From Trichoplax sp. H2 (lineage: Eukaryota): a stretch of 64,000 nucleotides of DNA. Positions 1 to 64,000 of the stretch are shown piece after piece (the first letter of the stretch is position 1; every line of letters begins with the position of its first letter). The notes under the pieces are model-generated. The model had not been told where the DNA came from. It did no database searches and saw nothing but the letters and a program-made list of their open reading frames with translations. The stretch covers positions 62,001 through 126,000 of the forward strand of contig NOWV01000121.1 of assembly GCA_003344405.1 (NCBI GenBank). Direction: 5' to 3'. Both the position numbers and the translations under genes were made by a program.

Positions 1-3000
1 GATTTGGGAACATCACCGATAGTATTCCCATAGTCTAATCGAAAAGCGTCTGCGGTATTTTCATCTATGATGTTTATAAGTTTGACACGATACCATTTGT
101 TGATGTTATTATCATAGTAAGCACAAAAATCACCAACACGGATATCATCCATGTCGTTGCTTTTATCTGCACTATAAAATTTGGTCAAACGATCCTCTAA
201 ATTTTCAAAGTATACACGTTCTCTACTTAAAGGTTGAACCCAAAATTCTGACGGGGATTTAATAGCAGTTACATAAACCGGTTGAAATCCATCATTTTTG
301 AATAGTTCCATAGTCACCGATACACCTTATAAAGGTCGAAGTAATGCAAATTTACTAATCTGTGCATAGATCTTTAAATTAATGGAGGTATCATTTAAAA
401 ATCCTGCAAAATTATCGTATGCTAGTAATTCCGTTATATTTGTATAACCTGGAGCTTTAGTTTCCCTTTCTATAAACATTGCATCAGCACAACGAGATTC
501 CACGTATGATTTAGCCTGTAGTACTGAAACCAAAATTATAAAAAGTTATTCGATGAAGATAAATGAGGTAAAATAACAGCAAACTATAATCTATACTACT
601 GTACTTAGCTGCAATTTTACATAGCTTTCCTATTGTATGTCACATTCGATTATGCTAATTCATTTAAATGAGGAACATTTCAACTATTTAAGTATCCAAT
701 TGGTGACCAACATACCATCATAGAGGTTACCAGTGATGACGCATAGACTATGTTCAGGACTGTATTGAAAATTAGGAGGTTCCAAAGCTATGCAAGCGCC
801 AGTTTTCAATGTTAACCTTCTTAAGCAAGCTCCATGACGTCCCATAAATCGATCATACACTTCCATAGGAATTTTAACAATAGCAGTAAAGTCATCTATT
901 CTACATTGTATAAATTCCGAAAGGGCAGATTCCGCAATTCGAACATTGTCTGAGCTGCCTTCAATGACGGCAATGTAATCTAATCCGTTATCCTACAAGT
1001 ATAAAATTCGATATTTATTGTCCATGGCAGCGCGTGCGATAGATCGCAATTATTACTGAAATTATTTTCTACTGCATTCTATTTACATCACATGCATGAC
1101 TGTAAATAATAAACCAAAAAATGATACTAGTGTATACCTAAAATAATGGAAACAGCAAGGTTGATACAAGATGTATACTACAGACATTGTGTAATACTAT
1201 TTGTGACAGGCTTATAACAATTCAGGTTTATCATCTCAATATAGGTATTTCATCAGAATTTTTAAGTTTGTAATTTTAGATAATATCAAATACATTGTAG
1301 TATATATCAAGTTGCAAGAGGGACACAGGATAATTGTTTCAATTAAGGAAAGATACGTTCTGTAAATTAAATAATGAAAGTGCTGGCTATTTCAGAAAGC
1401 TTACCTGTAATTTTACGTTTATCTTTACGTTCGCTTTCTCTTCAATGGAACGTAAGTTAGTTTTATTCTTGCCATGCACTTCGTTTATTATATCTGTAAA
1501 AAATTAATTACCATGGGTTATAATACGAACAACAGGACAACAGTCTTAGTACCTACTACTGTCAGTATTATCTCTAGGCCGACTAAAGTGTGTGCTCTAC
1601 AGGAAATTGTTTTACTTTCTTAATTAATTGCACCTCTTGCTAAATATACTACCGTGGCGGTATTTGTGGACAGCGGACACGCAGATTTATGCGTATATTA
1701 CAGTTATTACTTCAGTCATTCATTATAATTGCATTCTTATACAAGATCAACTCTGAGCAAGGAGTATTTTACTGTCGATCTTTCTAACAGTAATGAAATA
1801 TATCAGCATCAATAAATTAATTATAAAACAAACTATACAGTATACTGTAAGCGTATATGCGTCTAATCACGGCTCTCTCTCTGTAACACGGTTAATAGGT
1901 AAAGTACCTATATATGAGTATGGATATTAAAATAACGGTCATTGATTGAGCTTGTTCACTTTCATAATGATACATTCTCTCCAGAGTCTCTCATCTGTAC
2001 ATTTACGAGGTAAATAAAGAAAAGCTTTTGCCTGTATGATCTGTACTGGATGATTCAGGGTATCGTACTAGTGCCAAAAATTGAGTGGGAATGTTGGCAT
2101 CTTTTTACGAGTTCAATGCTGAGCATAAAAATGTACTGCATCGGCAAGCAAACTAACTCCGGAATGATAACACGTATTATATACCAAATTGAGGAAATTT
2201 TTATGCTTGCTGTACTTCCTGAGCTAATTCTATGGAACAGAAATAGGCTGATAAAGTATAGGAAACATTGCACTGTGGTAGAGTGTAAAAGCTACCATAT
2301 TGTCATTAATACGAGGTTTACGCGAGTACACCTGAGCAATTTTAGCAACACCAAATTGAGAAAATTTCCATGTTTCCTGTACTTTATGAGCTCATTTTAT
2401 ACAAAAAGAAATAGCGGATAAAATGTACGTCATTACTGCTATTAATAAGAGCGTTATGGGAGTAAATATAGTTAGTACACTCATTAGCAACTAAATGTAA
2501 GATATACAGTAGTGAGTGTACACTACTAAGCCTCATTACTGAATTGCTGTACTGCCCATTGTGCATCTTATTGCTTCATAGTTTATGAAATGGGATAAAT
2601 CTAGACAAGCAACGAGTATTTTTAGATCATTTACTGTACCTTCATTCCAATAGTTTCAGAAGATGAATCATTAGAACATTCATTGAGTACAGTATACTGT
2701 AATAATATACGCATACAAATACATCCATCACGCAAGCATGGCATAGTGCTTTAGATTACCCATAAAGTAGCTGCGCTATTTGCATAGCAGCTCCTGCGAT
2801 TGCAAGATACTTGCACATCAAATGGAGAGTTGTATGTGAAACTAACGACTGTTGCTATTGAAATTTATTTGGATCATCATATCATCATCCAATTTCTATT
2901 GTACTTTGTGTAGTTAGCCATGGCTATTGGAGAATACGAATCTACCGTACGTATATACAGTATCGTTATGGATTGAGAATATAATTTTACTCTATGATGT

Positions 3001-3425
3001 TAAAGCTCACATGCTATCCAAGCGAGTTCAACCAAACCAATGTAAAATCTTATGTAATCCTGCTATGTAGTATTGCAATACAAACGCTAGCTTTGTGCAA
3101 AATATTTCATTACTTTACAGAAGTGTTTTACTTCATCTTTCGCACAATATTAACATGCGATGGGAGAGTTTTTGTTGACCATGCTTGGATTCAAACCTGC
3201 AGCGAGCACACACACTACAGTAGTGTAACATTTGTGGATACACAATCATTCATTAAGATCATTTCTCTAACCTTTTGGAATGGTTACTATGATAGTTATC
3301 ATTTCTGTAAATTGCACAGAGTGATCATTCTTTTTATTTTTCCACCAAAGGAAAATAGCAAATAATGTCACTGCGGAGAGAGAATATCGGTTGACTAGCC
3401 TGCCATACCATGGATGTCCAGCCAT
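1..3425 (-). CDS. TDRKH: Tudor and KH domain-containing protein (TDRKH/Papi-like), 3' end outside window
   Basis: Phase-consistent GT-AG exons 3425-3272, 1493-1405, 992-716, 523-449, 325-<1. Protein: N-terminal hydrophobic anchor (SLSAVTLFAIFLWWKNKK), KH1 (ITIIVTIPKDIINEVHGKNKTNLRSIEEKANVKI), KH2 (RFMGRHGACLRRLTLKTGACI), extended Tudor (VYVTAIKSPSEFWVQ...KWYRVKL...LDYGN). TM-KH-KH-Tudor is the TDRKH architecture. Confidence 0.85.
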
Positions 3426-3699
3426 TGCAAAAGAATTGAATAATTTTTTCTATTCTACTACTTTGAAACCCCAGTAGGAAACTGTTAATAATCCACGTGT
3501 CCAGTTAATTACTCTCCAATAGATTATCCCTTGTTCTTATTCAATTCAAGGTTACTCTAATCCCTTCAAGCGTTAATTTAAAGCGATTTCCTGCTGTATT
3601 TACTATACAATATTTGATCTTTCAACTGCTTTTGGCGGAATGCAAATGGTAGAAGGGAAGTCGGATTTTCTAACGTTACTGTCTTGTCTGCCGTCTAGT

Positions 3700-5300
3700 C
3701 CGTCCACAGTACGTGCCACTGTAAAGTACGGTACACTGTACTGTACTGTACTGTCTGAACTGTACATTGTACAGTACAAGGATTTCCATCCTGGTACCGG
3801 TATCACTAATCTAGACCGAGTTGGGTTCGGTTCGGTTCGGTTCAATACCTTTATGATCTACTGTATATGACTAAACCTCGATCAAATTGCATTTCATCTA
3901 ATGTTGGAGTTAGCAAAATGAGCAGTAGTACAGCAGGCACTGTGCTTATCCTTATTTTTGGGCATGATGATGGTGATAAGATACTACAATTCGAGCTAGC
4001 TAGCTAATAATTAAGTCATAGCAGTGATTCATCTCAGAAATTCAATCTATTCTCCATTCATATCATTCCTACAACATGATATCACAGAGGGAATTGGATA
4101 ATGGATATGTTGATGAGGCGATTTCATGCAGTAGTTACAATCACTGGTGTAGTACAGACGGTATGCCTTCTTCATGCCTGTACTGCAAGTGTCAGCATCT
4201 ATCAGCATGGAAATAAACGGCTTAAAGTGAAACTGCAACTCTCACAGTGTGCTGATGTACTGTCAGGGACTACTCAAAATCGTAATTAGCTTCCTGGTAG
4301 TATCGTATACGGTTTCATCTCTAACGTAGAGTAGAATGATGGAAAAAATGATCAACCTCCACATTATTTTGCACTGTGGTCGTTTCCTATCCCATCTCTT
4401 TTCTTTTGGAGTAGTCGCTGGTACTGTACAGTACTGACTTTTCGATTATGCCGTGGAAAAGAACGAGAGAATCACCGTTTTAGTATCCACATGGACTCTA
4501 CTCAATACTGTACTTGCAGCAAACCTATTGAACAAGGGGGATGTCATGATGGCTACAATAATACGGTAATAATATTCTATTCTATTACGCGTGATTTGCA
4601 TAGGTAGATGTATATGAACAGTACATGGATACTCTGCATTCATCAATATTATCATGTAGAATAATGTCCGTCTTCTTACTGCCACACAGGACTCTTTTCC
4701 TTGATATCGATCTCATCTTCATCCTCTGCATCCTCTACCCTACGTGTCCTTCTCAGTTTATACAGTTACAGTATCACACCCTCTACAGTGTACAGTGTAC
4801 AGTAGTATATCTTCTGATTATACAGTACTGTACTGTAGAGACCAGCGTTGTTGATAATGTTGAATGTTATGGCAAAATTTACTGTACATGTATTCAAAAT
4901 GCAGACCAAAAAATCGAGCTTTGTTGAAATCTCTATGACTGTAATGGACTGTATAGTGTCTAATACTCTAAACTCCTTTTGCATGTGGAGCATGTCCATT
5001 TCCCGTCCATTCTGCAGATCTTCTCACCTTCATAAAATCTCATCCTCTACTGTACACTGTACAGTACACTACGTGTCATTCTCTGTTCGCACCATACAAG
5101 AGTTAACAAACTATAGCACAGTATAGTTATACAGTATCACACATGGTACTGTATGAACAGTACAGTGTACAGTGTACAGTACTGTGCCTTCTAATTGTAC
5201 TGTGCTCTGTACTCTACAGTGTACGGTGTACAGTATGGAGTGCCTTTCTACGGTATGTTGTACTGTACTGTACTGCACTGTACCATGGGCTGCATTTAAA
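3700..5300. repeat. TACAG/CTGTA pentamer-rich patches in the TDRKH/MCCC2 divergent interval
   Basis: Runs such as gtacactgtactgtactgtactgt (~3731) and dense patches at ~4785-4835 and ~5045-5285; they generate spurious YCTVQYSTV ORFs. Confidence 0.8.
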
Positions 5301-5435
5301 ATACTGACCAAAGTATCATAGCTTGTTGAAATCTCTATGACTGTAATGGACTGTATGGTACTCGAAACTCCTTTTGCATCTAGAGCATGTCAGTTTCCGT
5401 CCCTCTGAGATCTTCTACTGATTGAAATCGTCAAC
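4896..5435 (+). repeat. Diverged ~140-bp direct repeat (4896-5043 and 5298-5435) upstream of MCCC2
   Basis: Identical 34-mer ttgttgaaatctctatgactgtaatggactgtat at 4921-4954 and 5323-5356, with alignable flanks (aaactccttttgcat...agcatgtc...agatcttct). Confidence 0.9.
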
Positions 5436-5469
5436 CAAACCCACTAGAATTGATTAGGCGATCAAGACC

Positions 5470-8400
5470 ATGGCTACCATGAACAGATTGCAGAGGTGTA
5501 CAATTCTTGGAAGATCTTTGATATCAAATAAAAAGTTACTCGCTCTTAGCTATCATGACGAGAGTAGATCCAGTGTTATTCCATCAACTGTGGTTACCAA
5601 TTCTAGTGAGTACAAGGTCAGTTTGCAAGGATATCGCTTTGTCTGATGAGAGCGAATTCATGGTTGTAGAGTATGTTGCCAATTATGCATTACTTCGGTT
5701 CAATGCAGATAGACTGCAGTAATTTGATCGACCACTCCCAAGAAAGAAGTGAAAGCTTCTAGCTTGCTTTACCACTTACAAGTTGCAATCTTATTCCTTA
5801 CTTTAATTCCTATTAGTAGCCTTTTAATCTGGACCAATAGTTTGCTTTCATCAAATTACTTATACACGTACGCGTATACTTTGAGTGGACAGTAGAATCA
5901 GGATAGCGGGATGCAGTATTTGACGTGTACGACGTGCACTATATCGTCCTCATCAAAGATTCTCTACTTTTGTAGAAGGTCTGTCGTTCTGTACAGCCAA
6001 AAACAAGACGAGCAATATACTACATTAACTGTAGTAAACTTAAAAATAATGCAGTAATTAACTTCTATTGCTTAATCTGCTATCTATCTTCAAATGAATC
6101 TGATATTAGGAAAACTACTCACAAATGAAATCTGTCGTTGATGACCTACGCCAAGTGGTGGACAATATTAAACTAGGTACAACAACTTTATACAACTGTT
6201 ATAAATTGTCGTTTTGATATTCTTATTAGAGTATAAATATACAGTAGGAGTGATCACAACTGAATATTGTATAGTCTATGCATACGTCATCACTTTAGCT
6301 AGTGATTTCTATTCTAAATCCGCTGCCTCTTTAAAAGTCCCTATTGATGCATGGACGCGTAGATGCGTATTCAACAGCTAGCATTATTGTTATAATTGAG
6401 AAGAATGAATGAATTCTCTTAAACATCTAGCTACATGCATAAGATGCAATAGCCTTTGTACCATCAACAAAATATATTAGCGGCTAATCATTTTAGCAGT
6501 GCAGTAACTGTTGGCTTGCGGCTGCAAACCTGCTCGTAAAAGCAGAAAAAAGTGCGACACCAAATTACTGTACGATCCATTACTATTGCGCGTTCACACA
6601 TCTGATAATACTATCGTTTAGAAACATTCAAAGTTTTACAAATATCCGTTGATATCGCCAAGCCCATAGTGCAAAAGTATGCATTTGCAATACCCTCTAA
6701 GTTTATGCGTACTACGGTAGGAATACTTAGAAATCTTTATAGATACGCACAAAAACTTGCTTGATTATACAGTATAGTCTATAGCTATTTTATAGGCACG
6801 AAAATCAATTTTATATTAGTATATATAGGCATCAATTTGTTATTTAATTTATCTTAAGGCGGAGGAGAAAAGGCTAGGCAACGCCATCTGTCGAAGAATA
6901 AGCTACTGCCGCGCGATCGCTTAGATAAACTTATTGATCCTGGGTAAATCTCAATCCTTCACCATGCTAATTTTACAAAATTTCTATAGACGCTTTACTC
7001 ATTAGCCATATTATACGTTGTTTTTCAATCGATGTTGGGATGGTATGATTTTCCATGAATAAGTTCGCCTTTCCTTGAGCTATCTCAACTCGCTGGACAT
7101 AAATGCTACGGTAAAGAAGAAGTTCCAGCTGCTGGCATCGTCACAGGAATCGGCCGTGTCTCTGGGTATTACATTTATCTTATGAGTCATTTTACGTTAA
7201 AATGAATACAATAAATAATAATCTATTAATTTCTATTTCAGTTTGGCTCAATAAGTATTTACTTTCTGAAATTTTGCGTTAAAACACCTAAATAATGTAT
7301 CATTACTAATATAGAGCCGAATGCGTAATTGTTGTCAACGATCCAACTGTCAAAGGAGGTACCTACTATCCATTAACAGTTAAGAAGCACCTTCGAGCTC
7401 AAGAAATTGCTCACCAAAATCAATTACCATGCATTTATTTGGGTAAATTTATGGATCGATCGCTATCGTATAACTGTCACTACATTACATTTTACTTCGC
7501 ACACCGAATGAAAGTTCGCTAACATAATGAGTTATGATTGTCTCAGGCTTTCTCTATTGCTCTATGGCCTGTATTTATTATTTTTCAATACCTTCATAGT
7601 TGATTCAGGTGGAGCAAATCTACCGCGCCAAGATGAAGTATTTCCTGATGTTGGCCATTTCGGAAGAATATTTTACAACCAAGCTAACATGTCTTCTGAT
7701 AGAATACCACAGGTACTAAAGACGGCTTGTATCTAGGTGGACCTCAAATGTTCCCTTAAAGTTTAACGCAAAGTACTGAGTTATTAGCGTGCAGTATCTA
7801 CTTTCAACAGTTTATGTCGATCAACTGATCGCACGCAACAATACTTTACAGTGTATTTAATTCGCATATCCTAATGTAACCTTATGAAACTTGACCATAG
7901 CTAAATATTTTTAAGCTTTACTATATCTCTGAACCTAAATCGATCTTAATTAATGAAATATACAGAAAAAAATTCAATACCGTACGTGATCTGAATACAT
8001 CCTATTCTTTACTAGATGAAATAATGACCTTGCAACTTGCTTACTGTTCGTTAAAGCTAGTGGGGATAATCTACGTACGCAATCTAAATGAGCAAACATC
8101 TCTTTATTAGTTGAATTATCTGTCATCAGGTCATGCAATCGATCATCGGTGTTAGGCCGGTGTACTATAGGTCCAATAGCTGCTAACACCTAGGTGATAC
8201 CTATTTCGTCTATCTATGAAACTGATTACTATTTTATATAGTTTGATACATCGTAGTGTCGTATTCTTACTTATCCCCTCTAATAATACTTGATCTAACA
8301 TTAAAATACATATCTGAAATTTGAAGGTCGCTGTAGTATTAGGTTCGTGTACTGCCGGTGGTGCTTATGTGCCTGCTATGTCTGACGAAGTAGTTATGGT

Positions 8401-10620
8401 TAAAAATCAAGGAACTATATTCCTGGGTGGACCTCCGTTGGTAATATTTTAGATAGCACCTTATCGATAAATTTTGTATATCATACTATCTTAAGATACA
8501 GTATAGCTAAATCTTTAATCACAATATTTAAATTGATACATTGTATAAATTCATTCATCTAGGTCAAAGCTGCCACTGGAGAAGTCGTTAGTGCTGAAGA
8601 ACTCGGTGGAGCTGAAGTTCACTGCAGGTGAACATGCTACTGTATAGTATCAACGTTAATTAAAGTAAACTCCAACCCGGCATCATTCACTCATATACTT
8701 GTGCCTTTTAATAGCGTTTCTGGAGTGAGTGACCACATGGCAATGGACGACGAGCATGCGTTACATATTGCTCGTCAAATTATCTCTAATTTAAATTATA
8801 AAAAGGAAGTTCAAGTAAGTATCAGACGTTAAATGTGATTTCATTTATATCAACTCGTTTTAGATTCTTATCATAGCTTATCATTTCTGTAATTGCTTGA
8901 ACATAATTCACTATGAGTTTTAAATCCATTAAGAGCGTTATGCAGCCCCCTGAAAAACCGGCCTATCCATCGGATGAAATTTACGGCATAGTAGGAACAA
9001 ATCTGAAGAAAAGTTACGATGTTAGACAGGTATTAAGTTATAATGTTTACAACACGCAGAACTATGTAAGAAATAATCCATTGCTGAAAATGCGAATATA
9101 TGATGTTAAACATATTGTACACCTTTCACAAATTATATATCTATGTTGTAATCCTTCAATTATGCCAATCATTTACAAACAATTGGATATTACATAAATT
9201 TAGGTTATTGCAAGAATAGTCGATGGTAGTAAATTTAACGAATTCAAAGCAAATTATGGCAAAACATTAGTTACAGGTTAGTTGATAAAATAAATAATAA
9301 TTTACAGATAAATTAATTTTTGATTCAGTTATGGTTATAGTCATCATCCCGCCTATAGAATAACTGAAACTGTTCTTCATATATCTTTAGGATTCGCACG
9401 TCTACATGGATACCCAGTTGGTATTATTGCCAATAATGGTATCCTATTTTCAGAATCGGCACTAAAGGTATTGACAAACACGAAATATCGATATCAGCAG
9501 TTTATGCATATCACATAATCTTCATTTTCATGGCATGATAGGCTACACATTTTATTGAATTATGCTGCCAGCGAGACATCCCTTTAATATTTCTTCAAAA
9601 TATTACTGGTAGGCTATCGCATTTATAATTATATCTTGCTTACTGTAGTTGAAACGGTGATAAATCAAAATCTAATCGCAGTATATACATACGTTTTGAA
9701 CTTCTATTCACTATAGTGAAATGTGTTGTAACAGTCGTCTGATTTTTGTTAATATTTAGGATTTATGGTAGGGAAAGAGTATGAAGCAGGTGGTATTGCA
9801 AAGAATGGTGCTAAAATGGTTACCGCTGTCGCTTGTGCCAAAGTACCAAAATTTACTGTTATTATTGGTGGTAGTTATGGAGCCGGTAATTACGGCATGT
9901 GTGGTAGAGCCTACAGGTAACCATACTCTACAAGTCTAGTTCTGAACATGATTTCATAAAAGCGAAAGATTAAACAATAGGACCTATAAGAGCCGAATAC
10001 GAAATGTAATACTGAATTTTAAAATAATACCATTTATGCGCTTCTTCAGTCCGAGGTTTTTATTCACATGGCCAAATACGAGAATATCGGTAATGGGAGG
10101 AGAACAAGCTGCAAACGTTCTGGCTACTGTCGCAGCGGATCAGAGAAAACGTGAAAATAAACAGGTAACAAAGCCAAATCCTTTAGCCTCGACATATTGT
10201 ATGTATCAAATATTTATTGCATTTACAGCATTAGAATATTCTAATACAAGCTTACTTTACGTCGATGTAGTGGACAGAAGAAGAAGATAAAGCTTTAAAA
10301 GAGCCAATTATTAAAAAGTATGAGAAAGAAGGACATCCATACTATTCATCTGCAAGGTACTTCTAACTAATATTACCGTTTAATAAGAATGATTTAGTGG
10401 ACTAACATATTGCATACTGTACATCGTGGAGCAAACAAATGTTCAACTATATGTTAGTTCAGGCCATAGTGTTATTATTTATTGAAAACATTCCTATTTC
10501 AGGTTATGGGACGATGGAGTTATCGATCCATCCGATACAAGAACTGTTTTAGGATTATGCCTAAGTTCAACTTACAACACGTCCCCGCAGAAAACTAAAT
10601 TTGGCGTATTTCGAATGTAA
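5470..10620 (+). CDS. MCCC2: Methylcrotonoyl-CoA carboxylase beta chain, mitochondrial
   Basis: 17 phase-consistent GT-AG exons: 5470-5616, 6110-6176, 6859-6943, 7064-7165, 7315-7442, 7600-7712, 8327-8440, 8563-8627, 8715-8814, 8934-9029, 9204-9276, 9391-9467, 9542-9608, 9760-9916, 10050-10164, 10271-10356, 10503-10620. Motifs [49 protein letters not shown] and C-terminal FGVFRM. Confidence 0.97.
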
Positions 10621-11483
10621 ATTAGGACATACAATAGACGAAATTACGATTATAATTTTCGTTAAATTGAAATTCACAAGCTATATTTTGGACATTTAAT
10701 ATAGAATGGATTAATATGCAGTATGATCATAGTTAACATAAAGATGTTTCTTGGTTAGAGTTTCACTTTGTGTTATTTACATGGAAAATTTTAAAATACA
10801 TACTGAAAAATTTTGATGGCCAGTACGATTTCATGCAATAGAGATATGTACTGCAATTACTGTCGCTTATTGCAACTACAGTTTTGCTAACTGCATTTAA
10901 GATACTAAAAATAAAATTGTTTATCAGTTTTATTAAATATTTTGCTGTTGATATCGGTTACAGTAATAAGTAGTAGCGCCAATTATACCCTTCTACTTAC
11001 AAACAGCTGAACGTAGTCTTTCCAATAGATTAAATCAAAGCGTAATTTGTCTACTTTAAATTAAATTCCTTTTTGAATTCCTCATAATCTATCTATAGAC
11101 GCTACTCTTACTAACCAATCACTCCTTCGTAGTTAATTGTATTATTTACGCGGTTAGAAATTTTAATATGGATCGATTTGCAGATCAAAGGTATTGCATT
11201 GCAATGTAACTTCATTGAGAACAAGTTTATTACAAATTTTCGAAATCTTTTAAAAGACATAAAAAGCAACCGATTCGGAAATTGCTAATATACAAGAAGC
11301 TTTACACTTTTCAACGGTTAACTGACAGAAAATTCTTACTTTTAATAATTAACAAATTATTTATAATCTGTTAATCATTCCGAATATCACATTCAGGCAA
11401 CCTTAAAATCTCACATATTTGATTAATAGAAATACCTACTTTAATGTAGTCCAACTGATATATGACACGTTTACTTTAACAAA

Positions 11484-14400
11484 TTAAATTAAAGTCAGCG
11501 TATATTTATTCTTTTTACCGTGAGCGTTGTAGTTATTAATTCGAACCCACCTTACCATGAAAATGATCATTCCAACGACTACTATACATACAATTGCAAT
11601 TGCAAAACCTTTGTTTGGTTCTTGAGATGTTACAACAAAATCGTTAAGAAAAATTGCCTGAGCATAATTTGAAACTGATGAATAGCTGTATACATCATCA
11701 TAACTACGTATAGCAAACACATACGGTTTATTTAAAGCAATCTGCTCAAATTTAATTATTATTCTTTCGACACTGCCGGCTGATTTGGGTAAATCTAATC
11801 TAGCGCCATTGACTATAGATGATAAACTACTATTAATTAGACTTCCTTGATTAAAATCCGCGGTAAATGACGTGAAGTTATTGCTCATTCTCAATTCATA
11901 ACCTTGAGCTATATCAACAAAAACAAACTCATCATTTCTATGGGAAAATCTGTAAGCGTATATGTATTAACAAAATGTAAGAAATAAGTGGTATCTCAAT
12001 GCATAAAATTTGCTGTAGCAATATCAATCCAGCGCGATAGTTATTGTAAACTTACTACAATTCCTGTTGATCTACTAATAGATTTCGATTACAAAGCTGT
12101 CAATATCAAAATTCAGCCTACCTGTGCCGGTATCCATATCACTACCAGGCGCGGTCCATTGCAGCGCAATTGTAGCATTACGATAGTTAACTTGTAGGAC
12201 AGTAAGATCATGAATGCGACACGGAGGGTAGTTATCGATAGCTGTAAAAAAAATTTGAATACAACCAAATATATTATTTCCCCTCATAATGATGACTATT
12301 GATAATTTTATTGTTGAAGACCAACGTTGTATGTACCAAAATAACAATAGTAATGGATACATTATTTCATAAGTTCTAATTAAGACTTTAATTTTAGCGT
12401 TACAATATAGGAAATTAGCAAATTTGACCAGGTAAGATGGTATGTATGAAACAGTAAGGATAATAATATTAGAATGAATTAATGTATTATGACTAAATTA
12501 CTGTTACGAAATTTTTAGACCTAACTAAAATTTACCTACAAGAATCTTGCATTAGTGAAGATATTTCTGTAATTATTAAAATTAACAGCGCCCTGCGCCC
12601 TGTAGCTATGGTTACCACTTTATTACAATTTACTATGTAGTAGACCAATTTTAAGTTTTACAGCATAAAACTTAATCGGTCTTCTGTGTAGTCGTTGCCT
12701 CGTTGGCATCAATTTTTAAACGAGTATAATCAGTACTTATTTATAGCAATATTGCATACGGACATCAATAACTACAATATAATATTCCCGATATAAAGTG
12801 AAAGTAGATTTGCAACATTGTCCTCAAGCGTTACCTGCAGTATAGTTTATGACGTAAAAGCAATGGCCCGATCCCATCCTAGTAAAGCTTTTCAAGTATG
12901 TGATAGTTTTGTTGACTTTACCCACAACAGCAGAAGCAAAAGTAGTATCGCTGTTCGGCAATCCAACCATTTGGTGCGTATCTGTTTTTGTTAGATTAAC
13001 AGTTCCTGTTACAGTAACCAACATACTATAGCGTCCATTGTTGGAATATTCCGTAAAGTAGGCCGAATAAATACCATCATCTTTAGTAATATCTGCACCT
13101 GTGATAAATAAATTACAAGAGGTAAAATTAATCTTATAAACAAAAAAACAGTTACCCATGCAAAAATTCAACCGATCTTAACAAATGTCACAATAAAGTA
13201 TCACCGTAATGCGGTAATGAAAGTTATCACTATAGATGACTCTTAAAATCGAATAAGTTGCCCACAAAAACTGTACTTATATAATTAAATGCATAAAAAA
13301 TTTTAGAAAGCTGGACTTTCCAGAAGGTTTACGTTAATTTCCTTTGATAGAGTGCACTACCTGCTCCATCGTCTCGAAAGTTTATTCTACTTGGTACATT
13401 AGTAGATGGACGAGCTACTGTTCCAGAAACTTGGCATCCGACCACAGCTAAAAATCCTTTTCGCACTACTACCGACAAAACCGTCTAAATTTGAATTATA
13501 TGTCGCATTACTGAGGCTGCGTTACACATATCATTTAAACTAAATCTTGAAATATTAAAGAATAGACTTGATACACATTTACGTATACAGTAAATGCTAA
13601 CCGGTTGCGGAAATGATATCTGAGATCCATCCATCTTTAATTGCATGGTTAACGGATAATTATCTGCAATAAGAGATGCTCTAGATAGTAAAAAAACTGA
13701 AATTCTACGAGTAGGTGTTCCAACCGAATCAGGATTTGTAACCTCAAACTTCCAACTCCCAATCTAAAAGTATAAAAAAAGGTATATTATAATACTAAAC
13801 ACCAAGATGGTATTTAATGACAGACACGTATATTAGTTACCAATGGAAATTAAGTCTAAATAATAACGATATCCGGTATTACGGTACGTTATTGACACAT
13901 ATTATTGTCACTATATGAGCTTACTTCTGTCTGGTTAGGGCCTAAATAAATCCTGACACGCTGATACACATTATCCACTGTGTACTCAGGTGAGAAAGGA
14001 GTGTACTCTTTGCCGGTTGGGGATGTCAATATAACCCGTACAGACCTTCCTTGATAAATAACCAAAAATTCGGTATAATTCCCAACGTCATTATCGATAA
14101 TAACTTCCTGTTGCGAGCTAACACCACCACTTAAGAAGAATTCGTTACTATACAGCTAACGAAAAATACAAAAGTCGTCAGTGTTACACTTATTATCTTA
14201 TGTCAACTTGGTATAACATTCATTCCATGGCAAACGTATATTTAACCGCTGACGTCGTTAGTTCACTAACCTGAACGAGTCCATCCAGATTTGGTCCAAT
14301 CAACAACAGATCGATAGCCAACAGGGTATCAACTAAAGCCTGGGGACTCCCATAAATTGCATAGTAAGATTTACCTCGACTTATTGTAGCAACTGTTTCT

Positions 14401-16747
14401 AAGATCATAGGAGGAAGCTGACCAATAGAAATAGGTAAGACTGTAATTTTGTTGCTTCGAATTAATTGAAATGTCCGTTGATCAACTTGATTTCGATCTG
14501 CACTACCAGTTATAATAATTACCACACCACCGGATAGAGTAGAAGAGTTGGATGATTGGCGAAGCAGCTGCATAAATTTGCAACGGAAATTAATTTTTTA
14601 AAATTCTTTCTTAAAAAGTAATCAAGTATTACGATGCTATTGTGTTCTTTTAATGGCCCGAATGATCACACAGTACCGTATTAAATAGGGTGGGTAATGT
14701 ATAGTAACATTAATTAAGTAAATACTGTAACATTAAAACAGCTTGACGCAAATAGTCGTCGCTGCGATTCGGATTATAGAAAGAAACACAAACCTGCACT
14801 GAAGTCAGTAGACCAGCAGTCAAGTTGGCAGTGACAGTTGTTACAGCAGTCTCTGTCGGCAACAAATTAATTAATTGCTGCCGATCATTAGTATTTTTGA
14901 TTGATACTAATCTCGATTTTATATGAGCTGATGAGTCGATGGTAACAAGGCCTAAATCGTTGATGAAACATAAAATGAATTCAACACAAAGCTCGAGCCA
15001 AATCGATTGATAATCGAAAGTACCTGTAAGCATGAATCTTTAAATACTATACAATGTTATTTATACTGTACAGCAATCTAAAATTGTACCATTACATAAT
15101 AATTGTGTATAATTATCTGATCGAAAATACAACTGTATCCATCTCGTTATCACCATAAAATCTTAGTAAAATATCAGAAATAAAGTACTTGGATATACAT
15201 TATAGTATACATCTACCAAAACATCTTGACCATTTCACGTTTGACTACCTACCAATTGATTGTCCATCTCTGATGATGTATTGAAGGAAGAAAGCAATGG
15301 ATTGCCTAATTTGTGTTAAAGCTTCCCCTCTCATACTATTGGAAATATCTATAGCAATGACTATTTTTGGGTAAGCTTGCCGAACAACTGTAAATATTGG
15401 GGTGACGTCGGTTAAATTACGTGGTAAATTATTTCCTTTAGCGAAATCATTTGAGCTACTTATAACATCCCAAACGCTCCTGAAACGGCAGAAATTATTT
15501 TGTCGATTTATTGCTTGACGATTATGTAAAGTTTGTGGATTACTTTTGTTGTCATCACAAAATTCAGATATCTGCAAAGATAAAATTAGGGTTATATATG
15601 TACATTTACCGAAATTGTTAATGATAATATCGCACTACGGTTCTGATCATTATAGAACATGACTTAGAGAGCATCAATAACTCATGTAGAATACTATAGC
15701 GTATAACAGCATATACTTAATAAATTGAACTGCTCAGCACATTATCTTGATATGCAATACTAAGTTTAATTACACTATAGCCATCCTACTAAATTAGCTA
15801 TTTGTTACCCTGTTCAGATGAGGATCAAGCATGATTGAAGCCGTTGCCATGGAAGGGTCATTAGCTGAAAATTTGCATTGATCGCTATATGGCAATTTGC
15901 ATATTTGACGAGTAGCAATGTGACTGATGTTGCCTGTTAAAGACGCAGAGCAGCGAGTTGTTTGTAATTTTCCATAAGAGTCTATCAGATGAACCAAAAT
16001 GAAAGAAATTGTTTATTCACATACACAGGAATGTAAAGTTTGTCCCGATCGATATGTTCCTTGTGAAATAGTATTGTAGCACTTGTAAACAACAATTTTG
16101 TCGAATTTGTTGTAACAAGTACGTATTTGATAGACGTAGAACTTATATCCAACCCTATGTACAGTTGTACTGTATATACATCAAATCATTTTCTACTTAC
16201 CAAGGTAAACTAAATCTTGACTACGCATAGCGTATTCTTCAAAAACGCCATATCGATACTGAGCCCATAATTGCACCATTTCACGCCCAGCTAGAGAACG
16301 ATCTAACCATAATGGCGACATGGAAATTGAATGGCCAGCTACACTACAACCGCCAGTCCTCAAGACATAGGCAAATTCAATATCAAGCAATCGTCGATCA
16401 AAAGAATCAACTTGGATATCAGCATTCCAGTAATTATCTTGAACTGTAACCGATTGATCGGATGTCGTTGACCAGCTAGAAGGTAAAACGATGGTAATTT
16501 GGCGAAAATAAGCTCGGCGACGTGTGGCTGTATATAAATAGCCAGAAGCGACCGTCAATAATTGACGTATTTTATCGATTATGTTAGCATTGGATGTCTG
16601 TGTTATGCTCGGCGAAAGAGCCACTGTAATATCTTCGTAACCGTTATTGTTTATTGTAACAGCATGAACATAGGATAGCGTACTAATATAAGTATTGGAC
16701 GATAGTAAAATGATTGCCACAACCACGAATAAAATCTTATAATCCAT
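11484..16747 (-). CDS. Calcium-activated chloride channel regulator (CLCA)-like protein, ~939 aa: signal peptide, CLCA_N, vWA, FnIII-like, C-terminal TM
   Basis: 11 phase-consistent exons: 16747-16201, 15981-15809, 15571-15253, 14951-14794, 14567-14271, 14155-13925, 13763-13602, 13484-13361, 13098-12835, 12241-12122, 11908-11484. Motifs NNNGYEDITVAL, YLYTATRRRAYFRQITIVLPSSW, RYGVFEEY, vWA MIDAS DISNS, DGAGADITKDDGIYSAYFT, PPCRIHDL...WTAPG. Confidence 0.92.
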
Positions 16748-19126
16748 TGCGACTACAAGTGGAGATCGCAGTTTAGCTCATCAATAAAAGTGGCCCAATT
16801 TTCCTGGATGAAAAATTGGAATTGGATTTAGACTGACCTTGAAGATATTAATTTTTCCTCTATCGCTCTAGTGTCTGACATAGATAGTACGAAAGAATCA
16901 ATCCATTAGTTAGGCATCCTATTTTAATGGAAGGAAAATAACGAGGATAATCTTTATTGAGGATAAACAGTTGAAAAACATCCAAATATTTTGATAGCGT
17001 AGACGACGCAGTAAGGTTGCCAGTCCCAGCCTACCAGTCCAGTATAGCGAACCAGCCAGCAATGGAACGGATGTCAATGCGCAGGACTGTCGCATATTGT
17101 ACTGTAGTACTGTAGGCTGCGTATTACCATTTTCCTTTACTTTCCATATTAGTCATTACCAATATGGTGCCAAGTGTTTTGTTCACTTACAATACTGTCC
17201 ACTGTACATCGTGGACTGCCACTGTAGATACTTTGGGTAAATCCATCATGGCGATCACCTCGAAAACTCTGGAGTTTTACTAGTCCCACTATGGAATATT
17301 GTGCCGGCGTTGTCCTTTGATCTAATAAATTGATTCTACAATGGCGCAGCTAGTAGTCGATGCTACAGAGCTCTTCAAGTTCTGATAATTTACTGATGCA
17401 CACTCCTATCATGTTCTCACTATCGATAAAAGAAAAACCTTTAACCCTGTTGTACTTAGTACAGCCATTGCTAAATTGGAAAACTATAGTGGTACGCAAA
17501 AATCTACAAGCGTATTTTGAAAGTTATGGTCTGCCCCCCTATCGATCGATCTTAGATGGAAGGTGCATACTGTCGAATGATAGTTATGGATTACTAGATG
17601 ATGGGACTGTACTGTGCATACATCTACAGTTTTATACAAACCCATGAACATTGGAAGAGTAGATACAAATTTGAAATTGATATTTGCAATATTTGCTGGA
17701 TAAACTTACTAAACTGTTCTATAAACATACCGTGAACTGCACAGTATGCAATAAACATTGGTACTATACGAGTATACAGTATGCTCGTATACCGTAGTTG
17801 CATCAAGGTTCAGGAACTATTAAAGAGAGAAAACCTTTTCTCTCTTGCAGTTGTCCCGGATTGTATGCCAATGACTAAAATCGATTACATTAAAATGACC
17901 AAAGACTGCTAACTGTTAATTAATACCCTACAGTAAGCTCTGACACTCTAAGCTACGGGATGAAACCAAAGGACGACTTTGTCTTACATTTTACTAGATA
18001 CGAGTTATTGAATGTACTTTACTATGTTAAAACTCTCACGCATAAAGATCAACTTTCTATGAGTCAAACTACAAACACTTGATAAAAGCTCTTTCGTAAA
18101 ATTAAAAGCGACTCCAACATGACAATAATTGTATGCCGCTATAAAGTTTGAGAAATGGAGAAGCTTGTGCTATCGTATAGGATATGACCTTGTTGCATAG
18201 AAATTTACCAAATAACCACAGGATAACATACACGCGTGTAGAATAATATCAATCCAATCTTACTCAAAGCCACATAAGAGTGTACGTAAATATTAATTAT
18301 CAATTAGTCGTTGATTAACAATAATACTGGAATACACATTTAGTAATAGAGAATGAATATTTTAGTTATAAAAGGATGCGGTGGGGGTTCAAAAACCAAG
18401 AAAAAAACCTTTTTATTGACAGTTTTTAGGCGCACATAGTCTAGAAAATTGGATATTGCCACTGAGTAATTACGATACTTTAGATTCCATGGAAACGCAG
18501 CCTATCACATCCAACACACAGTATAATGATGATACTGTACAAATACCTTTCAGTAATTATCGGATCATACACTTTAATATAACGGCTACATGTATATATA
18601 GCATTGCGATCCTTCTGAAAGAAGTGATAACCGATCGCATATAATAGTCCTGTAAACTATATACACGCTATGCTGTGGATTCCGAAATATCAAAGTAACA
18701 CATACTATATTTAGACATATTATTGATTCCCAACAAAGATTGAGTACCAGTAACTAAATTTAAAAGATTTATCTTTGCCAGTTAAATACTAACCGTAAAT
18801 TTAGTCATTAAAATATCAAATTTAGCAAATCAATTCAATGCACAATTAGCCGTACTGCAATACCTTTGTTTTTTTTCAACTTAGCTACCTTAACCGTATT
18901 ATATGCTCTTAGTGTAGACTCTTATCGCATTACACCATAAATATATTTACCATAAATTGATCATTTTCAACCTGCTCAAATGGATTAATTAGACGCTTGC
19001 TAGTTTAAATCTTTACATTACATAACGTTCAAAATGCATACTTGTAATAACTGTTATCCTATTATCTAGTACCATACGCGATAACAAGTATACTATCACG
19101 CCTTTCTATTAAAGATATATCCAAAA

Positions 19127-22100
19127 TCAAGAAGGTACAATTTTGTTCAACCTTGTAATGTAGACAGTATTCATTCCTTTCTTGCAAAAACTTGGAACGA
19201 TATCATACAGTGAAGGAACTTATACATCGCGAGTAAAATTAAATAAGAATCGTATCTTTCCAAGCCTTTGCAACCATTAATAATTATCGATTGTAAAGAA
19301 ATTTTCTACGTTTATACCTTCATTCATTACCGACATTGAACGTCTTCCGGAAAAGTATAAAGTAGGATATTCCCTGCAAGGTGAAATAAAATAGACAATG
19401 CATATATTATCTTTGTAAACAGATTACCACAGTAATTAAATAATGTAATGCATTTATGATCTAAACTATCGGAAAATAACGTATATCTATTTTATACTTA
19501 TATACAGATAATCATTAATCTTGATTCTGATATCATAAGAGATAATGTGATCTTGCGATAGATATTCTTAAACTTATATTTTACTACTGCACACTTACGT
19601 ACTGTTACCATTTCCATCTAGTTTTCGAAACATCGGTTGAAATGTCGTACCCTTATGTTTTCCATCTCTGCCATGCCGACGTTTAACACTTAACTTGGAT
19701 CGCAGCTCATGTAAAACTTTGCCAATAGGCAAGCTTCCACGTCTTAATTGACTAACTTTTGTCTCAACATCCTTAGATCCACCAGTTAATGTTCGATTTC
19801 GACCATTTATTTCGCTCTTTTCCTCAATATCTTTAGGATCAAAACTGGATGATTGGCCGCATTCGTGAGTTGAACACGATGAAGACTTACTTTTGTCGTT
19901 AATATCTTCTGCATCATTACATAAATCAGTGCTAAATATCATTAGAAATCGAGATATCAATTTACTGCACCCCAATATTGATATTTAGAAGGATGGAAAC
20001 ATGGTAGATTGATCGTTATCATTAAGATTTGCCCATCCGTTTAATTTTAAAACTAAATTTTATTTATGACTAACTAAAATATAGAACTTTCAATAGGCAT
20101 ACTACATGATTTAAAGGAATATCAAGTTACTATTATCATCAATCTTTTTCCTTACTTTTCAGTCGTCAATTCGTTAATGTCTTTCAATTCTAACTGAGTA
20201 TCACTACAACATAATATAAATATGTAAGTACTAATTTCAATAAAATGATAGCTAATCTCTATAATTGTTATTAAAGCGAACGAAGAAAGTACTTAGTAAT
20301 CATTCGGTAAAAGAATATAAGCATGATCATCTATGTATTTGTATTACAATCTCAATTAAGAGAGAGGTAGAACGGATTAAATACCTATCATTTTCCTCAA
20401 TTTGTTCAATTCGAAAGCCTTCCTGATCTTCTTTCATTGATTCCATATTACGCTTACTATCTATTGATTGCTTTCTGCTATTAGATTCATACTGATATAC
20501 TTCTGCTGTTGTTTCTGGATTGTCTTCTTCATCCATTTCAGGTATAGATGATACTCTCCTTTTTTATATATGTAATATAATATTTAGACTTGTAATTAGC
20601 TATTTCAGTTCATCCAGTTTTTTTAATGAACGATATATTTAGCTTCAAAAAATAAAAATTAATAGAAGTACTATTATTACTACGATAGCATTTCTGATAT
20701 CCATAAGATTATCATTATTTGTAAAAATTACATTCATAACATTGCTATCTGTGTTACATCTGTATCATAAAAATTCTATACTGTAACATAATCGATGATA
20801 TGATGAATGATGTATTTCGTTTATTAACCTCATATCTGATCATGGCAGCCAATATAAACACGTAGAGAACAGATTAATATAGCATCAAGCAGTTTCTTAA
20901 CGTTGCTTGCTGAAACGTTTATACTACACTATATCTATCTGATTGCCATTAATACTTTAATATAATAGTGGTTGTGTGTCGCAGACTTCATTATCATCGA
21001 TAGCCTAAGTTAATCCTGTATCAAGAGTATCTTATATGCAGCCTTCTCAAGAGTCTATAAACCATGAAATTCGTAATACGTATCTGATAGCATTATACGT
21101 ATAAAGGTATCCGTAACTAGATCTATAATTGCATGTTATCTCACAATTCAAAATTAAAACTAACTTTATATCTTAAAACTTAAGTACTAATAAAAAAGAA
21201 TCTTGTATTTTACCATTTGATATTACAATTACAATTATTACAATTTAAGCTAAATCTATGACGTAAAACTTATCCGTGATTTAATTATGGACTACCATTA
21301 TAAAATCGGTTAAAAAGTTTTATGTCGTAAATTAATTACGGCTAATTGTGTTTCATTTTATAAATTATGTTAAAATCTATTCTTACTAGAACATACCTAC
21401 TGCATCCATTTAATACAATCTCAGTCGGTACAGAGAGATCGCCATCTTGTAAATCTTCAAATGCTGCTTTTCGCCGTAACGATGACGGCTGATGCTGGCG
21501 CTCTTGCTGCTGTCTCTTTTCTTCTTCTTTTCCTTTTTCTTTCTCTTCTTCTTTCTCTTCTTCTTCTTTATCATTATTAATATTATTACTATCTTCTCCA
21601 TCTTCTTCTTCTTTCCTAAATCCGCAATAAGCGAAGATACCATGTAACAACTAATTACTGCTACGAGCTGATGTATGATTCATAATTTCGATTTATATTA
21701 ATATTTTTAATTATTACTACATTACAGAAAAATCTCGTCGACAGATAATGATGAAAACCGTGTGAGAGTGTGCGTATCCTTAGTTACCTAATAGCAATTC
21801 CGTTACCAATTTTTTCTATTGATGCCGTCTCTAAATCGTGTATTTTTTTGCCACTTTTTCTAAAAGCGGGAAAGTGTATTAACACGTATGTACGTATAAT
21901 AATTCTATGTACTAATCACATTTAAGACACTAAATTGAGAAGAATGACTTTTGAGTAACTTGTAACGCAAGTCATATCAATTTATGTTTATCTTCTATTT
22001 GCTGTAGTAAGAGAAATAATTTTAAATTAAGCTCAGTTTACTTTATTCTCCATGTTCGAAGCCATTTCGCCATTAGAAACATAATTATCAGAAAGAAGAA

Positions 22101-24979
22101 AATATAAGATGCTATCATAACTATCAGCCAACTGGGAAGAGTTGGCGGTGATGGTCTAGGATCCCCAACATTTTGGGCAACAAATGAATATTTGATCTTG
22201 GCTTCTTGTTGTAGGACTGTTGCTTTATTATTAATTACATCAATCTATATTAATAAGGAAGTATACAATGAAATCATAACAAATTATTATTAGATACTAA
22301 TAATTAACAAGTCAATAACTATCATTTCAACTACATGAATACATCTAAACTAATTCTATTAAATAACAAAGAGAAACTATGACAACAGATACATTATGAG
22401 TACGAAGCAGTATCCGCACAGGTGTAGAATATAAACTTACAAGAACATCTTTATATAGGAATACCCTATAGCTACTATTTGATATTGCAGTCTGTTCCAG
22501 ATATAGCAGCGCTATCACATCATTCACGCTATCATTAGTGCTTTGATATGGTGTTGTGATGTTGATATCTCTATCTCGAAATTGATAAGCACGAGTTGAA
22601 GATGAAGAGCTGAAAATAAAAATTTATGGCAAAATAAAAAAATTTAAAATAAGTTGAACCATATAATATTATTATTCATTATGTGATATATTCCTACATA
22701 TTAGATATCAACTATATCGGCTTTAGGTAAAAGTTTGAATTATGCGTAATTAATAAGTGATATTGTTAATAATATTGCTAATGTTATGCGTTCAGAGAAA
22801 TGAGGCAACGAAGCATATTGTCAACTACAGTACACTAGAATTAATATGTTAATACCTTCTGTGTTGGTAATATACAAGTTACAAGTTATTAACACTATTT
22901 TCGCAAGTTTTAAAAATCATGTACGAAGAAATAATCTGTCTACTGAAAATGCAATGAATTACTTTCATTATGCTGTTGTAAACTGAAATAATAACTTTTA
23001 AAAGTTTATAATCTTATGTATTCTCGTGTATACTAACTTTGTTGTCAAATTCAAGTCTCAGCAATGACTATTTTTAAAATAGAACAATAAAATTGAACAA
23101 TGATGTCTCTTTGCACTATAAATCAAGTAGCATATTTTCTTAATTGAAGTAAATTTGATAGCGGTCTAAAATGTAGTTTTTAATATTAATGATCCCTTAA
23201 TCATATTAAATATTTTTACTCGAGCACTGGCAATTAATCATCATTGAATATGTCTTAAAACAAAGTTATCTAGATACGTAATAGTCAAGAACAAGTATAT
23301 GAACTCTATAGAAAAAATTAAATTAACCAAAGCAAAGACCAAGATATGATTATCTAAGATTGAAGTAATCGTTTTCATCCGTTAATTTATCATGATCGTA
23401 AAGTTTTCTAATATAAAGTACCGAATTATTAATAGGACAACTTATAAGATAGCTTAGTTACTAAATTTAAGTTGGCTGCAATCTAATTCTTGTCTCAATC
23501 AATAAAGATTACTGTAGGTAATAATTCAATTTAAATACTATAAGCAGCACTCAGAAACTTTTCAATGTGTTTTATATGTATATACTTTCTGAACAGTATA
23601 ATATAGCCCTGTCTTCAGGCAGATGATAAAAATTGATAAAAAAAGACAAAAGCTACGCTAAGAAATTATTTAATCAGATATGATTCAGAATAAAAATCAA
23701 ACCAGGTTTAATGACGACCATTGCCAAATATTTAAATTGTCAATTTAGATCTATTGAAATGCGATAACGTTGTAATATTTGAAGTACAGTATATAGAATG
23801 TACACACAAAAAATAAAGATTTTATATATTTCAGTTAATAACTAGATGACATTTGCCGATTTAAACATAAAGTAAAATTAACTTCCATAGTATAAACGTA
23901 TTAGCAACCTAAAGGCGCTAATAAGAGAAGTTCTAGAAGTTGAATTTAGGATAATTCTTATTCGAATTTAATAGGTTATATCGTTTTAGTTCTAGTAGTC
24001 GATAATAGTGAAAGTAACGTGCGGTAAGTAAATGACATTGGTAAAAGTTTGATCCTATCATATTTTTACTGCATCTGTAGCGTTTAGAGTATATCACTTA
24101 ATTGACAATAAATCGTGCGCACCTTTCGATATTCTAAACGTTAGCAATGGTATATAGCTCATTCATAGCGAGTAATCTCTGAGATTTTTAGAGTAAGATG
24201 TCTAAATACTAACCTTATTACTGTCAATGGCCGGCAAATTCTTTCTTTCTTATTAATACAGTTATTTAAACTTGCTTTTAAAGCCAACCTCCAATTATTT
24301 TCTAGAGACCAACTCCACTTTATATCGTGTTTGATCAATTAAATAGGGTATTAAAAATGTAAATCAGCACAATAAGCGATACTACTAATACGAGTGATCA
24401 ATCAATATCATAAGCCACCGGCTCTTCAAAATTTCAGTATTGTTATGATTATGACCACATATAACTGATGAAACAAATAATACAATTACTACCGTAATAA
24501 GAAGTTGTCCTACAGTTTAAAGCACTTAGAGTTATGTTCATAAATAACTAAGAGTTTTGCAACAGTTTTTGGACTTGCATAAAACATATTCTTACGTGAT
24601 TAATGTCCATATCGTAAAATCGTAATTGTACGATGGCATCGTTATTAATTTCTATCACATTCCTACCTACAAATGATAAAAATTATTTTTTGTTTTGCCT
24701 TAATTACTGTACCAATAAACAAAGTGCAATAATTGCTTTAAATGGCATGGTATAAGATTTAAAAACTATAGTACTCGTTTTCACATTCAATAAAGTATAG
24801 AAAATGAACAAACAAACTGCGGTCTGTTAATTTCCCTGATAACAAATCATATTTCCACCAAGACACTTACATTTTCCATTAATAGACGGAGGACAACTGG
24901 CCATTGTGTAACCAGATATTAACCATATTATAATGCTAAGTAGATGAATTAATCGCAACTTTATGTCTCCGGAAATCAT
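19127..24979 (-). CDS. Uncharacterised single-pass type I membrane protein (~501 aa) with long charged cytoplasmic tail
   Basis: 10 exons joined with consistent phases: 24979-24871, 24666-24596, 24317-24214, 22609-22465, 22244-22042, 21615-21397, 20558-20385, 19931-19599, 19373-19318, 19218-19127. Signal peptide MISGDIKLRLIHLLSIIIWLISGYTMA, TM WLIVMIASYIFFFLIIMFLMA, Glu/Lys-rich tail. No family confidently recognised, and extra exons are possible. Confidence 0.7.
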
Positions 24980-27900
24980 TTTTTATAAGATGTAAAAATT
25001 AAACTTGAAAATATTTCCCTAAACGAGAGATACTATCAAATATTAATAGCCACGGTAGCTTCAGTAAATTAAAGGATTCTATTCGGAAGAAGTAAAAATA
25101 ACGGCGTTTATTAATATCCAGAGACCTGAATTCATCACAATGACAACAGACTTCTTTATTTCTACTCACAACCGTTCTTTTATCATATTGCATATGCATT
25201 TCTTTTAAAATTGTTAACATAAAAGTAATTACTGAAGTTACCGATACGCCTTCTTCCAAAAATTAAACTTAAAAAATATTAAACATATTACTCAAATGCG
25301 TAATTTTAACTTGTGAGCTATTAGAGAATTATTTTCTACGATGAGATAGATAATTAATACTTTACTCACGACATGTCATTGACTTTTTAATACTGCAATA
25401 AATATAATTCAACCGAAAATTAGGAGTAGATAAAGCGAAAAATACAATAGTCCTCTCATTTTTTCTCTGAATTCAGGTATACTCTAGATTTATTAAAAAT
25501 AAAATACTTGCAGCTAATATCAAGTTACTGAATGTACACAAGTTCTACTTCAACGACAAATAAACTAGTCAGCGATGCAAAATTTTTCACTCTGCTATGC
25601 TTTGATATTAAAACTGCGAACTACTCCTTTAAATAGGCAAGGGCTTAACTATTATACTGCTTAGTTATACGCATATATGCGTAGTACTAAATACTTATAT
25701 TCTAAAAATCTTTTCGTTTTAGAAGTCCATTCAATATGAATTTAATAAGAAAATCTACATATACAGCTGAGCTTTACGCACTTTTAGGATCACCACGGAA
25801 ATATATTAGTATCTTAACTAACATTAAGGGACATTGATATCTAACTAAAATTACAAATTAGTCCAAAGTAATTTTTAAATTTATCGACAACAAAAGAGAT
25901 CCTGTGATAAGCTGGGTCTTAAATTTTATAATTACATCGTATCGCACCATAAAGGAAACGCTATCGAATATAATGTATTTAAGCTTCCATCAATACACAG
26001 TTTAGTAAAATAATTTCTTAAATGATTAATTTTCAATTAAGTGAAATAGGGTTTATATAAATCATTAGATTTTTACTAATTTCAAGACGTAAAATTGTTT
26101 ATGTCGGCTCATAGAATATAACAGAATAAAAAGTAAGATTATTAAAATAATGCGGTATATTATTATCTCCCTTGATGAAAGTAGGCCATATCAATTGATA
26201 AAAATTAGAACACATGCAAACATAAATGTGGATAACTGGTATTTAAAATAAAATTCAAAAAAATGGATAACCAGGCGATCAGAGTGCCTTATGGAAGAAA
26301 TATTTTCTTCTAGATTCATAATACTTATTTGTTAAGGTGTATTTATAGTCTTACTTGATACTTATATGCGTACAGTACTATGACTAATACTATATAGTCT
26401 GATATTTCTAAAAGTACTGACAACATAGGCTGTGATTCTTTACAAAATAAGAAGATGCTATTACGGCAGATTAAAACTGAAACTAAAACCACTTACTGTT
26501 AAAGAAGTCAACCTGGTAGTTAGTTCACAATTTATAATGCTTAAGGAATCGTATTATTAGAAAAGTGTGAAATATAAATTATTATTCACACTACCTATAA
26601 TTAAAAACAGGGTTTACTATAATTATCTTAGAGTGAAATCTAAATCCATTCAATAATCCAATCCTATTAGACATCTTAATAATCAATGTATGCTCGTGTG
26701 TTTCTAAGCACTAGGAAAATTATTAGCGGATTCCAAATTGTACCTGGTACGGCGCTGTTACTACACTCTACCGTACCTTCGCTTTATATTAATAAAATAT
26801 TATTACAACAATATACCAGTATCATTGTTAAAGGAATCATTATATAATTAGTAAAACGTTCCAAAGACATTTACTACATACCATCAACAAATATTATCAG
26901 TATAATTAACGTATGTATACTTCTCTCTAATGAAACTTGAAGAAAGTAGGGAGTATTAAATTTGGTAAGAATGTTTTCAACATTACCATTCCTCTTATAT
27001 GTATAATATTGTAAGCTAATACTACTTAAATATAATTGGTATAATCTAGGACGTAAATATGTTAAAATAAAATTATGATTTAAGGAAAAATCATCGACTA
27101 AGAAAATTGATAATTTAAAATACTTTTAAAATTTTATTTACAACGTACCCAGACTGAATCCAACGCAGGACAACAGAAGAGCGATATAACTGTAGGATGA
27201 TCTGTAGTTCACTGTAATTAATAGAAAATTTAGTATTCTTTCATTTTTGTTCCAGACTAATAAAAATGGATGATTTATTTGATTAGTCAATTCGTTTATT
27301 ATTCGGCGTTTTTTTTTTATATGCAGCAGTGAAATACTAGTATCGTACACAATATTTATTATTTCAATCTGTATAGAAAATAAACGCATAATCAAGATCA
27401 ACATTTGTTTAATTCCATCCAAGTAAAGCATGGTTGATTAATTATAGCGCGATAGTATGTTTAGATTTATAATAATGGAAAAAGGCAGAGGCAAAACAAT
27501 GAATACTATACTGAATAAAGCTAATGATAAGTTGCTAACATTAGCCTTATGATTATAAATAAGTTTAAATTAATTTACAATAATATTAACATAGAGAATA
27601 ATGAATATTTTTATAATTGATAATGGCAATTAAAAATGTTTTTTCTACAAGATTTAATGTTTTATTTCAATTATAGATCCTTAAATTTATCGATTGTATT
27701 GCAATCAATACGTATTAAGTTATACCTATAATACGATAGTTACCAGTAATTGATGTGGTATTTTCCTGTACCATTTCACCCTTTTCTCACTCAGTTATTC
27801 ATCTAACCATGAATACCTTATTCTATTTTTATGGTCAAACATTTGGATATTTCGTCTCATTTTTGCGTGATTGTTAGTGTAATAAAGTTGCAGTATACGA

Positions 27901-28677
27901 CTGACACGTACTGGACGTACAAGCCGTTTTTTTATCTAGTGTTAAATAACCCTTAACCGGTTTGCATATGCCTGTTTTCCTGTCAAAAGACAATTTCTTA
28001 ATAAATTGGAGTATTGCACTAATTCTGGTTAGGGGGTGAAAAGACTACGTTATTATCCCTATCGAGAGGCGACCGGATGAAGAGAAGCTATCTCTTTTTT
28101 GCGTGGGAACATATAATTGTTTACTGACGCAAAAACAGAATAACCGGATAAGGTCTTTATCATCCTTTCTAATCTTTAGCAAGGCTATCGCAATGATAAT
28201 AATAAAGGGAACTTTTGAACTATCATCATTTTGCATTGCATAAACAAAAGACTACTGACAAACCTTAGTTATAAGTTTTCAGAAGAGATAGCTAACAATT
28301 AATAGTAAACAATTTATGTAATATACGCGTAGAAAGCTAAATTCCCGATGTGTTTACTCATTACGGACGGGTTACTGCGGATATAACTAATCGCAGATTT
28401 ATATACTAGTTCATTAAAAACATTTATAAAACGCTGCTTAGGCATCTCACAACGCAAACGTTTAGCGTAATTAATGCTTATTTATTGAAGAGATCATGAT
28501 AACTTCTTGTATGTATATGCACAATACTCCGTAAATTGCAACAATAAACACAGCAGTAGGGAAATATCACCGTATATATGTAAGGTAGAGAGGGAATAAT
28601 TGCTTGCTATCTATATCAGTTTACAGCACAATTTGTAATCAAAAATCGAACGTTAATATTTCCTATCGAATTTTTTT

Positions 28678-31600
28678 CTAAATTATTGCTGGCAAAATCT
28701 TTCCACGGCAATCTCCAAATCCAATATGGTAACCATCTCCTTCACAACGTCCATTTATAATGACTTCATCTCCATCCTGTAAGAATTTGCGCGTTATGCC
28801 ATTACCAAGATCTAATGGTTTGGTTCCCTTCCAGCTAAGCTCTAGTAACGAGCCTAACGAGTCCGGAGTCTAAAAAGGATATAATGATATTCAATTACTA
28901 TAAAAATGTTGGACAATGGTGCAAAGGAATGTAGAACATGAATCAACTATATTGCGCTTCAGCGTACAGTTCCGCTTATGGTGCCTGATGCGAGTAAATC
29001 CCCAGGTTGAATGTTACATCCAGTTATAGTATGATGAGCAAGTTGTTGTTTCATTGTCCAATACAAGTACTAAATTTAAAAGAACCAAGGGTTACTTCAT
29101 TATATATAATTCATTGATCTCAATTTAAATGGTGCCATGTAGTAAACACCTCTGAATATCAATTTTATTAACAAATGAAGGTACCTTCGGATTAGATCGA
29201 CAGATGACAGCTGGATCGGATAATCCGTCAACTAGAAAGAAATAAATCAGATCCACAAAGTTGGTATGGTACTAATGAAAATTCTATATCTACAATTAAG
29301 TCTTTGCCAATAGGAGAATCATTATGATACCATTCAAAGAGACCGACAAGTTGATATCAAAGCTATAAGGATCATCATGACATAAATAGGGTAATGGCTG
29401 AGGATCCTATCATACGTGGAAATGCGATTATCATGTGAATTTAAAGCTATATATAATTTTACTTCCATGATACTACTGCTTTCAATAGAACAACAAGGGA
29501 ATACCTGCTGCACATTTTGGCATTTGAAAGGCTCAAGTGCCTCCATTGTGACAACCCATGGTGAAATTGTAGTTCCAAAATTCTTGCCTAAGAAAGGGCC
29601 AAGAGGAACATATTCCCATTTTTGGATATCCCTAGCTAAGATACACATGCATCCGTTAGAACCGACTTGATCAAATCAAAATGGAAGCTAGTTATCGGTC
29701 TCATTATAATATAAAAAAAATAGTAAAGGAAATTGATTGTAAATCGAGAGACTTTACAGATAGAATATTGTTGCAAAATTATGAAAGTGTTATCTTTTTA
29801 TAATGTCGTATCGAAGAAAATCAATGACTATTTACCACTCCAATCATTCATCAAAACCATTCCGAAGATATGATCGTCCGCCTGGTTTAGAATAATAATG
29901 GTAAGCAATAGAAAGAATTACCGAATTCTAACTATAGATATCGATGCACGGTATACCTTTGCTGATGGAATAGGCTCACCAAGTTTATTACCAGGACCTG
30001 TGAAGAATGCCTATGACATCAAAGAAATGATTTCGATTTTTAACTGCTCGCTATGTGCTACGGAAATGATAAGTTAAAAATTTATTATTATGCTATATTG
30101 GTAACTTGCCATTTCTAGTTCGATATCTAGCAACCTACAGGCTCCAAATACAGGTGGCTTAGCTAAACCATGGCATCAATGCGGAAGATTTAGCAATCTT
30201 ATTAAGCATCAATTTTTAGCTATGCAGTCATGTTGCACTTACTTTCGTCTGGCCTAGTTTGCCCACATGGTCTTCGAATAGGGGTACCCGAAACGACAAC
30301 AGATGAAGCACGTCCATGGTAGCCAACAGGCAAATGCACCCTATGAAATCGTAGGCAAATCGAATTTTATTGATTACCTTCAGATAACTACAAAAAGTAA
30401 ATAAGATCTTGACAAAGCTCCTTTTCAAGGTTTAAACAGACCAGTTCGGCATTAAAGCATTTTCTTTTCCACGAAACATCGTACCAACATTGGTTGCATG
30501 TTCACGAGAAGAATAAAAGTCTGTATAGTCGCCGATACGAGATGGCAAATGAAGCTGGACGTCAGCCATAGAGTATAAGCATCTTTGTTGCATATACATA
30601 AATAATATGTTAGGAATCAGGTTGTACAACACAAGCAAAAATCAATGTAAGGCATGATTGAAAAAAATATCCATTAAAGTACGTTCCTACTATAGGGGCT
30701 TTAAAACAAACTTACTTTGATCGAAGTTTACCATCATCACGGATAATCCCCTACAGTCAACAGTAGAAAATTTTACATTGCAGACTAACAGTGTAGTGTT
30801 CCGACAAGACAATAGCAATATGTTATTGCGTGCATAAGCCTACTTCATTTGCAGCAAGAAGTCGTTGAATAGTTGCTCTAGCTTCTTTCCAAGCATCGCG
30901 GCCCAATCCCATAAATGAATTCAGAGACGACTGTAAGAAAATTGGGAATTATTATATACCCGTACAAGGTGATCATTATCGAAGTCATTGGTAAAAGTAG
31001 TTTCATTTTAGCTTCTGCAATATCGTGATATAACGGTATTCTGTTGCACTACACTTAAGAGTACATCAGTAAAAGTGTCCATGTAATCTAAGAATAGCAG
31101 CCAATAATAACCTCGTTAAATACAGCAGCATTTTTGCTCATGATAGGACCCGTAAATAGATTTTGTACCACGCTGAGATCGAGGACATGCTCTCCAATGG
31201 CAACACCTACGCGAGGACGTGCCTGATTGAAATTGTATGATTGCAAATGGTTAGTGTCAATCCATAATCAATGATTTAAAGTTAAGCATATACAATTGTC
31301 ATTTATCATTATCGCTGCATTGATATATCATTTCTTTCTTACAGTTAATCACTGCCCTAGATCCAAGATACTTTCTAGGATCTATTGCATGATTAATCTA
31401 CCAACAGTCTTCTCCGTTGTGCATTTATACACAGCCCACTGCATAGTAGCTATTATCCTTATGGTAATTTGTAATTGATTGAATAGAAAAAATAAAGTAA
31501 ACCTGCCTACCTACATGACTACAACACTTTCCGATGATACGGCACTAGAGTGCAACGATGTAATGACTTATCCTGTAGACAAGCCTATCGGCAATGGGTT

Positions 31601-31835
31601 CGACATGACTGTACTCTTGAGCAACAAGCGATCACATTTGCTGGCAACAGCAGTACACTCAGTACAGTAGTGCGTTGGTCTGACTCCATTGCTCGAAATA
31701 CGTCTAGCTGGATAATATGTATTTATTGATGGATTGATATCAAATTAGACTTACGTTATCCTGCGAGGTAAAGATGCCGTATGGTAGATTTTGGATAGGA
31801 AAGTCGCTATCCTTATGCACATAGAGGAATGACAT
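28678..31835 (-). CDS. FAH: Fumarylacetoacetase (~417 aa)
   Basis: 14 exons: 31835-31755, 31222-31112, 30930-30844, 30750-30716, 30582-30442, 30340-30243, 30162-30110, 30010-29957, 29881-29836, 29635-29505, 29406-29331, 29231-29185, 29069-28968, 28869-28678. Motifs [55 protein letters not shown]. Confidence 0.97.
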
Positions 31836-31939
31836 GTCTGAAGTCTTCAAAAGTACCCCAATGCTAATAGGCAGAATCAGCAAAAAGCGTGAACGGATTA
31901 GCAAGCTGCAAAAGCTGTAAAGTAAAAAGGACAACTGTG

Positions 31940-32870
31940 TAACTGTACAGTACCGTACCAGGGCTGGTAAGAGAAATACGGTACAGTACAGTACAGTATA
32001 GTACTGTACTGTATCACCAGCGAGGGTGCGACTATGGGTTCGACATCTTGCAGCGTACAGTACAGTACAGTACAGTACATATGTACAGTACTGTACACTG
32101 TATAGTACAGTACAGTACTGTACTGTACAACAACTACGGTAAGGCTCACAATGCAGGACTACAGTACCGCACGCTGTACTGTATACAGTACTGTACTGTA
32201 CTGTACAGTACAACAACTGCTGTCAGGCTCACAGTGCAGGACTACAGTACTTACTAGCCTACAGTACGTACGTGTACAGTACAGTACTGTATTGTACTGT
32301 AGAATTTTCTTCTACGCAGTACTGTACTGTACTGTACTGTATCACCAGCGAGAGTGCGACTATGGATTCGACTTTGGGCGACATCTTGCAGCGTACAGTA
32401 CATACAGTACTGTACAGTACTGTATGTACACTGTACAGTACACTGTACAGTACGTTACACTGTATAGTACAGTACAGTACTGTACAACAACTACGGTAAG
32501 GCTCACAATGCAGGACTACAGTACTTACTAGCCTACAGTACGTACAGTACTGTACAGTACTGTACAGTATTGTAGAATTTTCTTCTACGCTGTACAGTAC
32601 AGTACTGTAGTCTCTCCTTTTAAGGTCCACTATGATACGCGAGCTGGAATACAGTATACTGTATACTGTACACTAGAGACCCTCTATAGTACAGTACAGT
32701 AAAGCTCACAAGGCAGGACTACAGTGCTACAGCACAGTACTTACTAGCCTACAGTAGCCCATACTGTCAAGGAAGTACTGTAGAATTGACTGTACACTGT
32801 AGTCTCTCCTTTTAAGGTCTCTACTACATCTTACAGTACACTAACTGTTATACTGTACAGTGTACAGTAT
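31940..32870. repeat. TACAG/CTGTA satellite with duplicated unique modules, filling the FAH/FOPNL divergent interval
   Basis: Near-continuous pentamer runs in both orientations. Module tatcaccagcgag..gcgactatgg..gacatcttgcagcg occurs twice (~32012, ~32340) and aggctcaca(a/g)tgcaggactacagt four times (~32141, ~32225, ~32499, ~32702, the last diverged). Confidence 0.92.
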
Positions 32871-32915
32871 ATTAGTGATATATCGCCAGTTGATTGGACA
32901 GACAATATTGGCGGG

Positions 32916-34659
32916 ATGGCAAACGTGGACGAGTTGACGAATGGTTTGTGCATTATAGAATAGATTATAGATTATATATGTCATATATACTGTATGTATA
33001 TTAATACGATATAGACCTACAGTAGATATTGTGTATATTTATTTATGAAACTAAAAAATTCAATTTCATTCAGGCTCAATTTATCAGCTGTCAGCTAACT
33101 AAGCAACTATACCATACAATATACAGCAATGGACAACAAATGAAATGATTAGAAATAGAATTTGCTTTTAATTGACGCTCATTATATTATTATTGACAGT
33201 GCTTTGGTATACTGTACCTATACACGTATTTCATCAGATACGTAGTTTCGTGGAGGACGATGCTTATATTGTAGAAAGAGATAGCTGCATCAGGGTAGCA
33301 ACAGCATTAGCAAGTTATAATATATATCTTAAACTTTATTTACAATAGTGGTGAAGGACACGCTGGTGAATCGAGGTGTTTTAGGCCAATTAAAAGCAAG
33401 GATAAGAGCAGAAGTCTACAAAGCTTTAGATAATCAGGTTAGATCAGCCCCGTTCAATCGCTGATGGCTACACTATTATACACGTACTGTATACTACATG
33501 TACGCATTCCAGTACATGGTCATTTTTATTTTATATCAACTTACAATGAAGTAACTTAGCAATGTCGAGTATCTTGGATACGTATTTTAATTAATTAATT
33601 AGTATAATCAACTTTTAACATGACAAAGCTCGTCAATCTTGTATCTACTGTATTATCTTTATAAGTCTGAAACTACAGCTATTTATGCGACACTAGGAGG
33701 TACCAAAGCCAAAGCTGCCTGCCGAAAATGTTTTAATAAACGAATTAATCAGGGAATATCTGGAATATAATAACTACAAGTACACCGAATCGGTGCTGAT
33801 AGCTGGTAATTTCAACTCTTACTTTTCTAGTAGTCCGCAACTTACAGTAGTGAATGTACACACGCCCTTTGCAACAGATTTCACACAAGTTTAGCAATTA
33901 ATGAATTATACACAGAAATGATTGTAACTGATAGTTAATTTAGGCCATAATTGGCACTACGACTATGTAGTCATACTGAAAATGTAGACGTCTAAACTGT
34001 TTGATGTTACTTCAACTTCTCTTTATGCTACTAGAATCTGATCAGCCGCAAAAATCACTAGGTAGAAGTTTCGTTATGGATGAACTAAATATTGCTCAGG
34101 ATATGCTCGAACCTAGCGGTAGAATGTAAGTTCATCCCTTGCTGACGTTACTCATAAGCTAACTACAGTATATGGATATGATTGTAGTTTTCTAATACTT
34201 GACCCAATTCTATAGGCCTTTGTTGTACAACATTATATCTTATTTTATGAAAGTAAAACCGTTTCATGAACACTCAACCGATGAAGGAGTTTTAGGAAAT
34301 AGACAGAATGCTTATAAAATCTTAGGTAGGCTAAAATTGAATGCCAAACGTCATGCGAATATAAATATCGATTAAATACTCAAATTAATATAGTGTTGAA
34401 TCGAATGAATCATAGTATATACTCTACACAGAACTCACCCTGTTTGTAATATGTTAATAATATCATGCTAATTTTATTGACTATGCACCTGACGGTGGAA
34501 TAACGTTCTTAGTTACTAGTTAGTAGCGATTTATCATTATAGTGATGCCTTAAAATGTATGACATTTATTATTTAGGAGGTCAAACGAGAGATGAAACCT
34601 CATCGGATCTTCATTCTTTCAGTCGCTTAGGGCCTTCCACTATAAGTAATAATAATTAG
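32916..34659 (+). CDS. FOPNL: LisH domain-containing FOP-like centrosomal protein (FOR20/CEP20)
   Basis: Exons 32916-32943, 33349-33437, 33697-33805, 34035-34125, 34216-34325, 34577-34659. Protein MANVDELTNVVKDTLVNRGVLGQLKARIRAEVYKALD...ENVLINELIREYLEYNNYKYTESVLIAE...PLLYNII. The last exon is less certain. Confidence 0.9.
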
Positions 34660-35598
34660 GGGCAACCAGCATTGTTAGATTGATAATACGAATAAGTAAA
34701 TGTAAAAATTGTTATACTGTTGTACATTTTTAAGCTTTTCGTGACGCACTTCTCATTTGTTTGAGTTTTGGTCATTACATGTACATGTACATTCCCTGAT
34801 ATTATTCAAGTTCTAGACACAATTATACGTGTGTCGTTATAGTAAATACCTAGAATGTGCGCGAATATGTACCTAAAAGTTTGCAGTAAACGCACTGGTT
34901 ATTATTAAGCAATGATGGAAAACCTTGAAAAATTTTAGCTATTTTTAATCTTTCGCTAATTTAAATTAAATTTATTTACTATCTTAACATTAAATTTTTT
35001 TTCAATAATGTCTTGATGTAAAACTTATAATGCACGTAAAAAATTGCCGTATTGTTATCATAAGACGTGAAAGTCGATAGCTCAATACAATTTCACCCAC
35101 GAAAGAGTGAAATTCTGCTACATTGAAATACATCAATAGAGTTATTCAACTGTTGTGGAATAATACTGTAGCTTACAATGGAAAGCCGATGAAAGGTGTT
35201 CGATTGACTGCAGTTAGTTTCGTCTTTAGTTACGCAACCTTCTGAAATTAAACTTTTTGCAACGCTTACGAATTGATTTCTTGGACGCTTTTAAATGTAT
35301 GCCTTTTAGGCCAAATCTAAAAAGTAGCAAATGCATGCAAATAACTGCTTTCATTACTACTACATCATCCCATATCTTCAGATTCCGGGGCAATGGTGCC
35401 TTACCAAGATAACAATTAATGTTAATATCTTTTCCAATAGTCATCTGAAGGCAGATAGTAACGTTGCATCCTTCTTAAAGCATGTTCAATTATAAATCGT
35501 TTTAATATTTACTTATCAATAGTTTACAATAATACATTAACATCGAAAATTTAAAGGAAAGATAATGTTGAGTGAATACAGCAAAAAAAATATTAAGT

Positions 35599-38533
35599 TT
35601 AAGGTTTCCACAAACGAAGCTGACAATCTTCACTGAATGTGCAAATGATATTTTGATGCGGATGATGCTCCACTCCAATAACATCCTTGTCGTGTGCCTA
35701 ATTGACCAATATTCACTATCTTTAGTTTGGTGTTATTGAAATAATAATTGCAATCAATCTCAAAACTGGAGCTTACCGTTAAAGTTCCTTCAAGCTTACC
35801 GCTTGTAGCATTAAAAAAGTACAACACTTTATCTTCACCTATACAATAAATCCACTCTCCTCTTGGGGATACAGAACAACACATAAAATCGCCACCTTCG
35901 CGTTTACCTGACGTAAAGCTACGAATAATCTAAGTATAACATTAAACATCATACATAACTCGTTAATACCACTTGTAAGTACATTTAATTATAATTATAG
36001 ATAATAAGCCAATCGATGAGTATAAATAGCAATGTACATACCTGTCCTTGAATATTCATAATCAATACAGTACTAGTACGGCTGCACACAATAAATTGAT
36101 CCACGCTACGAGGTAACAAAGCTACGGAATTTATTGTAATTTCTGTAGTGACATTGCCGATTGCAGGCTTGATAGTATTAAGGCATTCCGTTGTTTTCGT
36201 ACTCCAAATCTACAGTTTTATTAAAATATGATAACAGAAATAACGTATCAGCTGCTAAGCAAAACATTAAAAGACGCAACTTGGAAGGCCTACTTTAACG
36301 GTGCCATCGCTACTTGCACTAATAATTTGATGCCCGTCAGCACTGTAAATAGCTTTATTCACGAACGACGTATGACCGCGAAACTCTTTCAAAGTTTTCC
36401 CAGATTTCAAGCCATGAATTCTAAATGCGATTTGTTGAATTAAAATTTATCATCAGTTGATAAACATCTATTGCAATGATTACAATATTAGCAGTTTACC
36501 TAATTGCTTGATCAAACGATGCACTAAGCAATTGGCTTGAATCTCGAGAAAAACATAGTGATGTAACGCCTTTTGTATGTGCATGCTCAAACCTTCTCAG
36601 GCATTGACCACTTTGTAGTTTCCAGACCTACGTGAACATGATACAGTCTATTTAGCAGTTATCTACAACACTGCAGACCGCCTCTAATTATAGCTATTCT
36701 CAAATTAAGCCTGATATCGAAACTTTCTTACCTTGATCTTACCCCCTTGACTACCAGTAGCTAGCATCTCGCTATCTCTGCTAAAGCATAGGCACAATAC
36801 CGCGTCGTTCATGAGCATAAAGTTGTTCTAATTGAATGATATAAATGAAACTCAATAACCCTAAAAATAAAATTGTACCTTAGTTGATGATCGAAACCGT
36901 ATTACCTCAGCTTGATATTTTAAATCTTTCCTTATCTTTCCAGTGACGAAATTCCAGACTTCAATAAATCCATCAATTGTACCAGTGACCAAATATTGCC
37001 CGTCAGGTGAGAAACAAGCGCACTCTACCAGGGACTTTTGTCCAAACTGCGTTAAAAATATTTTAGCGTACGAACAGAAGGTATTAGAGAATCATTACAA
37101 AAGCTCATGAAATTGCATAAAGAATGCAGCTTAATCAGACCTTGATAGTACGATTTAATTGTGTAGGGTATTTCTCCTCTTCTTCTCCTTTTACAGATGC
37201 CTTTCCCCTGAAAACATCAATAGACGTACCAGGAGGTAGCAATCCCTGATGTTGTTGCCATTTGAGAGCCTGACCAATTAAAGCTAACAATCTAGATGGA
37301 GGAACCACCGTAACTTCGCTAGATAGGGCTGAATTTCAGATTCAAAGTTTAGTATCGAAGTATAAAAATTTATTTAAGAATATATCAATGTGTAAAACCT
37401 TGAGCTATAGCATGTCTTCTTTTTTCTTTGCTACTGCCATCAGGATAAGCCTTTAATTATTAAAAATATAAAATATACAATGAAGCCTAAAGAAAATACA
37501 GTACAGCAAGAACATACGGGTATTCTAAACAAAGTACTACTGGTAGTATAACATTGATATTGATACAACACTTGCAATGATTCATACTTCTTTAGAGTCA
37601 AAGTAAGGGCGTGCCAATAAATTTTCTAAGTGTAAATATCTATCCGGTTGCTGATCCTTAAGCTTAATCATTGGATCAGTTTGACGCAGCAATGAGCGAG
37701 CCGCTCCAAGTTCTCTCATTTCAATAAGGTCTATGACAATCTGTACAATGCATTCGTTAAAAATCCTTCTTTCTATAGGCCATGTTTCATTTCATTTACA
37801 AATACAGTAATTTATAATTTATACTATAGTAAAAGTGCCGATATAAACAGTACAATCGTGAATACTTTTTATTTATTACCTGCTCGTATAGGTCAATTAA
37901 CTTCTTATCCGACAAGCGCAGTGACTGAATAGCCTGAAGGACGCTATCCCAGTGTCCATTATGAATTTCTGAAACAAAACTTTCCACACTGTCTACGGTG
38001 TTGAGAGCAATTGCCGATTCCTCCTACACATAATTGCATAGACGTATTACCGACTGCAATAAAAGCTTCAATACGTACTTTAGATATAGCATCTACTGAA
38101 ATTTTTCGAAATTTATTTGCATAACTAAAACATGAAAGTGTTACGCGCAATTACTAGTACGAGAAGTTAATTTATATAGATACGTAGGCAGTCAATGTCG
38201 AGGATATTTATCAACGTTAAGGAAAACAGTAAGATACACGTAGCTACTTCATACCTGTAATGTTGCCAAAGAGCGTAGCAGATTATTCTCCTTTAGGTAC
38301 TGTTGGATAAGCCGAATGACGCTGCAATACGTATGCATATCATCAATTGAAAATAGATACGCATTGTAAAACATACATCTCGATATTTTTGCATTGCAAA
38401 TAGAACTTCAATATAAATAAACTATACTGTACTGGAGTATGCTATAGATATACTTAAGCATTCTATAAAATACAAAAGAAGATCATTTGAAGCAGGTGCA
38501 TACTAACTCGGTTGACTCAACTTCCAATGCCAT
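35599..38533 (-). CDS. SMU1: WD40 repeat-containing spliceosomal protein SMU1 (513 aa)
   Basis: 13 exons: 38533-38508, 38321-38255, 38023-37880, 37740-37588, 37450-37399, 37328-37141, 37046-36906, 36827-36732, 36627-36500, 36420-36294, 36209-36042, 35929-35777, 35697-35599. [21 protein letters not shown] (LisH), GHWDSVLQ, C-terminal LRLWKP. Confidence 0.97.
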
Positions 38534-38689
38534 TCTGAAATTTCAATCAGTGTTCAGTCTTAGTGCTCCGATATCTGAACTGTAAATTAAGTTAATCCAA
38601 GGAACTTTTTATTTTACCGTTAATAAATTAATTACAAAAAATACAGTGCTGTAAATAGCGCTGTAATGATTAAAATGTTCTAATAAAAT

Positions 38690-39965
38690 GCAGTACAGTA
38701 TAGGGAAATAGCAGCGTGGACTCCTGATGACTCGCACAACTGCTGCTACTAATGTACTGTCGAGGTTTACGAGGTAGAGTAGACTAATACTGTAACGTAA
38801 TTTAGTGCACTTGTACGGCTCAGCTCAATCAATGTACAGTACAGTACTGTATGTAGACCTGAGAAAGGTTCGGTCCGGTTCGGTTCAATACCTTTATGAT
38901 CTACAGTATGTTTGTACAGTATGTACAGTACGATAGTACGATAGTTTATGATACTGGTACTGTACTGTACAGTGTACACTGTGTACAGTACAGTATGGAG
39001 AACAAATACAGAACGTACTGAACTGTACGAAACCTACAGTACAGTACGCAGTGATATCGTAGAATAGTACTGTACTGTCAGTCAGTCAGTCAGTATGGTT
39101 TGTCTATACGAAACCTACAGTACCGCACAGTACACCGTGATATCGTAGAATAGTCAGTGTACTGTACTGTACTTGTCAGTCAGTCAGTCAGTCAGTACGG
39201 TTTGTCACTAACCGTGTACTGTTCAACATCTTACAAACGCCATACTGTACAATGAAGCGTTTTGTAATGTGATCCATCTAAAATTATCCAATCGTTCAAT
39301 GCGTTAGCGTTATCGGTAGCGCAAAGCTACGTCATAGATTGATCTTTACTGTTAGGGATGTTATTGGTCTTGTTTTCTTGGAGTAATCATGCCCAGATTA
39401 GTGAGTCAATACTGACCATCGACCAGGGACTTCTAAAGACTAATATAGTATTAGACTTACTGTACAAGTCTCTGGCCGGATACTGTACTGGAATTTTCTT
39501 TATTAAGTCCGAATACAGTACAGTACAGTATGTAAATACTATAATACTACAGTACTGTACAGTATGTGCTGTACTGTACACTGTACAGTAGTCACAGAGG
39601 TAAGAAAAAAACCCCCGTACTTTACTGTACTGTGCACTGTAAAGTACAGTACTTATTACTGTAAGCGACGGACATCGGGGTGGCTGGAACTTTCGTAATC
39701 CAAAGTTAAACATTATAAAACGTAGCCATTATTATATTGACAAAGTTTCATAGTAACGATTACGAAAGTAATGCAGAAGGAGAGCAGNNNNNNNNNNNNN
39801 NNNNNNNTTATGGCTGGGCCTACTGTACTGTACACTGTACACTCAGTGTACAGTACAGTAGTCACAGAGGTAAGAAAAAAACCCCCGTACTGTACTGTAC
39901 AGTGTACAGTACGGTAGTGGTCACGAGTGTATTGTGCACTGTAAAGTACAGTACTTATTACTGTA
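38690..39965. repeat. TACAG/CTGTA satellite, (CAGT)n microsatellites and a tandemly duplicated ~80-100 bp unit in the SMU1/LRMDA divergent interval
   Basis: Pentamer runs at ~38835, 38915-39075, 39515-39590 and 39820-39950. Unit tacgaaacctacagtac...gtgatatcgtagaatagt...(cagt)n..ggtttgtc at ~39027-39105 and ~39107-39206. Confidence 0.88.
39788..39807. other. Assembly gap (20 N) flanked by duplicated sequence
   Basis: N run; ~39637-39787 is repeated at ~39939-40089. Confidence 0.95.
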
Positions 39966-40163
39966 AGCGACGGACATCGGGGTGGCTGGAACTTTCGTAA
40001 TCCAAAGTTAAACATTATAAAACGTAGCCATTATTATATTGACAAAGTTTCATAGTAACGATTACGAAAGTAATGCAGAAGGAGAGCAGCCCATATTCGT
40101 TACAGGAACTGTCCTTGTTGATGATGATCGTCATAGCCTTGTAGTACAGTAAAGTAGAAATAG

Positions 40164-42264
40164 ATGGAAGGTGAAAGACTGTCACTCGCCTATAAACATC
40201 TCAAAAAAATTCCGGAAAAATCGTTAAAAAACTTTGAAGATAAGCTGATCCATCTTGATTTAAGCCACAACAAGATCTCGTATCCTTTACATTGTATGCG
40301 TTTCTAGTAACTTGAACTAATTATAAGTACAATGAATACTTCGATTATACTTACGTTATGTTTATATTCGTCATAGCTATTGCGACACTTTATTAAGAAA
40401 CAATACTGTGATAGATACAGTACGCGACTTCACCTTGAGAGATGATTACTTTCTATTTCATGCTATGAGAATTGCTGTAAACTTAAATTTTTCCAATCCA
40501 TGAAAGAGAATGACGTAACTACTTTCTGCACAAAATAGTTTTATTTAAATATCAATTATTTATGACCAGCCAACTGCCACACTACCTCTCCTCGCTTTCT
40601 GCCTTTCAACTTGATCGGTAAATCTATCTTATCGCAACTGACCAGTGATCTCTCCACTAAATTGAGAAATCAGGCATTACAGTACTGAAGCACTACTCCA
40701 GTTTTCATTAAAGTCATTTACTGTGATTTACAAATTCATGGACTATTAAATACTAGTTGAATCCCGCTCATGATACAATACTTCGTGTACATGTACTGCT
40801 ATGTTTTAAGATGAATCCACACTAAAGGTAAAGTGCTTTAAAATTCGCTAGACGATCACGATTGATTTACTGGATTAGCCTATCACCGTTTGCAGGCGTT
40901 TCCAACTAGTAATAACTAAACACAGTATAATCGAAGAAAGCGCGTTCCTAGGCTCGTAAACAGTTGTAGTCCTTAGATCACCTAAGGGTACTTACAGGAC
41001 TTTGCCCTAAGATGAAGCTCAACTTTACAATTTTGCCATATTGGCATATTTATTGACTAGAATTGAACATGTACTGTACTGTACAACTGTGCAAGCACGT
41101 TACTATCCTAATCCCTGGCCGTTGATTATACACTAATATACAGTATTTGATACTTGCTAACTTAACGAATGCAACTCTCAAGTATCAATTTTCATTAAAT
41201 GAATGTGACCATAAATTCATCTAGAGGTAATTATCCGTCTTGCATACAAAATTATACAAATTACTTACTTAAAAGATATAAAAGTATAGGTATGGTAGCT
41301 AGAGATTAGGACAAGTATCCGATTTATCGTGTGTTTCTAAACTAAATAAGTCGTGTAGCCTAAATGCTGTTGTACGTTCAAAATTCAGTAACAGAGACAA
41401 GCACTTTCTTTAACTTTGCAACTTCTTAAAATCTAGCGATCTTAGAATCTTGGTACGTTTGAAGCAGCTTAGAATTCTAATTCTTGATCATAATCATATA
41501 AATTCTCAAATACAGTTTCCGAGTCATGAAATGCTAAATACCCTTTGGGTCAACCATAATGAGATAGGTTGGTGTGCCAGTGCCGTGCTGTATATTTTGT
41601 TTGCAATATTAGAGTATTCAAGACCTAGTTTCGTCTTCAATATTAGCAATTACATCAAGTAATAAATTCACTGATTTTTGAATGGATATTCCATTTAACG
41701 GCTTTAATTATGATAAAGATACTTTACTAAATTCACTAGTCGTACTAACAATATTCATAAATTTGGGGGTTGATATAATTAGAAAATTTAAGCATATTCA
41801 TCGAAAAAATCGCCAAGGCATTTCCTAACTTGAAATATCTGAGCATGATGAACAACCAGGCTGCTCCCAGTTACTTTAATGGTGGCACTTTGTACCAGTA
41901 TACAGATTACAGGTAAAAGTATGTGACAGTCTCAAAATAGTTATAAAGTTGTGCATAGCAAACCTTAAATGTACAATGTACATGTTCTCGTATGTGTTAT
42001 AATGATTTGTTGGATAAAGGGCACTTTTCGTACTTTATCGGTGGTAAACTGTATACAATTTGTTGTACTATTTATGTTATCGGTACTGAACTTCATTACT
42101 AATCACAACACAGACAGTACACCATCAGTCATCTTCCGAAACTTCTGGCTCTAGATGATATCACCATTACTGACGAGGAAAGATTTAAAGCGGAACAGAT
42201 TTATGGCAAGATAAGGTTTGATAGCTCAAAGAAAATGGATACCTGCGGCTATATTGACGCTTGA
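40164..42264 (+). CDS. LRMDA: Leucine-rich melanocyte differentiation-associated protein-like (C10orf11-like LRR protein)
   Basis: Exons 40164-40279, 41437-41567, 41783-41912, 42114-42264. LRRs [56 protein letters not shown]; LRRcap [18 protein letters not shown]. The start codon is tentative. Confidence 0.82.
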
Positions 42265-43019
42265 CTCAGAAAACGACTTGACAATTATATTAGCGATAAA
42301 ATAATTTTACAAGCTAATACTCCTTATATAGTATCAATATTCCCTATTTATTTAAAAGCGAAATTCAAATCAGAAATTACAATTATCTGTGTGATTTTAT
42401 TAATTTCCAATTTTAAAGAATAAAATACCTGAATTTTTATGCTGTGGGCAAGTGCTAAAAGCAGCTTAAATGAAATATTATGTAACAGCTATATATCGAA
42501 AGCATCAATAGAGTAACATTATCTGATTTATAAATAAAATAACATGCTGAAATCATTGTATTTGGATGGTAGTACCTATAATATGAAGATTTTTTATCAC
42601 AAGAGAATTTTACGATGGTAAATTCAACCTTATTTATTAAGTTGACGTAGTACCGCATTTTGTATGCAGGTACAAGGATTAAAATATTACTTCAAAGTAC
42701 AAATTTTACTATATCAGATCTAAAATTTACGATAATTTTAAAATTATATTTATTACATTATTGCAGAACACACTTGTAGTCAAGTTAATAATTAAAAGTG
42801 TTGTTCTATCGTTATCATTACCACTACTATTAGCCTTCATTATCACAATCTCATTTCAGTTTCTAATGACAGACAATCGATATCTGATTACATAATCAAA
42901 TGGGCAGCTTCGAAGTACTCTTACATGGAAGCAGCCTTAGCTACTCGCTAGCAGTTTAGTAATGAGATTTACATACGAAATCTATCGAACTCGCCCGACA
43001 ATTTTTTACTTCAGATCAT

Positions 43020-46000
43020 TTACTTGCCACGAGATTTCAAATTTATGTATACAATTCCAAAGACTGTAGATATGAAATAAGCTCCGCAAGTCCACCACGT
43101 AAAAAATGACATTATACCTCTCAGAATATCTTTGGAAAAGATCGTGTGCAGTGGTCTAAAAGCTATGGTATGACTTCCTTGCAGTAACTCTGATGAATTA
43201 AGAAATTTCTCTAATAATCTAAAAAAAACCGATGAACTACTTTCAACCTCAATAATCTTAAATGTCTCATCCGCCATCCACGAATATCCACCTGGAAGTG
43301 ACAGAAAATTAAAAGCCTCACAAATAATTTATTTAATATATAAGTCTACGATAATTATATATATAAATATACGTAACTAGTTGAAATAGAACAGCAACAG
43401 TGCATCGATTACCTAATGCCTTCAGCAGTAAAGTCAGATCGAAAATAATAATTACAGGCGCAATGTGTTGCGTTGCTGCGATGCAGAGATAGTGAAAGAC
43501 GTGATTGATCTGTAATTATGACAACAGATATAAGTTAGCGTCGATCGACTCTAATGCGTTGTATCATCAGATTTTATCAATCGTATTGCTCTACGATGTA
43601 AGGAATGGACAATGTATATCAAGGAAAACATACTAATACATCTACATTACATTACATTAAAGTGTGCATACAATTAACGAATTGATATTTTTTAAAATTA
43701 CCGCCTTTCTAAATTCAAGGTTAGTAATTTGCTGTACTTCTTTCTGAAAATTTTCTGCCTTGTCTAAGGCAGTGTCTAAATGTGCTTGCAAGTAAGATTT
43801 TATAGAGCTGAACCGTAGGATACTCAAAAGAATTAATATTCCCAGTCTCGACGTATTAAATGTTGCATCTTCAGCACTAAAAAAATGTCTATGTGAGTCC
43901 TCGAGAAAAATAAAATTCGATAATTAATCTATAGGCTTACAAAATTCTTGATTGGTTTACATTTGTGGCTACCATGGTATCTCGGGCTAAGGGTTTGACC
44001 CAAGACAGAATAACAATGAAAGGTAATAGCAGGCTGATTTGTGCATTTAACCTTGAAAGTAAGGTACGCGATCGTTATTACGATTAACTACTTTATACCA
44101 CCTATAAAATTTATAGTAAATACCATGTAGCCGATGACCAGTCTCTGACAATTTTCGAGTGCATTTTCGCCAATCTTAAGCTCGGAAAGAGGAAGACAGA
44201 CCCAATTATAGCAGAAAGCACAGAAATGATGATCTTGACTAAAATGGGAGCTGCTGGGGTACTATACAACGTAAATTATAAATCTACTTTTAGCAATATT
44301 AACTTTAATCACTAGCATCACACAGTATATAATGTGCAATGCAGTATATAGCAGTTGCGCTTTTAAACCTTGAATTAATCAATCGGGTGGTATTTCTATT
44401 GAGAGAATCATAAACTGCCATGAGAAAAGGAAATAGATTAGTAAATGCCACACTTAATTCCCCTTTAATTTCTTCAAATAGGGAGTAAGTAAGAAAAAAT
44501 TGTAAACTCCGATTTCTTACCATATGATAAACCAAACTCTAAAATAGTTTCATCTACTGTTAAGACAACCATGCAAAGCAAGAAATAAACTGAAGCAAAG
44601 ATAATACACATCGAGCTTTCACCGCCGTCCCCAATTCTGAAATATACCAACGTCAGAGAGGAAAGCGATTTTCTATTATGCAACTTAAGTTAAAATAAAC
44701 ATACTCTGATCTTTTCTGCTACACAGCAAAAACACACAAGAAATATACTCGTTGCCCAGAAAAGTAAATACGAATGAAACTCCTAGTGTAATATTATGTA
44801 CAGTCCACATATTCGTTAAGTAAGTCTATTTAATCAATTCAGGATACAATGCAAAAAACGCTGAGAGCAGTAACCAAACGATGCTGAGATTCAGTTCATT
44901 TCCATAAGCAGCCGGTTTAAGCCAAAAGTATAGTTCCGATATTGAAAATATCATTAGGGAGTATATAAAAAAATCAACTATCCAAATGAAATCTGCGCTG
45001 TAGTATAAAGTCAATATTTCGGCTGTATTAGCCTATTCTGACATGAATGGACAAGGCTATTTGTTAGTTACCATCCAGCAATGTAAATGTTTTATCATTG
45101 CAACACAATTGTAACTTAAATCAATATTTAACATTCTGACCTCCGTGGGATAAACGTCGTAGGAAGCATTCTTAGGTAACTTAAATTCCTTAGGTACAGC
45201 TCGTGAATTAAGCTTTTTCCTGCATGGATTTAATCATTAGCAAATAATATCATAAAATTATATATAATCGACAAGTATAGTTTATTAATTTATCATCATA
45301 AAGCCCATGATTGATCTAATTGCAATCGGATGTTAAAATTTGCTTTATATTAACAAAATGTGCATAGTTTACAATATCTTGTACCTTTCCCTCTGTGTTA
45401 ATTTATATTTACTCTTTGCAGTACTAGAGAGTTCTCTATTACTATTGGTGCAGATATCCCATAATGCTTCGTCTGGAGGACATATGTATCGAATAAGTCT
45501 GCATAAAATGTAAATCACAGGTTAAAAGTGTAATCAAGGACTTACGCGCAGCTTCCTGTTGTCCTTTACTCTAATGAACGTATAGTTCAAGGACTGTAAC
45601 GTAATAAGTGAATTTGATATCTTAGATTACGTCTTATACTGTACGAGCATACCCTCGTCCAATAATCCACCGTCCAAATGAATAATAAGGACTAAGTCGT
45701 CGAATTAGAAAGGAAGCTAGTACGGTTGTCACCAATTGAAAGCCTAGCAAGGCCTGCAGTTATAATTAAATAGCAAAGTAAGTATATTGGTTTAGTTCAA
45801 CGATCAGAGATTTCATCAAGGACCTCTTAAAAGTCCGGATTAGTACACATGTCATTGTTGAACGATTACCCTATTGACGATGCACCAATGCTACTTGCAG
45901 TGCATTACACCACTATCACATACCTAAAGATCTTCATGGTCTGGACTTTGCGATTCTACTGTACACCGGCTGTACAAATACAGTACAATTTGCAATATAC

Positions 46001-46219
46001 AGCACAACAGCTAAACGTACACTACTATATCTTACTTTATAGTACTATTCAATCAAACCAGAGATTTCTGCAATAATTAATTAATTTTTAAAAGGTCGTG
46101 GCTAAACCTAAATTAATAAATACACAGTAGCTACTTCTACAGAGTGGAGCTTTACAATGACATAATGCGGGATTAACAGATGGAATTGCATATTCTCATG
46201 TTATCTTTAAGCTTACCAT
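43020..46219 (-). CDS. TMEM161B: Transmembrane protein 161 family member
   Basis: ATG-only first coding exon 46219-46217 (ATG|gtaagc), then 45753-45653, 45498-45385, 45219-45141, 45032-44848, 44672-44521 and further exons to the stop at 43020. MALLGFQLVTTVLAS, LNLSIVWLLL, GDGGESSMCIIF, LRGIMSFFTWW match the TMEM161 family; A versus B cannot be resolved. Confidence 0.9.
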
Positions 46220-46364
46220 CACTATGCTCTCTACGTTGCAGCGTTTGCTTTATACGGATTTGCGCTTTTGAACAGGTAAAAGCCGGAGCTAGCAACACTT
46301 ATTTCATTTCAATTTCGCAGAAAATCAGTAAAAGATTAACTACTTTTAGGTGGACAGCATAGCA

Positions 46365-46470
46365 GAGTACTCTTGCAGTCTTTGTACTCTACTGTACAGA
46401 CTGTACACTGTGTATAGTACAGTACAGTACAAGTCATTACACTGTACTGTACAGTACAGTACTGTATAAT
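46365..46470. repeat. TACAG/CTGTA patch immediately upstream of TMEM161
   Basis: actgtacagactgtacactgtgtatagtacagtacagtac...actgtactgtacagtacagtactgta. Confidence 0.8.
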
Positions 46471-48021
46471 AGGCTACAAGAAATTCCATCTCTCAAGAGT
46501 ATCCTAACCAAAAGGAGTTTTTGGCTACATTGTTGTAACAAAAATTTTTAAAGCATGGCGATAGCACTCGGCAATGTGTAAAAATAGAACTATGGCATGC
46601 ACATTGTACAGTAGGCTACTATCAGTAGCCCCAGTCAAAATACATCTAGTGATTTAATGCAAAATGCAGAGGGGTAATGCGCGGCAGAGATTTACAGTAA
46701 GCGTGTCGCTCCACATGACTCAATGTTGTGTCCGTGTAAAAAGGAATAAAGCCTAATCTATGATAAATGCCTAGCTGTCAAATTACAGCACTAAACTGGG
46801 TAAATTTGCATACTGTAATACATACAGCACAGTGTAGAAGACAAATGACCTTTTTCAATAAGATAATAATAAAAAAATTACATACCCTAACTGTTTACAT
46901 CATAGTGAATGAATGATATTATCCCGCTATGCAGCAAGTATACCGAGCCCCATTGATTTAGACCTTTAGGTCTTTATAACCTAACATGCACGAGTATATA
47001 TATTCGCATATTTAGCCTTGCTTAAAAAACATGCGATATGTACACCTGCTTGCACTAGATGCAATAGTCGAAATCTACAAGTCAAAGAGTAACGATTGAT
47101 AAGACTACAGCTATAACCAGGATCTCGTAGCATTTATAGACAATGCATATACTGCATATATAATGGTAGCTGTTTGCGTAAAAGTTTCGAATAAATATTA
47201 CGAAACAGTAGTCACTTGTAGCACCCATAACAGTAAATTAAATTAAAACACGTGTAAAGTAAATCTCAGTAATGATAATCCAGGCTCTAAGCTTTTGATA
47301 TGCAATACTCTACTGTTATAGTGAGGTTAGTGACCATGTCCAGATGTTCTAAATCACTGTAGGCCACAAACGATTTTAATTTCTTAATATATAAAATCGC
47401 AACTTGAATTTGCCACATACCCAACTTATCTTTGAAAGCAACAAATTTCAATAGATAAATTTATTATAACCGCACAAAGCAAATACATTTCGATAAAAAT
47501 CTATAAACGGAGATAAATTCAAAGTGAAATCTCAGCCCATAAACTCATGATGTACTCCAAAAGTCTTTAATCTTAAATAAACCGTTCCTAATGAATCTTC
47601 ACCTTACAGAATAATAAATTTTATTTGCTATGTTGCACATACAGTGAAGTATATTATTAATAAAGTTACAGTTATGACTACGTGTATAATATTACTCAAG
47701 AATATAGTAGTACTTAGAAAATAAATCATAAAAATCTTTTTACCAAGTAGAGTAAAAATATACGTTCAAAATTCTGTATAAGGTCTTTTGCCTCCTTCTT
47801 GATTGCAATAGCCCGAACTATTCAATTGGTACTGCTGTATTCTACTTCGTAGCAAATCATGATGCATGAATAATCATGACAACTTCTTAAATTGGACTAT
47901 TACTGCAAAATGCTGATATGAAGTACTGTACTTAGTATGCTGGACATTTACATATAATGATACTAAAATAAAAGTAGTACCTTGAAAAGATTCGCATTTA
48001 TAACCTTCCATAATTTAATTT

Positions 48022-50058
48022 TTATGGATCCCTACTTATACATTTGTCATATACAATTGGATTGTCAACGCAAACTACACTGAAATGCTTCTGGTTCGGA
48101 TATCTTTTTTTTGTATCAGGACATAAGCATGGGATTGTTAAATGTTTTTGCCACACCTTACGATCACAATACATTCCAAAAACGTCACGTACTCCTGAAT
48201 TGACGGTAGCAGTCTTTAGATTCATCAGTCTTGGAGACACTAACCATCCAGGCTTAGCCTGTAATAACCAAATAAGCAAGATAATCAATACTCAACAAGT
48301 GTCTCCTGTTACACTTTTTAATTTCTTATATAAAGCTTTAATTAATTAAAGTAGTTCAAAATTTTCTAAGTTAAGACAATTAACCTGCAGTATACGTCGC
48401 TTCCTGCCGTCACCACTCTTCCCAAGTCCTCTTTCGCCAATGTGCCACATGCGACCAAGAGTGGGGACCACGACATTATGTCGCCCAGGCCACATCCATG
48501 CAATCGCTTCAGACCAATCATTAGTCTTACTTGCCAAAAACTTTGAATGGTATATTGCTTGCCATATTGAAGCATTAAAAGAGTAAGCCATACCAGGAAA
48601 GTAAAGCATAATTCTAAAGTAAATATCAACGTATTATTTATACATGAGTGAATAATATCAAAAGCAATCTGTTTATACTAGTACATAATATACGTATAGT
48701 ACTGTATAACGTTATTTGTCGAATCCTTAGTAGTTAATATGAGCATTAGCGAAAGAATTGACATCGAAGAATATTCGTAATATTTGATCACTAAAACAAT
48801 ATCTGCAACGCATTACCAGCTTGGCTAACACTTTAACTGTCTTCAACTTACAATATATACTAATAATTATATATATATATATATATATGTATAACATCTA
48901 TATAATGGATAGCAGCATTAAATTAAAAATAGCCTTTTACAGTACATAGTTAGTATTAGAAATACTGCTGCTGCTCATTCAACTGGTAGAGTTAGTTACG
49001 GAAGAACCTGATAACGAAGGTATCCGGGTGAGGATTTACAAGGTGTTCTCCTGACCATCCTCCCAAACCAACAGCAATCGTGTTCGGATTAGAATTTTTT
49101 ACTTTTAACATAAACCATATAGCTTTCAAGGCATCTTTGGATAGTTCGATATCATCTTCTAAAAATAGAACGTCTCGCTGATATTTATAGCCTAAATCAA
49201 AAATATCTAAAAACTGATTATTAGAAAAATATATCCACATACCAGTTCATTTACTGATTCATTGTAAAATGCAAGAATATAAACTGTGTGTCTAGCAAGC
49301 CTCAAACATAAACAATAGTATTATTAACATTATATCCTTTTTACCCCAGTACATAAACGTTTACTTATCGTACAGTATCTGCAATTGTTAAAATTACCTG
49401 AGCTCTCAAATACTAATCTCATGATATTGTACCATTGCCTTTTATACTCTTTAGCGTTGCGTTTCTTACTTTCTGTAAGAAATGTCTTGGCTTTACAAAA
49501 CTTGACATTAGCTATAATGTCCTTTGTTTTTTTTACATCTTGAGTTGATACCACGGGAGTTTTTTGACAAGCAAACAAGCAAACGCTGGCAGAACTTAAT
49601 CCCTCTATTGCCTTCAACGACTTTATTAGCCGTTCCATATATGCAGGTCGGTAAGAACAAAATATGACAATCGGGATTTTGAAGTTACGAAATTCAAGTT
49701 CATTAGAGGTGAGACTCTCACTTTTAATGCTGCTGGTGCTGGAGTTTTTTACAAGATATGTTGGTGTAGTCTTGGCATTAGGAGAATACTGGTGTTTGAC
49801 CTTTAATTTACCATTATTCGTGATAGGGGTACTCTGTACCTTGGTTCCTTGAAACGTCATTCCCACTTCATTTTTCGATGAACCTTCCTTATTATGCTTG
49901 TCTAAATGCATGACAATTTCGTCATTTTTTCTTTCCACAACGTTTGTTGTTGCATATTTGGAGGTAATTTTTCGATAAAGTGTTGTCGGTACTAGTAAGC
50001 AAGTGATTATCAGTAATCCTTGCAAAAGCCGTGTACTTTTCATTAGTACGCCTGACAT
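48022..50058 (-). CDS. Type II membrane glycosyltransferase, GT13-like (MGAT1/POMGNT1-related), paralog A, ~441 aa
   Basis: Exons 50058-49398, 49206-49008, 48613-48385, 48258-48022. N-terminal TM, Ser/Thr-rich stem, PIVIFCSYRPAYMERLIKSL, LFLEDDI (EDD metal motif), FPGMAY, VVPTLGRMWHIG. Confidence 0.8.
48868..48888. repeat. (TA)n microsatellite in glycosyltransferase A intron
   Basis: tatatatatatatatatatat. Confidence 0.9.
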
Positions 50059-50069
50059 CTATTCACAGT

Positions 50070-50825
50070 TTATACAGTAGTACAGTGATGAAAGCTACAA
50101 TTAAATTATTATTTTATCGCGTTGGAAATTAGAAACCATCTTTCCTGCCAATTAATTCGACAGTTGCACAAACTGGTACAGTACAGTACCAGTTCTCTTC
50201 TAACAGAAACGTGTACTGTACTGTACACAAGTGCAGTTACGTCACGGTCCCTTTTGACTACGTCAAAAGGAAAACGCTGCAAAGCATCGGCTCCTCCTAG
50301 ATCTGAGAACGGTTCGGTTCGGATCGTTACGATCTATGCCTCCACCACTACAATACTGTACATTACAGCACCATGGACCAGAGAGTCACCCACCATTTGT
50401 GTGTGTGGACTGGACATTCCTCGGACTGTCGGACATTGTCCAGTACAAAACTGTACACTGTACAATTTCGCTTTGGACTGTAGACGATTTTGTCTTTTAC
50501 TGTACTGTACACTGTACAGTAGACTGATATTTTAGAATAAGCATTACGAGTAGCGTACAGTAATTGTATCAACTTGTATAGAAGCTCAACTCTCTAGCTA
50601 CATAATGGTATACGGTATAAAGTATAGTAATTTTACGTTAGTTTCAGTAATATTTTTTCCCTTTTTCGCAGTCTGAAAGAAAATAAATACATCGTACTGT
50701 AGACAGAGCCATTGGACCAAGCCACTTCTGAATTCCTTTTTCCCATTAAACCTCTTATTACAGTACTTTACGCGTCCTTTTTACATTGTACTGTACTGTA
50801 TTGTACTGTACAAAAGTACAACAGC
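50070..50825. repeat. TACAG/CTGTA patches in the glycosyltransferase A/GTF2A2 divergent interval
   Basis: Pentamer runs at ~50072, 50175-50228, 50440-50522 and 50785-50812. Confidence 0.75.
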
Positions 50826-50956
50826 GACTGCGCACTGCTGGACATTTATCCTTTTTCTTTCTTTTTGTTGTTACCATTTGGCTTCGCGATTTTTAAACGT
50901 TAAGCAGATAAACCTTGAATTTTTTCAAGCCAAGACTAAAGAAATTGGTAAAAAGA

Positions 50957-53832
50957 ATGAGTTATCAGCTTTACAGAAATACGACGTTAGGTCAGAGTTT
51001 ACAGGAAACGTTAGAGGAACTGATACAGGTCAGTACGATGGAGATCGTGTTTGCTTTTCGCATCGCATCTTGAAGCTCAGGGCATGTTATTATTGCATAT
51101 CGTTATTGCATGTGGCTATCTTGAATTGAGTTCTTGGTCAAGGTTCGAAAATCTTGACTTAAATATATAGTATGATTTATGAATATGATCTAGTAGTTTT
51201 CAGCTAAATCGAAATCTGCATGCACGCTTGCCTGTGATAGCAACCTCTGCTATGCGCAGGGATACAACTGTGCATTGCCCAAAAAAAGAAGCGTGACATT
51301 GTCAAAGACTACTATACGTTTACGGTAGAAGTAGACGCTAATTGCGCTATCTGATCATGCTGTGGTACCTGAAAATGAGAATGATACAGCACGAGGCAAT
51401 CATGGATCCCTTTTAGTAGCACGTGATAATGTACCAGATTTTGTTTGTCGATAATACTGATATTGTTATGCTGTACTGTATAAAAATCATCTTTAAGGTG
51501 GAACAACTAGCATAAATAGCGACGAGATAAATAAGTTACGAGCTCTGTCGGTATATCCAATAAGGTGGAACAACTAGCATAAATAGCGACGAGATAAATA
51601 AGTTACGAGCTCTATCTGTATATCCAATAGGATCTCGAGCTCTTACAACGTGTTCGATTATACTTACTATACAGTGTACAGTATATTACTGTAGTAATCA
51701 AAAGGCGAGATTAGAAATATGTAATGTACAGTATNNNNNNNNNNNNNNNNNNNNATAGCGACGAGATAAATAAGTTACGAGCTCTATCGGTATATCCAAT
51801 AAGGAGGAACAACTAGCATAAATAGCGACGAGATAAATAAGTTACGAGCTCTGTCGGTATATCCAATAAGGTGGAACAACCAACATAAATAGCGACGAGA
51901 TAAATAAGTTACGAGCTCTATCTGTATATCCAATAGGATCTCGAGCTCTTACAACGTGTTCGATTATACTTACTATACAGTGTACAGTANNNNNNNNNNN
52001 NNNNNNNNNTTAGTAGCACGTGATAATGTACCAGATTTTGTTTATCGATAATACTGATATTGTTATACTGTACTGTACTGTATAAAAATCATCGTTAAGG
52101 TGGAATAACTAGCATAAATAGCGACGAGATAAATAAGTTACGAGCTCTATCGGTATATCCAATAAGGAGGAACAACTAGCATAAATAGCGACGAGATAAA
52201 TAAGTTACGAGCTCTATCGGTATATCCAATAAGGAGGAACAACTAGCATAAATAGCGACGAGATAAATAAGTTACGAGCTCTATCGGTATATCCAATAAG
52301 GAGGAACAACTAGCATAAATAGCGACGAGATAAATAAGTTACGAGCTCTGTCGGTATATCCAATAAGGTGGAACAACCAACATAAATAGCGACGAGATAA
52401 ATAAGTTACGAGCTCTATCTGTATATCCAATAGGATCTCGAGCTCTTACAACGTGTTCGATTATACTTACTATACAGTGTACAGTACAGTATATTACTGT
52501 AGTAATCGAAAGGCGAGATTAGAAATATGTAATGTACAGTATATGCTCTCAATTCATTCTATTTGATCTACAGCGGCCAAGAGTGGACGTGAATATGCAA
52601 CATTGATTGTTATTATCTACTGCGTAAAAGGAACTTTACTGCACACCACTGTTATACACCGCTATGTAGTAGGAAAATAGTAATGAAAAATCATTTCAGA
52701 ATAATAAATCTTAAAAAGTATTCCGCGCCAGTGTCTTTTAGCCGCCACTTGTACAAATACGATGCTGTGATAAATTGCTTTGCACGAATTATCGTATATC
52801 AATTGATGAATGGTAGCAAATCATACTCGGCGATCTAAAATTGGCCAATATACAATATATACTGTACGCGTATATAATATAAATTCACTGAGGTACATGC
52901 TATTCATATAGTAGATTTTATTATGATAAAAAACTACGAAATCATGATTGCACAATTTATAAGTGAGCGTTCTAGTTGATAATATGTTAATATATATAAT
53001 AATGGTTTCTTATTTCTACACTTGCTACCTGCTAGTTCACGACAATTTCCATTTTGAGACATACTGCCGACTACAACTAAAAGTCACAGAGATGGCTACA
53101 CGTATTCGTTACTGTAAATGAAAATAATTAAGAACGACAAAATTCTATTTTAATCTCTAGACGCAGCAAATTGATCCTGATTTGGCTTTGATCGTTCTAC
53201 TACAATTTGATAAAACTATTAATTCCGCATTAGCAAATCGGTTACGCACTAGAATGTCATTTAAGGTAAGTTTTATATCAGTTAGGAACGCTTGAAAGTG
53301 CTCAACTACTTCACTTTTTTATCGACCAAATTGCTGTGCATGTTTTACTGAAGCAAAATATCTCTTATCCACTACTTTATAAAGTATACTGTAGTCGTTA
53401 TACTGTACTAATGAATAATAGTATAGAGTTTTTCTAACTGCAAGAACGATGTATTGATGTTGTGGAAAGAATCGTATGAGTCAAGAAGAATCCTATAAGT
53501 GTCTTTACAATTTATGCAGTATTAGATATGTACAACACAGTCCACTACGAAATATTTTAATATTATCTTAATCCGCATTTCTAACCCATTGTAAGTACAG
53601 TATTAGCGACGATGAGCAAAAAACTTACAAGGAAATCTAAGCGTTTTCTGCTTCATGTTTTATTTAGGGACATTTACGAACATACAGGTTTTGTGATAGT
53701 GTTTGGACTTTAATTGTTGAAAATGCGGAATTCCGTGAGACCGGAAGCGATACACACTCGTTTAAGGTTGACAAATTGAAAGTAGTTGCTTGTGACGGTA
53801 AAACAAGTGGCCTAGAATGTAAGGAACTTTAA
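50957..53832 (+). CDS. GTF2A2: Transcription initiation factor IIA gamma subunit
   Basis: Three phase-0 exons 50957-51028, 53161-53265, 53668-53832: [83 protein letters not shown]...[13 protein letters not shown]. Not present in the ORF track. Confidence 0.96.
51495..52431 (+). repeat. 67-bp tandem minisatellite (VNTR) in GTF2A2 intron 1, in three blocks separated by 20-N gaps (51735-51754, 51990-52009)
   Basis: Unit aagg(t/a)ggaacaactagcataaatagcgacgagataaataagttacgagctct(a/g)tcggtatatccaat starts at 51495 and 51562; 51801 and 51868 (plus a partial unit from 51755); and 52097, 52164, 52231, 52298, 52365. Confidence 0.95.
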
Positions 53833-56790
53833 CTAGAGTACCGATTCTCTTCCTGACCAAGTCAATACATCACTCCGATATCTTTTGCTAATTATAGTAT
53901 TTATAGCCAAACTGACGTGAATTCATCCAGTTAAACACTAACAGTAAACCCATTACAGTATTATGTTATTAAGTAATTAATGTACCTACTATGAATTAAC
54001 CGGACAAGGATGCCTAGTTAAACTTCAAGCTTAAAATATCCTGTGCATACACACAGTATTGGTTTAAGAAATCTACTATCTATTACATTGATTTGAAACA
54101 TAAGTACACTATTATACAACTTCGCCTCATTACATATACTGCAATATTGTTGCAAGGTTAATATTCTATACACATCAGTGTCATAACATTAATTAATTAA
54201 CATATACCTAGATCTTGTCCGCCTTAGTTGATACTACCAAAGTAGCATTGTTGTTCTGCAGTTTCGAACGCTCTCATTGGATATATATTTGATGCCCTGC
54301 CCTCTTTTATCATTTTATATATATATAATCTAAACCGTTTTAAGATGTGAAAATAAATTGATAGATAACATATCGATGTATTAATAATATGTTTGAAAAT
54401 CACAAAAACTGAAGTATTCTTTGTTCACTGAATTCTTGTGACACTTTTCTATTTACCCAAAATAGTTTGATGAACTTCAAATCCTGACAAGCTAGACAGA
54501 AATAAAACCTTACAGTCGATACCATTTAATTAGACGATCTCAGCATTCCACAATAAATCTGAAGTCCGGACATCGCGATACCATAGTTATCACGGAAATA
54601 AAAATATATCCCAATATCTTCTGGTGGAAATATATTATTATATCAGTGAAAATAAATCATGCTATGTTTCTCTTAGGCCTTCATTTCTTTGCATTTACGT
54701 GCTAATGTTCAACTATTTCAATATGATTTATGTTGCCTAAGTAAGATTATATCTGAAATGCCTATTTCTGTACACATGATCATTTAGATAGCTTATAGAG
54801 AAATATTGAAGGACTAAAATATTTAAAATGTAAATCTGTGAGCTTATAAATCCTTGGATAATTAATTTAGCAACTAATTGTATTATTATTGTATTCATTA
54901 GATTTCATACTTGACAAGTAAATCCATGATATCGAAAATATTTAAAATAATAAATTTATTTAGATTGTACTGAAACGAGTATTTATAATTTACTATCATT
55001 TCTAAGCATTACTCAAGGCATGCCAGTGATACTGTCCATCATGCATCTTGCATGTACGGTATTGAAGACTGTCAGTTGCAATTACTGTAAAGTCGTCATG
55101 GAACTAATAGAGCGATGAGTTAATCTACCGTATGGATCGCAATCTTATTATGATGAGTTAGACCCGTTAGGGTAAAGGGTATTTTGCTAGTTATTACGTT
55201 CATGAAAGTTATCTGGAAAACAGCCAGCTCTGACAGCATATACTTTACTAGTTGTAATTACATACGTGGTACATATATTATTTATGCATTAAGACTACAG
55301 AAGGGGAACGTTTATGATAACATCATAGCGTAGTGTATCATTACTGTACACATGAAGCCATTAAAACTATTTGAAAACTTTAATAATATGATTGAATACG
55401 CGCAGATATAATAGGTTGTTAATAAGAAAGGGTGACAAATCTAGTGTCTGATGGTAGCAAAATAGATAGAATGAAAAACTACTGACTTCAGTCCAGAGGA
55501 GCAGTAAAGTTTTACACCGTAGTATCATACGAACAGGTTACATTAATATTCTAATTTCTTGTAACAGCATTTAATGTAGTTCCCTTATACAATAATGTTG
55601 TAAGTCCTGGTAGATATTTAGTAAAGAAAATAATAAGAATGGCCTCTCACATTAAATCGGAATGACTGTCTTATCGACTGTAATCACAACACGTTTATAA
55701 AACGTAGGAGAAATCGGTAGCGATTTAAGCCTCCACGAAATTTATTTTTTACACAGTTTATGAACTAGCAGCTATTATAAATTATAATCAAAATTCTAAT
55801 AAATTAGATCTTCCAACACTAAATTATCATCATCGCAGTGTTGTACGGCAATCAATAAATTTTAATTTTAATTATAGTCAATGAACGTATAATAATGGAT
55901 AAAATGTGTATTTTTGATCTAATTAATATCGGGTGCAGTGATTATAATGATGAACTTCACAATATTGAAATATCTTTGATCTCGAAAGAGGAACATATAA
56001 ATTATTTATAGGCCTTTTAAATCTACCATGAGTCAGTAACACCCTTTCATATTTACCATGCATACAATATATGGCAATCATCCAAAATCTATTCATATCT
56101 ATTAAGAACACCGATACCCGCATCTTAACATTCCTAGATAGTTTGACTTCGTAGGCTATACAATGTAGATTATACGATACTTCAATTTTATAGTAATTGT
56201 AAATGAAATCAAACAAAATTCACTGATTCTTAAAATACTGACAATAACTTAACTTACTCTAATACACTAACAGTCTAGTTCAGTTTGAAGGTAATCGTAT
56301 GTGGTAAATTGTTGATTCCATTACATCTGTACATTTATGCTATACGAACCTGCAGTTATAACTACCGAAGTCTGTTAACTTTTATTATAAATTCGACGCA
56401 ATTATTATATACTTTCTATGCATGAAATACACGGCAGGAATTGCAATATTTATGAACTGAAATACGTTTTACGAATTTCACATGTTACTTATAAATCGAT
56501 TAAACATAGAATCAAAGAGCTCTTGTAACAGAAAGACTGGTTAGAACTCAAAATTTGAAACATTTACGCAAATTAATATTTTCTATTGTTACTTTTAATT
56601 ATAATAGATACCACCTCGAATACACTATGTTCAAAATAAAACTTTGATGCATACAATTTAAAATGTACAATATTAATATTTTAATACCGAGAGGTGATAA
56701 AAATGTAATGATATTCTTTGTCTATTCTAATATCCGTATCTATTTATATTGTATTACACAGCAACGTCAACAAATTCAATTGCTCTAATA

Positions 56791-59589
56791 TTACGGATCT
56801 CGACCTATACACTTATCATAAACACCAGGAAACTTTACGCACACTATCTGGAAATGCTTTCTATTCGGATATAACGATCTTGTCTTGGGACACATACACT
56901 TGACAGACATGTATGGTGTCCAATTGCTTGGATTACAGTACATACCGAAAAGATCTCGTTCACCCGTATTCAAGGTGATCTTATTTAGATCTACTAAACG
57001 AGGAGATTTTGACCATGCAGGATTTGGCTAAAAAGTTGTGCATAGAATGTTATTGACCATAAATCAGCCTTGTTAATGCCATATATATACAATACTTCAT
57101 TTACTGAATTCGTTCATAAGACAGCATAATAATCTAAAAAAGCTTTTATACACGAATAGCTGACCTCAATCCTACGTCTTTTCTTTCCATCTCCAGTATG
57201 CCCAAGCCCTATTGCACCAATATGCCATATTCGTCCAAGAGTCGGAACAATCACATTGTAGCGACCTACCCAAAGCCAACCAAGGGCCTCAGACCAATCG
57301 TTGACTTTGATTGTTAAGAAACGAGACGTTTTAATTTCTCTCCAAACAGAAGCGTTGAATGCGTACGCCATGCCGGGAAAGAAGAGCATATATCTTCAAA
57401 GAAACATAAACAAAGAAATTATGTACATACATAAGCGAGCAGCAAATAGATTATTTTATGTATATGTAGATAAAGTAACATGCAGAATTTTTGGTAATAG
57501 TATTGCTATGTATTACTTTCAAAAGCCTAATACTACTTAAAGTTTATGCTTTCGAAATTACACACCGAATCACCACCGTATCTGGGTGAGGATTTACAAG
57601 ATTTTCTCCTGACCATCCCCCAAGTCCAACAGCAACAGTCTTATAACGCGAATTTTTGATCTGTAACATGTACCATATCATCTTGATGGCGTCTTTCGAA
57701 AGCTCGATATCGTCCTCTAAAAAGAGAACATCTTCCTCATATGCAGATCCCAAACCAAAGATATCTACGAGTAAAAGCACCAGAGTACTTGAGAATATTC
57801 CTCAAACGATTCAAATTGATCAAGTGATGTCATTTTTTATTATAGGTAGAAACGCTAGTGCTAGCCAATACACGATATATTAGCTTTCAATTGTTGAATA
57901 CTTGTAGACATATCTATAAGTATCTCAAGTTATACTTTAACAATTCATACCTTATCGTATTATCATACAAAATAATGGATACTCGTATAATTTTAATTAA
58001 GCACAGGACTGTACGTTGTAACTTTCAATTAGCGCAGGGTAGAGGCACAATGCTATTAATATTTACATCAAAATATTATGTTACTCTGACTACCTGTTAT
58101 CTAGACATTATTTCAGCAGAAAAGGTAAAACTGCATAGGCAGTATCGTGTATTGTACTGTACTAGAGATATAATCGTGTTTTGCCTAAATAGCTACAAGT
58201 GAAGAAGTTTGAAATGTATGACATCTACTAATAAGTTAATAGCATTGCATCTAAATGGCTATCTAAAAGTAATATAACGACAATGAAATTCACGAGTAAA
58301 AGTAATTATGAGTTAATTTTATGCCACATCGCTTGTATCCACTTTGAAAGTATCAAGCATATCATGTAACAAACATCCACGTACAATACTGTAGGTTTAA
58401 AGATTTATCCAGCTTTTGGTATACTTCTGGCGTGCATGACAACACGATCATAATTACTTCATGCTCATGGATTCTATAATTGAACATTTTAGATGATGGA
58501 TGACAGCGTGCGCATAGAACTGCATTTACAATTTACAAGTACAACTTGACATAGATACAAGCATATTTTACACTTGCGATACATTACAATATTTATCTAC
58601 AGTAGACAAATATACTGGTTCAGCTCTAGGTTGAATGCTGTATCGATACAGCAGGTAGATACGTAATATAGTGGCGTCGATTGCTAAATTAAATGATGAC
58701 ACAGATCCTGTAGATGATAGCAAATAGTGAAGGAACTTAATCTCATCATTAAGAAATTTGATACTATTGATACAACACACACACAATTAACCATTATTGA
58801 TAACCTCAAGCTAATCTTAAGAATTTAAGTATTGCAAAAAATAGATTGCCGCACCAATAGAATGTACTTGATTGACTGTTTCATCGATCCAATTTCTTCT
58901 TTAAGTTAATGTACAGTATAGTATATTGCTGTGTCTATATACGATTATATATGCAAATCTGCATGGCACTAAATTTTGATCGAAAATACCATGCGTCAAT
59001 ATGATAAGCTACTTTACTACAATTGTGTAAAATTGTGCAGAAATGTAAATAGGTTTTAGCGATCAAGATTTACACCATCGTTCCATTACAATGATACAGT
59101 ACCTTTATCCTCGAAAGTCTGCTTTACAACATTATACCACTGTTGTTTATATTCTTTTGCATTTCTACGTTTACTCTGTGTAATTATAGTTTTAGTCTTG
59201 CAAAATTTTACACCTGCAATAAGTTGGTTGGTTTTTTTGATATCTTCATCTTTGACGACTGGTGATTTCTGACATGCGAATAAACATGTGCTATTAGGAT
59301 GTAGACCATCAATATCTCGTAGCGAACGCAATAATCGTGACATATATTCGTGCCGATATGAACAGAAAATCACCATAGGAATCTTTATACTGGTAAAATT
59401 ACTTTCGAAGGTTAATGGAGGAGCCGTTGCCAGTGTAACTTCATTATTAGTAAAGGTAATTCCATTAAGATCAGTATCTTTACTTTTCGATATATCAATG
59501 TCTTTATGATTATAACTAGAATTTCTAATTTTTATAATAAACATGAATGCGGTGATTACAATAATAACTAAGAAGCAACGATGCCTCAT
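56791..59589 (-). CDS. Type II membrane glycosyltransferase, GT13-like, paralog B, ~383 aa
   Basis: Exons 59589-59103, 57764-57566, 57393-57165, 57027-56791. The last three exon sizes (199/229/237) are identical to paralog A. PMVIFCSYRHEYMSRLLRSL, LFLEDDI, FFPGMAY, IVPTLGRIWHIG. Confidence 0.8.
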
Positions 59590-60184
59590 TTTTGAATTGC
59601 ACGACCGTTATTGCAGCAAAGGAATGAAATCGTTCAACAGTAAAATTGGAAATGTAGCTAAAATTGAATCAATAAGACGGTGTTACAAAGTTGATAGCGT
59701 AGTTACAGTATGTATCAAGCACAGCGGTACAATAAGGAGGCAAACTTCAAGATGGAAGGCAAAATCGATCGTGATTTTTTTAGTTTACATCGATATTTTA
59801 CATCCTAAGCAGAACCGCATAATACGAGTACGGTGAGTTGCACGATGGCGTTTGTGATGCTCCAGTTGTCTTGCACTATCGAATACTGTCAATCCCAACC
59901 AATTGGTGTCGAAGGTTTCGGCCTTGTACCCAGTTCTATACGAATAAATGTGCTTTGCTTATAGCATGGTATAATTCAGATATTACGATCTATAATTCAT
60001 TTATTTATTAATTAATCAATGAATAAACGCAGATTTAAATCGCTGGGTTAAGAGTGTTTCAAAATCGTGACCTGGATCAGCTCCTACACGATGAATCATT
60101 ATGCAGTCAACAAAGCAACGTTGCAGGTGTGATGTGTACTCAGGTGTCCGTACCCGACAGAGACTGTTACGGTAACAGTGTTCC

Positions 60185-61250
60185 CAGCGACTGTAGTGTA
60201 CAGTGTACAGTACAAGGGACTTCTAACTGTACTGTACTGTACACTGTACCGTACAGTAATCCAATTTCCATGAGTCATGTGACGTACAGTACAGTTAACT
60301 GTAGCCTTTGCGTCTACAGTACTGTACACAGTACAGTACAGTGTATAGTACTGTACAGTACAATACTGTAGTGCGTGTGCATGTGACTGTACTGTACTGT
60401 ACACTGTACAGTACAGTATACAGTATAAAAAGAAGAAAGGCACGATAGTATGTACCTTACTAAAATGAAAGAGAGAAAGGCGGGAAACGACTTGTGGTGC
60501 AAAATAATGGGGTGGATTTACCATTTTCAGGTCATCCTACCTGTATACAGTACTATAGTAAGTACCCAGTACTTAACCGTTAGCAGCTAATTTAATATGT
60601 AGCGCTTAGACGCCTTACGTTAACGATCGTGCCTGGTGCAGTACAGTACTGCACTGCAGAAAGGATGTTGGTACTGTACACTGTACAGTCTACTGTACTG
60701 TACAGAGTACACGATGCACTACTGCACTACTGCACTGTAGAATACGGAACGGAACGGAATCACATTAATCACATTAGTGATTAATTCCGTATTCCATACC
60801 GTTCCGTTGAAAATGCAAAACTTTACAGTACTGTACTGTATGCTACAGTATTAATTTGGACAGGCTCGCAAAATATTTTTTCTGTATACTGTACACTGTA
60901 CTGTACAGGATTGTACAGTACACAGTACAGAACTGACATCTACGGTACTGTACACTGTACAGTACTAAACACAACTGCACTGTAGAATACGGAACGGAAT
61001 CACATGGATTCGTGATTCCGTTCCGTTCCGTATTCCATACCGTTCCGTCGAAAATACAAAATTTTACAGTACTGTACTGCATGCTACAGTATTAACTTGG
61101 ATAGGCTCGCAAAATATTTTCTCGGCATACTGTATACACTACTATACAGTACTGTACAGAACTGACATCTACGCTACTGTACAGTACTAAACACTACGGA
61201 CTGTAACTCACTGTACTGTACAGTACAGTACTGTACAGTGTACAGTGTAA
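60185..61250. repeat. TACAG/CTGTA satellite plus duplicated ~240-bp hairpin-containing unit in the glycosyltransferase B/PPIP5K divergent interval
   Basis: Dense pentamer runs. Unit actgcactgtagaatacggaacggaa...ggctcgcaaaatatttt...cagaactgacatctacg...agtactaaacac at ~60729-60972 and ~60974-61193. Confidence 0.9.
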
Positions 61251-61574
61251 TGGTGTATTTAATTTCAAAATTTTATTTCAGAAGCTAGCGCGTACCCAAG
61301 TAGAGATTTCTCTTGCTCTACAACTTGTAGTCTTTGGCCCTCAGTATATTACTTTCATATTTTTACAATGGAGAAAATTTCATTTCTACGATAATTATCC
61401 ATCGAACGAGTGGTACACTGATAGCTGCACTCTTTTACTCATAAGATTGTAGTACTGTATTTCTTTCTTAGCAGTTGTTGTTAATAGATAGTACAATATA
61501 CGTTCGATAACACTTCCATTCAAGCTTTGCCTTCATTAATTGATTTATATTTAATACGATCGATCTCAGACAAG

Positions 61575-64000
61575 ATGACCGAGGTAAAAATTATAAAAGT
61601 CTTCCTGTACTCTACATGTACTATTAATGAATAACTTCAATTTTATTCATTGTCATACGGTACTACTGTACTTGGAACTAAGGATATAGTAGCACTGTAA
61701 ACTCCAATGACTTAGCATAGTTTACATAATGTATTACAACTACAGTTTATGAATGACCGAGACGGAATTAACTTGTAAAACCATTCTATGCAATGAAATA
61801 ATTTAATTTTTAAATTTGAATTTTTAGGACCACTCAATAAGTGGAAATCGTATTGTAATAGGAGTGTGCTCTATGAATAGAAAAGTAGGTGCTATAACTA
61901 GTAACTACAATTACCTACCTCTCTATGAAGCTTGTCTAAAAAAAGTTTCAGAGATTGTATCAAGTTAGTTGTGGCTTTCAATTAATATGCACTATCGTAT
62001 ACAATTGTTCAATTATACTGTATATTCATTATTCATCGATTGCAGTTGAATCTAGAGTTGTCGATATTAAGAGTTTTTGTTACTATGATACACCATGGAC
62101 AACCAAATACCATTGTTGTACGGTAGTAGTCTGTGTATTCAAGTATTCAATGCCTACAGGTTATTGGTTATAAGCTGTACGGATAGACTAAAATTGTACT
62201 CTCATTCCTATTCTCTACTTGCATTAAAACTATTTTCCTGTTGATGTAAAGCACACTAGTTTGCAGTACATGTCGTTGTTGTAGTACTTTTATTTTACTG
62301 TTAAAATAAACTTATTAGAGTATCTAAGCTGAACGTAATTTCTGCTTTACTATGACTTCAGTCAAGAGCGAGACCAATGAAAGAAATACTGAATCGCTTG
62401 CGTAAATATGATTCGCTACAAATTATTACCTTCCAAGATGACGTCATTCTTAATGAACCGGTCGAAAAATGGCCCTGTTGTGATTGCTTGATAGCTTTCT
62501 ACTCTTCTGGATTTCCCTTGAAGAAGGCGATAGAGTATGCACAGTTACGAAAGCCGTTTCTCCTTAATGATTTAACGATGCAATACGACTTGATGGACAG
62601 GTACGAAAATACTATCTTAAAAATTTTCAGGCTATCTAATTGAACTTTAACAAGCTCACGTTTGTCCAATTTCCGTATACATTTTATGCAAATGTTGGAT
62701 AGAATAAACTTTAATCTGTACGATTTATAAATGTGCCCTTTGTAATAATCAATATGTCTTGTTTACGATATCCAGAGCAAAGGTCTACAGGATTTTAAAA
62801 AAACATGAGATACCAATACCTAGATATACCATCTTGGAAAGAAATTTAGACAATGAAAATGATGGTCAGAGTAAGTTTTACTGTATAAAGACTGTAAACT
62901 TATAATTACCTTAACCATGGACTACTAGATATCTAGTAGTCCATTCCCTAACTGATTAAAGCATATGCCCATCTTGTAAATAGTATCAAAGATAAGTCCA
63001 ATTAGGAATCCATGGAAAGGTACTAGTTTAGTGTAGACTAGTGAAACCTTTGCTATTTGACCTAAAATCTAGTAGAAAGTGTACATCAAGGCACATTTTA
63101 GAAATTTGAAGGATGCAGCAATAACATATGCAATAAAGCTAATGTATTAGCTACCTATATTCAGAAAGAATCCTAATTTCCTCTAATTACTAATAACCCA
63201 CCAAATCTTATTTATCGTACATCACAATAATAACTTACAGACATTGATGAACTTGAAGATATCTTAAAAGTTAGTGGGGAAATATTCCACAAACCCTTTG
63301 TTGAAAAACCAGTATCGGCTGAAGATCATAATATTGTCATATATTATCCTTCTTCCGCTGGAGGTGGAAGCCAGCGACTATTTCGTAAGGTTAGCAAGAT
63401 CCTCTGCAAGTATATTCAACTTCTGCACGCTAAAATTATTAAGGTGCTTAAATTACAGTTCAATATACTTGATTGATGGCCAAAGTTTATATATATACTA
63501 GATCGGCTCAAAATCAAGTGTTTACAAGCAAGAAAGCCACGTTAGAAGAGATGGGTCATACCTTTACGAGGAATTCATGCCCACAGAAGGAGTCGATGTT
63601 AAGGTACTAGACTTACTTGTCCACTTGCATAGCATTGTGCTCAACAAGTATGCAAGAGACTGCATCATTACAGAACAATTACAGCTTTACAGCGTTATAA
63701 TAGTGAGGTACTCATATAACTTTAGATCTACACAGTTGGACCAGAATATGCTCATGCTGAAGCTCGAAAATCACCAGTAAGTTACGACATCACCATTCGA
63801 GTAAATTATTGAAAAGTCACTTGTTGTAAACGATTGCATTGCCTACGCAAAATTCAGATACAGTATCAAAAAAGTAGCTTTTTTATATGTATTTTTATTT
63901 AAATAAAATTTAAATTTTTTTACTCACCTTTACAGGCATTAGATGGAGTTGTTGAGAGAGATATACAAGGGAAAGAAGTTCGATATCCTATCATTTTGAC
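61575..64000 (+). CDS. PPIP5K2: Inositol hexakisphosphate and diphosphoinositol-pentakisphosphate kinase (VIP1/PPIP5K), 5' part
   Basis: Exons 61575-61583 (tentative), 61828-61884, 62362-62600, 62776-62870, 63241-63389, 63502-63603, 63726-63776, 63936->64000. [94 protein letters not shown]5K1 versus 2 cannot be resolved. Confidence 0.95.

Follow-up and report, generated by a model that had tools for sequence, protein, structure and literature searches.

Short two-strand ACAGT runs cluster at gene 5′ ends in 64 kb of the Trichoplax sp. H2 genome

Dense clusters of short runs of the pentamer ACAGT, on both strands, accompany gene 5′ ends in a 64,000-nt stretch of Trichoplax sp. H2 DNA (analysed as a whole and referred to here as the window), and these clusters are, with near certainty, the ACAGT pentanucleotide microsatellite of Trichoplax. 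Placozoan genes are regulated mostly from proximal promoters, within a genome of roughly 100 Mb, and if a simple repeat marked thousands of these promoters, it would give an early-branching animal a promoter grammar that is unusually easy to read. The phenomenon as such is already known: ACAGT was put into print in 2010 and resurfaced in 2026 via contact-map modelling, in two reports that have so far stayed unconnected. What the window adds is anatomical detail rather than a new phenomenon, in the form of short two-strand runs, palindromic junctions, and a presence in all divergent and no convergent spacers.

Results

The 194-aa CLCA ORF of the window matches a Trichoplax sp. H2 protein at 100% identity, and the 939-aa CLCA protein of this host maps exon by exon to 11487–16747(−) by tblastn, with 10 of 10 exon matches in order on the window at 70–100% identity. 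Gene strands were taken from Pfam matches on ORFs, from intron direction in RNA contigs and from the tblastn mapping of CLCA. Pfam places KH and Tudor, CLCA, FAA_hydrolase, WD40 and Tmemb_161AB domains on the minus strand and Carboxyl_trans, LRR, TFIIA_gamma_N and PPIP5K2_N (62356–62640) domains on the plus strand; the FOP_dimer (+) and MGAT2 (−) matches are weak. In RNA contigs, introns of the SMU1-like (−) gene read CT..AC, up to 38508, and a contig of the LRMDA-like (+) gene starts at 40060 and is spliced from 40279 to 41437 (GT..AG).

Counted on both strands, TACAG/CTGTA occurs 531 times in the window vs 159.2 ± 13.2 expected from 100 dinucleotide-preserving shuffles, none of which reached this number (maximum 192). 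The underlying unit is the pentamer ACAGT, i.e. GTAC at a 5-bp period with A or T as spacer; among the 109 cases of 5-bp GTAC spacing the spacer base is A in 55, T in 51, C in 2 and G in 1. Perfect ACAGT runs of ≥13 bp number 39, measure 13–25 bp (2–5 units) and occur in both orientations, and they qualify as microsatellites as defined by Wang et al. 2010 (perfect ACAGT tandem repeats >12 bp). A few of them are intronic. Going from unit to unit, the strand changes in 13 of 40 steps and is kept in 26, with one step of another kind; the flips, about one step in three, generate perfect palindromes of 10–14 bp. Relative to gene direction the units have no strand polarity (ACAGT 138 vs ACTGT 153). 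Words of 8 and 10 bases are enriched 31–430 fold in the clusters. When folded as DNA hairpins, five of six array pieces score better than dinucleotide shuffles (z −2.2 to −4.1), while the piece at 46385–46470 folds no better than its shuffles (z = −1.0). Scanning the window for Rfam families and tRNAs returned nothing, which leaves the arrays without a tie to small-RNA genes.

The term "satellite", used in the initial annotation, does not fit these arrays. A classical satellite is a long, homogeneous head-to-tail array, whereas the longest perfect run here is 25 bp, and the short runs lack defined ends and are scattered in unique sequence and among local tandem duplications, the latter present in five of six clusters. 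Tandem Repeats Finder (TRF) rows inside the clusters span ≤154 bp with 65–93% matches, and similarity between clusters is restricted to the pentamer runs (about 80% over 45–100 bp). With runs of ≤25 bp, an A/T spacer, strand flips and no polarity, the arrays look like clusters of sites rather than a slippage array, and this is the reading that we prefer.

In 500-bp bins, clusters of TACAG/CTGTA lie at 3.5–5.5k, 31.5–33k, 38.5–40k, 46–46.5k, 50–51k and 60–61.5k; bins in 31.5–33k reach 44 and 27 matches over a background of 0–3 per bin. The five divergent spacers hold 262 matches in 7,414 bp, and the four convergent spacers, similar in size and higher in AT content, hold 11 in 4,791 bp, which is at chance level (11.9 expected). 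Arrays are present in 5/5 divergent vs 0/4 convergent spacers (Fisher exact p = 1/126), a position result drawn from 12 gene starts and 9 informative spacers. A stricter eight-base unit (GTAC[AT]GTA or its complement) occurs 339 times in the window, with 283 copies inside the six 5′ spacers, which together account for 14% of its length, and 36 of the 39 perfect runs lie ≤1 kb upstream of one of the 12 mapped ATGs. The nearest unit is 14–616 bp from these ATGs and within 350 bp for 11 of the 12; for GT-B it is 616 bp away, with none within 500 bp. Gene bodies contain 202 matches in 38,434 bp (5.3/kb), roughly double what shuffled sequence would give.

These counts bear out most of what the initial annotation had said about position. 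The dense arrays that it placed in five head-to-head intervals and upstream of TMEM161 are there, at 35.3/kb and 14.6/kb, as is the scarcity in convergent intervals (2.3/kb, at chance level), and the proposed link of ACAGT arrays with gene 5′ ends holds in the window. Its description of the signal upstream of CLCA as weak is correct, since the 1 kb concerned has 8 matches with just two eight-base units, and the stretch upstream of a putative orphan membrane gene (25–28.6k), described there as poor in arrays, lies in an interval that is at chance (26 matches in the 10,850 bp of 17.75–28.6k vs 27.0 expected). The suggested likeness to CpG islands stands by analogy alone: GC content in the spacers is 37–42%, an increase of 4–9 points, but the CpG observed/expected ratio is 0.54–0.96 vs 0.96 elsewhere, so that CpG is not enriched and the spacers do not qualify as CpG islands.

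Each cluster covers 0.2–1.6 kb of 5′ intergenic DNA. That of the divergent TDRKH(−)/MCCC2(+) spacer, at 3706–5355 (41 matches and 28 units in 3451–5470), is composed of sub-clusters at 3706–3777, 4421–4513 and 4761–5355 with a middle poor in arrays, and carries a tandem duplication (4889–5024/5291–5416, 82% identity). The densest cluster (31915–32870) fills the spacer between FAH(−) and FOPNL(+), whose ATGs were read from the sequence at 31836(−) and 32908(+); it has 76 matches and 98 units in 1,071 bp and includes a ~330-bp composite unit present three times. Between the SMU1-like(−) and LRMDA-like(+) genes, the cluster at 38693–40151 (56 matches, 58 units) contains a 20-N assembly gap at 39788–39807. 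A smaller cluster upstream of TMEM161(−) extends over 45957–46613, with its main part at 46390–46613 and 15 units in 45941–47451; this 5′ spacer (22 matches in 1,511 bp) adjoins the 3′ end of GT-A near 47452. The GT-A(−)/GTF2A2(+) spacer has a cluster at 50075–50812 (21 units in 914 bp), with the GTF2A2 ATG at 50958 and its TFIIA_gamma_N match, and the GT-B(−)/PPIP5K(+) spacer one at 60205–61245 (68 matches, 63 units), with a tandem duplication at 60680–60954/60932–61183 (80% identity). A two-unit mini-cluster lies at 17099–17114, 350 bp upstream of the CLCA ATG (16747, −). Finally, intron 1 of the LRMDA-like gene holds a lone three-unit run (41070–41084) with a one-unit length polymorphism, 5 bp being missing in one DNA and one RNA run.

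Other repeats accompany the ACAGT runs. The GT-B/PPIP5K cluster contains a palindromic ACGGA/TCCGT element, resembling transposon terminal inverted repeats, at 60740–60810, with a second copy at 60985–61050. All seven matches to ACGGnACGG in the window fall on these two copies (60744–61048), which fold as DNA hairpins (z = −6.0 and −4.7) and show no target-site duplication in their flanks when the sequence is read by eye; ACGG repeats are therefore found in one of six clusters vs six of six for ACAGT. The element agrees with the "repeating ACGG" that the Chimaera paper (PMC12817080) equates with the transposon motif of Kim et al. A (GGTTC)n tract with a conserved box at 3809–3866(+) recurs at 38851–38909 (88% identity over 59 bp) and is the only non-pentamer piece common to different clusters. 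A piece related to this box lies near 50308–50340. More generally, CGG-containing pentamer elements accompany the ACAGT runs in some spacers.

Sequencing runs show that the array words are high-copy across the genome. DNA-run depth is ~80–90 in single-copy bins vs 989–10,155 at four of the five clusters covered; it is 526 and 331 in the GT-A/GTF2A2 spacer, and in the TMEM161 spacer the peak is confined to the bin 46074–46740. As many as 4,228 contigs of the DNA run were placed on 20 kb of the window, and these short-read contigs break at arrays. In both RNA runs most of the placed contigs (143 of 202 and 112 of 134) match only in part, mostly at arrays, and the array words are therefore present in transcripts of many other loci. 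The RNA evidence consists of assembled contigs, which do not show true 5′ ends and frequently break at repeats; with this in mind, the GT-A contig extends to 50178, where the first ACAGT run is reached, the contig start at 40060 likewise falls at a cluster edge, and RNA depth is 0 in 46741–47407 in both runs, a weak hint on the end of the TMEM161 transcript.

A 19-base array word matched more than 112 metagenome contigs and 12 prokaryote-genome contigs. We rejected these contigs as placozoan loci, as their GC content, make-up and habitat spread indicate other organisms, and because of this origin they were left out of the promoter-association test. One of them (L018), with arrays at both ends, is the only contig with a Trichoplax-like GC content (0.336); it was rejected as a source of the arrays, being a Polinton-like virus from a marine family of wide distribution, with none of 124 relatives bearing a placozoan name.

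Discussion

Since the window belongs to Trichoplax sp. H2 and ACAGT was reported by Wang et al. in 2010, our finding is a rediscovery, and the "candidate code" put forward in the initial annotation is not new, the upstream bias of ACAGT having been published in that year. Wang, Zhang, Meyer and Bao (2010, Biol Direct 5:18; PMC2871265) described ACAGT as the dominant microsatellite of T. adhaerens, where pentanucleotides make up 61.8% (7,233) of microsatellites and ACAGT 78% of those; 54% of ACAGT loci lie ≤1 kb and 85% ≤5 kb upstream of genes, figures that the relevant passages give without a matched intergenic control. The repeat was enriched near ribosomal-protein and kinase genes, was the most frequent pentamer repeat in ESTs, and was proposed as a possible transcription factor binding site (PMC2871265). 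Unit, genus, upstream position and the factor-site proposal are common to that study and the window, which represents haplotype H2; the strand flips and palindromes, the 0.2–1.6-kb blocks of short runs, the way divergent spacers differ from convergent ones and the CGG pentamers that accompany the runs go beyond its passages on ACAGT.

The identical repeat was recovered independently from 3D contact data when the Chimaera model, applied to T. adhaerens Micro-C maps (NAR 2026; PMC12817080), picked repeating ACAGT as informative; its passage on ACAGT is a single sentence that neither offers a mechanism nor connects the motif with the 2010 study. Kim et al. (2025, Nature; PMC12221973) described a "GP1" class of about 3,000 housekeeping promoters with high expression, which have a common motif and assemble into hubs; Trichoplax sp. 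H2 is one of the four placozoan species concerned. The authors reported Mutator insertions in these promoters and considered, for the motif, domestication as a binding site as well as preferential insertion into active promoters. The GP1 motif and ACAGT are both sequence marks at promoters, those of GP1 being highly expressed housekeeping ones, but the Chimaera authors identify the loop-associated motif of Kim et al. with the transposon-derived ACGG and not with ACAGT (PMC12817080), and in the window it is ACAGT that occurs in every cluster. Elsewhere, an ACAGT-type repeat is absent from the text of the Amphimedon promoter paper and unmentioned in the relevant parts of Najle et al. 2023, the sole match in Eitel et al. 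2018 is to a primer, and the matches listed in a full-text search with a nine-base array word were all unrelated primer and microRNA papers.

A role of ACAGT as a mark of housekeeping or bidirectional promoters is consistent with this published work, even if an upstream bias is partly to be expected in a compact genome. Factor binding, nucleosome exclusion and a causal part in initiation would be candidate mechanisms of such a mark. With about even confidence, we regard the clusters as a promoter-proximal element that is specific to the lineage, belongs to constitutively active genes and acts as a homotypic cluster of factor sites. In the window, this reading draws on the position of the clusters, on the RNA contigs that extend to their edges and on the high copy number of the array words. 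Such an element would be free of orientation, its sites being GTAC-centred palindromes that a putative dimeric DNA-binding or architectural factor could bind, perhaps assisted by the hairpin or cruciform potential of array DNA. A 5′ spacer kept open in this way would insulate the genes beside it, and the arrays may be maintained and turned over through replication slippage and unequal exchange. We know of no binding factor for ACAGT and of no convincing match to known factor sites. A stronger version, which we consider distinctly unlikely, would make ACAGT/ACTGT clusters, and not the ACGG motif, the primary determinant of constitutive placozoan promoters, through a palindrome lattice that recruits a dimeric architectural factor or extrudes cruciforms, combined with two-strand CAGT initiators. 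Cruciform extrusion would then be driven by negative supercoiling between divergent genes, the putative factor would be placozoan-specific, and the arrays would be the microsatellite equivalent of CpG islands; if true, a single repeat would govern openness and bidirectional initiation together with insulation or the formation of hubs.

Alternatively, the arrays could mark promoters without having any function for them. Slippage- and hairpin-prone (GTACW)n would be seeded and spread preferentially in the nucleosome-poor, negatively supercoiled DNA of divergent promoters and be purged from exons and tight 3′ spacers. The length polymorphism at 41070, the local tandem duplications, the breaking of short-read contigs at arrays, the lack of polarity, the hairpin potential and the few intronic runs all agree with this, as do mixed-strand arrays in many unrelated metagenome contigs, some far longer than those of the window (873 units/9.2 kb), from which it follows that this type of sequence can arise without a placozoan factor. 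However, pentamer slippage usually becomes efficient only at lengths above those of the interrupted 13–25-bp runs seen here. Retention of GTAC with a spacer base restricted to A or T (106 of 109 cases), and convergent spacers that are array-free despite similar size and higher AT content, are also hard to reconcile with a mutational by-product, as are the recovery of ACAGT by a network trained solely on contact maps (PMC12817080) and the functional-class enrichment of nearby genes (PMC2871265). On balance, we consider a by-product possible though unlikely.

Two further readings deserve mention. CAGT is the core of the metazoan initiator, so each unit might supply a start site and a two-strand array might work as a dispersed bidirectional core promoter with many starts. 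The equal frequency of both orientations, the position of units 14–350 bp from 11 of 12 ATGs, RNA contigs whose ends (40060; 50178) touch the first runs or lie within them, the array words in many transcripts from other loci and the top rank of ACAGT among EST pentamer repeats (PMC2871265) would fit, but contig ends cannot mark 5′ ends, clusters of up to 1.6 kb are far larger than a core promoter, and the unit fits the initiator consensus in its four-base core only, making such a platform quite improbable. The arrays might also be remnants or sub-terminal repeats of Mutator-type MITEs that insert preferentially into active promoters. MITEs of this type are defined by terminal inverted repeats and a 9–11-bp target-site duplication, and the ACGGA/TCCGT palindromes of one cluster and the (GGTTC)n box common to different spacers recall such elements, but no such duplication is visible beside the palindromes, and similarity between clusters is limited to pentamer runs apart from one 59-bp piece. 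Mutator insertions in GP1 promoters (PMC12221973) and the viral contig with (TACAG)n at both ends point the same way; against this, transposons make up just 0.13% of the T. adhaerens genome and MITEs are rare (PMC2871265), the virus belongs to a marine family without a placozoan link, and ACGG repeats are confined to a single cluster. A transposon origin is, in our view, very improbable.

The promoter-proximal site cluster that we favour would have relatives among known systems. Simple repeats keep promoters nucleosome-poor in Drosophila, with (GA)n and GAGA factor, and in yeast, with poly(dA:dT), via a repeat-binding factor or the stiffness of the DNA; the palindromic, two-strand make-up of the ACAGT clusters has, to our knowledge, no counterpart in either. 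Vertebrate CpG islands likewise mark, through their composition, housekeeping promoters that are broad and often bidirectional, and GC content is raised in the ACAGT spacers too, but these spacers have no CpG enrichment, and their signal is a specific repeat unit rather than composition.

Gene map and distribution of the arrays

Gene strands were checked using Pfam matches on single ORFs, intron direction in RNA contigs and mapping of the CLCA (calcium-activated chloride channel regulator) protein. Pfam places KH and Tudor (687-992 and 3-326), CLCA, FAA_hydrolase, WD40 (36-37k) and Tmemb_161AB (N-terminal profile positions toward higher coordinates) on the minus strand, and Carboxyl_trans (9952-10290), LRR (40164), TFIIA_gamma_N (50912-51070) and PPIP5K2_N on the plus strand; FOP_dimer (plus) and MGAT2 (minus) give weak matches only. 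RNA contigs have minus-sense introns (CT..AC) in the SMU1-like gene and the glycosyltransferase-like gene GT-A, and plus-sense introns (GT..AG) in the LRMDA-like gene. Mapping of the complete Trichoplax sp. H2 CLCA protein puts its gene on the minus strand at 11487-16747, and a 194-aa ORF matches [quoted passage not shown] at 100% identity. The names FOPNL, SMU1, LRMDA, GT-A and GT-B of the initial annotation are backed at the domain level only. GT-A and the second glycosyltransferase-like gene, GT-B, are same-strand paralogues (77% nucleotide identity over 192 bp, 49020-49209 and 57578-57767), and the closest named relative of GT-A is a T. adhaerens MGAT2-domain protein (59% identity).

TACAG or its complement occurs 531 times in the window, against 159 ± 13 expected from 100 dinucleotide-preserving shuffles, none of which reached 531. 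In 500-bp bins the excess is confined to six places (3.5-5.5k, 31.5-33k, 38.5-40k, 46-46.5k, 50-51k and 60-61.5k), with 0-3 matches per bin elsewhere, which bears out the clustering originally proposed. The five divergent spacers (TDRKH/MCCC2, FAH/FOPNL, SMU1/LRMDA, GT-A/GTF2A2 and GT-B/PPIP5K) hold 262 of these five-base matches in 7,414 bp (35/kb) and the TMEM161 5' spacer reaches 14.6/kb, whereas the four convergent spacers are at chance level (11 in 4,791 bp, 2.3/kb). Arrays are present in 5/5 divergent vs. 0/4 convergent spacers (p = 1/126). Density is 8/kb upstream of CLCA, 5.3/kb in gene bodies and 2.4/kb in the low-GC block at 17.75-28.6k, so that the weak signal annotated upstream of CLCA and the scarce ones at 25-28.6k within that block and in convergent intervals also hold. 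Of 339 eight-base units (GTAC[AT]GTA or complement), 283 lie within the six 5' spacers, and the distance from the nearest unit to the downstream ATG is 14-616 bp for 12 mapped ATGs, with GT-B as the outlier (616 bp). Unit orientation has no polarity toward either gene (138 vs. 153). The spacers are 4-9 points higher in GC than the rest of the window and are not enriched in CpG. The array-free block itself (17751-28600; GC 0.27-0.30) carries minus-strand ORFs, including a Glu/Lys-rich low-complexity ORF at 21345-21650, and could contain cell-type-specific genes of the kind termed GP3 by Kim et al.

Anatomy of the clusters

The repeated unit is the pentamer ACAGT, best written as GTAC every 5 bp: the clusters contain 109 such spacings, in which the base between GTACs is A (55), T (51), C (2) or G (1), together with 27 of a 7-bp variant. 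Within clusters, eight-base words (e.g. one unit extended by the next GTA) are enriched 31-100 fold and ten-base array words up to about 430 fold. "Satellite", the term first applied, does not fit, as there is no long satellite and the 39 perfect ACAGT runs measure only 13-25 bp. Among 40 consecutive unit-to-unit steps, 26 keep the strand, 13 flip and one is of another kind; owing to the flips, runs join as 10-14 bp perfect palindromes. Of the six array pieces folded, five give better single-stranded DNA hairpins than their dinucleotide shuffles (z -2.2 to -4.1); the sixth does not (z = -1.0). ACGGA/TCCGT palindromes at 60740-60810 and 60985-61050 also fold into strong hairpins (z = -6.0 and -4.7).

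Runs are separated by unique sequence and, in five of six clusters, by local tandem duplications of 80-330 bp. Different clusters resemble each other only in the pentamer runs, except for a 59-bp (GGTTC)n box common to 3809-3866 and 38851-38909. The FAH/FOPNL spacer has four to five copies of a ~25-bp box (aggctcacaatgcaggactacagtac and variants; 32130-32160, 32215-32250, 32490-32525 and 32700-32745), which belongs to its local tandem unit and is absent from other clusters. In the SMU1/LRMDA cluster, short (GTCA)n runs (39080-39100 and 39177-39200) lie inside an 81-bp local duplication, and a 162-bp duplication of 99.4% identity (39626-39787 and 39928-40089) flanks a 20-N gap (39788-39807) and spans the start region of the LRMDA-like RNA contig; this could reflect the assembly of two haplotypes, as an artefact, or a real tandem promoter duplication. 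The region 0.5 kb downstream from the start of GTF2A2 holds a 67-bp tandem satellite within a ~306-bp higher-order repeat (51413-52542; copies 94-100% identical), which is broken by two 20-N gaps (51735-51754 and 51990-52009) and has a short ACTGT run in each higher-order unit.

Copy number and transcripts

One read run behaves like DNA, with a depth of about 80-90 over genes and introns and contigs broken at arrays. Summed depth is 989-10,155 in bins at four of the five clusters covered, against only 526 and 331 in those of the GT-A/GTF2A2 spacer, and 4,228 contigs match the 20 kb examined; array words are therefore high-copy genome-wide. Two runs with spliced joints behave like RNA. In these, 143/202 and 112/134 contigs match only partially, mainly at arrays, which places array words in the transcripts of many other loci. 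One RNA contig, of the LRMDA-like gene, starts at 40060 and another, of GT-A, extends to 50178, both at cluster edges, a contig end being no proof of a 5' end.

Function and origin

We consider it about an even bet that the clusters are a functional promoter-proximal element. Orientation-free, GTAC-centred palindromes would provide sites for a putative dimeric or architectural factor, possibly assisted by cruciform-prone array DNA, and the 5' spacer would be held open and insulating; factor binding, openness and insulation are what we infer here, from clusters whose position, anatomy, copy number and occurrence in transcripts are established. A less probable reading, although the strongest of the others, is that a slippage- and hairpin-prone unit accumulates as a neutral by-product in open promoter DNA. 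This is supported by the length polymorphism at 41070, where two read runs show a 5-bp (one-unit) deletion in an intronic array run, which is a slippage signature, by the local duplications in clusters, and by the same mixed-strand arrays in unrelated metagenome contigs. A multi-initiator platform based on the CAGT core seems unlikely, and a transposon origin more unlikely still: the clusters lack common non-pentamer sequence and defined ends, and ACGG repeats occur in just one of six.

Placozoans are not alone in having this type of sequence. Metagenome contigs of varied habitats (L109, L059, L076, L037 and others) contain long mixed-strand ACAGT/ACTGT satellites that reach 873 units in 9.2 kb, and a 19-base array word is found on three contigs (L117, L118, L124) of one Rubritalea MAG, possibly through host contamination. 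The marine metagenome contig L018 (1-10447) is a Polinton-like virus or element; it has ORFs for an integrase, a packaging ATPase, a protease and a capsid-like protein. Its long pure (TACAG)n arrays at both ends, in the same orientation, suggest that the genome carries this microsatellite and is either circular or terminally redundant; the 124 relatives of its capsid-like protein, all in marine metagenomes, include none with an organism name.

Comparison with known placozoan promoters

ACAGT arrays at Trichoplax promoters are already known. According to Wang, Zhang, Meyer and Bao 2010 (PMC2871265), pentanucleotides make up 61.8% (7,233) of T. adhaerens microsatellites, and ACAGT alone 78% of these; of the ACAGT loci, 54% are no more than 1 kb upstream of a gene and 85% no more than 5 kb, and the nearby genes show enrichment in translation and protein modification. 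Since that report describes ACAGT upstream of genes, our starting observation is a rediscovery; its interpretation is supported in part, as the link with gene 5' ends stands, and its functional idea matches the possible transcription factor binding site proposed in 2010. Our search on Trichoplax and ACAGT found no paper treating the repeat beyond those cited here. The window adds description rather than new evidence of function: the two-strand palindromic make-up, the divergent vs. convergent contrast, and an ACAGT repeat more constant than ACGG across promoters here. According to Kim et al. 2025 (PMC12221973), about 3,000 housekeeping and highly expressed GP1 genes have ATAC and H3K4me3 peaks and gather in promoter hubs, and the GP1 promoter motif occurs in Mutator TIRs and also in Trichoplax sp. 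H2, Hoilungia and Cladtertia.

Follow-up and report, generated by a model that had tools for sequence, protein, structure and literature searches.

Probable one-ended relics of a hAT-like transposon with a uniform excision scar near Trichoplax promoters

Three motif copies upstream of three genes

The window analysed here, a 64,000-nucleotide stretch of the Trichoplax sp. H2 genome, carries three minus-strand genes, each preceded by a copy of a short motif read on the plus strand at 3812-3860, 38854-38903 and 50298-50336. An earlier note made from the letters alone had placed these copies about 390, 320 and 240 bp upstream of the genes, and measurement to the minus-strand ATGs at 3425, 38533 and 50058 bears this out (387, 321 and 240 bp). 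Of the gene names it proposed, TDRKH is backed, as TDRKH-like, by KH and Tudor domains in the gene at 3425 and SMU1 by homologs of that name, but a Pfam search of the putative glycosyltransferase gene returned no match. A carboxyl-transferase gene on the plus strand probably starts near 5470, which gives a divergent gap with the TDRKH-like gene (both start codons predicted). The features are listed below, labelled according to the reading for which we argue, in which each copy is the putative left-end stub of a transposon between two copies of its target site.

3423-3425, minus strand: likely start codon (predicted) of the TDRKH-like gene
3804-3811, plus strand: copy 1, left target-site copy, 8 bp, CACTAATC
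3812-3860, plus strand: copy 1, putative left-end stub comprising a degenerate TIR, GGTTC subterminal repeats and an inverted TIR-like site to GATCTA
3861-3868, plus strand: copy 1, junction of a later CTGTA module, TA (stub tip) and T (palindromic base or 1-nt overhang)
3869-3876, plus strand: copy 1, right target-site copy, GACTAAAC, with the first base complemented and 6/7 of the remaining bases matching
38531-38533, minus strand: likely start codon of SMU1
38831-38853, plus strand: copy 2, left target-site copy, split by three CAGTA/CTGTA modules, AATGTATG after module removal
38854-38903, plus strand: copy 2, putative left-end stub, near the commonest form
38911-38923, plus strand: copy 2, right target-site copy with one CAGTA module, TTTGTATG after removal, first base complemented and 6/7 matching
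50056-50058, minus strand: start codon in the 242-aa first exon of the putative glycosyltransferase (the earlier note's name)
50290-50297, plus strand: copy 3, left target-site copy, GCTCCTCC
50298-50338, plus strand: copy 3, shorter putative left-end stub plus T and one palindromic base, G
50339-50346, plus strand: copy 3, right target-site copy, CCTCCACC, first base complemented and 6/7 matching

The three copies are real and exceed chance. Allowing at most one mismatch, GGTTCGGTTC has nine matches in the window against 1.04 expected, eight of them within the three motif sites. A search profile made from genome copies, with the window's own loci left out, recovered exactly these three sites (E = 3e-16, 6e-11 and 2e-9) and had zero matches in the reversed window sequence. 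The scarred-duplication pattern is present at 6/7 in all three copies, in copy 2 only after module removal.

A dispersed family with scarred target sites

Genome searches confirmed the short repeated element suspected in the earlier note as a dispersed family. Across the 95-Mb genome, in which ACAGT repeats are abundant, the first 21 bases of the motif have 71 exact matches (control 0), the first 16 bases have 196 matches with one mismatch (control 5), and two forms of the 3′ half have 53 and 41; the loci that we took from the 16-base search are among the 100 matches listed, of the 196. Blindly chosen regions totalling 237 kb held two independent copies, corresponding to about 800 genome-wide (95% range 97-2900). 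The main set comprises 158 distinct starts with 124 independent left flanks, 80 of which reach GATCTA (hereafter core copies). The other 44 are shorter, TIR-only copies, mostly of 16-30 bp and mostly without a target-site duplication (TSD); a 6/7 match is found in 7 of the 44, and 4 of these 7 resemble degenerate core copies. Our best explanation leaves these short copies out, and they may be more heavily resected products.

The flanks of the core copies carry an 8-bp duplication, the finding of which led us to abandon a Tc1/mariner reading with a TA target duplication. In the raw sequence, positions 2-8 of the left 8-mer are repeated perfectly after the element in 22 of 74 independent core copies (shuffle mean 1.1), with the complement at position 1 in 17 of the 22. 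We then refined the count by setting CAGTA/CTGTA modules aside before comparing target copies. In this comparison 41/80 core copies match at 6/7 or better over positions 2-8 (shuffled: mean 2.3, at most 8), and 20/80 match at 7/7 (shuffled: mean 0.22, at most 3). In all 20 perfect copies the right target copy begins with the complement; among the 41 its first base is complementary in 33, the same in 3 and another base in 5 (null fraction 0.19). Anchoring on the last five bases (30 copies) gave the same picture, with positions -6 and -7 identical in 25 and 24 copies, position -8 complementary in 26/30 and identical in 1, and position -9 at background. A held-out set of 17 unused copies yielded 14 with a locatable left end (three dropped, one retained start misplaced); all four perfect matches were complemented at the first base, as were six of the eight copies matching at 6/7 or better (two the same), and 6/14 had no duplication. 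Over the main and held-out sets, after module removal, the original first base is kept in 0/24 perfect matches. A recognisable TSD is missing in 39/80 core copies. Target sites show an nTnnnnAn bias, with T at position 2 in 18/33 (P = 0.009) and A at position 7 in 21/33 (P = 0.0003) against 0.33, and more weakly across all 80 core copies (36 and 39).

An 8-bp nTnnnnAn duplication is the pattern described for Hermes and Ac (in parts of PMC10368747 and PMC3878927), and complement-centred footprints are described as products of flank hairpins in Ac/Ds (in parts of PMC5873905 and PMC1978519), although a complement base left by a flank hairpin is common also to MULE, Transib and RAG and is not hAT-specific. 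The duplication together with the footprint indicates that a right end once adjoined the second target copy and was then excised. We consider it very unlikely that the parent in this history was a Mutator-like or other flank-hairpin transposon instead of a hAT. MULEs also hairpin their flanks and can make 8-bp TSDs (passages of PMC5499845), and Kim et al. report placozoan promoters with Mutator TIRs (PMC12221973, in part), yet the TSD here is fixed at 8 bp with an nTnnnnAn bias and the TIR measures some 17-22 bp, not over 100 bp. According to passages of PMC5499845, MULEs have long TIRs and mostly repair precisely, with over 90% of Muta1 excisions precise. Our search for a long inverted partner (a TIR over 100 bp) found none, while the TSD length is compatible with the Mutator-like 8-10 bp.

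Embedding in a longer ordinary transposon, which the earlier note had set against its own promoter reading, is borne out by the 8-bp TSDs, by longer left ends and by empty paralogous sites. Six copies (L106, L123, L153, L024, L115 and L100) run past GATCTA in shared sequence, up to ~150 bp, and the longer left ends measure 67-165 bp; tandem paralogs without the insert accompany L021/L022/L094, L123, L136 and L112, and in two insert-free paralog sets a 22-26 bp tip stands in place of flank sequence. These data also bear on the possibility that the 47 bp form a mobile micro-MITE in their own right, with the inner inverted site as the right end. Such a unit would explain the many copies and the TIR-like sequence at both ends, but direct insertion would give perfect TSDs, where we find the first base never kept, and the longer left ends show a parent that extended beyond 47 bp; we find the idea hardly credible.

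A full-length parent was not found in the genome sequence searched. The sequence past the stub has three genome matches and a later motif four (control 1). Five hAT genes, which carry BED or hAT domains, have no family TIR within ~10 kb, bar one 5-mismatch match that we treated as chance. A paired right TIR occurs only in L100, a 67-bp two-TIR piece with no TSD, and in degenerate form in L115, where the right end looks to have been cut and rejoined and the left tip is damaged. Metagenome and viral contigs contained no exact match. Over L106:700-2500, contigs of four runs reached only ~2-3x single-copy depth along the extended left end, and none of their joints skipped the element, the latter a weak negative, since contigs show presence only and this is one locus outside the window.

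To place the copies relative to genes we called gene strand with a codon model, not from mapped start sites; it put most window exons on the right strand with few visible errors and left roughly half of flanking sides uncalled, an order-4 coding model having proved too insensitive. Pfam matches were obtained for 26/80 top segments submitted, and the copy neighbours so confirmed include housekeeping genes. ACAGT islands, which parts of PMC2871265 tie to gene starts, hold 60/80 copies against 15/113 controls, and flanking genes point away 52:26 at copies against 64:60 in controls (P = 0.04). Enrichment near promoters, one part of what the earlier note expected, is therefore present; an orientation bias and a fixed spacing are not. 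Of the core copies, 25 have a gene directed away from them on the TIR side and 27 have one on the opposite side (P = 0.89); the split is 23 vs 23 at a stricter cut-off, 9 vs 8 in the held-out set and 5 vs 6 among Pfam-confirmed genes only, and the distance to the nearest diverging exon runs from 13 to over 1800 bp. The same orientation relative to genes, true of the three window copies (P = 0.25), thus vanishes genome-wide.

Because orientation is unbiased and gene distance is not fixed, a core-promoter module is unsupported. As the origin of the copies, a lineage-specific core-promoter or transcription-factor module, the earlier note's main idea, is largely refuted and in our view scarcely tenable. 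Its attraction is the enrichment in ACAGT islands and upstream of genes, which insertion into open promoter DNA explains without function; the TSDs and empty paralogs point to insertion, and the TIR and the inner part are equally diverged. The copies show no excess conservation of the TIR over the inner part, or the reverse (5.4% vs 5.9% divergence, a weak comparison in that both parts were used in the searches). The stubs are most likely inert.

The break some 47 bp inside the left end

Among 33 complement-bearing junctions, decomposition into element continuation and palindromic bases is exact for 20, with 13 not exactly explained. The break lies 2 or 3 bases past GATCTA in 18 of the 20 (one needs 4 and one needs 1), and several of these junctions show no microhomology. 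Two bases past GATCTA is also the tip of an inverted, in-register TIR-like copy. In L106, the longest left end, this tip matches the inverted TIR at 12/17, tied best along that end (P = 3e-4, binomial, uncorrected, the position having been fixed independently by the junctions); the match is only 10/17 in L100 and L153 and falls outside the top five in one further long copy. A second, equally good inverted site at ~75-80 bp is rarely used. A hAT cut, following Hermes chemistry, leaves the tip or the tip plus one base on the element side. Junctions that break at an inverted TIR-like tip favour a transposase cut at a decoy end that was then joined to the hairpinned flank.

Other structures at the break were tried and rejected. 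An element-side hairpin at the junction, from an internal left end, fits at most 2/33 junctions. A stable DNA hairpin or structured RNA finds no counterpart in the five copies folded (z -2.0 to +0.1), and the AAAGG/CCTTT and AACGG/CCGTT variants do not covary (32, 28, 12, 4).

Abortive gap repair, which occurs in Ac/Ds, is an unlikely though serious alternative to a cut at the decoy end. After excision, the left flank would recopy ~47 bp from the sister chromatid, stall and be joined to the hairpin-opened right flank. It predicts the complement base as well, along with a perfect left junction, and stubs of about 20, 47, 75, 87 and 150 bp are all present; homology-dependent repair of transposon donor sites is described in passages of PMC5499845. 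Yet the break is held to a 1-3 base window even without microhomology, the weak folding noted above offers no strong fold-back to stall synthesis, and mirror-image right-end stubs with TSDs are essentially absent.

We find it improbable that the element was cut at its right end alone and then resected by a nuclease as far as protein bound to the left end. Hermes binds its left end via several BED domains and its right end via none (PMC10368747, in part), and L115, with its damaged left tip, looks cut and rejoined at the right end. The break nevertheless follows sequence, not distance from the tip: stub length (31-66 bp, in most cases 40-55) varies with how many GGTTC units are present.

As read from the sequence, then, the copies are apparently the left ~47 bp of a longer hAT-type cut-and-paste transposon, now apparently extinct, whose decoy end would have been cut. 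In the history we propose, a longer element would have inserted, duplicating 8 bp of its target, often in open promoter DNA, a step seen directly. The transposase would next have cut the true right end and sealed the flank as a hairpin, repair of which leaves the complement (the signature is observed, the enzyme presumed). The same enzyme would also have cut the inverted TIR-like sequence, with its tip ~47 bp inside the left end, and end joining would have fused this inner tip to the opened hairpin, deleting the intervening DNA as in a V(D)J hybrid joint. Short stubs may then have been tolerated while full elements were lost, with TA-anchored CAGTA/CTGTA modules landing in the stubs later. We are confident of the first two steps and judge the complete four-step history probable. 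We slightly favour genome-wide self-truncation, in a reaction resembling a hybrid joint, of a hAT element that carried an internal decoy end. Very unlikely is the further idea that this self-truncation left the element's left-end binding sites, the TIR with its GGTTC repeats, at several hundred housekeeping promoters, where a host TIR-less, BED/hAT-derived protein would now bind them as orientation-free regulatory or looping sites.

Significance and relation to known systems

The stubs are most likely relics of a hAT-like family whose excision scar is unusually uniform, and they would record hundreds of past promoter insertions and excisions. They offer, in an early-branching animal, a large natural collection of junctions left by hairpin repair, together with dated TA sites that later received ACAGT modules, and they allow the use of a cryptic inner end by a transposase to be tested. 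Annotation based on TIRs and TSDs misses the stubs, since they retain just one end and a scarred duplication. They also advise caution: placozoan promoter-enriched motifs, or automatic 'Mutator TIR' calls, should not be taken as regulatory modules. Parts of PMC2871265 describe Trichoplax as having almost no transposons and a single MITE family of ~20 copies, and none of three motif strings is present in its supplements. No earlier description of this family, or of one-sided hAT stubs in such numbers, turned up in the literature searched, Repbase's five non-autonomous Trichoplax DNA transposons (Jurka 2009) and the motif of Kim et al. 2025 (PMC12221973) lying outside the comparison.

The 8-bp TSD, the nTnnnnAn preference and the flank-hairpin complement base are all those of hATs of the Ac group. 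Short TIRs (10-25 bp) at both ends are seen in part, the left one clear and a right partner confined to L100 and, degenerate, L115. No hAT transposase gene was found between the family's TIRs, and the five hAT-domain genes are not flanked by a family TIR. The hAT TIR consensus begins (T/C)A(A/G)NG, from which the stub TIR departs at base 5, with C or T instead of G (71 of the 80 core copies have C, 7 have T and 2 have G). Judged on sequence, the family seems to work like a hAT relic; its membership is unproven, as the stubs have no transposase attached and break the consensus at that base. Neither the two TIRs and identical TSDs of a MITE nor the fixed orientation and start-site distance of a core-promoter element were found, the latter with gene strand taken from the codon model.

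In a V(D)J hybrid joint, a signal-type end is joined to the hairpinned flank of another cut and the intervening DNA is deleted; the likeness to the stubs is one of analogy only, their internal cut being presumed. The Mutator TIR motif of placozoan promoter hubs, with which the stubs may overlap, is likewise a transposon-end sequence enriched at housekeeping promoters of Trichoplax (parts of PMC12221973), whereas the stubs' TSD evidence points to hAT. BuT2 MITEs resemble the stubs as short non-coding hAT derivatives near genes, yet MITEs have both TIRs and identical TSDs and are mobile, where the stubs combine a single true end with a scarred TSD (PMC3942097, in part). The ends of the Hermes/Ac group likewise combine a short TIR, short subterminal repeats and an 8-bp nTnnnnAn TSD (parts of PMC10368747, PMC3942097 and PMC3878927), whereas the stubs carry no transposase gene or true right end and depart at the fifth base of the TIR. 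Ac/Ds footprints share with the stubs the complement base, short palindromic additions and microhomology joins (PMC5873905 and PMC1978519, in part). In Ac/Ds, however, both flanks are hairpinned and no element DNA is left, whereas in the stubs only the right flank is scarred and a stereotyped 47-bp left end is kept.

CAGTA/CTGTA modules in stubs and target duplications

The window and many other genome loci carry short modules within the 8-bp target duplications and at the TA tip of the stub, the ~47-bp left end of the relic hAT-like transposon.

Window 3861-3865, 38837-38851, 38904-38908 and 38917-38921: CAGTA/CTGTA modules, also at many genome loci

Given these positions, the modules are later than the transposon. 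Taking them out restores the target duplications, and both observations support a TA-anchored insertion of ACAGT units.

Inverted sites and multiplied stubs

A second inverted TIR-like site (12/17 match) lies 75-80 bp from the tip in two of the longer left ends, L106 and L123. At another locus, L024, the break falls ~2 bases before the tip of this site, which is suggestive but a single case. At L029:1400-1620, two stubs stand in opposite orientations, the second adjoining the first's target copy, which looks like a product of local alternative transposition. Stubs are also multiplied within tandem repeat units of 150-600 bp at five loci (L114, L118, L046, L085 and L155).

Other genes and repeats

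Window 51413-52486: tandem repeats in a nested arrangement, with lengths of 67 bp and 306 bp
Window 48000-50058 and 56800-59600, minus strand: two related genes, exons 72-75% identical
L129-L133 (G000 C186, C230 twice, C907 and C464): five hAT-derived genes

The minus-strand pair, the putative glycosyltransferase of the earlier note and its paralog, gave no Pfam match for either gene. Directly after the longest left end begins a separate, very high-copy repeat (L106:1628-about 2000; summed contig depth >1000x single copy at 1615-1675), present also in L090 and L175; its terminus, CTAG on the minus strand, is presumably Helitron-like. No clear stub-family TIR was found within about 10 kb of the five hAT-derived genes, most of which, judged by eye, miss the full DDE triad. 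At least one has a Pfam BED finger. Their products are candidate domesticated ZBED-like proteins.
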